A stretch of DNA of 64,000 bases from Haliotis rufescens (lineage: Eukaryota). Shown piece after piece: positions 1 through 64,000 of the stretch. The position numbers and the translations under genes are program-made. Within the stretch, counting starts at the first letter, position 1, and each line of letters opens with the position of its first letter. The stretch lies in NCBI RefSeq assembly GCF_023055435.1, contig NW_025964361.1, forward strand, positions 6,510,001 through 6,574,000, in the 5' to 3' direction. Below the pieces are notes generated by a model, which was given only the letters and a program-made list of their open reading frames with translations, was not told the DNA's origin and did not search any database.

Positions 1-619
1 TGGGTGTCAATATAGGCTTTCTACTTGCGCCTGGCCTCGGCCTATGTATAAAAGCATGCCCTCTGCAATTTCTGAAGACCACGGGCCAAAAGACCAGCAG
101 TGAGGTGATGAGACGAGTGGAATCCAATATTGACTGAGGCGAAGGGAGATCACTCTCAATCCCTTGTCCGACTACTGCTATTAGTTGGGTGAAGTGCTCG
201 TAATATATCCCATGTGGCGACACTTGTGTTTTAGAGAAGAAAGGCAATTCTCGATTCGCACTCCTTTATAAAGGAAGCCACAATTATTGTTACATTAGAA
301 ACGATTAGCTATTATATTGGAATATAAAATTTATTCCAGATAACAAAGTATCAGAGAGCTGTCCTCGGAGAATATCCCGTGTCACAATTGTCGCCACATA
401 AACATTTAGAAGTGTCTGATCTTAAGGTAACCCCACCTATTTAGAAATCTTCTGCTAAGTGCAGATCATGAAATTGGGACACAGCAGCACAGCAATATAG
501 AGGCAGCATTCACTTTTTAACAATATCCATATGAATTTATGTCTCATGTTCGGAAATCTTGGGATTTGGCCAATATTGCGATGCTGCTGTCGCCCATATA
601 TTATTAGCTGTAAGGAAGA

Positions 620-671
620 AACACTGTAGAGAAAACAGACGACTTGTGTATACATTACAGAAACATTTATT
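620..671 (-). terminator. Candidate poly(A) signal of the orphan gene (repeated in every unit)
   Basis: Minus strand: AATAAA (671-666), then tgtttctgtaatgtataCAcaa, then GU/U-rich gtcgtctgttttctctacagtgtttctt. This gives a 3'UTR of ~700 nt. Confidence 0.6.
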
Positions 672-861
672 CAGATGACCGAAAGTCGAAAGTAATATGC
701 CTCAAGGGAGATCCAAAAACGGGCCAAAATTGTATAGAAAGTATGGTCTTGTGCCATGCTAATAAGCCAAGAGGTTTGCCGAAAGGAAACTGAAAGTTGG
801 GCCAAAACTGTGAGCCTAAAAATACGCCAAAAATACGCTAAGAGCGGGTATATGGAATGGT

Positions 862-863
<2 letters not shown>

Positions 864-932
<69 letters not shown>

Positions 933-1330
933 ATACATGTATGCTCGTTCATTCACTCTAACCCTCACCTCTAACATGCATCCACCTCCCTCTCACACAT
1001 ACAAACATACATACACACATTATTATACATACATGCTCATTCACTCTCTCACACTCACACACAAATACACACACATACATGCATACAGACAGACAGACAG
1101 ACATGCCGATTCAATCTTTCATTTACTCTCACACACTTATACATACACACACATGCATGTTCATTCAAACTTATATTNNNNNNNNNNNNNNNNNNNNNNN
1201 NNNNNNNNNNNNNNNNNNNNNNNNNNNNNNNNNNNNNNNNNNNNNNNNNNNNNNNNNNNNNNNNNNNNNNNNNNNNNNNNNNNNNNNNNNNNNNNNNNNN
1301 NNNNNNNNNNNNNNNNNNNNNCTCACTTGC
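864..1330. repeat. Compound microsatellite block (CT)n-(CA)/(ACAG)n-(ATAC)n in the predicted 3'UTR; length-variable in every unit
   Basis: Directly visible; source of the spurious (RE)n and (HTYI)n ORFs; partly masked by N in many units. Confidence 0.97.
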
Positions 1331-1360
1331 ACACATTCAGACATTAAAAGGATAAGGAGT

Positions 1361-2345
1361 CTAAGAGAAGATCTTCCTAAAGAAGGCAGCCGCTCTCGTC
1401 AGCGCCTTTCTAAGGGGATGAATCTCTCTGTCATCCAAAAAGCTGTGGTCGTCCTCGTCCTCGTACACCCAGTAGTCACTGTCATCGTCGTCACTTGGGG
1501 CAGGATAGTAAGCGGCGTGGTTGATGGTGACGGGGGCGGGGAGCGTCTCACCGTAGACAGGGCGGGCCCAGAACGGAGTGAAAACGCTCAGGGGGTCGGG
1601 ACAACGGGAAGGGGACACAGCCAGGGAACGCTACACATCGAGGGGTGGAGGGAGGGACAAAGGAAGTCAAGTGAGACAGAAATACGGGATACTTTTGCAA
1701 AGAATACGACTCACACTTTATTATAGGGACTGGGCAGACTTAATGTGCAACAAATCAGCTATACTAGACGGAAGAATTTATAGGGTGGGCATGTAAAACT
1801 ACATACACAGTCGGACTCCTCATCCTGAGACGGCCACAAACTCACAGCCGCAGGAGTGCCATAATAGCGAATTATGTCCTCCCGAGCTGAAAAAGAAAAA
1901 CGAAAGCTAGCCTCAGTTAAATGTACGCCGACGGCTACGTTCAAAAAATCACAATTCATGACTTCTGACAGCTACAGTATGCCACTCGACCTCGGCCCTT
2001 TGACACCTCGAAGTCCAAGTGTATGTAGGGTTACGGGATGTGCTGCAAGACGACATTTAACCAATAAAATGGGCCAAACAGCTGCCTTTCACGGAATACG
2101 GGTTATCTTACATCTGTACAACATCGCCCGACACTATAATGTACGAACAGGTTTCATCTGAGAACCACATGTCAAGTTTACAATCTAACATTTCAAGTTA
2201 TGACAATTGCAAATGGCGGCCGCCATCTTCAGTCCCGATACTGCTGCCTAACAACGACCAATTTCACGTCTAATTTAGCATGTTAATACTGTTAAGTGGA
2301 ATAATTGTGATCTTAAATACCTTGAATGTGAAGCCTTGTATTCAT
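1361..2345 (-). CDS. Spliced 3-exon orphan gene, copy 1; 111 aa MNTRLHIQAREDIIRYYGTPAARSLAVSPSRCPDPLSVFTPFWARPVYGETLPAPVTINHAAYYPAPSDDDDSDYWVYEDEDDHSFLDDREIHPLRKALTRAAAFFRKIFS
   Basis: Exon 1 2345-2321 (ccaagATG...CAAG|gtattt, 25 nt, phase 1). Exon 2 1886-1846 (ctttcgtttttctttttcag|...GCT|gtgagt, 41 nt). Exon 3 1630-1361 (tttgtccctccctccacccctcgatgtgtag|CGT...TAG, 270 nt). 25+41+270=336 nt, open frame. No homology recognised. Confidence 0.85.
2211..2229. promoter_or_regulatory. YY1-type palindromic site in intron 1 (ATGGCGGCCGCCAT, contains NotI site), every unit
   Basis: Minus strand reads AAGATGGCGGC (YY1 consensus); 14-bp perfect palindrome at 2213-2226. Confidence 0.55.
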
Positions 2346-2600
2346 CTTGGAAGAAGACACACTTGGAATGATACAGCAGTGAGCGAAACGTAGAGGTCTG
2401 CGGAGCAAAAGCGATCGTTTTTCTGTTGAAAACAGAAGGGACGTCGATAACGGCAACGGTAACTACGTTACGGAGTTCGATGAGTCAGAACGAGGCTCAT
2501 CGCCAGCTTCCGGCGTGGTAAAGCCTAATGGCATTGCCAAGGGTGAAAACTGCCGGGTTTATTTCGTCTGAACACCGGTATTAAGTTGTATCTTACAACT
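2346..2600 (-). promoter_or_regulatory. Candidate 5'UTR and TATA-less CpG-rich promoter of the orphan gene (every unit)
   Basis: Inr-like TCATTC (2371-2366), GACGTC (2440-2445), AP-1-type TGAGTCA (2481-2487), ETS-type CCGGAAG (2513-2507) and locally high CpG. An in-frame TGA lies 51 nt upstream of the ATG in most copies (AGA in copies 1 and 7). The TSS is not established. Confidence 0.45.
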
Positions 2601-3047
2601 GAAACGTTGCCTACATCAGTTCAGAGTTTGAAAAAATTGTGCAGGTGAAACTGGGTGTTTTTCGTGCCTCCATTACCCGAAACAGGGTGAATTTTGTTCA
2701 CTATGAGATGGACATTAACCTTAAACGTTTGCTATGCCGAATAGTGATACCATATAACGACCCTCTATTATACTAGCCTTCACAATACCTTTTACATTCG
2801 ACAAACTGACACGGGCTAGCAGGCTAGTAAGAATGCAAATCTCTGATAATCCAAGTGGGATTTGGGAATTATTCCCAAGCCTACAGGGATAAAATAAAAG
2901 TTCAATGGTACTGGTATTTTCCAACGTGTGCAGCGACAGTTCTTATTTGGTTTGATTTCTAATCTGGAAACACGACGACCACAGAAAATAGCTAATAGGA
3001 GAGAAAGATAAATGACAAGCATATTGGTTTTTACTACACTAGGCCTG

Positions 3048-3348
3048 AGGGGCCGACCATTTCATGTTCCTTTGGAAGGGGGAGTGGGCGACGTTGGATT
3101 TTGTATGGAGACTAGATATTTTGCAGCTACAAATGCAAAATCAGTTAATATAAACTATGAGCCTAAATAAAACATTTTTCAAAAACCCACCTTGCAACAA
3201 CGTATTTTTGGTGGCCGACATGTTCTTTTTGTCCAACAGATGGAAGCATATTTAGTTTTCAATCAACTTTGGAGACAATATATTTTTTTCTGAAAAAAGC
3301 CTAGCCACCCACACACTCACAGTCAGAGAAATCCTATTGACCGTCCCA
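3048..3348. mobile_element. Possible degenerate MITE (~300 bp) in the spacer of every unit
   Basis: Left end AGGGGCCGACCATTTCATG followed by a G-rich run; right end a C-rich run then AAATCCTATTGACCGTCCC (reverse complement GGGACGGTCAATAGGATTT). Imperfect inverted termini, T/A-run-rich interior, no clear TSD. Confidence 0.4.
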
Positions 3349-3441
3349 TTTTGAAAACCTTGATGTGGACGTACAGGGGTAGAATTCAGACCCCTTGTAT
3401 CATTTAGGTATTTTTGTAGAATGCCAGATACGAATATTACG

Positions 3442-3443
<2 letters not shown>

Positions 3444-3519
<76 letters not shown>
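3444..3519. repeat. (TA)n microsatellite in the intergenic spacer; about 5-38 repeats depending on unit
   Basis: Long at 3444 and 48372, short at e.g. 26738 and 34200. Confidence 0.97.
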
Positions 3520-3522
<3 letters not shown>

Positions 3523-4659
3523 TCTACTCTTGCATACAAGTGGGTGTCAATATAGGCTTTCTACTTGCGCCTGGCCTCGGCCTATGTATAAAAGCATGCC
3601 CTCTGCAATTTCTGAAGACCACGGGCCAAAAGACCAGCAGTAAGGTGATGAGACGAGTGGAATCCAATATTGACTGAGGCGAAGGGAGATCACTCTCAAT
3701 CCCTTGTCCGACTACTGCTATTAGTTGGGTGAAGTGCTCGTAATATATCCCATGTGGCGACACTTGTGTTTTAGAGAAGAAAGGCAATTCTCGATTCGCA
3801 CTCCTTTATAAAGGAAGCCACAATTATTGTTACATTAGAAACGATTAGCTATTATATTGGAATATAAAATTTATTCCAGATAACAAAGTATCAGAGAGCT
3901 GTCCTCGGAGAATATCCCGTGTCACAATTGTCGCCACATATACATTTAGAAGTGTCTGATCTTAAGGTAACCCCACCTATTTAGAAATCTTCTGCTAAGT
4001 GCAGATCATGAAATTGGGACACAGCAGCACAGCAATATAGAGGCAGCATTCACTTTTTAACAATATCCATATGAATTTATGTCTCATGTTCGGAAATCTT
4101 GGGATTTGGCCAATATTGCGATGCTGCTGTCGCCCATATATTATTAGCTGTAAGGAAGAAACACTGTAGAGAAAACAGACGACTTGTGTATACATTACAG
4201 AAACATTTATTCAGATGACCGAAAGTCGAAAGTAATATGCCTCAAGGGAGATCCAAAAACGGGCCAAAATTGTATAGAAAGTATGGTCTTGTGCCATGCT
4301 AATAAGCCAAGAGGTTTGCCGAAAGGAAACTGAAAGTTGGGCCAAAACTGTGAGCCTAAAAATACGCCAAAAATACGCTAAGAGCGGGTATATGGAATGG
4401 TAGTCTCTCTCTCTCTCTCTCTCACTCTCTCTCTCTCTCTCTCTCTCATTCATGTATGCTCGTTCATTCACTCTAACCCTCACCTCTAACATACATCCAC
4501 TCTCCCTCTCACACATACAAACATACATACACACATTATTATACATACATGCTCATTCACTCTCTCACACTCACACACAAATACACACACATACATGCAT
4601 ACAGACAGACAGACAGACATGCCGATTCAATCTTTCATTTACTCTCACACACGCACACA

Positions 4660-4694
<35 letters not shown>

Positions 4695-4910
4695 TACATA
4701 TTCATTCAGTCTCTCTTTCTCACACACTTATACATACACACACATGCATGTTCATTCAAACTTATATTTACTCTCACACAAACGCACACATACATACATA
4801 CATACATACATACATACATACATACATACATACATACATACATACATACATACACACCTCCTCATTTTTCACTCACTTGCACACATTCAGACATTAAAAG
4901 GATAAGGAGT

Positions 4911-5895
4911 CTAAGAGAAGATCTTCCTGAAGAAGGCAGCCGCTCTCGTCAGCGCCTTTCTAAGGGGATGAATCTCTCTGTCATCCAAAAAGCTGTGGTC
5001 GTCCTCGTCCTCGTACACCCAGTAGTCACTGTCATCGTCGTCACTTGGGGCAGGGTAGTAAGCGGCGTGGTTGATGGTGACGGGGGCGGGGAGCGTCTCA
5101 CCGTAGACAGGGCGGGCCCAGAACGGAGTGAAAACGCTCAGGGGGTCGGGACAACGGGAAGGGGACACAGCCAGGGAACGCTACACATCGAGGGGTGGAG
5201 GGAGGGACAAAGGAAGTCAAGTGAGACAGAAATACGGGATACTTTTGCAAAGAAAACGACTCACACTTTATTATAGGGACTGGGCAGACTTAATGTGCAA
5301 CAAATCAGCTATACTAGACGGAAGAATTTATAGGGTGGGCATGTAAAACTACATACACAGTCGGACTCCTCATCCTGAGACGGCCACAAACTCACAGCCG
5401 CAGGAGTGCCATAATAGCGAATTATGTTCTCCCGAGCTGAAAAAGAAAAACGAAAGCTAGCCTCAGTTAAATGTACGCCGACGGCTACGTTCAAAAAATC
5501 ACAATTCATGACTTCTGACAGCTACAGTATGCCACTCGACCTCGGCCCTTTGACACCTCGAAGTCCAAGTGTATGTAGGGTTACGGGATGTGCTGCAAGA
5601 CGACATTTAACCAATAAAATGGGCCAAACAGCTGCCTTTCACGGAATACGGGTTATCTTACATCTGTACAACATCGCCCGACACTATAATGTACGAACAG
5701 GTTTCATCTGAGAACCACATGTCAAGTTTACAATCTAACATTTCCAGTTATGACAATTGCAAATGGCGGCCGCCATCTTCAGTCCCGATACTGCTGCCTA
5801 ACAACGACCAATTTCACGTCTAATTTAGCATGTTAATACTGTTAAGTGGAATAATTGTGATCTTAAATACCTTGAATGTGAAGCCTTGTATTCAT
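4911..5895 (-). CDS. Orphan 3-exon gene, copy 2 (N12, L87; two synonymous changes in exon 3)
   Basis: Same exon structure and splice sites as copy 1; frame intact. Confidence 0.85.
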
Positions 5896-7897
5896 CTTGG
5901 AAGAAGACACACTTGGAATGATACAGCAGTGAGCGAAACGTAGAGGTCAGCGGAGCAAAAGCGATCGTTTTTCTGTTGAAAACAGAAGGGACGTCGATAA
6001 CGGCAACGGTAACTACGTTACGGAGTTCGATGAGTCAGAACGAGGCTCATCGCCAGCTTCCGGCGTGGTAAAGCCTAATGGCATTGCCAAGGGTGAAAAC
6101 TGCCGGGTTTATTTCGTCTGAACACCGGTATTAAGTTGTATCTTACAACTGAAACGTTGCCTACATCAGTTCAGAGTTTGAAAAAATTGTGCAGGTGAAA
6201 CTGGGTGTTTTTCGTGCCTCCATTACCCGAAACAGGGTGAATTTTGTTCACTATGAGATGGACATTAACCTTAAACGTTTGCTATGCCGAATAGCGATAC
6301 CATATAACGACCCTCTATTATACTAGCCTTCACAATACCTTTTACATTCGACAAACTGACACGGGCTAGCAGGCTAGTAAGAATGCAAATCTCTGATAAT
6401 CCAAGTGGGATTTGGGAATTATTCCCAAGCCTACAGGGATAAAATAAAAGTTCAATGGTACTGGTATTTTCCAACGTGTGCAGCGACAGTTCTTATTTGG
6501 TTTGATTTCTAATCTGGAAACACGACGACAAAAGAAAATAGCTAATAGGAGAGAAAGATAAATGACAAGCATATTGGTTTTTACTACACTAGGCCTGAGG
6601 GGCCGACCATTTCATGTTCCTTTGGAAGGGGGAGTGGGCGACGTTGGATTTTGTATGGAGACTAGATATTTTTCAGCTACAAATGCAAAATCAGTTAATA
6701 TAAACTATGAGCCTAAATAAAACATTTTTCAAAAACCCACCTTGCAACAACGTATTTTTGGTGGCCGACATGTTCTTTTTGTCCAACAGATGGAAGCATA
6801 TTTAGTTTTCAATCAACTTTGGAGACAATATATTTTTTTCTGAAAAAATCCTAGCCACCCACACACTCACAGTCAGAGAAATCCTATTGACCGTCCCATT
6901 TTGAAAACCTTGATGTGGACGTACAGGGGTAGAATTCAGACCCCTTGTATCATTTAGGTATTTTTGTAGAATGCCAGATACGAATATTACGTCATATATA
7001 TATATATATATATATTAATCTACTCTTGCATACAAGTGGGTGTCAATATAGGCTTTCTACTTGCGCCTGGCCTCGGCCTATGTATAAAAGCATGCCCTCT
7101 GCAATTTCTGAAGACCACGGGCCAAAAGACCAGCAGTAAGGTGATAAGACGAGTGGAATCCAATATTGACTGAGGCGAAGGGAGATCACTCTCAATCCCT
7201 TGTCCGACTACTGCTATTAGTTGGGTGAAGTGCTCGTAATATATCCCATGTGGCGACACTTGTGTTTTAGAGAAGAAAGGCAATTCTCGATTCGCACTCC
7301 TTTATAAAGGAAGCCACAATTATTGTTACATTAGAAACGATTAGCTATTATATTGGAATATAAAATTTATTCCAGATAACAAAGTATCAGAGAGCTGTCC
7401 TCGGAGAATATCCCGTGTCACAATTGTCGCCACATAAACATTTAGAAGTGTCTGATCTTAAGGTAACCCCACCTATTTAGAAATCTTCTGCTAAGTGCAG
7501 ATCATGAAATTGGGACACAGCAGCACAGCAATATAGAGGCAGCATTCACTTTTTAACAATATCCATATGAATTTATGTCTCATGTTCGGAAATCTTGGGA
7601 TTTGGCCAATATTGCGATGCTGCTGTCGCCCATATATTATTAGCTGTAAGGAAGAAACACTGTAGAGAAAACAGACGACTTGTGTATACATTACAGAAAC
7701 ATTTATTCAGATGACCGAAAGTCGAAAGTAATATGCCTCAAGGGAGATCCAAAAAAGGGCCAAAATTGTATAGAAAGTATGGTCTTGTGCCATGCTAATA
7801 AGCCAAGAGGTTTGCCGAAAGGAAACTGAAAGTTGGGCCAAAACTGTGAGTCTAAAAATACGCCAAAAATACGCTAAGAGCGGGTATATGGAATGGT

Positions 7898-7960
<63 letters not shown>

Positions 7961-8461
7961 CATGTATGCTCGTTCATTCACTCTAACCCTCACCTCTAAC
8001 ATACATACACTCTCCCTCTCACACATACAAACATACATACACACATTATTATACATACATGCTCATTCACTCTCTCACACTCACACACAAATACACACAC
8101 ATACATGCATACAGACAGACAGACAGACATGCCGATTCAATCTTTCATTTACTCTCACACACGCACACAATACACACACACACACACAAACATACATATT
8201 CATTCAGTCTCTCTTTCTCACACACTTATACATACACACACATGCATGTTCATTCAAACTTATATTNNNNNNNNNNNNNNNNNNNNNNNNNNNNNNNNNN
8301 NNNNNNNNNNNNNNNNNNNNNNNNNNNNNNNNNNNNNNNNNNNNNNNNNNNNNNNNNNNNNNNNNNNNNNNNNNNNNNNNNNNNNNNNNNNNNNNNNNNN
8401 NNNNNNNNNNNNNNNNNNNNNNCTCACTTGCACACATTCAGACATTAAAAGGATAAGGAGT

Positions 8462-9446
8462 CTAAGAGAAGATCTTCCTAAAGAAGGCAGCCGCTCTCGT
8501 CAGCGCCTTTCTAAGGGGATGAATCTCTCTGTCATCCACAAAGCTGTGGTCGTCCTCGTCCTCGTACACCCAGTAGTCACTGTCATCGTCGTCACTTGGG
8601 GCAGGATAGTAAGCGGCGTGGTTGATGGTGACGGGGGCGGGGAGCGTCTCACCGTAGACAGGGCGGGCCCAGAACGGAGTGAAAACGCTCAGGGGGTCGG
8701 GACAACGGGAAGGGGACACAGCCAGGGAACGCTACACATCGAGGGGTGGAGGGAGGGACAAAGGAAGTCAAGTGAGACAGAAATACGGGATACTTTTGCA
8801 AAGAAAACGAATCACACTTTATTATAGGGACTGGGCAGACTTAATATGCAACAAATCAGCTATACTAGACGGAAGAATTTATAGGGTGGGCATGTAAAAC
8901 TACATACACAGTCGGACTCCTCATCCTGAGACGGCCACAAACTCACAGCCGCAGGAGTGCCATAATAGCGAATTATGTCCTCCCGAGCTGAAAAAGAAAA
9001 ACGAAAGCTAGCCTCAGTTAAATGTACGCCGACGGCTACGTTCAAAAAATCACAATTCATGACTTCTGACAGCTACAGTATGCCACTCGACCTCGGCCCT
9101 TTGACACCTCGAAGTCCAAGTGTATGTAGGGTTACGGGCTGTGCTGCAAGACGACATTTAACCAATAAAATGGGCCAAACAGCTGCCTTTCACGGAATAC
9201 GGGTTATCTTACATCTGTACAACATCGCCCGACACTATGATGTACGAACAGGTTTCATCTGAGAACCACATGTCAAGTTTACAATCTAACATTTTCAGTT
9301 ATGACAATTGCAAATGGCGGCCGCCATCTTCAGTCCCGATACTGCTGCCTAACAACGACCAATTTCACGTCTAATTTAACATCTTAATACTGTTAAGTGG
9401 AATAATTGTGATCTTAAATACCTTGAATGTGAAGCCTTGTATTCAT
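8462..9446 (-). CDS. Orphan 3-exon gene, copy 3 (consensus protein, V87)
   Basis: Same exon structure and splice sites; frame intact. Confidence 0.85.
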
Positions 9447-11762
9447 CTTGGAAGAAGACACACTTGGAATGATACAGCAGTGAGCGAAACGTAGAGGTCA
9501 GCGGAGCAAAAGCGATCGTTTTTCTGTTGAAAACAGAAGGGACGTCGATAACGGCAACGGTAACTACGTTACGGAGTTCGATGAGTCAGAACGAGGCTCA
9601 TCGCCAGCTTCCGGCGTGGTAAAGCCTAATGGCATTGCCAAGGGTGAAAACTGCCGGGTTTATTTCGTCTGAACACCGGTATTAAGTTGTATCTTACAAC
9701 TGAAACGTTGCCTACATCAGTTCAGAGTTTGAAAAAATTGTGCAGGTGAAACTGGGTGTTTTTCGTGCCTCCATTACCCGAAACAGGGTGAATTTTGTTC
9801 ACTATGAGATGGACATTAACCTTAAACGTTTGCTATGCCGAATAGCGATACCATATAACGACCCTCTATTATACTAGCCTTCACAATACCTTTTACATTC
9901 GACAAACTGACACGGGCTAGCAGGCTAGTAAGAATGCACATCTCTGATAATCCAAGTGGGATTTGGGAATTATTCCCAAGCCTACAGGGATAAAATAAAA
10001 GTTCAATGGTACTGGTATTTTCCAACGTGTGCAGCGACAGTTCTTATTTGGTTTGATTTCTAATCTGGAAACACGACGACCACAGAAAATAGCTAATAGG
10101 AGAGAAAGATAAATGACAAGCATATTGGTTTTTACTACACTAGGCCTGAGGGGCCGACCATTTCATGTTCCTTTGGAAGGGGGAGTGGGCGACGTTGGAT
10201 TTTGTATGGAGACTAGATATTTTGCAGCTACAAATGCAAAATCAGTTAATATAAACTATGAGCCTAAATAAAACATTTTTCAAAAACCCACCTTGCAACA
10301 ACGTATTTTTGGTGGCCGACATGTTCTTTTTGTCCAACAGATGGAAGCATATTTAGTTTTCAATCAACTTTGGAGACAATATATTTTTTTCTGAAAAAAT
10401 CCTAGCCACCCACACACTCACAGTCAGAGAAATCCTATTGACCGTCCCATTTTGAAAACCTTGATGTGGACGTACAGGGGTAGAATTCAGACCCCTTGTA
10501 TCATTTAGGTATTTTTGTAGAATGCCAGATACGAATATTACGTCATATATATATATATATATATATATATTAATCTACTCTTGCATACAAGTGGGTGTCA
10601 ATATAGGCTTTCTACTTGCGCCTGGCCTCGGCCTATGTATAAAAGCATGCCCTCTGCAATTTCTGAAGACCACGGGCCAAAAGACCAGCAGTGAGGTGAT
10701 AAGACGAGTGGAATCCAATATTGACTGAGGCGAAGGGAGATCACTCTCATCCCTTGTCCGACTACTGCTATTAGTTGGGTGAAGTGCTCGTAATATATCC
10801 CATGTGGCGACACTTGTGTTTTAGAGAAGAAAGGCAATTCTCGATTCGCACTCCTTTATAAAGGAAGCCACAATTATTGTTACATTAGAAACGATTAGCT
10901 ATTATATTGGAATATAAAATTTACTCCAGATAACAAGGTATCAGAGAGCTGTCCTCGGAGAATATCCCGTGTCACAATTGTCGCCACATAAACATTTAGA
11001 AGTGTCTGATCTTAAGGTAACCCCACCTATTTAGAAATCTTCTGCTAAGTGCAGATCATGAAATTGGGACACAGCAGCACAGCAATATAGAGGCAGCATT
11101 CACTTTTTAACAATATCCATATGAATTTATGTCTCATGTTCGGAAATCTTGGGATTTGGCCAATATTGCGATGCTGCTGTCGCCCATATATTATTAGCTG
11201 TAAGGAAGAAACACTGTAGAGAAAACAGACGACTTGTGTATACATTACAGAAACATTTATTCAGATGACCGAAAGTCGAAAGTAATATGCCTCAAGGGAG
11301 ATCCAAAAACGGGCCAAAATTGTATAGAAAGTATGGTCTTGTGCCATGCTAATAAGCCAAGAGGTTTGCCGAAAGGAAGCTGAAAGTTGGGCCAAAACTG
11401 TGAGCCTAAAAATACGCCCAAAATACGCTAAGAGCNNNNNNNNNNNNNNNNNNNNNNNNNNNNNNNNNNNNNNNNNNNNNNNNNNNNNNNNNNNNNNNNN
11501 NNNNNNNNNNNNNNNNNNNNNNNNNNNNNNNNNNNNNNNNNNNNNNNNNNNNNNNNNNNNNNNNNNNNTCACTCTAACCCTCACCTCTAACATACATCCA
11601 CTCTCCCTCTCACACATACAAACATACATACACACATTATTATACATACATGCTCATTCACTCTCTCACACTCACACACAAATACACACACATACATGCA
11701 TACAGACAGACAGACAGACATGCCGATTCAATCTTTCATTTACTCTCACACACGCACACAAT

Positions 11763-11793
<31 letters not shown>

Positions 11794-12055
11794 TACATAT
11801 TCATTCAGTCTCTCTTTCTCACACACTTATACATACACACACATGCATGTTCATTCAAACTTATATTNNNNNNNNNNNNNNNNNNNNNNNNNNNNNNNNN
11901 NNNNNNNNNNNNNNNNNNNNNNNNNNNNNNNNNNNNNNNNNNNNNNNNNNNNNNNNNNNNNNNNNNNNNNNNNNNNNNNNNNNNNNNNNNNNNNNNNNNN
12001 NNNNNNNNNNNCTCACTTGCACACATTCAGACATTATATTAAAAGGATAAGGAGT

Positions 12056-13040
12056 CTAAGAGAAGATCTTCCTAAAGAAGGCAGCCGCTCTCGTCAGCGC
12101 CTTTCTAAGGGGATGAATCTCTCTGTCATCCACAAAGCTGTGGTCGTCCTCGTCCTCGTACACCCAGTAGTCACTGTCATCGTCGTCACTTGGGGCAGGA
12201 TAGTAAGCGGCGTGGTTGATGGTGACGGGGGCGGGGAGCGTCTCACCGTAGACAGGGCGGGCCCAGAACGGAGTGAAAACGCTCAGGGGGTCGGGACAAC
12301 GGGAAGGGGACACAGCCAGGGAACGCTACACATCGAGGGGTGGAGGGAGGGACAAAGGAAGTCAAGTGAGACAGAAATACGGGATACTTTTGCAAAGAAA
12401 ACGAATCACACTTTATTATAGGGACTGGGCAGACTTAATGTGCAACAAATCAGCTATACTAGACGGAAGAATTTATAGGGTGGGCATGTAAAACTACATA
12501 CACAGTCGGACTCCTCATCCTGAGACGGCCACAAACTCACAGCCGCAGGAGTGCCATAATAGCGAATTATGTCCTCCCGAGCTGAAAAAGAAAAACGAAA
12601 GCTAGCCTCAGTTAAATGTACGCCGACGGCTACGTTCAAAAAATCACAATTCATGACTTCTGACAGCTACAGTATGCCACTCGACCTCGGCCCTTTGACA
12701 CCTCGAAGTCCAAGTGTATGTAGGGTTACGGGCTGTGCTGCAAGACGACATTTAACCAATAAAATGGGCCAAACAGCTGCCTTTCACGGAATACGGGTTA
12801 TCTTACATCTGTACAACATCGCCCGACACTATAATGTACGAACAGGTTTCATCTGAGAACCACATGTCAAGTTTACAATCTAACATTTTCAGTTATGACA
12901 ATTGCAAATGGCGGCCGCCATCTTCAGTCCCGATACTGCTGCCTAACAACGACCAATTTCACGTCTAATTTAACATCTTAATACTGTTAAGTGGAATAAT
13001 TGTGATCTTAAATACCTTGAATGTGAAGCCTTGTATTCAT
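12056..13040 (-). CDS. Orphan 3-exon gene, copy 4
   Basis: Same structure; a 5-nt insertion (acattATATTaaaag, ~12036) falls just after the stop codon, in the 3'UTR. Confidence 0.85.
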
Positions 13041-15038
13041 CTTGGAAGAAGACACACTTGGAATGATACAGCAGTGAGCGAAACGTAGAGGTCAGCGGAG
13101 CAAAAGCGATCGTTTTTCTGTTGAAAACAGAAGGGACGTCGATAACGGCAACGGTAACTACGTTACGGAGTTCGATGAGTCAGAACGAGGCTCATCGCCA
13201 GCTTCCGGCGTGGTAAAGCCTAATGACATTGCCAAGGGTGAAAACTGCCGGGTTTATTTCGTCTGAACACCGGTATTAAGTTGTATCTTACAACTGAAAC
13301 GTTGCCTACATCAGTTCAGAGTTTGAAACAATTGTGCAGGTGAAACTGGGTGTTTTTCGTGCCTCCATTACCCGAAACAGGGTGAATTTTGTTCACTATG
13401 AGATGGACATTAACCTTAAACGTTTGCTATGCCGAATAGCGATACCATATAACGACCCTCTATTATACTAGCCTTCACAATACCTTTTACATTCGACAAA
13501 CTGACACGGGCTAGCAGGCTAGTAAGAATGCACATCTCTGATAATCCAAGTGGGATTTGGGAATTATTCCCAAGCCTACAGGGATAAAATAAAAGTTCAA
13601 TGGTACTGGTATTTTCCAACGTGTGCAGCGACAGTTCTTATTTGGTTTGATTTCTAATCTGGAAACACGACGACCACAGAAAATAGCTAATAGGAGAGAA
13701 AGATAAATGACAAGCATATTGGTTTTTACTACACTAGGCCTGAGGGGCCGACCATTTCATGTTCCTTTGGAAGGGGGAGTGGGCGACGTTGGATTTTGTA
13801 TGGAGACTAGATATTTTTCAGCTACAAATGCAAAATCAGTTAATATAAACTATGAGCCTAAATAAAACATTTTTCAAAAACCCACCTTGCAACAACGTAT
13901 TTTTGGTGGCCGACATGTTCTTTTTGTCCAACAGATGGAAGCATATTTAGTTTTCAATCAACTTTGGAGACAATATATTTTTTTCTGAAAAAATCCTAGC
14001 CACCCACACACTCACAGTCAGAGAAATCCTATTGACCGTCCCATTTTGAAAACCTTGATGTGGACGTACAGGGGTAGAATTCAGACCCCTTGTATCATTT
14101 AGGTATTTTTGTAGAATGCCAGATACGAATATTACGTCATATATATATATATATATTAATCTACTCTTGCATACAAGTGGGTGTCAATATAGGCTTTCTA
14201 CTTGCGCCTGGCCTCGGCCTATGTATAAAAGCATGCCCTCTGCAATTTCTGAAGACCACGGGCCAAAAGACCAGCAGTGAGGTGATGAGACGAGTGGAAT
14301 CCAATATTGACTGAGGCGAAGGGAGATCACTCTCAATCCCTTGTCCGACTACTGCTATTAGTTGGGTGAAGTGCTCGTAATATATCCCATGTGGCGACAC
14401 TTGTGTTTTAGAGAAGAAAAGCAATTCTCGATTCGCACTCCTTTATAAAGGAAGCCACAATTATTGTTACATTAGAAACGATTAGCTATTATATTGGAAT
14501 ATAAAATTTATTCCAGATAACAAAGTATCAGAGAGCTGTCCTCGGAGAATATCCCGTGTCACAATTGTCGCCACATAAACATTTAGAAGTGTCTGATCTT
14601 AAGGTAACCCCACCTATTTAGAAATCTTCTGCTAAGTGCAGATCATGAAATTGGGACACAGCAGCACAGCAATATAGAGGCAGCATTCACTTTTTAGCAA
14701 TATCCATATGAATTTATGTCTCATGTTCGGAAATCTTGGGATTTGGCCAATATTGCGATGCTGCTGTCGCCCATATATTATTAGCTGTAAGAAAGAAACA
14801 CTGTAGAGAAAACAGACGACTTGTGTATACATTACAGAAACATTTATTCAGATGACCGAAAGTCGAAAGTAATATGCCTCAAGGGAGATCCAAAAACGGG
14901 CCAAAATTGTATAGAAAGTATGGTCTTGTGCCATGCTAATAAGCCAAGAGGTTTGCCGAAAGGAAGCTGAAAGTTGGGCCAAAACTGTGAGCCTAAAAAT
15001 ACGCCAAAAATACGCTAAGAGCGGGTATATGGAATGGT

Positions 15039-15127
<89 letters not shown>

Positions 15128-15338
15128 CATGTATGCTCGTTCATTCACTCTAACCCTCACCTCTAACATGCATCCACTCTCCCTCTCACACATACAAACA
15201 TACATACACACATTATTATACATACATGCTCATTCACTCTCTCACACTCACACACAAATACACACACATACATGCATACAGACAGACAGACAGACATGCC
15301 GATTCAATCTTTCATTTACTCTCACACACGCACACAAT

Positions 15339-15369
<31 letters not shown>

Positions 15370-15616
15370 TACATATTCATTCAGTCTCTCTTTCTCACAC
15401 ACATATACATACACACACATGCATGTTCATTCAAANNNNNNNNNNNNNNNNNNNNNNNNNNNNNNNNNNNNNNNNNNNNNNNNNNNNNNNNNNNNNNNNN
15501 NNNNNNNNNNNNNNNNNNNNNNNNNNNNNNNNNNNNNNNNNNNNNNNNNNNNNNNNNNNNNNNNNNNNNNNNNNNNNCTCACTTGCACACATTCAGACAT
15601 TAAAAGGATAAGGAGT

Positions 15617-16601
15617 CTAAGAGAAGATCTTCCTAAAGAAGGCAGCCGCTCTCGTCAGCGCCTTTCTAAGGGGATGAATCTCTCTGTCATCCAAAAAGCT
15701 GTGGTCGTCCTCGTCCTCGTACACCCAGTAGTCACTGTCATCGTCGTCACTTGGGGCAGGATAGTAAGCGGCGTGGTTGATGGTGACGGGGGCGGGGAGC
15801 GTCTCACCGTAGACAGGGCGGGCCCAGAACGGAGTGAAAACGCTCAGGGGGTCGGGACAACGGGAAGGGGACACAGCCAGGGAACGCTACACATCGAGGG
15901 GTGGAGGGAGGGACAAAGGAAGTCAAGTGAGACAGAAATACGGGATACTTTTGCAAAGAAAACGAATCACACTTTATTATAGGGACTGGGCAGACTTAAT
16001 GTGCAACAAATCAGCTATACTAGACGGAAGAATTTATAGGGTGGGCATGTAAAACTACATACACAGTCGGACTCCTCATCCTGAGACGGCCACAAACTCA
16101 CAGCCGCAGGAGTGCCATAATAGCGAATTATGTCCTCCCGAGCTGAAAAAGAAAAACGAAAGCTAGCCTCAGTTAAATGTACGCCGACGGCTACGTTCAA
16201 AAAATCACAATTCATGACTTCTGACAGCTACAGTATGCCACTCGACCTCGGCCCTTTGACACCTCGAAGTCCAAGTGTATGTAGGGTTACGGGCTGTACT
16301 GCAAGACAACATTTAACCAATAAAATGGGCCAAACAGCTGCCTTTCACGGAATACGGGTTATCTTACATCTGTACAACATCGCCCGACACTATAATGTAC
16401 GAACAGGTTTCATCTGAGAACCACATGTCAAGTTTACAATCTAACATTTTCAGTTATGACAATTGCAAATGGCGGCCGCCATCTTCAGTCCCGATACTGC
16501 TGCCTAACAACGACCAATTTCACGTCTAATTTAACATCTTAATACTGTTAAGTGGAATAATTGTGATCTTAAATACCTTGAATGTGAAGCCTTGTATTCA
16601 T
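15617..16601 (-). CDS. Orphan 3-exon gene, copy 5 (L87)
   Basis: Same exon structure; frame intact. Confidence 0.85.
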
Positions 16602-18599
16602 CTTGGAAGAAGACACACTTGGAATGATACAGCAGTGAGCGAAACGTAGAGGTCAGCGGAGCAAAAGCGATCGTTTTTCTGTTGAAAACAGAAGGGACGT
16701 CGATAACGGCAACGGTAACTACGTTACGGAGTTCGATGAGTCAGAACGAGGCTCATCGCCAGCTTCCGGCGTGGTAAAGCCTAATGGCATTGCCAAGGGT
16801 GAAAACTGCCGGGTTTATTTCGTCTGAACACCGGTATTAAGTTGTATCTTACAACTGAAACGTTGCCTACATCAGTTCAGAGTTTGAAAAAATTGTGCAG
16901 GTGAAACTGGGTGTTTTTTGTGCCTCCATTACCCGAAACAGGGTGAATTTTGTTCACTATGAGATGGACATTAACCTTAAACGTTTGCTATGCCGAATAG
17001 CGATACCATATAACGACCCTCTATTATACTAGCCTTCACAATACCTTTTACATTCGACAAACTGACACGGGCTAGCAGGCTAGTAAGAATGCACATCTCT
17101 GATAATCCAAGTGGGATTTGGGAATTATTCCCAAGCCTACAGGGATAAAATAAAAGTTCAATGGTACTGGTATTTTCCAACGTGTGCAGCGACAGTTCTT
17201 ATTTGGTTTGATTTCTAATCTGGAAACACGACGACCACAGAAAATAGCTAATAGGAGAGAAAGATAAATGACAAGCATATTGGTTTTTACTACACTAGGC
17301 CTGAGGGGCCGACCATTTCATGTTCCTTTGGAAGGGGGAGTGGGCGACGTTGGATTTTGTATGGAGACTAGATATTTTGCAGCTACAAATGCAAAATCAG
17401 TTAATATAAACTATGAGCCTAAATAAAACATTTTTCAAAAATCCACCTTGCAACAACGTATTTTTGGTGGCCGACATGTTCTTTTTGTCCAACAGATGGA
17501 AGCATATTTAGTTTTCAATCAACTTTGGAGACAATATATTTTTTTCTGAAAGAATCCTAGCCACCCACACACTCACAGTCAGAGAAATCCTATTGACCGT
17601 CCCATTTTGAAAACCTTGATGTGGACGTACAGGGGTAGAATTCAGACCCCTTGTATCATTTAGGTATTTTTGTAGAATGCCAGATACGAATATTACGTCA
17701 TATATATATATATATATTAATCTACTCTTGCATACAAGTGGGTGTCAATATAGGCTTTCTACTTGCGCCTGGCCTCGGCCTATGTATAAAAGCATGCCCT
17801 CTGCAATTTCTGAAGACCACGGGCCAAAACACCAGCAGTGAGGTGATGAGACGAGTGGAATCCAATATTGACTGAGGCGAAGGGAGATCACTCTCAATCC
17901 CTTGTCCGACTACTGCTATTAGTTGGGTGAAGTGCTCGTAATATATCCCATGTGGCGACACTTGTGTTTTAGAGAAGAAAGGCAATTCTCGATTCGCACT
18001 CCTTTATAAAGGAAGCCACAATTATTGTTACATTAGAAACGATTAGCTATTATATTGGAATATAAAATTTATTCCAGATAACAAAGTATCAGAGAGCTGT
18101 CCTCGGAGAATATCCCGTGTCACAATTGTCGCCACATAAACATTTAGAAGTGTCTGATCTTAAGGTAACCCCACCTATTTAGAAATCTTCTGCTAAGTGC
18201 AGATCATGAAATTGGGACACAGCAGCACAGCAATATAGAGGCAGCAATCACTTTTTAACAATATCCATATGAATTTATGTCTCATGTTCGGAAATCTTGG
18301 GATTTGGCCAATATTGCGATGCTGCTGTCGCCCATATATTATTAGCTGTAAGGAAGAAACACTGTAGAGAAAACAGACGACTTGTGTATACATTACAGAA
18401 ACATTTATTCAGATGACCGAAAGTCGAAAGTAATATGTCTCAAGGGAGATCCAAAAAAGGGCCAAAATTGTATAGAAAGTATGGTCTTGTGCCATGCTAA
18501 TAAGCCAAGAGGTTTGCCGAAAGGAAGCTGAAAGTTGGGCCAAAACTGTGAGCCTAAAAATACGCCAAAAATACGCTAAGAGCGGGTATATGGAATGGT

Positions 18600-18658
<59 letters not shown>

Positions 18659-19165
18659 CATGTATGCTCGTTCATTCACTCTAACCCTCACCTCTAACAT
18701 GCATCCACTCTCCCTCTCACACATACAAACATACATACACACATTATTATACATACATGCTCATTCACTCTCTCACACTCACACACAAATACACACACAT
18801 ACATGCATACAGACAGACAGACAGACATGCCGATTCAATCTTTCATTTACTCTCACACACGCACACAATACACACACACACACACACACACAAACATACA
18901 TATTCATTCAGTCTCTCTTTCTCACACACATATACATACACACACATGCATGTTCATTCAAACTTATATTNNNNNNNNNNNNNNNNNNNNNNNNNNNNNN
19001 NNNNNNNNNNNNNNNNNNNNNNNNNNNNNNNNNNNNNNNNNNNNNNNNNNNNNNNNNNNNNNNNNNNNNNNNNNNNNNNNNNNNNNNNNNNNNNNNNNNN
19101 NNNNNNNNNNNNNNNNNNNNNNNNNNCTCACTTGCACACATTCAGACATTAAAAGGATAAGGAGT

Positions 19166-20157
19166 CTAAGAGAAGATCTTCCTAAAGAAGGCAGCCGCTC
19201 TCGTCAGCGCCTTTCTAAGGGGATGAATCTCTCTGTCATCCACAAAGCTGTGGTCGTCCTCGTCCTCGTACACCCAGTAGTCACTGTCATCGTCGTCACT
19301 TGGGGCAGGATAGTAAGCGGCGTGGTTGATGGTGACGGGGGCGGGGAGCGTCTCACCGTAGACAGGGCGGGCCCAGAACGGAGTGAAAACGCTCAGGGGG
19401 TCGGGACAACGGGAAGGGGACACAGCCAGGGAACGCTACACATCGAGGGGTGGAGGGAGGGACAAAGGAAGTCAAGTGAGACAGAAATACGGGATACTTT
19501 TGCAAAGAAAACGAATCACACTTTATTATAGGGACTGGGCAGACTTAATGTGCAACAAATCAGCTATACTAGACGGAAGAATTTATAGGGTGGGCATGTA
19601 AAACTACATACACAGTCGGACTTCTTTTTCCTCATCCTGAGACGGCCACAAACTCACAGCCGCAGGAGTGCCATAATAGCGAATTATGTCCTCCCGAGCT
19701 GAAAAAGAAAAACGAAAGCTAGCCTCAGTTAAATGTACGCCGACGGCTACGTTCAAAAAATCACAATTCATGACTTCTGACAGCTACAGTATGCCACTCG
19801 ACCTCGGCCCTTTGACACCTCGAAGTCCAAGTGTATGTAGGGTTACGGGCTGTACTGCAAGACAACATTTAACCAATAAAATGGGCCAAACAGCTGCCTT
19901 TCACGGAATACGGGTTATCTTACATCTGTACAACATCGCCCGACACTATAATGTACGAACAGGTTTCATCTGAGAACCACATGTCAAGTTTACAATCTAA
20001 CATTTTCAGTTATGACAATTGCAAATGGCGGCCGCCATCTTCAGTCCCGATAATGCTGCCTAACAACGACCAATTTCACGTCTAATTTAACATCTTAATA
20101 CTGTTAAGTGGAATAATTGTGATCTTAAATACCTTGAATGTGAAGCCTTGTATTCAT
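19166..20157 (-). CDS. Orphan 3-exon gene, copy 6
   Basis: Same structure; a net 7-nt insertion at ~19623 lies in intron 2, so the spliced frame is intact. Confidence 0.85.
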
Positions 20158-22335
20158 CTTGGAAGAAGACACACTTGGAATGATACAGCAGTGAGCGAAA
20201 CGTAGAGGTCAGCGGAGCAAAAGCGATCGTTTTTCTGTTGAAAACAGAAGGGACGTCGATAACGGCAACGGTAACTACGTTACGGAGTTCGATGAGTCAG
20301 AACGAGGCTCATCGCCAGCTTCCGGAGTGGTAAAGCCTAATGGCATTGCCAAGGGTGAAAACTGCCGGGTTTATTTCGTCTGAACACCGGTATTAAGTTG
20401 TATCTTACAACTGAAACGTTGCCTACATCAGTTCAGAGTTTGAAAAAATTGTGCAGGTGAAACTGGGTGTTTTTCGTGCCTCCATTACCCGAAACAGGGT
20501 GAATTTTGTTCACTATGAGATGGACATTAACCTTAAACGTTTGCTATGCCGAATAGCGATACCATATAACGACCCTCTATTATACTAGCCTTCACAATAC
20601 CTTTTACATTCGACAAACTGACACGGGCTAGCAGGCTAGTAAGAATGCACATCTCTGATAATCCAAGTGGGATTTGGGAATTATTCCCAAGCCTACAGGG
20701 ATAAAATAAAAGTTCAATGGTACTGGTATTTTCCAACGTGTGCAGCGACAGTTCTTATTTGGTTTGATTTCTAATCTGGAAACACGACGACCACAGAAAA
20801 TAGCTAATAGGAGAGAAAGATAAATGACAAGCATATTGGTTTTTACTACACTAGGCCTGAGGGGCCGACCATTTCATGTTCCTTTGGAAGGGGGAGTGGG
20901 CGACGTTGGATTTTGTATGGAGACTAGATATTTTTCAGCTACAAATGCAAAATCAGTTAATATAAACTATGAGCCTAAATAAAACATTTTTCAAAAACCC
21001 ACCTTGCAACAACGTATTTTTGGTGGCCGACATGTTCTTTTTGTCCAACAGATGGAAGCATATTTAGTTTTCAATCAACTTTGGAGACAATATATTTTTT
21101 TCTGAAAAAATCCTAGCCACCCACACACTCACAGTCAGAGAAATCCTATTGACCGTCCCATTTTGAAAACCTTGATGTGGACGTACAGGGGTAGAATTCA
21201 GACCCCTTGTATCATTTAGGTATTTTTGTAGAATGCCAGATACGAATATTACGTCATATATATATATATATTAATCTACTCTTGCATACAAGTGGGTGTC
21301 AATATAGGCTTTCTACTTGCGCCTGGCCTCGGCCTATGTATAAAAGCATGCCCTCTGCAATTTCTGAAGACCACGGGCCAAAAGACCAGCAGTGAGGTGA
21401 TGAGACGAGTGGAATCCAATATTGACTGAGGCGAAGGGAGATCACTCTCAATCCCTTGTCCGACTACTGCTATTAGTTGGGTGAAGTGCTCGTAATATAT
21501 CTCATGTGGCGACACTTGTGTTTTAGAGAAGAAAGGCAATTCTCGATTCGCACTCCTTTATAAAGGAAGCCACAATTATTGTTACATTAGAAACGATTAG
21601 CTATTATATTGGAATATAAAATTTATTCCAGATAACAAAGTATCAGAGAGCTGTCCTCGGAGAATATCCCGTGTCACAATTGTCGCCACATAAACATTTA
21701 GAAGTGTCTGATCTTAAGGTAACCCCACCTATTTAGAAATCTTCTGCTAAGTGCAGATCATGAAATTGGGACACAGCAGCACAGCAATATAGAGGCAGCA
21801 TTCACTTTTTAACAATATCCATATGAATTTATGTCTCATGTTCGGAAATCTTGGGATTTGGCCAATATTGCGATGCTGCTGTCGCCCATATATTATTAGC
21901 TGTAAGGAAGAAACACTGTAGAGAAAACAGACGACTTGTGTATACATTACAGAAACATTTATTCAGATGACCGAAAGTCGAAAGTAATATGCCTCAAGGG
22001 AGATCCAAAAACGGGCCAAAATTGTATAGAAAGTATGGTCTTGTGCCATGCTAATAAGCCAAGAGGTTTGCCGAAAGGAAGCTGAAAGTTGGGCCAAAAC
22101 TGTGAGCCTAAAAATACGCCCAAAATACGCTAAGAGCNNNNNNNNNNNNNNNNNNNNNNNNNNNNNNNNNNNNNNNNNNNNNNNNNNNNNNNNNNNNNNN
22201 NNNNNNNNNNNNNNNNNNNNNNNNNNNNNNNNNNNNNNNNNNNNNNNNNNNNNNNNNNNNNNNNNNNNNNNNTCACTCTAACCCTCACCTCTAACATACA
22301 TACACTCTCCCTCTCACACATACAAACATACATAC

Positions 22336-24263
22336 TGTAACACCCTTAGGGTGCTAGTGAAAACACAAATAACACAAGCAAAGATGAAGTTTAGCAGTCC
22401 AAGTTTGTAATGGCGTTTACAAACTTTATGTTTAATTTTGGTTTTAAATGTCAACAATGTGGACACAAATTATTAACAATGTGATGAAAAATGATGCCAA
22501 TAAATACCCCCAGTTTTGATCAGCTACTATTAAGTCTATTAGATTTTATTAACAGGGCTCAGTCTCCAAAGAAGTAATAATATTAAGTTATATTAGCTTA
22601 ATTGTTTTGAGAAAATGTTATTATAAGTAATAAAATGTCAAGAGATTTCTTCTAAATTTGGCCTAAAAATGTATCAAAAGGTGTACCTAGTGGTAGTGAA
22701 TGATAAGTGGAGGTGTGTCAGACCTTGACCCGTGATCGTATTTATAGGCATCATTAACAGGTCATGTGACCTTTCTTAGCCAATCAGAACACAAGCTGGA
22801 TGGCTTTCATATCACAAGCATGGCATAGGTAATGTCATTTCCAACACAAGTAAGTGATTACAAAATGTCCTTGTTTTGTCCTATTTGACCGAATACAATT
22901 AGGACACAGTAGAAATAATCAGGACATGGAGACAATTTGTTATAATTAAATGGACAATATCTTTACGCCAACGTAGCGTCAGTGGCCGCCATCTTGGTTG
23001 GTGGTAATCTCCGTTACAAGTGAAATTTACAAAACAATCAGTTTCTTTTATCAATTGGTATTGTCCTTATACTGTACAAAGTGTCCGAATAGATCGAACA
23101 TGTTGAACAAACAGAATTTGTGCTAATATCTGATACAATGATATTTAGGACAAGGATAGGTTCAGACCAAGCGACTGGGAGGACAGTTTGACAGACGTCA
23201 AACGTACGCTAAGACCATTGACAATATAGGCCTATAGGAGAAAATATGCCCTCATTCCAAGTATTGATGTAGTCCTATATGTCCTTTAATAATTTGGACA
23301 GTAACACGATTCATTAAAATACTCGGCAATTATTAACAGAGAAACGGACAACAGATTGTCAATATTGCCTAGAACTGTCGGCAATGAAATGTCATAACAC
23401 AGAACGACTGTCATATTGCAGGTACAAATGCAAGGAATATGGGAACGTATATGTTGTCCTCTATGTGTCTGAATATTGCAAATCTAGATTAGACTGCAGG
23501 AAAATACTTTATCATGAATCTATGACTTTGGTGTGAAAACGGACATCCAAGTTATAAACAGTCACTATGCCAAGCGTAAACATAATTGACAGGTCACCGT
23601 AACCTCAGAAATGTCAAACAGATCAAATTAGTTATTCAGTGAGATCAAGTGTAATTATCATTAATATCCAAAGTGAAATATACTTTGAAACATTTTAGAG
23701 CAAGAAAGTTATTGGAAAATCTTCAATAACCAGTGTATTAGGTCATTGTTTATCTAGATCAAATGTCAACTTACTGTCTAAAAATAGCCACGATGCAAGA
23801 GTGTATACAAGAAATAGTCCCTGACAAACACTGTTCTTATCACTCAAAATACATCATGAATCCAAACAGTGAACAAACATGGTAACATGGAATGCATCAA
23901 CCTGTACAATAATAGTGCATAATGATAACAGTAGATATATTATTCATGGATGTAAATAGCGTAGTGACACACAGTGGTAATCAGGTCATGCCTGACAAGT
24001 GCTGCTCGCGCCAACGTTCAGTGATAGATAAACATAGCTATCAACAGTGAACATGACCCACAAAGTTGATTCAGATAGATGAAGTTCATTTCCAGGTAAT
24101 TATCTATGATACTATAATCTTATTATTTGCTTTAATATGAAAATTGTGAATGGACATTTGCAGATAGATCGTGTTATAACGAAGATAGGTGACTCTTACG
24201 ATAGACAAGGTTTACTAAATGTACTCTGATTACAATTTCTGTTTATTTTGGACTTCTATAACA
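22336..24263 (-). mobile_element. Solo-LTR-like insertion, 1928 bp, probably Ty3/gypsy-type
   Basis: Absent from all other units. Ends are TGTAACA...TATAACA (TG...CA) with a 4-bp TSD ATAC (22332-22335 and 24264-24267). No ORF. On the minus strand: CCAAT box (22780-22784, reverse orientation), TATAAATA (22746-22739), AATAAA (22550-22545) and ATTAAA (22436-22431), then a GT-rich tail. Confidence 0.85.
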
Positions 24264-24396
24264 ATACACACATTATTATACATACATGCTCATTCACTCT
24301 CTCACACTCACACACAAATACACACACATACATGCATACAGACAGACAGACAGACATGCCGATTCAATCTTTCATTTACTCTCACACACGCACACA

Positions 24397-24427
<31 letters not shown>

Positions 24428-24654
24428 TACATATTCATTCAGTCTCTCTTTCTCACACACATATACATACACACACATGCATGTTCATTCAAACTTATAT
24501 TTACTCTCACACATACATACATACATACATACATACATACATACATACATACATACATACATACATACATACATACATACATACATACATACATACACAC
24601 CTGCTCATTCATTCACTCACTTGCACACATTCAGACATTAAAAGGATAAGGAGT

Positions 24655-25639
24655 CTAAGAGAAGATCTTCCTAAAGAAGGCAGCCGCTCTCGTCAGCGCC
24701 TTTCTAAGGGGATGAATCTCTCTGCCATCCACAAAGCTGTGGTCGTCCTCGTCCTCGTACACCCAGTAGTCACTGTCATCGTCGTCACTTGGGGCAGGAT
24801 AGTAAGCGGCGTGGTTGATGGTGACGGGGGCGGGGAGCGTCTCACCGTAGACAGGGCGGGCCCAGAACGGAGTGAAAACGCTCAGGGGGTCGGGACAACG
24901 GGAAGGGGACACAGCCAGGGAACGCTACACATCGAGGGGTGGAGGGAGGGACAAAGGAAGTCAAGTGAGACAGAATTACGGGATACTTTTGCAAAGAAAA
25001 CGAATCACACTTTATTATAGGGACTGGGCAGACTTAATGTGCAACAAATCAGCTATACTAGACGGAAGAATTTATAGGGTGGGCATGTAAAACTACATAC
25101 ACAGTCGGACTCCTCATCCTGAGACGGCCACAAACTCACAGCCGCAGGAGTGCCATAATAGCGAATTATGTCCTCCCGAGCTGAAAAAGAAAAACGAAAG
25201 CTAGCCTCAGTTAAATGTACGCCGACGGCTACGTTCAAAAAATCACAATTCATGACTTCTGACAGCTACAGTATGCCACTCGACCTCGGCCCTTTGACAC
25301 CTCGAAGTCCAAGTGTATGTAGGGTTACGGGCTGTACTGCAAGACGACATTTAACCAATAAAATGGGCCAAACAGCTGCCTTTCACGGAATACGGGTTAT
25401 CTTACATCTGTACAACATCGCCCGACACTATAATGTACGAACAGGTTTCATCTGAGAACCACATGTCAAGTTTACAATCTAACATTTTCAGTTATGACAA
25501 TTGCAAATGGCGGCCGCCATCTTCAGTCCCGATACTGCTGCCTAACAACGACCAATTTCACGTCTAATTTAGCATGTTAATACTGTTAAGTGGAATAATT
25601 ATGATCTTAAATACCTTGAATGTGAAGCCTTGTATTCAT
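24655..25639 (-). CDS. Orphan 3-exon gene, copy 7 (D89G); 3'UTR interrupted by solo-LTR-like element
   Basis: Same exon structure; frame intact. Confidence 0.85.
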
Positions 25640-27630
25640 CTTGGAAGAAGACACACTTGGAATGATACAGCAGTGAGCGAAACGTAGAGGTCTGCGGAGC
25701 AAAAGCGATCGTTTTTCTGTTGAAAACAGAAGGGACGTCGATAACGGCAACGGTAACTACGTTACGGAGTTCGATGAGTCAGAACGAGGCTCATCGCCAG
25801 CTTCCGGCGTGGTAAAGCCTAATGACATTGCCAAGGGTGAAAACTGCCGGGTTTATTTCGTCTGAACACCGGTATTAAGTTGTATCTTACAACTGAAACG
25901 TTGCCTACATCAGTTCAGAGTTTGAAAAAATTGTGCAGGTGAAACTGGGTGTTTTTCGTGCCTCCATTACCTGAAACAGGGTGAATTTTGTTCACTTTGA
26001 TATGGACATTAACCTTAAACGTTTGCTAGGCCGAATAGCGATACCATATAACGACCCTCTATTATACTAGCCTTCACAATACCTTTTACATTCGACAAAC
26101 TGACACGGGCTAGCAGGCTAGTAAGAATGCACATCTCTGATAATCCAAGTGGGATTTGGGAATTATTCCCAAGCCTACAGGGATAAAATAAAAGTTAAAT
26201 GGTACTGGTATTTTCCAACGTGTGCAGCGACAGTTCTTATTTGGTTTGATTTCTAATCTGGAAACACGACGACAAAAGAAAATAGCTAATAGGAGAGAAA
26301 GATAAATGACAAGCATATTGGTTTTTACTACACTGGGCCTGAGGGGCCGACCATTTCATGTTCCTTTGGAAGGGGGAGTGGGCGACGTTGGATTTTGTAT
26401 GGAGACTAGATATTTTTCAGCTACAAATGCAAAATCAGTTAATATAAACTATGAGCCTAAATAAAACATTTTTCAAAAACCCACCTTGCAACAACGTATT
26501 TTTGGTGGCCGACATGTTCTTTTTGTCCAACAGATGGAAGCATATTTAGTTTTCAATCAACTTTGGAGACAATATATTTTTTTCTGAAAAAATCCTAGCC
26601 ACCCACACACTCACAGTCAGAGAAATCCTATTGACCGTCCCATTTTGAAAACCTTGATGTGGACGTACAGGGGTAGAATTCAGACCCCTTGTATCATTTA
26701 GGTATTTTTGTAGAATGCCAGATACGAATATTACGGCATATATATATATTAATCTACTCTTGCATACAAGTGGGTGTCAATATAGGCTTTCTACTTGCGC
26801 CTGGCCTCGGCCTATGTATAAAAGCATGCCCTCTGCAATTTCTGAAGACCACGGGCCAAAAGACCAGCAGTGAGGTGATGAGACGAGTGGAATCCAATAT
26901 TGACTGAGGCGAAGGGAGATCACTCTCAATCCCTTGTCCGACTACTGCTATTAGTTGGGTGAAGTGCTCGTAATATATCCCATGTGGCGACACTTGTGTT
27001 TTAGAGAAGAAAGGCAATTCTCGATTCGCACTCCTTTATAAAGGAAGCCACAATTATTGTTACATTAGAAACGATTAGCTATTATATTGGAATATAAAGT
27101 TTATTCCAGATAACAAAATATCAGAGAGCTGTCCTCGGAGAATATCCCGTGTCACAATTGTCGCCACATAAACATTTAGAAGTGTCTGATCTTAAGGTAA
27201 CCCCACCTATTTAGAAATCTTCTGCTAAGTGCAGATCATGAAATTGGGACACAGCAGCACAGCAATATAGAGGCAGCATTCACTTTTTAACAATATCCAT
27301 ATGAATTTATGTCTCATGTTCGGAAATCTTGGGATTTGGCCAATATTGCGATGCTGCTGTCGCCCATATATTATAAGCTGTAAGGAAGAAACACTGTAGA
27401 GAAAACAGACGACTTGTGTATACATTACAGAAACATTTATTCAGATGACCGAAAGTCGAAAGTAATATGCCTCAAGGGAGATCCAAAAACTGGCAAAATT
27501 GTATAGAAAGTATGGTCTTGTGCCATGCTAATAAGCCAAGAGGTTTGCCGAAAGGAAACTGAAAGTTGGGCCAAGACTGTGAGCCTAAAAATACGCCAAA
27601 AATACGCTAAGAGCGGGTATATGGAATGGT

Positions 27631-27707
<77 letters not shown>

Positions 27708-27830
27708 CATGTATGCTCGTTCATTCACTCTAACCCTCACCTCTAACATACATACACTCTCCCTCTCACACATACAAACATACATACACACATTATTATA
27801 CATACATGCTCATTCACTCTCTCATACTCA

Positions 27831-28206
27831 CACACAAATACACACACATACATGCATACAGACAGACAGACAGACATGCCGATTCAATCTTTCATTTACT
27901 CTCACACACGCACACAATACACACACACACACAAACATACATATTCATTCAGTCTCTCTTTCTCACACACATATACATATACATACACACACATGCATGT
28001 TCATTCAAACTTATATTTACTCACACACAAATACACACACATACATGCATACAGACAGACAGACAGACATGCCGATTCAATCTTTCATTTACTCTCACAC
28101 ACGCACACAATACACACACACACACACAAACATACATATTCATTCAGTCTCTCTTTCTCACACACATATACATACACACACATGCATGTTCATTCAAACT
28201 TATATT
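27831..28206. repeat. ~190-bp tandem duplication of the 3'UTR microsatellite module, shared by units 8, 9 and 10 (also ~31562-31937, ~35279-35668)
   Basis: The module cacacaaatacacacacatacatgcatacagacagac...caaacttatatt occurs twice; it explains the ~3.73-kb unit length. Confidence 0.92.
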
Positions 28207-28385
28207 NNNNNNNNNNNNNNNNNNNNNNNNNNNNNNNNNNNNNNNNNNNNNNNNNNNNNNNNNNNNNNNNNNNNNNNNNNNNNNNNNNNNNNNNNNNNNN
28301 NNNNNNNNNNNNNNNNNNNNNNNNNNNNNNNNNNNNNNNNNNNNNNCTCACTTGCACACATTCAGACATTAAAAGGATAAGGAGT

Positions 28386-29370
28386 CTAAGAGAAGATCTT
28401 CCTAAAGAAGGCAGCCGCTCTCGTCAGCGCCTTTCTAAGGGGATGAATCTCTCTGTCATCCACAAAGCTGTGGTCGTCCTCGTCCTCGTACACCCAGTAG
28501 TCACTGTCATCGTCGTCACTTGGGGCAGGATAGTAAGCGGCGTGGTTGATGGTGACGGGGGCGGGGAGCGTCTCACCGTAGACAGGGCGGGCCCAGAACG
28601 GAGTGAAAACGCTCAGGGGGTCGGGACAACGGGAAGGGGACACAGCCAGGGAACGCTACACATCGAGGGGTGGAGGGAGGGACAAAGGAAGTCAAGTGAG
28701 ACAGAAATACGGGATACTTTTGCAAAGAAAACGAATCACACTTTATTATAGGGACTGGGCAGACTTAATGTGCAACAAATCAGCTATACTAGACGGAAGA
28801 ATTTATAGGGTGGGCATGTAAAACTACATACACAGTCGGACTCCTCATCCTGAGACGGCCACAAACTCACAGCCGCAGGAGTGCCATAATAGCGAATTAT
28901 GTCCTCCCGAGCTGAAAAAGAAAAACGAAAGCTAGCCTCAGTTAAATGTACGCCGACGGCTACGTTCAAAAAATCACAATTCATGACTTCTGACAGCTAC
29001 AGTATGCCACTCGACCTCGGCCCTTTGACACCTCGAAGTCCAAGTGTATGTAGGGTTACGGGCTGTACTGCAAGACGACATTTAACCAATAAAATTGGCC
29101 AAACAGCTGCCTTTCACGGAATACGGGTTATCTTACATCTGTACAACATCGCCCGACACTATAATGTACGAACAGGTTTCATCTGAGAACCACATGTCAA
29201 GTTTACAATCTAACATTTCCAGTTATGACAATTGCAAATGGCGGCCGCCATCTTCAGTCCCGATAATGCTGCCTAACAACGACCAATTTCACGTCTAATT
29301 TAGCATGTTAATACTGTTAAGTGGAATAATTGTGATCTTAAATACCTTGAATGTGAAGCCTTGTATTCAT
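28386..29370 (-). CDS. Orphan 3-exon gene, copy 8
   Basis: Same exon structure; frame intact. Confidence 0.85.
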
Positions 29371-31361
29371 CTTGGAAGAAGACACACTTGGAATGATACA
29401 GCAGTGAGCGAAACGTAGAGGTCAGCGGAGCAAAAGCGATCGTTTTTCTGTTGAAAACAGAAGGGACGTCGATAACGGCAACGGTAACTACGTTACGGAG
29501 TTCGATGAGTCAGAACGAGGCTCATCGCCAGCTTCCGGCGTGGTAAAGCCTTATGGCATTGCCAAGGGTGAAAACTGCCGGGTTTATTTCGTCTGAACAC
29601 CGGTATTAAGTTGTATCTTGCAACTGAGACGTTGCCTACATCAGTTCAGAGTTTGAAAAAATTGTGCAGGTGAAACTGGGTGTTTTTCGTGCCTCCATTA
29701 CCCGAAACAGGGTGAACTTTGTTCACTTTGATATGGACATTAACCTTAAACGTTTGCTAGGCCGAATAGCGATACCATATAACGACCCTCTATTATACTA
29801 GCCTTCACAATACCTTTTACATTCGACAAACTGACACGGGCTAGCAGGCTAGTAAGAATGCACATCTCTGATAATCCAAGTGGGATTTGGGAATTATTCC
29901 CAAGCCTACAGGGATAAAATAAAAGTTAAATGGTACTGGTATTTTCCAACGTGTGCAGCGACAGTTCTTATTTGGTTTGATTTCTAATCTGGAAACACGA
30001 CGACAAAAGAAAATAGCTAATAGGAGAGAAAGATAAATGACAAGCATATTGGTTTTTACTACACTGGGCCTGAGGGGCCGACCATTTCATGTTCCTTTGG
30101 AAGGGGGAGTGGGCGACGTTGGATTTTGTATGGAGACTAGATATTTTTCAGCTACAAATGCAAAATCAGTTAATATAAACTATGAGCCTAAATAAAACAT
30201 TTTTCAAAAACCCACCTTGCAACAACGTATTTTTGGTGGCCGACATGTTCTTTTTGTCCAACAGATGGAAGCATATTTAGTTTTCAATCAACTTTGGAGA
30301 CAATATATTTTTTTCTGAAAAAATCCTAGCCACCCACACACTCACAGTCAGAGAAATCCTATTGACCGTCCCATTTTGAAAACCTTGATGTGGACGTACA
30401 GGGGTAGAATTCAGACCCCTTGTATCATTTAGGTATTTTTGTAGAATGCCAGATACGAATATTACGGCATATATATATATTAATCTACTCTTGCATACAA
30501 GTGGGTGTCAATATAGGCTTTCTACTTGCGCCTGGCCTCGGCCTATGTATAAAAGCATGCCCTCTGCAATTTCTGAAGACCACGGGCCAAAAGACCAGCA
30601 GTGAGGTGATGAGACGAGTGGAATCCAATATTGACTGAGGCGAAGGGAGATCACTCTCAATCCCTTGTCCGACTACTGCTATTAGTTGGGTGAAGTGCTC
30701 GTAATATATCCCATGTGGCGACACTTGTGTTTTAGAGAAGAAAGGCAATTCTCGATTCGCACTCCTTTATAAAGGAAGCCACAATTATTGTTACATTAGA
30801 AACGATTAGCTATTATATTGGAATATAAAGTTTATTCCAGATAACAAAATATCAGAGAGCTGTCCTCGGAGAATATCCCGTGTCACAATTGTCGCCACAT
30901 AAACATTTAGAAGTGTCTGATCTTAAGGTAACCCCACCTATTTAGAAATCTTCTGCTAAGTGCAGATCATGAAATTGGGACACAGCAGCACAGCAATATA
31001 GAGGCAGCATTCACTTTTTAACAATATCCATATGAATTTATGTCTCATGTTCGGAAATCTTGGGATTTGGCCAATATTGCGATGCTGCTGTCGCCCATAT
31101 ATTATAAGCTGTAAGGAAGAAACACTGTAGAGAAAACAGACGACTTGTGTATACATTACAGAAACATTTATTCAGATGACCGAAAGTCGAAAGTAATATG
31201 CCTCAAGGGAGATCCAAAAACTGGCAAAATTGTATAGAAAGTATGGTCTTGTGCCATGCTAATAAGCCAAGAGGTTTGCCGAAAGGAAACTGAAAGTTGG
31301 GCCAAGACTGTGAGCCTAAAAATACGCCAAAAATACGCTAAGAGCGGGTATATGGAATGGT

Positions 31362-31438
<77 letters not shown>

Positions 31439-32116
31439 CATGTATGCTCGTTCATTCACTCTAACCCTCACCTCTAACATACATACACTCTCCCTCTCAC
31501 ACATACAAACATACATACACACATTATTATACATACATGCTCATTCACTCTCTCATACTCACACACAAATACACACACATACATGCATACAGACAGACAG
31601 ACAGACATGCCGATTCAATCTTTCATTTACTCTCACACACGCACACAATACACACACACACACAAACATACATATTCATTCAGTCTCTCTTTCTCACACA
31701 CATATACATATACATACACACACATGCATGTTCATTCAAACTTATATTTACTCACACACAAATACACACACATACATGCATACAGACAGACAGACAGACA
31801 TGCCGATTCAATCTTTCATTTACTCTCACACACGCACACAATACACACACACACACACAAACATACATATTCATTCAGTCTCTCTTTCTCACACACATAT
31901 ACATACACACACATGCATGTTCATTCAAACTTATATTNNNNNNNNNNNNNNNNNNNNNNNNNNNNNNNNNNNNNNNNNNNNNNNNNNNNNNNNNNNNNNN
32001 NNNNNNNNNNNNNNNNNNNNNNNNNNNNNNNNNNNNNNNNNNNNNNNNNNNNNNNNNNNNNNNNNNNNNNNNNNNNNCTCACTTGCACACATTCAGACAT
32101 TAAAAGGATAAGGAGT

Positions 32117-33101
32117 CTAAGAGAAGATCTTCCTAAAGAAGGCAGCCGCTCTCGTCAGCGCCTTTCTAAGGGGATGAATCTCTCTGTCATCCACAAAGCT
32201 GTGGTCGTCCTCGTCCTCGTACACCCAGTAGTCACTGTCATCGTCGTCACTTGGGGCAGGATAGTAAGCGGCGTGGTTGATGGTGACGGGGGCGGGGAGC
32301 GTCTCACCGTAGACAGGGCGGGCCCAGAACGGAGTGAAAACGCTCAGGGGGTCGGGACAACGGGAAGGGGACACAGCCAGGGAACGCTACACATCGAGGG
32401 GTGGAGGGAGGGACAAAGGAAGTCAAGTGAGACAGAAATACGGGATACTTTTGCAAAGAAAACGAATCACACTTTATTATAGGGACTGGGCAGACTTAAT
32501 GTGCAACAAATCAGCTATACTAGACGGAAGAATTTATAGGGTGGGCATGTAAAACTACATACACAGTCGGACTCCTCATCCTGAGACGGCCACAAACTCA
32601 CAGCCGCAGGAGTGCCATAATAGCGAATTATGTCCTCCCGAGCTGAAAAAGAAAAACGAAAGCTAGCCTCAGTTAAATGTACGCCGACGGCTACGTTCAA
32701 AAAATCACAATTCATGACTTCTGACAGCTACAGTATGCCACTCGACCTCGGCCCTTTGACACCTCGAAGTCCAAGTGTATGTAGGGTTACGGGCTGTACT
32801 GCAAGACGACATTTAACCAATAAAATTGGCCAAACAGCTGCCTTTCACGGAATACGGGTTATCTTACATCTGTACAACATCGCCCGACACTATAATGTAC
32901 GAACAGGTTTCATCTGAGAACCACATGTCAAGTTTACAATCTAACATTTCCAGTTATGACAATTGCAAATGGCGGCCGCCATCTTCAGTCCCGATAATGC
33001 TGCCTAACAACGACCAATTTCACGTCTAATTTAGCATGTTAATACTGTTAAGTGGAATAATTGTGATCTTAAATACCTTGAATGTGAAGCCTTGTATTCA
33101 T
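32117..33101 (-). CDS. Orphan 3-exon gene, copy 9
   Basis: Same exon structure; apparently identical to copy 8 at offset 3731. Confidence 0.83.
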
Positions 33102-35096
33102 CTTGGAAGAAGACACACTTGGAATGATACAGCAGTGAGCGAAACGTAGAGGTCAGCGGAGCAAAAGCGATCGTTTTTCTGTTGAAAACAGAAGGGACGT
33201 CGATAACGGCAACGGTAACTACGTTACGGAGTTCGATGAGTCAGAACGAGGCTCATCGCCAGCTTCCGGCGTGGTAAAGCCTTATGGCATTGCCAAGGGT
33301 GAAAACTGCCGGGTTTATTTCGTCTGAACACCGGTATTAAGTTGTATCTTGCAACTGAGACGTTGCCTACATCAGTTCAGAGTTTGAAAAAATTGTGCAG
33401 GTGAAACTGGGTGTTTTTCGTGCCTCCATTACCCGAAACAGGGTGAACTTTGTTCACTTTGATATGGACATTAACCTTAAACGTTTGCTAGGCCGAATAG
33501 CGATACCATATAACGACCCTCTATTATACTAGCCTTCACAATACCTTTTACATTCGACAAACTGACACGGGCTAGCAGGCTAGTAAGAATGCACATCTCT
33601 GATAATCCAAGTGGGATTTGGGAATTATTCCCATGCCTACAGGGATAAAATAAAAGTTAAATGGTACTGGTATTTTCCAACGTGTGCAGCAACAGTTCTT
33701 ATTTTGTTTGATTTCTAATCTGGAAACACGACGACCACAGAAAATAGCTAATAGGAGAGAAAGATAAATGACAAGCATATTGGTTTTTACTACACTAGGC
33801 CTGAGGGGCCGACCATTTCATGTTCCTTTGGAAGGGGGAGTGGGCGACGTTGGATTTTGTATGGAGACTAGATATTTTTCAGCTACAAATGCAAAATCAG
33901 TTAATATAAACTATGAGCCTAAATAAAACATTTTTCAAAAACCCACCTTGCAACAACGTATTTTTGGTGGCCGACATGTTCTTTTTGTCCAACAGATGGA
34001 AGCATATTTAGTTTTCAATCAACTTTGGAGACAATATATTTTTTTCTGAAAAAATCCTAGCCACCCACACACTCACAGTCAGAGAAATCCTATTGACCGT
34101 CCCATTTTGAAAACCTTGATGTGGACGTACAGGGGTAGAATTCAGACCCCTTGTATCATTTAGGTATTTTTGTAGAATGCCAGATACGAATATTACGTCA
34201 TATATATATATATATTAATCTACTCTTGCATACAAGTGGGTGTCAATATAGGCTTTCTACTTGCGCCTGGCCTCGGCCTATGTATAAAAGCATGCCCTCT
34301 GCAATTTCTGAAGACCACGGGCCAAAAGACCAGCAGTGAGGTGATGAGACGAGTGGAATCCAATATTGACTGAGGCGAAGGGAGATCACTCTCAATCCCT
34401 TGTCCGACTACTGCTATTAGTTGGGTGAAGTGCTCGTAATATATCCCATGTGGCGACACTTGTGTTTTAGAGAAGAAAGGCAATTCTCGATTCGCACTCC
34501 TTTATAAAGGAAGCCACAATTATTGTTACATTAGAAACGATTAGCTATTATATTGGAATATAAAGTTTATTCCAGATAACAAAATATCAGAGAGCTGTCC
34601 TCGGAGAATATCCCGTGTCACAATTGTCGCCACATAAACATTTAGAAGTGTCTGATCTTAAGGTAACCCCACCTATTTAGAAATCTTCTGCTAAGTGCAG
34701 ATCATGAAATTGGGACACAGCAGCACAGCAATGTAGAGGCAGCATTCACTTTTTAACAATATCCATATGAATTTATGTCTCATGTTCGGAAATCTTGGGA
34801 TTTGACCAATATTGCGATGCTGCTGTCGCCCATATATTATTAGCTGTAAGGAAGAAACACTGTAGAGAAAACAGACGACTTGTGTATACATTACAGAAAC
34901 ATTTATTCAGATGACCGAAAGTCGAAAGTAATATGCCTCAAGGGAGATCCAAAAACTGGCAAAATTGTATAGAAAGTATGGTCTTGTGCCATGCTAATGA
35001 GCCAAGAGGTTTGCCGAAAGGAAACTGAAAGTTGGGCCAAGACTGTGAGCCTAAAAATACGCCAAAAATACGCTAAGAGCGGGTATATGGAATGGT

Positions 35097-35155
<59 letters not shown>

Positions 35156-35855
35156 CATGTATGCTCGTTCATTCACTCTAACCCTCACCTCTAACATACA
35201 TACACTCTCCCTCTCACACATACAAACATACATACACACATTATTATACACACATGCTCATTCACTCTCTCACACTCACACACAAATACACACACATACA
35301 TGCATACAGACAGACAGACAGACATGCCGATTCAATCTTTCATTTACTCTCACACACGCACACAATACACATACACACACACACACAAACATACATATTC
35401 ATTCAGTCTCTCTTTCTCACACACATATACATACACACACATGCATGTTCATTCAAACTTATATTTACTCACACACAAATACACACACATACATGCATAC
35501 AGACAGACAGACAGACAGACAGACATGCCGATTCAATCTTTCATTTACTCTCACACACGCACACAATACACACACACACACACACACACAAACATACATA
35601 TTCATTCAGTCTCTCTTTCTCACACACATATACATACACACACATGCATGTTCATTCAAACTTATATTNNNNNNNNNNNNNNNNNNNNNNNNNNNNNNNN
35701 NNNNNNNNNNNNNNNNNNNNNNNNNNNNNNNNNNNNNNNNNNNNNNNNNNNNNNNNNNNNNNNNNNNNNNNNNNNNNNNNNNNNNNNNNNNNNNNNNNNN
35801 NNNNNNNNNNNNNNNNCTCACTTGCACACATTCAGACATTAAAAGGATAAGGAGT

Positions 35856-36845
35856 CTAAGAGAAGATCTTCCTAAAGAAGGCAGCCGCTCTCGTCAGCGC
35901 CTTTCTAAGGGGATGAATCTCTCTGTCATCCACAAAGCTGTGGTCGTCCTCGTCCTCGTACACCCAGTAGTCACTGTCATCGTCGTCACTTGGGGCAGGA
36001 TAGTAAGCGGCGTGGTTGATGGTGACGGGGGCGGGGGCGGGGAGCGTCTCACCGTAGACAGGGCGGGCCCAGAACGGAGTGAAAACGCTCAGGGGGTCGG
36101 GACAACGGGAAGGGGACACAGCCAGGGAACGCTACACATCGAGGGATGGAGGGAGGGACAAAGGAAGTCAAGTGAGACAGAAATACGGGATACTTTCGCA
36201 AAGAAACGAATCACACTTCATTATAGGGACTGGGCAGACTTAATGTGCAACAAATCAGCTATACTAGACGGAAGAATTTATAGGGTGGGCATGTAAAACT
36301 ACATACACAGTCGGACTCCTCATCCTGAGACGGCCACAAACTCACAGCCGCAGGAGTGCCATAATAGCGAATTATGTCCTCCCGAGCTGAAAAAGAAAAA
36401 CGAAAGCTAGCCTCAGTTAAATGTACGCCGACGGCTACGTTCAAAAAATCACAATTCATGACTTCTGACAGCTACAGTATGCCACTCGACCTCGGCCCTT
36501 TGACACCTCGAAGTCCAAGTGTATGTAGGGTTACGGGCTGTGCTGCAGGACGACATTTAACCAATAAAATGGGCCAAACAGCTGCCTTTCACGGAATACG
36601 GGTTATCTTACATCTGTACAACATCGCCCGACACTATAATGTACGAACAGGTTTCATCTGAGAACCACATGTCAAGTTTACAATCTAACATTTTCAGTTA
36701 TGACAATTGCAAATGGCGGCCGCCATCTTCAGTCCCGATACTGCTGCCTAACAACGACCAATTTCACGTCTAATTTAGCATGTTAATACTGTTAAGTGGA
36801 ATAATTGTGATCTTAAATACCTTGAATGTGAAGCCTTGTATTCAT
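35856..36845 (-). CDS. Orphan 3-exon gene, copy 10; 113 aa (in-frame 6-nt duplication, LPAPAPV)
   Basis: GGGGCG duplicated at ~36033 in exon 3; a 1-nt deletion in intron 2. Confidence 0.85.
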
Positions 36846-38876
36846 CTTGGAAGAAGACACACTTGGAATGATACAGCAGTGAGCGAAACGTAGAGGTCAG
36901 CGGAGCAAAAGCGATCGTTTTTCTGTTGAAAACAGAAGGGACGTCGATAACGGCAACGGTAACTACGTTACGGAGTTCGATGAGTCAGAACGAGGCTCAT
37001 CGCCAGCTTCCGGCGTGGTAAAGCCTTATGGCATTGCCAAGGGTGAAAACTGCCGGGTTTATTTCGTCTGAACACCGGTATTAAGTTGTATCTTGCAACT
37101 GAGACGTTGCCTACATCAGTTCAGAGTTTGAAAAAATTGTGCAGGTGAAACTGGGTGTTTTTCGTGCCTCCATTACCCGAAACAGGGTGAACTTTGTTCA
37201 CTTTGATATGGACATTAACCTTAAACGTTTGCTAGGCCGAATAGCGATACCATATAACGACCCTCTATTATACTAGCCTTCACAATACCTTTTACATTCG
37301 ACAAACTGACACGGGCTAGCAGGCTAGTAAGAATGCACATCTCTGATAATCCAAGTGGGATGTGGGAATTATTCCCAAGCCTACAGGGATAAAATAAAAG
37401 TTCAATGGTACTGGTATTTTCCAACGTGTGCAGCGACAGTTCTTATTTGGTTTGATTTCTAATCTGGAAACACGACGACCACAGAAAATAGCTAAAAGGA
37501 GAGAAAGATAAATGACAAGCATATTGGTTTTTACTACACTAGGCCTGAGGGGCCGACCCTTTCATGTTCCTTTGGAAGGGGGAATGGGCGACGTTGGATT
37601 TTGTATGGAGACTAGATATTTTTCAGCTACAAATGCAAAATCAGTTAATATAAACTATGAGCCTAAATAAAACATTTTTCAAAAACCCACCTTGCAACAA
37701 CGAATTTTTGGTGGCGGACATGTTCTTTTTGTCCAACAGATGGAAGCATATTTAGTTTTCAATCAACTTTTGAGACAATATATTTTTTTCTGAAAAAATC
37801 CTAGCCACCCACACACTCACAGTCAGAGAAATCCTATTGACCGTCCCATTTTGAAAACCTTGATGTGGACGTACAGGGGTAGAATTCAGACCCCTTGTAT
37901 CATTTAGGTATTTTTGTACAATGCAAGATACGAATATTACGTCATATATATATATATATTAATCTACTCTTGCATACAAGTGGGTGTCAATATAGGCTTT
38001 CTACTTGCGCCTGGCCTCGGCCTATGTATAAAAGCATGCCCTCTGCAATTTCTGAAGACCACGGGCCAAAAGATCAGCAGTGAGGTGATGAGACGAGTGG
38101 AATCCAATATTGACTGAGGCGAAGGGAGATCACTCTCAATCCCTTGTCCGACTACTGCTATTAGTTGGGTGAAGTGCTCGTAATATATCCCATGTGGCGA
38201 CACTTGTGTTTTAGAGAAGAAAGGCAATTCTCGATTCGCACTCCTTCATAAAGGAAGCCACAATTATTGTTACATTAGAAACGATTAGCTATTATATTGG
38301 AATATAAAATTTATTCCAGATAACAAAGTATCAGAGAGCTGTCCTCGGAGAATATCCCGTGTCACAATTGTCGCCACATAAACATTTAGAAGTGTCTGAT
38401 CTTAAGGTAACCCCACCTATTTAGAAATCTTCTGCTAAGTGCAGATTATGAAATTGGGACACAGCAGCACAGCAATATAGAGGCAGCATTCACTTTTTAA
38501 CAATATCCATATGAATTTATGTCTCATGTTCGGAAATCTTGGGATTTGGCCAATATTGCGATGCTGCTGTCGCCCATATATTATTAGCTGTAAGGAAGAA
38601 ACACTGTAGAGAAAACAGACGACTTGTGTATACATTACAGAAACATTTATTCAGATGACCGAAAGTCGAAAGTAATATGCCTCAAGGGAGATCCAAAAAC
38701 GGGCCAAAATTGTATAGAAAGTATGGTCTTGTGCCATGCTAATAAGCCAATAGGTTTGCCGAAAGGAAACTGAAAGTTGGGCCAAAACTGTGAGCCTAAA
38801 AATACGCCAAAAATACGCAAAGAGTGGGTATATGGAATGGTAGTCTCTCTCTCTCTATATATATATATGGAATGGT

Positions 38877-38928
<52 letters not shown>

Positions 38929-39142
38929 ATACATGTATGCTCGTTCATTCACTCTAACTCTCACCTCTAACATACATACACTCTCCCTCTCACACATACA
39001 AACACCCATACACACATTATTATACATACATGCTCATTGACTCTCTCACACTCACACACAAATACACACACATACATGCATACAGACAGACAGACAGACA
39101 TGCCAATTCAATCTTTCATTTGCTCTCACACACACGCACACA

Positions 39143-39195
<53 letters not shown>

Positions 39196-39448
39196 TACAT
39201 ATTCATTCAGTCTCTCTTTCTCACACACATATACATACACACACATGCATGTTCATTCAAACTTATATTNNNNNNNNNNNNNNNNNNNNNNNNNNNNNNN
39301 NNNNNNNNNNNNNNNNNNNNNNNNNNNNNNNNNNNNNNNNNNNNNNNNNNNNNNNNNNNNNNNNNNNNNNNNNNNNNNNNNNNNNNNNNNNNNNNNNNNN
39401 NNNNNNNNNCTCACTTGCACACATTCAGACATTAAAAGGATAAGGAGT

Positions 39449-40433
39449 CTAAGAGAAGATCTTCCTAAAGAAGGCAGCCGCTCTCGTCAGCGCCTTTCTA
39501 AGGGGATGAATCTCTCTGTCATCCACAAAGCTGTGGTCGTCCTCGTCCTCGTACACCCAGTAGTCACTGTCATCGTCGTCACTTGGGGCAGGATAGTAAG
39601 CGGCGTGGTTGATGGTGACGGGGACGGGGAGCGTCTCACCGTAGACAGGGCGGGCCCAGAACGGAGTGAAAACGCTCAGGGGGTCGGGACAACGGGAAGG
39701 GGACACAGCCAGGGAACGCTACACATCGAGGGGTGGAGGGAGGGACAAAGGAAGTCAAGTGAGACAGAAATACGGGATACTTTTGCAAAGAAAACGAATC
39801 ACACTTTATTATAGGGACTGGGCAGACTTAATGTGCAACAAATCAGCTAAACTAGACGGAAGAATTTATAGGGTGGGCATGTAAAACTACATACACAGTC
39901 GGACTTCTCATCCTGAGACGGCCACAAACTCACAGCCGCAGGAGTGCCATAATAGCGAATTATGTCCTCCTGAGCTGAAAAAGAAAAACGAAAGCTAGCC
40001 TTAGTTAAATGTACGCCGACGGCTACGTTAAAAAAATCACAATTCATGACTTCTGACAGCTACAGTATGCCACTCGACCTCGGCCCTTTGACACCTCGAA
40101 GTCCAAGTGTATGTAGGGTTACAGGCTGTGCTGCAAGACGACATTTAACCAATAAAATGGGCCAAACAGCTGCCTTTCACGGAATACGGGTTATCTTACA
40201 TCTGTACAACATCGCCCGACACTATAATGTACGAACAGGTTTCATCTGAGAACCACATGTCAAGTTTACAATCTAACATTTTCAGTTATGACAATTGCAA
40301 ATGGCGGCCGCCATCTTCAGTCCCGATACTGCTGCCTAACAACGACCAATTTCACGTCTAATTTAGCATGTTAATACTGTTAAGTGGAATAATTGTGATC
40401 TTAAATACCTTGAATGTGAAGCCTTGTATTCAT
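39449..40433 (-). CDS. Orphan 3-exon gene, copy 11 (R10Q, A54V), in the most diverged unit
   Basis: Splice sites and frame intact despite deletions elsewhere in the unit. Confidence 0.83.
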
Positions 40434-42257
40434 CTTGGAAGAAGACACACTTGGAATGATACAGCAGTGAGCGAAACGTAGAGGTCAGCGGAGCAAAAGC
40501 GATCGTTTTTCTGTTGAAAACAGAAGGGACGTCGATAACGGCAACGGTAACTACATTACGGAGTTCGATGAGTCAGAACGAGGCTCATCGCCAGCTTCCG
40601 GCGTGGTAAAGCCTAATGGCATTGCCAAGGGTGAAAACTGTCGGGTTTATTTCGTCTGAACACCGGTATTAAGTTGTATCTTACAACTGAAACGTTGCCT
40701 ACATCAGTTCACTTTGATATGGACATTAACCTTAAACGTTTGCTAGACCGAATAGCGATACCATATAACGACCCTCTATTATACTAGCCTTCACAATACC
40801 TTTTACATTCGACAAACTGACACGGGCTAGCAGGCTAGTAAGAATGCACATATCTGATAATCCAAGTGGGATGTGGGAATTATTCCCTAGCCTACAGGGA
40901 TAAAATAAAAGTTCAATGGTACTGGTATTTTCCAACGTGTGCAGCGACAGTTCTTATTTGGTTCGATTTCTAATCTGGAAACACGACGACCACAGAAAAT
41001 AGCTAATAGGAGAGAAAGATAAATGACAAGCATATTGGTTTATACTACACTAGGCCTGAGGGGCCGACCATTTCATGTTCCTTTGGAAGGGGGAGTGGGC
41101 GACGTTGGATTTTGTATGGAGACTAGATATTTTTCAGCTACAAATGCAAAATCAGTTATAAACTATGAGCCTAAATAAAACATTTTTTCAAAAGTCCACC
41201 TTGCAACAACGTATTTTTGGTGGCCGACATGTTCATTTTGTCCAACAGATGGAAGCATAATTAGTTTTCAATCAACTTTGGAGACAATATATTTTTTCCT
41301 GAATGTATGTATGTATGCGTTTGTGTGAGAGTAAATGCCAGATACGAATATTACGTCATATATATATATTAATCTACTCTTGCATACGAGTAGGTGTCAA
41401 TATAGGCTTTCTACTTGCGCCTGGCCTCGGCCTATGTATAAAAGCATGCCCTCTGCAATTTCTTAAGACCACGGGCCAAAAGATCAGCAGTGAGGTGATG
41501 AGACGAGTGGAATCCAATATTGACTGAGGCGAAGGGATATCACTCTCAATCCCTTGTCCGACTACTGCTATTAGTTGGGTGAAGTGCTCGTAATATATCC
41601 CATGTGGCGACACTTGTGTTTTAGAGAAGAAAGGCAATTCTCGATTCGCACTCCTTTAAAAGGAAGCCACAATTATTGTTACATTAGAAACGATTAGCTA
41701 TTATATTGGAATATAAAATTTATTCCAGATAACAAAGTATCAGAGAGCTGTCCTCGGAGAATATCCCGTGTCACAATTGTCGCCACATAAACATTTAGAA
41801 GTGTCTGATCTTAAGGTAACCCCACCTATTTAGAAATCTTCTGCTAAGTGCAGATCATGAAATTGGGACACAGCAGCACAACAATATAGAGGCAGCATTC
41901 ACTTTTTTAACAATATCCATATGAATTTATGTCTCATGTTCGGAAATCTTGGGATTTGGCCAATATTGCGATGCTGCTGTCGCCCATATATTATTAGCTG
42001 TAAGGAAGAAACACTGTAGAGAAAACAGACGACTTGTGTATACATTACAGAAACATTTATTCAGATGACCGAAAGTCGAAAGTAATATGCCTCAAGGGAG
42101 ATCCAAAAACGGGCCAAAATTGTATAGAAAGTATGGTCTTGTGCCATGCTTATAAGCCAAGAGGTTTGCCGAAAGGAAACTGAAAGTTGGGCCAAAACTG
42201 TGAGCCTAAAAATACGCCAAAAATACGCTAAGAGCGGGTATATGGAATGGTAGTCTC

Positions 42258-42334
<77 letters not shown>

Positions 42335-42770
42335 CATGTATGCTCGTTCATTCACTCTAACCCTCACCTCTAACATACATACACTCTCCCTCTCACACAT
42401 ACAAACATACATACACACATTATTATACATACATGCTCATTCACTCTCTCACACTCACACACAAATACACACACATACATGCATACAGACAGACAGACAG
42501 ACATGCCGATTCAATCTTTCATTTACTCTCACACACGCACACAATACACACACACACACACACACAAACATACATATTCATTCAGTCTCTCTTTCTCACC
42601 AGATATACATACACACACATGCATGTTCATTCAAACTTATATTTACTCTCACACAAACGCACACATACATACATACATACATACATACATACATACATAC
42701 ATACATACATACACACCTGCTCATTCATTCACTCACTTGCACACATTCAGACATTAAAAGGATAAGGAGT

Positions 42771-43755
42771 CTAAGAGAAGATCTTCCTAAAGAAGGCAGC
42801 CGCTCTCGTCAGCGCCTTTCTAAGGGGATGAATCTCTCTGTCATCCACAAAGCTGTGGTCGTCCTCGTCCTCGTACACCCAGTAGTCACTGTCATCGTCG
42901 TCACTTGGGGCAGGATAGTAAGCGGCGTGGTTGATGGTGACGGGGGCGGGGAGCGTCTCACCGTAGACAGGGCGGGCCCAGAACGGAGTGAAAACGCTCA
43001 GGGGGTCGGGACAACGGGAAGGGGACACAGCCAGGGAACGCTACACATCGAGGGGTGGAGGGAGGGACAAAGGAAGTCAAGTGAGACAGAAATACGGGAT
43101 ACTTTTGCAAAGAAAACGAATCACACTTTATTATAGGGACTGGGCAGACTTAATGTGCAACAAATCAGCTATACTAGACGGAAGAATTTATAGGGTGGGC
43201 ATGTAAAACTACATACACAGTCGGACTTCTCATCCTGAGACGGCCACAAACTCACAGCCGCAGGAGTGCCATAATAGCGAATTATGTCCTCCCGAGCTGA
43301 AAAAGAAAAACGAAAGCTAGCCTCAGTTAAATGTACGCCGACGGCTACGTTCAAAAAATCACAATTCATGACTTCTGACAGCTACAGTATGCCACTCGAC
43401 CTCGGCCCTTTGACACCTCGAAGTCCAAGTGTATGTAGGGTTACGGGCTGTACTGCAAGACAACATTTAACCAATAAAATGGGCCAAACAGCTGCCTTTC
43501 ACGGAATACGGGTTATCTTACATCTGTACAACATCGCCCGACACTATAATGTACGAACAGGTTTCATCTGAGAACCACATGTCAAGTTTACAATCTAACA
43601 TTTCCAGTTATGACAATTGCAAATGGCGGCCGCCATCTTCAGTCCCGATACTGCTGCCTAACAACGACCAATTTCACGTCTAATTTAGCATGTTAATACT
43701 GTTAAGTGGAATAATTGTGATCTTAAATACCTTGAATGTGAAGCCTTGTATTCAT
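42771..43755 (-). CDS. Orphan 3-exon gene, copy 12
   Basis: Same exon structure; frame intact. Confidence 0.85.
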
Positions 43756-45753
43756 CTTGGAAGAAGACACACTTGGAATGATACAGCAGTGAGCGAAACG
43801 TAGAGGTCAGCGGAGCAAAAGCGATCGTTTTTCTGTTGAAAACAGAAGGGACGTCGATAACGGCAACGGTAACTACGTTACGGAGTTCGATGAGTCAGAA
43901 CGAGGCTCATCGCCAGCTTCCGGCGTGGTAAAGCCTAATGGCATTGCCAAGGGTGAAAACTGCCGGGTTTATTTCGTCTGAACACCGGTATTAAGTTGTA
44001 TCTTACAACTGAAACGTTGCCTACATCAGTTCAGAGTTTGAAAAAATTGTGCAGGTGAAACTGGGTGTTTTTCGTGCCTCCATTACCCGAAACAGGGTGA
44101 ATTTTGTTCACTATGAGATGGACATTAACCTTAAACGTTTGCTATGCCGAATAGCGATACCATATAACGACCCTCTATTATACTAGCCTTCACAATACCT
44201 TTTACATTCGACAAACTGACACGGGCTAGCAGGCTAGTAAGAATGCACATCTCTGATAATCCAAGTGGGATTTGGGAATTATTCCCAAGCCTACAGGGAT
44301 AAAATAAAAGTTCAATGGTACTGGTATTTTCCAACGTGTGCAGCGACAGTTCTTATTTGGTTTGATTTCTAATCTGGAAACACGACGACCACAGAAAATA
44401 GCTAATAGGGGAGAAAGATAAATGACAAGCATATTGGTTTTTACTACACTAGGCCTGAGGGGCCGACCATTTCATGTTCCTTTGGAAGGGGGAGTGGGCG
44501 ACGTTGGATTTTGTATGGAGACTAGATATTTTGCAGCTACAAATGCAAAATCAGTTAATATAAACTATGAGCCTAAATAAAACATTTTTCAAAAACCCAC
44601 CTTGCAACAACGTATTTTTGGTGGCCGACATGTTCTTTTTGTCCAACAGATGGAAGCATATTTAGTTTTCAATCAACTTTGGAGACAATATATTTTTTTC
44701 TGAAAAAATCCTAGCCACCCACACACTCACAGTCAGAGAAATCCTATTGACCGTCCCATTTTGAAAACCTTGATGTGGACGTACAGGGGTAGAATTCAGA
44801 CCCCTTGTATCATTTAGGTATTTTTGTAGAATGCCAGATACGAATATTACGTCATATATATATATATATATTAATCTACTCTTGCATACAAGTGGGTGTC
44901 AATATAGGCTTTCTACTTGCGCCTGGCCTCGGCCTATATATAAAAGCATGCCCTCTGCAATTTCTGAAGACCACGGGCCGAAAGACCAGCAGTGAGGTGA
45001 TGAGACGAGTGGAATCCAATATTGACTGAGGCGAAGGGAGATCACTCTCAATCCCTTGTCCGACTACTGCTATTAGTTGGGTGAAGTGCTCGTAATATAT
45101 CCCATGTGGCGACACTTGTGTTTTAGAGAAGAAAGGCAATTCTCGATTCGCACTCCTTTATAAAGGAAGCCACAATTATTGTTACATTAGAAACGATTAG
45201 CTATTATATTGGAATATAAAATTTATTCCAGATAACAAAGTATCAGAGAGCTGTCCTCGGAGAATATCCCGTGTCACAATTGTCGCCACATAAACATTTA
45301 GAAGTGTCTGATCTTAAGGTAACCCCACCTATTAAGAAATCTTCTGCTAAGTGCAGATCATGAAATTGGGACACAGCAGCACAGCAATATAGAGGCAGCA
45401 TTCACTTTTTAACAATATCCATATGAATTTATGTCTCAGGTTCGGAAATCTTGGGATTTGGCCAATATTGCGATGCTGCTGTCGCCCATATATTATTAGC
45501 TGTAAGGAAGAAACACTGTAGAGAAAACAGACGACTTGTGTATACATTACAGAAACATTTATTCAGATGACCGAAAGTCGAAAGTAATATGCCTCAAGGG
45601 AGATCCAAAAACGGGCCAAAATTGTATAGAAAGTATGGTCTTGTGCCATGCTAATAAGCCAAGAGGTTTGCCGAAAGGAAGCTGAAAGTTGGGCCAAAAC
45701 TGTGAGCCTAAAAATACGCCAAATATACGCTAAGAGCGGGTATATGGAATGGT

Positions 45754-45826
<73 letters not shown>

Positions 45827-46288
45827 CATGTATGCTCGTTCATTCACTCTAACCCTCACCTCTAACATACATACACTCTCCCTCTCACACATACAAACAT
45901 ACATACACACATTATTATACATACATGCTCATTCACTCTCTCACACTCACACACAAATACACACACATACATGCATACAGACAGACAGACAGACATGCCG
46001 ATTCAATCTTTCATTTACTCTCACACACGCACACAATACACACACACACACACACAAACATACATATTCATTCAGTCTCTCTTTCTCACACACATATACA
46101 TACACACACATGCATGTTCATTCAACTTATATTTACTCTCACACAAACGCACACATACATACATACATACATACATACATACATACATACATACATACAT
46201 ACATACATACATACATACATACATACATACACACCTGCTCATTCATTCACTCACTTGCACACATTCAGACATTAAAAGGATAAGGAGT

Positions 46289-47273
46289 CTAAGAGAAGAT
46301 CTTCCTAAAGAAGGCAGCCGCTCTCGTCAGCGCCTTTCTAAGGGGATGAATCTCTCTGTCATCCACAAAGCTGTGGTCGTCCTCGTCCTCGTACACCCAG
46401 TAGTCACTGTCATCGTCGTCACTTGGGGCAGGATAGTAAGCGGCGTGGTTGATGGTGACGGGGGCGGGGAGCGTCTCACCGTAGACAGGGCGGGCCCAGA
46501 ACGGAGTGAAAACGCTCAGGGGGTCGGGACAACGGGAAGGGGACACAGCCAGGGAACGCTACACATCGAGGGGTGGAGGGAGGGACAAAGGAAGTCAAGT
46601 GAGACAGAAATACGGGATACTTTTGCAAAGAAAACGAATCACACTTTATTATAGGGACTGGGCAGACTTAATGTGCAACAAATCAGCTATACTAGACGGA
46701 AGAATTTATAGGGTGGGCATGTAAAACTACATACACAGTCGGACTCCTCATCCTGAGACGGCCACAAACTCACAGCCGCAGGAGTGCCATAATAGCGAAT
46801 TATGTCCTCCTGAGCTGAAAAAGAAAAACGAAAGCTAGCCTCAGTTAAATGTACGCCGACGGCTACGTTCAAAAAATCACAATTCATGACTTCTGACAGC
46901 TACCGTATGCCACTCGACCTCGGCCCTTTGACACCTCGAAGTCCAAGTGTATGTAGGGTTACGGGCTGTGCTGCAAGACGACATTTAACCAATAAAATGG
47001 GCCAAACAGCTGCCTTTCACGGAATACGGGTTATCTTACATCTGTACAACATCGCCCGACACTATAATGTACGAACAGGTTTCATCTGAGAACCACATGT
47101 CAAGTTTACAATCTAACATTTTCAGTTATGACAATTGCAAATGGCGGCCGCCATCTTCAGTCCCGATACTGCTGCCTAACAACGACCAATTTCACGTCTA
47201 ATTTAACATCTTAATACTGTTAAGTGGAATAATTGTGATCTTAAATACCTTGAATGTGAAGCCTTGTATTCAT
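46289..47273 (-). CDS. Orphan 3-exon gene, copy 13 (R10Q)
   Basis: Same exon structure; frame intact. Confidence 0.85.
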
Positions 47274-48369
47274 CTTGGAAGAAGACACACTTGGAATGAT
47301 ACAGCAGTGAGCGAAACGTAGAGGTCAGCGGAGCAAAAGCGATCGTTTTTCTGTTGAAAACAGAAGGGACGTCGATAACGGCAACGGTAACTACGTTACG
47401 GAGTTCGATGAGTCAGAACGAGGCTCATCGCCAGCTTCCGGCGTGGTAAAGCCTAATGGCATTGCCAAGGGTGAAAACTGCCGGGTTTATTTCGTCTGAA
47501 CACCGGTATTAAGTTGTATCTTACAACTGAAACGTTGCCTACATCAGTTCAGAGTTTGAAAAAATTGTGCAGGTGAAACTGGGTGTTTTTCGTGCCTCCA
47601 TTACCCGAAACAGGGTGAATTTTGTTCACTATGAGATGGACATTAACCTTAAACGTTTGCTATGCCGAATAGCGATACCATATAACGACCCTCTATTATA
47701 CTAGCCTTCACAATACCTTTTACATTCGACAAACTGACACGGGCTAGCAGGCTAGTAAGAATGCACATCTCTGATAATCCAAGTGGGATTTGGGAATTAT
47801 TCCCAAGCCTACAGGGATAAAATAAAAGTTCAATGGTACTGGTATTTTCCAACGTGTGCAGCGACAGTTCTTATTTGGTTTGATTTCTAATCTGGAAACA
47901 CGACGACCACAGAAAATAGCTAATAGGAGAGAAAGATAAATGACAAGCATATTGGTTTTTACTACACTAGGCCTCAGGGGCCGACCATTTCATGTTCCTT
48001 TGGAAGGGGGAGTGGGCGACGTTGGATTTTGTATGGAGACTAGATATTTTGCAGCTACAAATGCAAAATCAGTTAATATAAACTATGAGCCTAAATAAAA
48101 CATTTTTCAAAAACCCACCTTGCAACAACGTATTTTTGGTGGCCAAAATGTTCTTTTTGTCCAACAGATGGAAGCATATTTAGTTTTCAATCAACTTTGG
48201 AGACAATATATTTTTTTCTGAAAAAATCCTAGCCACCCACACACTCACAGTCAGAGAAATCCTATTGACCGTCCCATTTTGAAAACCTTGATGTGGACGT
48301 ACAGGGGTAGAATTCAGACCCCTTGTATCATTTAGGTATTTTTGTAGAATGCCAGATACGAATATTACG

Positions 48370-48426
<57 letters not shown>

Positions 48427-49304
48427 TCTACTCTTGCATACAAGTGGGTGTCAATATAGGCTTTCTACTTGCGCCTGGCCCCTGCCTATGTATAAAAGCA
48501 TGCCCTCTGCAATTTCTGAAGACCACGGGCCAAAAGACCAGCAGTAAGGTGATAAGAAGAGTGGAATCCAATATTGACTGAGGCGAAGGGAGATCACTCC
48601 CATCCCTTGTCCGACTACTGCTATTAGTTGGGTGAAGTGCTCGTAATATATCCCATGTGGCGACACTTGTGTTTTAGAGAAGAAAGGCAATTCTCGATTC
48701 GCACTCCTTTATAAAGGAAGCCACAATTATTGTTACATTAGAAACGATTAGCTATTATATTGGAATATAAAATTTATTCCAGATAACAAAGTATCAGAGA
48801 GCTGTCCTCGGAGAATATCCCGTGTCACAATTGTCGCCACATAAACATTTAGAAGTGTCTGATCTTAAGGTAACCCCACCTATTTAGAAATCTTCTGCTA
48901 AGTGCAGATCATGAAATTGGGACACAGCAGCACAGCAATATAGAGGCAGCATTCACTTTTTAACAATATCCATATGAATTTATGTCTCATGTTCGGAAAT
49001 CTTGGGATTTGGCCAATATTGCGATGCTGCTGTCGCCCATATATTATTAGCTGTAAGGAAGAAACACTGTAGAGAAAACAAACGACTTGTGTATACATTA
49101 CAGAAACATTTATTCAGATGACCGAAAGTCGAAAGTAATATGCCTCAAGGGAGATCCAAAAACGGGCCAAAATTGTATAGAAAGTATGGTCTTGTGCCAT
49201 GCTAATAAGCCAAGAGGTTTGCCGAAAGGAAACTGAAAGTTGGGCCAAAACTGTGAGCCTAAAAATACGCCAAAAATACGCTAAGAGCGGGTATATGGAA
49301 TGGT

Positions 49305-49363
<59 letters not shown>

Positions 49364-49818
49364 CATGTATGCTCGTTCATTCACTCTAACCCTCACCTCT
49401 AACATACATCCACTCTCCCTCTCACACATACAAACATACATACACACATTATTATACATACATGCTCATTCACTCTCTCACACTCACACACAAATACACA
49501 CACATACATGCATACAGACAGACAGACAGACATGCCGATTCAATCTTTCATTTACTCTCACACACGCACACAATACACACACACACACACACACACAAAC
49601 ATACATATTCATTCAGTCTCTCTTTCTCACAAACTTATACATACACACACATGCATGTTCATTCAAACTTATATTTACTCTCACACAAACGCACACATAC
49701 ATACATACATACATACATACATACATACATACATACATACATACATACATACATACATACACACCTGCTCATTCATTCACTCACTTGCACACATTCAGAC
49801 ATTAAAAGGATAAGGAGT

Positions 49819-50802
49819 CTAAGAGAAGATCTTCCTAAAGAAGGCAGCCGCTCTCGTCAGCGCCTTTCTAAGGGGATGAATCTCTCTGTCATCCACAAAG
49901 CTGTGGTCGTCCTCGTCCTCGTACACCCAGTAGTCACTGTCATCGTCGTCACTTGGGGCAGGATAGTAAGCGGCGTGGTTGATGGTGACGGGGGCGGGGA
50001 GCGTCTCACCGTAGACAGGGCGGGCCCAGAACGGAGTGAAAACGCTCAGGGGGTCGGGACAACGGGAAGGGGACACAGCCAGGGAACGCTACACATCGAG
50101 GGGTGGAGGGAGGGACAAAGGAAGTCAAGTGAGACAGAAATACGGGATACTTTTGCAAAGAAAACGAATCACACTTTATTATAGGGACTGGGCAGACTTA
50201 ATGTGCAACAAATCAGCTATACTAGACGGAAGAATTTATAGGGTGGGCATGTAAAACTACATACACAGTCGGACTCCTCATCCTGAGACGGCCACAAACT
50301 CACAGCCGCAGGAGTGCCATAATAGCGAATTATGTCCTCCTGAGCTGAAAAAGAAAAACGAAAGCTAGCCTCAGTTAAATGTACGCCGACGGCTACGTTC
50401 AAAAAATCACAATTCATGACTTCTGACAGCTACAGTATGCCACTCGACCTCGGCCCTTTGACACCTCGAAGTCCAAGTGTATGTAGGGTTACGGGCTGTA
50501 CTGCAAGACAACATTTAACCAATAAAATGGGCCAAACAGCTGCCTTTCACGGAATACGGGTTATCTTACATCTGTACCACACGCCCGACACTATAATGTA
50601 CGAACAGGTTTCATCTGAGAACCACATGTCAAGTTTACAATCTAACATTTTCAGTTATGACAATTGCAAATGGCGGCCGCCATCTTCAGTCCCGATACTG
50701 CTGCCTAACAACGACCAATTTCACGTCTAATTTAGCATGTTAATACTGTTAAGTGGAATAATTGTGATCTTAAATACCTTGAATGTGAAGCCTTGTATTC
50801 AT
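49819..50802 (-). CDS. Orphan 3-exon gene, copy 14 (R10Q)
   Basis: Same structure; a 1-nt deletion at ~50580 lies in intron 1. Confidence 0.85.
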
Positions 50803-52797
50803 CTTGGAAGAAGACACACTTGGAATGATACAGCAGTGAGCGAAACGTAGAGGTCAGCGGAGCAAAAGCGATCGTTTTTCTGTTGAAAACAGAAGGGACG
50901 TCGATAACGGCAACGGTAACTACGTTACGGAGTTCGATGAGTCAGAACGAGGCTCATCGCCAGCTTCCGGCGTGGTAAAGCCTAATGGCATTGCCAAGGG
51001 TGAAAACTGCCGGGTTTATTTCGTCTGAACACCGGTATTAAGTTGTATCTTACAACTGAAACGTTGCCTACATCAGTTCAGAGTTTGAAAAAATTGTGCA
51101 GGTGAAACTGGGTGTTTTTTGTGCCTCCATTACCCGAAACAGGGTGAATTTTGTTCACTATGAGATGGACATTAACCTTAAACGTTTGCTATGCCGAATA
51201 GCGATACCATATAACGACCCTCTATTATACTAGCCTTCACAATACCTTTTACATTCGACAAACTGACACGGGCTAGCAGGCTAGTAAGAATGCACATCTC
51301 TGATAATCCAAGTGGGATTTGGGAATTATTCCCAAGCCTACAGGGATAAAATAAAAGTTCAATGGTACTGGTATTTTCCAACGTGTGCAGCGACAGTTCT
51401 TATTTGGTTTGATTTCTAATCTGGAAACACGACGACCACAGAAAATAGCTAATAGGAGAGAAAGATAAATGACAAGCATATTGGTTTTTACTACACTAGG
51501 CCTGAGGGGCCGACCATTTCATGTTCCTTTGGAAGGGGGAGTGGGCGACGTTGGATTTTGTATGGAGACTAGATATTTTGCAGCTACAAATGCAAAATCA
51601 GTTAATATAAACTATGAGCCTAAATAAAACATTTTTCAAAAACCCACCTTGCAACAACGTATTTTTGGTGGCCGACATGTTCTTTTTGTCCAACAGATGG
51701 AAGCATATTTAGTTTTCAATCAACTTTGGAGACAATATATTTTTTTCTGAAAAAATCCTAGCCACCCACACACTCACAGTCAGAGAAATCCTATTGACCG
51801 TCCCATTTTGAAAACCTTGATGTGGACGTACAGGGGTAGAATTCAGACCCCTTGTATCATTTAGGTATTTTTGTAGAATGCCAGATACGAATATTACGTC
51901 ATATATATATATATATTAATCTACTCTTGCATACAAGTGGGTGTCAATATAGGCTTTCTACTTGCGCCTGGCCTCGGCCTATGTATAAAAGCATGCCCTC
52001 TGCAATTTCTGAAGACCACGGGCCAAAAGACCAGCAGTAAGGTGATAAGAAGAGTGGAATCCAATATTGACTGAGGCGAAGGGAGATCACTCCCATCCCT
52101 TGTCCGACTACTGCTATTAGTTGGGTGAAGTGCTCGTAATATATCCCATGTGGCGACACTTGTGTTTTAGAGAAGAAAGGCAATTCTCGATTCGCACTCC
52201 TTTATAAAGGAAGCCACAATTATTGTTACATTAGAAACGATTAGCTATTATATTGGAATATAAAATTTATTCCAGATAACAAAGTATCAGAGAGCTGTCC
52301 TCGGAGAATATCCCGTGTCACAATTGTCGCCACATAAACATTTAGAAGTGTCTGATCTTAAGGTAACCCCACCTATTTAGAAATCTTCTGCTAAGTGCAG
52401 ATCATGAAATTGGGACACAGCAGCACAGCAATATAGAGGCAGCATTCACTTTTTAACAATATCCATATGAATTTATGTCTCATGTTCGGAAATCTTGGGA
52501 TTTGGCCAATATTGCGATGCTGCTGTCGCCCATATATTATTAGCTGTAAGGAAGAAACACTGTAGAGAAAACAAACGACTTGTGTATACATTACAGAAAC
52601 ATTTATTCAGATGACCGAAAGTCGAAAGTAATATGCCTCAAGGGAGATCCAAAAACGGGCCAAAATTGTATAGAAAGTATGGTCTTGTGCCATGCTAATA
52701 AGCCAAGAGGTTTGCCGAAAGGAAACTGAAAGTTGGGCCAAAACTGTGAGCCTAAAAATACGCCAAAAATACGCTAAGAGCGGGTATATGGAATGGT

Positions 52798-52861
<64 letters not shown>

Positions 52862-53316
52862 CATGTATGCTCGTTCATTCACTCTAACCCTCACCTCTAA
52901 CATACATCCACTCTCCCTCTCACACATACAAACATACATACACACATTATTATACATACATGCTCATTCACTCTCTCACACTCACACACAAATACACACA
53001 CATACATGCATACAGACAGACAGACAGACATGCCGATTCAATCTTTCATTTACTCTCACACACGCACACAATACACACACACACACACACACACAAACAT
53101 ACATATTCATTCAGTCTCTCTTTCTCACAAACTTATACATACACACACATGCATGTTCATTCAAACTTATATTTACTCTCACACAAACGCACACATACAT
53201 ACATACATACATACATACATACATACATACATACATACATACATACATACATACATACACACCTGCTCATTCATTCACTCACTTGCACACATTCAGACAT
53301 TAAAAGGATAAGGAGT

Positions 53317-54300
53317 CTAAGAGAAGATCTTCCTAAAGAAGGCAGCCGCTCTCGTCAGCGCCTTTCTAAGGGGATGAATCTCTCTGTCATCCACAAAGCT
53401 GTGGTCGTCCTCGTCCTCGTACACCCAGTAGTCACTGTCATCGTCGTCACTTGGGGCAGGATAGTAAGCGGCGTGGTTGATGGTGACGGGGGCGGGGAGC
53501 GTCTCACCGTAGACAGGGCGGGCCCAGAACGGAGTGAAAACGCTCAGGGGGTCGGGACAACGGGAAGGGGACACAGCCAGGGAACGCTACACATCGAGGG
53601 GTGGAGGGAGGGACAAAGGAAGTCAAGTGAGACAGAAATACGGGATACTTTTGCAAAGAAAACGAATCACACTTTATTATAGGGACTGGGCAGACTTAAT
53701 GTGCAACAAATCAGCTATACTAGACGGAAGAATTTATAGGGTGGGCATGTAAAACTACATACACAGTCGGACTCCTCATCCTGAGACGGCCACAAACTCA
53801 CAGCCGCAGGAGTGCCATAATAGCGAATTATGTCCTCCTGAGCTGAAAAAGAAAAACGAAAGCTAGCCTCAGTTAAATGTACGCCGACGGCTACGTTCAA
53901 AAAATCACAATTCATGACTTCTGACAGCTACAGTATGCCACTCGACCTCGGCCCTTTGACACCTCGAAGTCCAAGTGTATGTAGGGTTACGGGCTGTACT
54001 GCAAGACAACATTTAACCAATAAAATGGGCCAAACAGCTGCCTTTCACGGAATACGGGTTATCTTACATCTGTACCACACGCCCGACACTATAATGTACG
54101 AACAGGTTTCATCTGAGAACCACATGTCAAGTTTACAATCTAACATTTTCAGTTATGACAATTGCAAATGGCGGCCGCCATCTTCAGTCCCGATACTGCT
54201 GCCTAACAACGACCAATTTCACGTCTAATTTAGCATGTTAATACTGTTAAGTGGAATAATTGTGATCTTAAATACCTTGAATGTGAAGCCTTGTATTCAT
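53317..54300 (-). CDS. Orphan 3-exon gene, copy 15 (R10Q)
   Basis: Near-identical to copy 14 at offset 3498, including the intron 1 deletion. Confidence 0.85.
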
Positions 54301-56294
54301 CTTGGAAGAAGACACACTTGGAATGATACAGCAGTGAGCGAAACGTAGAGGTCAGCGGAGCAAAAGCGATCGTTTTTCTGTTGAAAACAGAAGGGACGTC
54401 GATAACGGCAACGGTAACTACGTTACGGAGTTCGATGAGTCAGAACGAGGCTCATCGCCAGCTTCCGGCGTGGTAAAGCCTAATGGCATTGCCAAGGGTG
54501 AAAACTGCCGGGTTTATTTCGTCTGAACACCGGTATTAAGTTGTATCTTACAACTGAAACGTTGCCTACATCAGTTCAGAGTTTGAAAAAATTGTGCAGG
54601 TGAAACTGGGTGTTTTTTGTGCCTCCATTACCCGAAACAGGGTGAATTTTGTTCACTATGAGATGGACATTAACCTTAAACGTTTGCTATGCCGAATAGC
54701 GATACCATATAACGACCCTCTATTATACTAGCCTTCACAATACCTTTTACATTCGACAAACTGACACGGGCTAGCAGGCTAGTAAGAATGCACATCTCTG
54801 ATAATCCAAGTGGGATTTGGGAATTATTCCCAAGCCTACAGGGATAAAATAAAAGTTCAATGGTACTGGTATTTTCCAACGTGTGCAGCGACAGTTCTTA
54901 TTTGGTTTGATTTCTAATCTGGAAACACGACGACCACAGAAAATAGCTAATAGGAGAGAAAGATAAATGACAAGCATATTGGTTTTTACTACACTAGGCC
55001 TGAGGGGCCGACCATTTCATGTTCCTTTGGAAGGGGGAGTGGGCGACGTTGGATTTTGTATGGAGACTAGATATTTTGCAGCTACAAATGCAAAATCAGT
55101 TAATATAAACTATGAGCCTAAATAAAACATTTTTCAAAAACCCACCTTGCAACAACGTATTTTTGGTGGCCGACATGTTCTTTTTGTCCAACAGATGGAA
55201 GCATATTTAGTTTTCAATCAACTTTGGAGACAATATATTTTTTTCTGAAAAAATCCTAGCCACCCACACACTCACAGTCAGAGAAATCCTATTGACCGTC
55301 CCATTTTGAAAACCTTGATGTGGACGTACAGGGGTAGAATTCAGACCCCTTGTATCATTTAGGTATTTTTGTAGAATGCCAGATACGAATATTACGTCAT
55401 ATATATATATATATTAATCTACTCTTGCATACAAGTGGGTGTCAATATAGGCTTTCTACTTGCGCCTGGCCTCGGCCTATGTATAAAAGCATGCCCTCTG
55501 CAATTTCTGAAGACCACGGGCCAAAAGACCAGCAGTGAGGTGATGAGACGAGTGGAATCCAATATTGACTGAGGCGAAGGGAGATCACTCTCAATCCCTT
55601 GTCCGACTACTGCTATTAGTTGGGTGAAGTGCTCGTAATATATCCCATGTGGCGACACTTGTGTTTTAGAGAAGAAAGGCAATTCTCGATTCGCACTCCT
55701 TTATAAAGGAAGCCACAATTATTGTTACATTAGAAACGATTAGCTATTATATTGGAATATAAAATTTATTCCAGATAACAAAGTATCAGAGAGCTGTCCT
55801 CGGAGAATATCCCGTGTCACAATTGTCGCCACATAAACATTTAGAAGTGTCTGATCTTAAGGTAACCCCACCTATTTAGAAATCTTCTGCTAAGTGCAGA
55901 TCATGAAATTGGGACACAGCAGCACAGCAGTATAGAGGCAGCATTCATTTTTTAACAATATCCATATGAATTTATGTCTCATGTTCGGAAATCTTGGGAT
56001 TTGGCCAATATTGCGATGCTGCTGTCGCCCATATATTATTAGCTGTAAGGAAGAAACACTGTAGAGAAAACAGACGACTTGTGTATACATTACAGAAACA
56101 TTTATTCAGATGACCGAAAGTCGAAAGTAATATGCCTCAAGGGAGATCCAAAAACGGGCCAAAATTGTATAGAAAGTATGGTCTTGTGCCATGCTAATAA
56201 GCCAAGAGGTTTGCCGAAAGGAAGCTGAAAGTTGGGCCAAAACTGTGAGCCTAAAAATACGCCAAAAATACGCTAAGAGCGGGTATATGGAATG

Positions 56295-56368
<74 letters not shown>

Positions 56369-56861
56369 TGTATGCTCGTTCATTCACTCTAACCCTCACC
56401 TCTAACATGCATCCACTCTCCCTCTCACACATACAAACATACATACACACATTATTATACATACATGCTCATTCACTCTCTCACACTCACACACAAATAC
56501 ACACACACACATGCATACAGACAGACAGACAGACATGCCGATTCAATCTTTCATTTACTCTCACACACGCACACAATACACACACACACACAAACACACA
56601 AACATACATATTCATTCAGTCTCTCTTTCTCACACACTTATACATACACACACATGCATGTTCATTCAAACTTATATTNNNNNNNNNNNNNNNNNNNNNN
56701 NNNNNNNNNNNNNNNNNNNNNNNNNNNNNNNNNNNNNNNNNNNNNNNNNNNNNNNNNNNNNNNNNNNNNNNNNNNNNNNNNNNNNNNNNNNNNNNNNNNN
56801 NNNNNNNNNNNNNNNNNNNNNNNTCACTTGCACACATTCAGACATTAAAAGGATAAGGAGT

Positions 56862-57846
56862 CTAAGAGAAGATCTTCCTAAAGAAGGCAGCCGCTCTCGT
56901 CAGCGCCTTTCTAAGGGGATGAATCTCTCTGTCATCCACAAAGCTGTGGTCGTCCTCGTCCTCGTACACCCAGTAGTCACTGTCATCGTCGTCACTTGGG
57001 GCAGGATAGTAAGCGGCGTGGTTGATGGTGACGGGGGCGGGGAGCGTCTCACCGTAGACAGGGCGGGCCCAGAACGGAGTGAAAACGCTCAGGGGGTCGG
57101 GACAACGGGAAGGGGACACAGCCAGGGAACGCTACACATCGAGGGGTGGAGGGAGGGACAAAGGAAGTCAAGTGAGACAGAAATACGGGATACTTTTGCA
57201 AAGAAAACGAATCACACTTTATTATAGGGACTGGGCAGACTTAATGTGCAACAAATCAGCTATACTAGACGGAAGAATTTATAGGGTGGGCATGTAAAAC
57301 TACATACACAGTCGGACTCCTCATCCTGAGACGGCCACAAACTCACAGCCGCAGGAGTGCCATAATAGCGAATTATGTCCTCCCGAGCTGAAAAAGAAAA
57401 ACGAAAGCTAGCCTCAGTTAAATGTACGCCGACGGCTACGTTCAAAAAATCACAATTCATGACTTCTGACAGCTACAGTATGCCACTCGACCTCGGCCCT
57501 TTGACACCTCGAAGTCCAAGTGTATGTAGGGTTACGGGCTGTACTGCAAGACAACATTTAACCAATAAAATGGGCCAAACAGCTGCCTTTCACGGAATAC
57601 GGGTTATCTTACATCTGTACAACATCGCCCGACACTATAATGTACGAACAGGTTTCATCTGAGAACCACATGTCAAGTTTACAATCTAACATTTTCAGTT
57701 ATGACAATTGCAAATGGCGGCCGCCATCTTCAGTCCCGATAATGCTGCCTAACAACGACCAATTTCACGTCTAATTTAGCATGTTAATACTGTTAAGTGG
57801 AATAATTGTGATCTTAAATACCTTGAATGTGAAGCCTTGTATTCAT
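56862..57846 (-). CDS. Orphan 3-exon gene, copy 16
   Basis: Same exon structure; frame intact. Confidence 0.85.
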
Positions 57847-59848
57847 CTTGGAAGAAGACACACTTGGAATGATACAGCAGTGAGCGAAACGTAGAGGTCA
57901 GCGGAGCAAAAGCGATCGTTTTTCTGTTGAAAACAGAAGGGACGTCGATAACGGCAACGGTAACTACGTTACGGAGTTCGATGAGTCAGAACGAGGCTCA
58001 TCGCCAGCTTCCGGCGTGGTAAAGCCTAATGGCATTGCCAAGGGTGAAAACTGCCGGGTTTATTTCGTCTGAACACCGGTATTAAGTTGTATCTTACAAC
58101 TGAAACGTTGCCTACATCAGTTCAGAGTTTGAAAAAATTGTGCAGGTGAAACTGGGTGTTTTTTGTGCCTCCATTACCCGAAACAGGGTGAATTTTGTTC
58201 ACTATGAGATGGACATTAACCTTAAACGTTTGCTATGCCGAATAGCGATACCATATAACGACCCTCTATTATACTAGCCTTCACAATACCTTTTACATTC
58301 GACAAACTGACACGGGCTAGCAGGCTAGTAAGAATGCACATCTCTGATAATCCAAGTGGGATTTGGGAATTATTCCCAAGCCTACAGGGATAAAATAAAA
58401 GTTCAATGGTACTGGTATTTTCCAACGTGTGCAGCGACAGTTCTTATTTGGTTTGATTTCTAATCTGGAAACACGACGACCACAGAAAATAGCTAATAGG
58501 AGAGAAAGATAAATGACAAGCATATTGGTTTTTACTACACTAGGCCTGAGGGGCCGACCATTTCATGTTCCTTTGGAAGGGGGAGTGGGCGACGTTGGAT
58601 TTTGTATGGAGACTAGATATTTTGCAGCTACAAATGCAAAATCAGTTAATATAAACTATGAGCCTAAATAAAACATTTTTCAAAAACCCACCTTGCAACA
58701 ACGTATTTTTGGTGGCCGACATGTTCTTTTTGTCCAACAGACGGAAGCATGTTTAGTTTTCAATCAACTTTGGAGACAATATATTTTTTTCTGAAAAAAT
58801 CCTAGCCACCCACACACTCACAGTCAGAGAAATCCTATTGACCGTCCCATTTTGAAAACCTTGATGTGGACGTACAGGGGTAGAATTCAGACCCCTTGTA
58901 TCATTTAGGTATTTTTGTAGAATGCCAGATACGAATATTACGTCATATATATATATATATTAATCTACTCTTGCATACAAGTGGGTGTCAATATAGGCTA
59001 TCTACTTGCGCCTGGCCTCGGCCTATGTATAAAAGCATGCCCTCTGCAATTTCTGAAGACCACGGGCCAAAAGACCAGCAGTGAGGTGATGAGACGAGTG
59101 GAATCCAATATTGACTGAGGCGAAGGGAGATCACTCTCAATCCCTTGTCCGACTACTGCTATTAGTTGGGTGAAGTGCTCGTAATATATCCCATGTGGCG
59201 ACACATGTGTTTTAGAGAAGAAAGGCAATTCTCGATTCGCACTCCTTTATAAAGGAAGCCACAAATATTGTTACATTAGAAACGATTAGCTATTATATTG
59301 GAATATAAAATTTATTCCAGATAACAAAGTATCAGAGAGCTGTCCTCGGAGAATATCCCGTGTCACAATTGTCGCCACATAAACATTTAGAAGTGTCTGA
59401 TCTTAAGGTAACCCCACCTATTTAGAAATCTTCTGCTAAGTGCAGATCATGAAATTGGGACACAGCAGCACAGCAGCACAGCAATATAGAGGCAGCATTC
59501 ACTTTTTAACAATATCCATATGAATTTATGTCTCATGTTCGGAAATCTTGGGATTTGGCCAATATTGCGATGCTGCTGTCGCCCATATATTATTAGCTGT
59601 AAGGAAGAAACACTGTAGAGAAAACAGACGACTTGTGTATACATTACAGAAACATTTATTCAGATGACCGAAAGTCGAAAGTAATATGCCTCAAGGGAGA
59701 TCCAAAAACGGGCCAAAATTGTATAGAAAGTATGGTCTTGTGCCATGCTAATAAGCCAAGAGGTTTGCCGAAAGGAAGCTGAAAGTTGGGCCAAAACTGT
59801 GAGCCTAAAAATACGCCAAAAATACGCTAAGAGCGGGTATATGGAATG

Positions 59849-59915
<67 letters not shown>

Positions 59916-60385
59916 CTGTATGCTCGTTCATTCACTCTAACCCTCACCTCTAACATGCATCCACTCTCCCTCTCACACATACAAACATACATACACACAT
60001 TATTATACATACATGCTCATTCACTCTCTCACACTCACACACAAATACACACACATACATGCATACAGACAGACAGACAGACATGCCGATTCAATCTTTC
60101 ATTTACTCTCACACACGCACACAATACACACACACACACACACACACAAACATACATATTCATTCAGTCTCTCTTTCTCACACACTTATACATACACACA
60201 CATGCATGTTCATTCAAACTTATATTTACTCTCACACAAACGCACACATACATACATACATACATACATACATACATACATACATACATACATACATACA
60301 TACATACATACATACATACATACATACACACCTGCTCATTCATTCACTCACTTGCACACATTCAGACATTAAAAGGATAAGGAGT

Positions 60386-61370
60386 CTAAGAGAAGATCTT
60401 CCTAAAGAAGGCAGCCGCTCTCGTCAGCGCCTTTCTAAGGGGATGAATCTCTCTGTCATCCACAAAGCTGTGGTCGTCCTCGTCCTCGTACACCCAGTAG
60501 TCACTGTCATCGTCGTCACTTGGGGCAGGATAGTAAGCGGCGTGGTTGATGGTGACGGGGGCGGGGAGCGTCTCACCGTAGACAGGGCGGGCCCAGAACG
60601 GAGTGAAAACGCTCAGGGGGTCGGGACAACGGGAAGGGGACACAGCCAGGGAACGCTACACATCGAGGGGTGGAGGGAGGGACAAAGGAAGTCAAGTGAG
60701 ACAGAAATACGGGATACTTTTGCAAAGAAAACGAATCACACTTTATTATAGGGACTGGGCAGACTTAATGTGCAACAAATCAGCTATACTAGACGGAAGA
60801 ATTTATAGGGTGGGCATGTAAAACTACATACACAGTCGGACTCCTCATCCTGAGACGGCCACAAACTCACAGCCGCAGGAGTGCCATAATAGCGAATTAT
60901 GTCCTCCCGAGCTGAAAAAGAAAAACGAAAGCTAGCCTCAGTTAAATGTACGCCGACGGCTACGTTCAAAAAATCACAATTCATGACTTCTGACAGCTAC
61001 AGTATGCCACTCGACCTCGGCCCTTTGACACCTCGAAGTCCAAGTGTATGTAGGGTTACGGGCTGTACTGCAAGTCAACATTTAACCAATAAAATGGGCC
61101 AAACAGCTGCCTTTCACGGAATACGGGTTATCTTACATCTGTACAACATCGCCCGACACTATAATGTACGAACAGGTTTCATCTGAGAACCACATGTCAA
61201 GTTTACAATCTAACATTTTCAGTTATGACAATTGCAAATGGCGGCCGCCATCTTCAGTCCCGATAATGCTGCCTAACAACGACCAATTTCACGTCTAATT
61301 TAGCATGTTAATACTGTTAAGTGGAATAATTGTGATCTTAAATACCTTGAATGTGAAGCCTTGTATTCAT
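60386..61370 (-). CDS. Orphan 3-exon gene, copy 17
   Basis: Same exon structure; frame intact. Confidence 0.85.
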
Positions 61371-63365
61371 CTTGGAAGAAGACACACTTGGAATGATACA
61401 GCAGTGAGCGAAACGTAGAGGTCAGCGGAGCAAAAGCGATCGTTTTTCTGTTGAAAACAGAAGGGACGTCGATAACGGCAACGGTAACTACGTTACGGAG
61501 TTCGATGAGTCAGAACGAGGCTCATCGCCAGCTTCCGGCGTGGTAAAGCCTAATGGCATTGCCAAGGGTGAAAACTGCCGGGTTTATTTCGTCTGAACAC
61601 CGGTATTAAGTTGTATCTTACAACTGAAACGTTGCCTACATCAGTTCAGAGTTTGAAAAAATTGTGCAGGTGAAACTGGGTGTTTTTCGTGCCTCCATTA
61701 CCCGAAACAGGGTTAATTTTGTTCACTATGAGATGGACATTAACCTTAAACGTTTGCTATGCCGAATAGCGATACCACATAACGACCCTCTATTATACTA
61801 GCCTTCACAATACCTTTTACATTCGACAAACTGACACGGGCTAGCAGACTAGTAAGAATGCACATCTCTGATAATCCAAGTGGGATTTGGGAATTATTCC
61901 CAAGCCTACAGGGATAAAATAAAAGTTCAATGGTACTGGTATTTTCCAACGTGTGCAGCGACAGTTCTTATTTGGTTTGATTTCTAATCTGGAAACACGA
62001 CGACCACAGAAAATAGCTAATAGGAGAGAAAGATAAATGACAAGCATATTGGTTTTTACTACACTAGGCCTGAGGGGCCGACCATTTCATGTTCCTTTGG
62101 AAGGGGGAGTGGGCGACGTTGGATAAGTATGGAGACTAGATATTTTGCAGCTACAAATGCAAAATCAGTTAATATAAACTATGAGCCTAAATAAAACATT
62201 TTTCAAAAACCCACCTTGCAACAACGTATTTTTGGTGGCCGACATGTTCTTTTTGTCCAACAGATGGAAGCATATTTAGTTTTCAATCAACTTTGGAGAC
62301 AATATATTTTTTTCTGAAAAAATCCTAGCCACCCACACACTCACAGTCAGAGAAATCCTATTGACCGTCCCATTTTGAAAACCTTGATGTGGACGTACAG
62401 GGGTAGAATTCAGACCCCTTGTATCATTTAGGTATTTTTGTAGAATGCCAGATACGAATATTACGTCATATATATATATATATATTAATCTACTCTTGCA
62501 TACAAGTGGGTGTCAATATAGGCTATCTACTTGCGCCTGGCTTCGGCCTATGTATAAAAGCATGCCCTCTGCAATTTCTGAAGACCACGGGCCAAAAGAC
62601 CAGCAGTGAGGTGATGAGACGAGTGGAATCCAATATTGACTGAGGCGAAGGGAGATCACTCTCAATCCCTTGTCCGACTACTGCTATTAGTTGGGTGAAG
62701 TGCTCGTAATATATCCCATGTGGCGACACTTGTGTTTTAGAGAAGAAAGGCAATTCTCGATTCGCACTCCTTTATAAAGGAAGCCACAATTATTGTTACA
62801 TTAGAAACGATTAGCTATTATATTGGAATATAAAATTTATTCCAGATAACAAAGTATCAGAGAGCTGTCCTCGGAGAATATCCCGTGTCACAATTGTCGC
62901 CACATAAACATTTAGAAGTGTCTGATCTTAAGGTAACCCCACCTATTTAGAAATCTTCTGCTAAGTGCAGATCATGAAATTGGGACACAGCAGCACAGCA
63001 ATATAGAGGCAGCATTCACTTTTTAACAATATCCATATGAATTTATGTCTCATGTTCGGAAATCTTGGGATTTGGCCAATATTGCGATGCTGCTGTCGCC
63101 CATATATTATTAGCTGTAAGGAAGAAACACTGTAGAGAAAACAGACGACTTGTGTATACATTACAGAAACATTTATTCAGATGACCGAAAGTCGAAAGTA
63201 ATATGCCTCAAGGGAGATCCAAAAACGGGCCAAAATTGTATAGAAAGTATGGTCTTGTGCCATGCTAATAAGCCAAGAGGTTTGCCGAAAGGAAACTGAA
63301 AGTTGGGCCAAAACTGTGAGCCTAAAAATACGCCAAAAATACGCTAAGAGCGGGTATATGGAATG

Positions 63366-63420
<55 letters not shown>

Positions 63421-63895
63421 CATGTATGCTCGTTCATTCACTCTAACCCTCACCTCTAACATGCATCCACTCTCCCTCTCACACATACAAACATACATAC
63501 ACACATTATTATACATACATGCTCATTCACTCTCTCACACTCACACACAAATACACACACACACATGCATACAGACAGACAGACAGACATGCCGATTCAA
63601 TCTTTCATTTACTCTCACACACGCACACAATACACACACACACACACACACACAAACATACATATTCATTCAGTCTCTCTTTCTCACACACTTATACATA
63701 CACACACATGCATGTTCATTCAAACTTATATTTACTCTCACACAAACGCACACATACATACATACATACATACATACATACATACATACATACATACATA
63801 CATACATACATACATACATACATACATACATACATACACACCTGCTCATTCATTCACTCACTTGCACACATTCAGACATTAAAAGGATAAGGAGT

Positions 63896-64000
63896 CTAAG
63901 AGAAGATCTTCCTAAAGAAGGCAGCCGCTCTCGTCAGCGCCTTTCTAAGGGGATGAATCTCTCTGTCATCCACAAAGCTGTGGTCGTCCTCGTCCTCGTA
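63896..64000 (-). CDS. Orphan gene, copy 18, 3' end of exon 3 only (cut by window edge)
   Basis: Encodes YEDEDDHSFVDDREIHPLRKALTRAAAFFRKIFS*; stop at 63898-63896. Confidence 0.8.
   Translation of the reverse strand, partial: YEDEDDHSFVDDREIHPLRKALTRAAAFFRKIFS

What the first reader, a model, noticed from the sequence alone, without database searches (positions are those of the whole stretch)
1361..61370. Hidden ampliconic gene array: each 3.5-kb unit encodes a spliced 111-aa orphan protein, with at least 17 intact copies
Seen: three minus-strand exons (25+41+270 nt) with canonical donors (gtattt, gtgagt), polypyrimidine acceptors and matching phases (1, then 0). They join an aagATG to the 85-aa ORF, whose listed start is only a GTG. 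A poly(A) signal lies downstream and promoter-like DNA upstream, so the repeat unit equals one transcription unit. Known: protein-coding macrosatellites such as D4Z4/DUX4 (3.3-kb unit) and Drosophila Stellate are often germline or early-embryo genes with dosage or conflict roles. Inference: this is an unrecognised, highly amplified gene family. I recognise no domain, and the analogy is architectural only.
Basis: partly seen in the sequence, partly recalled or inferred. Interest (0 to 1): 0.9.

Follow-up and report, generated by a model that had tools for sequence, protein, structure and literature searches.

The report
Abalone tandem array of orphan gene
The 3.5-kb repeat is a real, spliced, abalone-only gene copied about 300-400 times in the red abalone genome; NCBI already annotates it as an "uncharacterized protein", the product is 124 aa rather than 111 aa, and its function is unknown.

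Summary
The window (Haliotis rufescens, scaffold C583 6.51-6.574 Mb) holds 17 complete units and one cut unit of a 3.5-kb head-to-tail repeat. Each unit carries one three-exon gene on the minus strand.

exon 1, intron 1 and exon 3 are right. RNA-derived contigs from four runs carry the exon 1|exon 2 junction.
- **The error:** It is absent from every copy of the larger sister subfamily. The downstream donor TGT|GTATGT is invariant, and the 13 extra codons stay in frame in H. asinina too. The product is therefore 124 aa. On that model 16 of 17 window copies are intact.
- **Coding evidence:** between diverged arrays only the promoter/exon 1, exon 2 and exon 3 remain alignable. Exon 3 dN/dS is 0.11-0.24, against 1.2-1.7 for the antisense frame.
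- **Size and range:** at least 308 copies lie on seven scaffolds. The family was found only in Haliotis.
- **Not hidden:** RefSeq already models these genes in three species as "uncharacterized protein". I found no paper on them.
- **Product:** an acidic, disordered protein ending in a basic amphipathic helix. Function is unknown; amplification for dosage is my best guess.

No splice junction for intron 2 was seen in the RNA contigs. The scan had not reported this family on other DNA.

The parts
1..64000 (-). Middle part of a tandem array of 3.5-kb gene-bearing units: 17 complete genes and 1 cut by the window end. The whole array spans at least C583:6,497,308-6,619,706, with at least 34 copies.
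50803..50971 (-). Representative unit 14: promoter/5' region conserved between subfamilies at 73-77%. It has no TATA box. Conserved GCCGGAA (ETS-like), GATGACGCC (CRE-like half-site) and GTAACGTAGTTAC blocks are motif readings from memory. The transcription start site was not determined.
50778..50802 (-). Unit 14, coding part of exon 1 (25 nt, ATG 50802-50800, donor GTATTT at 50777). Same exon in the other copies: 2321-2345, 5871-5895, 9422-9446, 13016-13040, 16577-16601, 20133-20157, 25615-25639, 29346-29370, 33077-33101, 36821-36845, 40409-40433, 43731-43755, 47249-47273, 54276-54300, 57822-57846, 61346-61370.
   Evidence: RNA joint
50345..50777 (-). Unit 14, intron 1 (433 nt, GT..AG). It is removed in RNA contigs of four runs.
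   Evidence: joint 50344|50778 in X1, X2, X7; loose ends in X3
50265..50344 (-). Unit 14, exon 2 (80 nt, phase 1 to 0). Other copies: 1807-1886, 5357-5436, 8908-8987, 12502-12581, 16063-16142, 19612-19698 (87 nt, frameshifted), 25101-25180, 28832-28911, 32563-32642, 36307-36386, 39895-39974, 43217-43296, 46735-46814, 53763-53842, 57308-57387, 60832-60911.
   Evidence: protein models
50089..50264 (-). Unit 14, intron 2 (176 nt, GTATGT...GTGTAG). Removal is inferred, because no junction contig was listed. Contigs that keep this intron exist in all four runs.
   Evidence: depth falls about 10-20 fold in X2; records 1, 10, 17, 25 keep it
49819..50088 (-). Unit 14, exon 3 (270 nt including the stop at 49819-49821; 89 codons). 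Other copies: 1361-1630, 4911-5180, 8462-8731, 12056-12325, 15617-15886, 19166-19435, 24655-24924, 28386-28655, 32117-32386, 35856-36131 (+6 nt, in frame), 39449-39718, 42771-43040, 46289-46558, 53317-53586, 56862-57131, 60386-60655; cut copy 63896-64000.
49100..49818 (-). Unit 14, 3' flank and putative 3' UTR: about 70 nt conserved between subfamilies, then (TATG)n, (TG)n and (GA)n microsatellites, with AATAAA about 705 nt after the stop. In other units the N runs sit in these microsatellites.
22273..24263 (.). 2-kb dispersed repeat (transposable element) inserted in the spacer of unit 6. The same unit has the frameshifted exon 2.

Best explanation
The window is part of one of at least seven tandem arrays of a genuine protein-coding gene family found only in Haliotis.

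How each unit works: every 3.5-kb unit is its own transcription unit. A conserved promoter without a TATA box drives a three-exon pre-mRNA (25 + 80 + 270 coding nt). The mRNA encodes a 124-aa protein with no signal peptide. The protein is acidic (pI about 4.8) and largely disordered. It has conserved FTPFWARP and SDYWVYEDEDD motifs, a patch of net charge -11, and a +5 amphipathic C-terminal helix.

How the arrays are kept: units within an array stay 98-100% alike, presumably through unequal crossing-over or gene conversion, perhaps helped by the microsatellites that bound each unit (inferred). Between arrays everything except the promoter and the exons has diverged beyond alignment.

Shown here: gene structure, splicing of intron 1, purifying selection on the reading frame, copy number, restriction to the genus, and existing RefSeq annotation.

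Inferred: removal of intron 2. Also inferred is that amplification serves bulk production of the protein (dosage), as in histone-type arrays, rather than an arms race.

Guess: the C-terminal helix docks on a membrane or a partner protein, and the acidic-aromatic patch binds a basic partner or cations.
For: - Array and per-unit gene.
- Intron 1 junction in RNA contigs of 4 runs from 4 studies.
- 100% match to RefSeq protein models of 124 and 140 aa, with orthologues in H. cracherodii and H. asinina (76-90% identity).
- Only three conserved islands per unit between subfamilies, and they are the promoter/exon 1, exon 2 and exon 3.
- Splice sites conserved (GT-AG at both introns in 48 of 49 genes) and 48 of 49 genes intact.
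- Exon 3 dN/dS is 0.24 (type A vs B) and 0.11 (within B), against 1.18 and 1.68 for the antisense frame; differences by codon position are 96/138/256.
- 308 exact motif hits against 0 in the control, on C1, C101, C112, C146, C223, C379 and C583.
- Exons are 98% identical between the two C583 arrays, but the spacer only 92%.
- Disordered protein with one helix at residues 107-123, plus charge and hydrophobic-moment figures.
- No relative outside Haliotis among 1.84 billion representatives, Pfam, PDB or the Atlas.
Against: - No contig with the intron 2 junction was listed. Contigs that splice intron 1 but keep intron 2 exist (X1 record 1, X7 record 25). That form would stop after about 50 codons.
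- The runs are only guessed to be RNA, and they cover spacers at low depth.
- Tissue, stage and protein-level expression are unknown.
- Nothing tested here speaks to dosage as the reason for amplification beyond purifying selection, spread over several scaffolds and conservation across the genus.
- The transcription start and poly(A) site were not mapped.
Confidence: 0.8

Rival explanations
1. The reader's 111-aa product (exon 2 ending at GCT|GTGAGT, window 50304) is the main isoform of the window-type genes.
For: In this subfamily a 3-nt insertion creates a strong consensus donor, G|GTGAGT, that is in frame (39 nt shorter); it is present in all 17 window copies. On this model unit 6 would also be intact. 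One search showed no junction for either donor, so it cannot decide between them.
Against: The donor is absent from all type-B arrays. The H. asinina proteins keep the segment (A-SLWPSLDEESDC). The 13 codons remain in frame and conserved. DNA conservation runs on to 50254-50258. None of the 26 + 13 database models is 111 aa.
Confidence: 0.07
2. An ampliconic conflict gene: the copies were amplified by an arms race in the germline (meiotic drive and its suppression, or gamete competition), as with Stellate/Su(Ste) or Sly/Slx, and not for ordinary dosage.
For: Hundreds of copies of a young, lineage-restricted gene in homogenised arrays. Two diverged subfamilies coexist. The promoter blocks resemble CRE and MYB sites; this is a lead from memory only.
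Against: Selection on the protein is purifying, not diversifying (dN/dS 0.11-0.24). The family is kept at 76-90% amino-acid identity in three species. The arrays lie on at least 7 scaffolds and are not confined to one chromosome. No tissue data are available.
Confidence: 0.13
3. Mostly non-productive transcription: the arrays are transcribed, but most RNA keeps intron 2 (early stop, nonsense-mediated decay, or a non-coding or small-RNA role), and little or no 124-aa protein is made today.
For: Contigs that keep intron 2 while splicing intron 1 occur in X1 and X7, and contigs that keep intron 2 occur in all four runs. No intron 2 junction was listed, and the spacers are also covered.
Against: The summed depth of exon 2 and exon 3 contigs is about 10-20 times that of intron 2 in X2 and 4-7 times in X3. 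The exon 3 frame is open in 51 of 51 copies and in 149 of 150 scored genome-wide, with dN/dS well below 1. That pattern needs translation. RefSeq models in three species splice intron 2.
Confidence: 0.08
4. A gene-less satellite or transposon-derived repeat whose ORF is open by chance.
For: The repeat is microsatellite-rich, there is no Pfam domain, and the codon-aligned antisense frame is also open.
Against: Exon-only conservation between arrays with different spacers and unit lengths of 3.5-5.7 kb. Spliced RNA. Frame-specific constraint. No transposon domain and no terminal repeats. The one true transposon in the window is a separate insertion.
Confidence: 0.02

Closest known systems
RefSeq 'uncharacterized protein LOC125376031/35/41/49/87...' of Haliotis rufescens (e.g. 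XP_048243243.1, XP_048243245.1), with models in H. cracherodii (XP_0710876xx) and H. asinina (XP_0676850xx)
   Same: This is the same gene family. The window's exon 3 is 100% identical to the 140-aa model P0001, which the window itself encodes. The exon structure is the same as in the 124-aa models.
   Different: Nothing differs.
Protein-coding macrosatellites and ampliconic gene arrays (human D4Z4/DUX4, TSPY, CT47; Drosophila Stellate/Su(Ste); mouse Sly/Slx)
   Same: Kilobase-scale head-to-tail units, each holding a complete gene. Units are homogenised within an array. The families are lineage-restricted.
   Different: There is no sequence or domain relationship: no homeobox and no CK2-beta. 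Copy number is much higher (at least 308), on at least 7 scaffolds. The protein is under purifying selection. Sex-chromosome or germline linkage was not shown.
Dosage arrays of housekeeping products (sea-urchin early histone repeats, 5S rDNA; from general knowledge)
   Same: Hundreds of near-identical tandem units with their own promoters, conserved across a genus, coding sequence under constraint, spacers free to diverge.
   Different: The product is an orphan disordered protein of unknown role. The genes have two introns. Several arrays have diverged into two subfamilies.

Membership tests
Haliotis RefSeq 'uncharacterized protein LOC1253760xx' family | Near-identical protein sequence and the same three-exon structure | tested here: met
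   Exon 3 is 100% identical to P0001, and the 124-aa models equal exons 1 + 2 (80 nt) + 3.
Protein-coding macrosatellite / tandem gene array (architectural class) | Head-to-tail units of at least 1 kb, each with a complete promoter-to-terminator gene | tested here: met
   17 units of 3.5 kb, each with a conserved promoter block, 3 exons and a downstream AATAAA.
Protein-coding macrosatellite / tandem gene array (architectural class) | The gene is expressed and spliced | tested here: inconclusive
   The intron 1 junction is in contigs of 4 runs. The intron 2 junction was not displayed. The runs are only guessed to be RNA.
D4Z4/DUX4 | Double homeobox ORF in each unit | tested here: not met
   No Pfam hit at E <= 10 apart from noise.
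Stellate/Su(Ste) | Homology to the casein kinase 2 beta subunit | tested here: not met
   No Pfam or PDB match.
Stellate/Su(Ste) | Germline-restricted expression and sex-chromosome linkage | not testable with these tools
   Run metadata are coded, and no sex-specific read depth is available.
Transposable-element ORF | Transposase, reverse transcriptase or integrase domain, terminal repeats, dispersed copies | tested here: not met
   No domain. Every copy located lies in a tandem array. Spacers are not conserved between arrays.
Histone-type dosage array | Histone fold or another known bulk product | tested here: not met
   No domain; the AlphaFold model is disordered, mean pLDDT 55.

The most novel reading that the evidence does not exclude
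The family is an undescribed genus-specific system: hundreds of copies of a charge-polarised disordered protein, needed in bulk at one life stage (oocyte, sperm or early embryo). Copy number and the A/B subfamily balance would differ between abalone species and so contribute to reproductive isolation or transmission distortion.
Probability: 0.15. Interest if true: 0.8.

Novelty: new member of a known kind. Interest (0 to 1): 0.5.

Why it matters
About 1.1-1.6 Mb of the red abalone genome (at least 308 units of 3.5-5.7 kb) is given over to one small gene. The gene has no relatives outside the genus, yet its reading frame is held under purifying selection and it is shared by abalone lineages as far apart as H. 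asinina. Orphan families of this size are rare, and they are usually filtered out as repeats or left as "uncharacterized" entries. Knowing where and when this protein is made could reveal an abalone-specific cell-biological or reproductive function. That is relevant to a genus which is both farmed and endangered. For annotation, the case also shows that a plausible sequence-only gene model can be wrong by one donor site, and that comparing paralogous arrays settles the question.

Tried and rejected
**Searches that found nothing**
- Rfam and tRNA scans of the unit gave only sub-threshold mir-297 hits in the (TG/TATG)n tracts, which I take as low-complexity noise. No tRNA was found.
- Pfam on every sizeable ORF of the unit, both strands, found nothing real.
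- The PDB profile search gave only spectrin SH3 at E 0.29, which I take as noise.
- The ESM Atlas gave a best score of 0.78, below the chance level stated by the tool.
- AlphaFold2 gave mean pLDDT 55, so I ran no fold search.
- Five paper searches (LOC identifiers, peptide motifs, abalone satellite/tandem/ampliconic terms) found nothing on this family.
- The one transcriptome paper I checked has no supplement held.

**Ideas rejected**
- The plus-strand ORFs (95 aa; 240-379 aa, antisense to exon 3) are not genes. The antisense frame has dN/dS above 1, and the spliced RNA defines the minus strand.

**Steps that could not be run**
I therefore computed no cross-species dN/dS and used paralogous arrays instead.
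The intactness census rests on 49 genes.
- Read laying allows one call, so I could not re-examine intron 2 or lay the raw miRNA-seq runs.

**Joined model**
I searched exon 3 by reference and used the database's own full-length records (P0009, P0022 and others).

Full report
**1. Where the window comes from**

The genome search places the window at G000:C583:6,510,001-6,574,000, in a genome of 1,334,454,214 bp in 615 contigs. That size equals the red abalone primary assembly xgHalRufe1.0.p (1,334,471,355 bp) minus its 17,141-bp mitochondrion. The largest scaffold, 94,228,061 bp, also matches (PMC9709998). The proteins that match the window are RefSeq records of Haliotis rufescens on a contig of 59,995,430 bp, which is the length of C583.

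**2. Checking the observation**

The repeat finder shows 17 in-register units at 98-100% identity. Their spacing is 3.50-3.74 kb, with one 5.48-kb unit. The ORF listing finds the 85-aa minus-strand GTG-ORF in every unit.

I read unit 14 base by base and then located the three proposed exons in every unit. All 17 units share these features:
- the start context aagATG and a 25-nt first coding exon;
- the donor GTATTT and the acceptor TTTCAG;
- a 270-nt last exon behind GTGTAG. In unit 10 it is 276 nt, an in-frame +6.

An 18th copy is cut by the window end.

The 12 N runs were tested first, as asked. Ten lie 38-44 nt 3' of a stop codon, where N-free units carry (TATG)n. Two lie in the (GA)n tract. 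In each case both flanks map collinearly to an N-free unit, and no exon or intron is touched. I did not fill them.

**3. The gene is real**

*(a) RNA.* I laid contigs of four runs, from four organisms and four studies, on window 49790-52600. The runs are only guessed to be RNA. The joint 50344|50778 skips 433 nt and reads CT..AC on the plus strand, which is GT..AG on the minus strand. It occurs in X1, X2 (two contigs) and X7, and both sides appear as loose ends in X3.

*(b) Paralogue comparison.* The genome holds many more arrays, and they fall into two subfamilies.

| | Type A | Type B |
|---|---|---|
| N-terminus | MNTRLHIQ (the window's type) | MFTRLHIQ |
| Unit length | 3.5 kb | 4.3-5.7 kb |
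| Scaffolds | C583, C1 | C146, C112, C223, C379 (C101 unassigned) |
| Exon 3 identity to H. asinina proteins | 76% | 85-90% |

When a type-A unit is aligned to 11 type-B units, exactly three islands survive:
- window 50971-50660, the promoter plus exon 1 (about 74% identity);
- window 50358-50254, exon 2 (about 82%);
- window 50122 to about 49740, exon 3 plus about 70 nt of 3' flank (about 79%).

Both introns and the roughly 2.2-kb spacer cannot be aligned.

*(c) Constraint.* Exon 3 dN/dS is 0.24 between A and B and 0.11 within B. Differences fall 96/138/256 on codon positions 1/2/3. As a control, the equally open codon-aligned antisense frame gives 1.18 and 1.68.

*(d) Intactness.* Of the 49 complete genes I held, 48 have open exons in the right phases, and 48 have GT-AG at both introns. 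All 51 complete exon 3 copies are open. Of the 150 exon 3 matches scored genome-wide, one has an internal stop.

**4.

That GT exists only in type A. Every type-B copy reads GCTGCGAGT, three bases shorter. The site 39 nt downstream, TGT|GTATGT (exon end at 50265), is invariant in all arrays.

The 13 extra codons (VSLWPSQDEESDC) stay in frame, and H. asinina conserves them as -SLWPSLDEESDC. DNA conservation also runs to 50254-50258 and not only to 50304.

The database models are 124 aa. There are also 140- and 145-aa forms that start inside intron 1, and one 130-aa stop-codon variant. None is 111 aa. Both versions are in phase, so sequence alone could not have told them apart.

On the 124-aa model, unit 6 is broken by a 7-nt insertion in exon 2. 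That gives 16 of 17 intact copies.

**5. An honest gap: intron 2**

One search listed no contig joining exon 2 to exon 3 by either donor. Contigs that keep intron 2 exist in all four runs. Two of them (X1 record 1, X7 record 25) are spliced at intron 1 yet run unbroken from exon 2 to exon 3. That form would terminate after about 50 codons.

Three things point to removal of intron 2:
- Summed contig depth falls from 2272-5560 in the exon 2 and core exon 3 bins to 155-271 in intron 2 in X2. In X3 it falls from about 4100-4800 to 656-1235.
- Both splice sites are invariant across copies.
- The exon 3 frame is under a constraint that requires translation.

RefSeq also splices intron 2 in three species. 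It is my general knowledge, not a result tested here, that Gnomon issues multiple isoforms only with transcript support. Only part of the contig pieces were displayed, and short junction unitigs are easily lost. I rate removal of intron 2 as likely (about 0.8), not as shown.

**6. Size and range of the family**

- A degenerate pattern for the FTPFWARP codons hits 308 places, against 0 for the reversed control. The listed hits are on C1, C101 and C112; the scored matches add C146, C223, C379 and C583.
- First-look candidate counts were 379 (exon 3 DNA) and 783 (protein, exons 2 and 3 counted separately). My estimate is therefore about 300-400 copies, or 1.1-1.6 Mb.
- The window's own array spans at least 6,497,308-6,619,706 and has at least 34 copies.
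- A second type-A array at 4.65-4.73 Mb on the same scaffold is 98% identical in exon 3 but only 92% in the spacer.

Outside Haliotis I found nothing:
- An HMM of ten family members, run against 1.84 billion cluster representatives, returned only Haliotis entries plus one weak hit. That hit is a repeat protein from a public sequencing run (P0030, E 1e-9 summed over nine short stretches).
- The word-indexed search found only the two Haliotis clusters.
- Pfam, PDB and the Atlas gave noise.

**7. The product**

The protein is 124 aa, with pI 4.8 and no N-terminal hydrophobic stretch, so I see no signal peptide (from reading the sequence). AlphaFold2 with the family alignment gives mean pLDDT 55 and a single helix at residues 107-123.

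Residues 81-105 carry net charge -11 (SDDDDSDYWVYEDEDD...). The last 19 residues carry +5, with a hydrophobic moment of 0.63-0.80. This agrees with the scan's separate note on that helix (s1-807795).

Invariant blocks across A, B and H. asinina are FTPFWARP, ETLPAPVTI, SDYWVYEDED and the helix.

**8. How it most likely works**

Each unit is an autonomous gene. The conserved 170-nt upstream block has no TATA box. It carries GCCGGAA, GATGACGCC and GTAACGTAGTTAC motifs. Calling these ETS-, CRE- or MYB-like rests on memory and is a lead only.

Identity of 98-100% within an array, against about 80% between subfamilies in exons only, is the signature of concerted evolution by unequal exchange. Every unit is bounded by long (TATG)n, (TG)n and (GA)n tracts, and type B also has (TG)n directly after the stop codon. 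These tracts may promote that exchange; this is an inference.

Several features look more like a dosage array than an arms-race amplicon:
- purifying selection on the protein;
- presence in three species;
- spread over at least seven scaffolds.

That is my committed reading, at about 0.5 among the functional options. A germline-conflict role (about 0.15) and largely non-productive transcription (about 0.1) remain open. What the protein binds is unknown.

**9. Novelty**

The "hidden, unrecognised" claim fails. The window's genes are already RefSeq models, and orthologous families are annotated in two more species. However, the records are nameless, and five literature searches found no description.

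I file this as a new, still undescribed member of a known kind: gene-bearing tandem arrays of a taxon-restricted gene. It is of moderate interest because of its scale and its clear selective constraint.

**10. Limits**

- Read laying and the look-up of sequencing runs allow one call each, and run metadata are coded. So tissue, strand-specific ends and intron 2 usage could not be settled.
- I did not search the joined spliced model as typed letters. I used exon 3 by reference and the database's own protein records.

Noticed in passing
window 22273-24263 (unit 6): A roughly 2-kb dispersed repeat is inserted in the spacer, which makes this unit 5.48 kb long. Copies at 98-99% identity lie on C583 (52.69 Mb), C112 and C445, with a 96% copy on C579 and many older fragments elsewhere, so this is a recently active transposable element. 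The same unit has the frameshifted exon 2, so this is a decaying copy.
   Followed up: partly
window 27825-28206, 31556-31937, 35274-35668: An internal 193-203-nt duplication lies within the microsatellite-rich 3' flank of units 8-10. It explains their longer period (3731-3744 bp) and marks a sub-block of the array that was copied as a group.
   Followed up: no
P0029 (XP_071118469.1, H. cracherodii, 655 aa): This RefSeq model strings nine type-B exon 3 segments from consecutive units into one 'protein'. It is either an annotation artefact of the array or evidence of read-through transcripts spliced between units.
   Followed up: no
Type-B arrays, e.g. L021-L033 (C146, C112, C223, C379): No protein of about 123 aa from H. 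rufescens type-B genes turned up in the protein collections. Only type-A and H. asinina clusters did. The larger subfamily may therefore be unannotated or mis-joined in the red abalone annotation.
   Followed up: partly
P0030 (SRR5271169_4455004, 622 aa): A protein assembled from a public sequencing run, with nine 69-aa repeats that each carry NPLENFTPFWTFP. This resembles the family's PDPLSVFTPFWARP motif (E 1e-9 summed over nine stretches). It could be a distant relative from another organism or a chance match; its origin is unknown.
   Followed up: partly
window 46164-46232, 49638-49714, 53136-53212, 42606-42682 (minus strand): Sub-threshold Rfam mir-297 matches (35-43 bits against a gathering score of 90) lie in the (TG)/(TATG) tracts. 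This is a low-complexity artefact.
   Followed up: yes
window plus strand, e.g. 57375-57662 and 49462-50184: Recurrent plus-strand ORFs (95 aa; 240-379 aa) lie antisense to the gene. The long ones exist because the codon-aligned antisense frame of exon 3 has no stops. That frame has dN/dS above 1, so they are not genes.
   Followed up: yes
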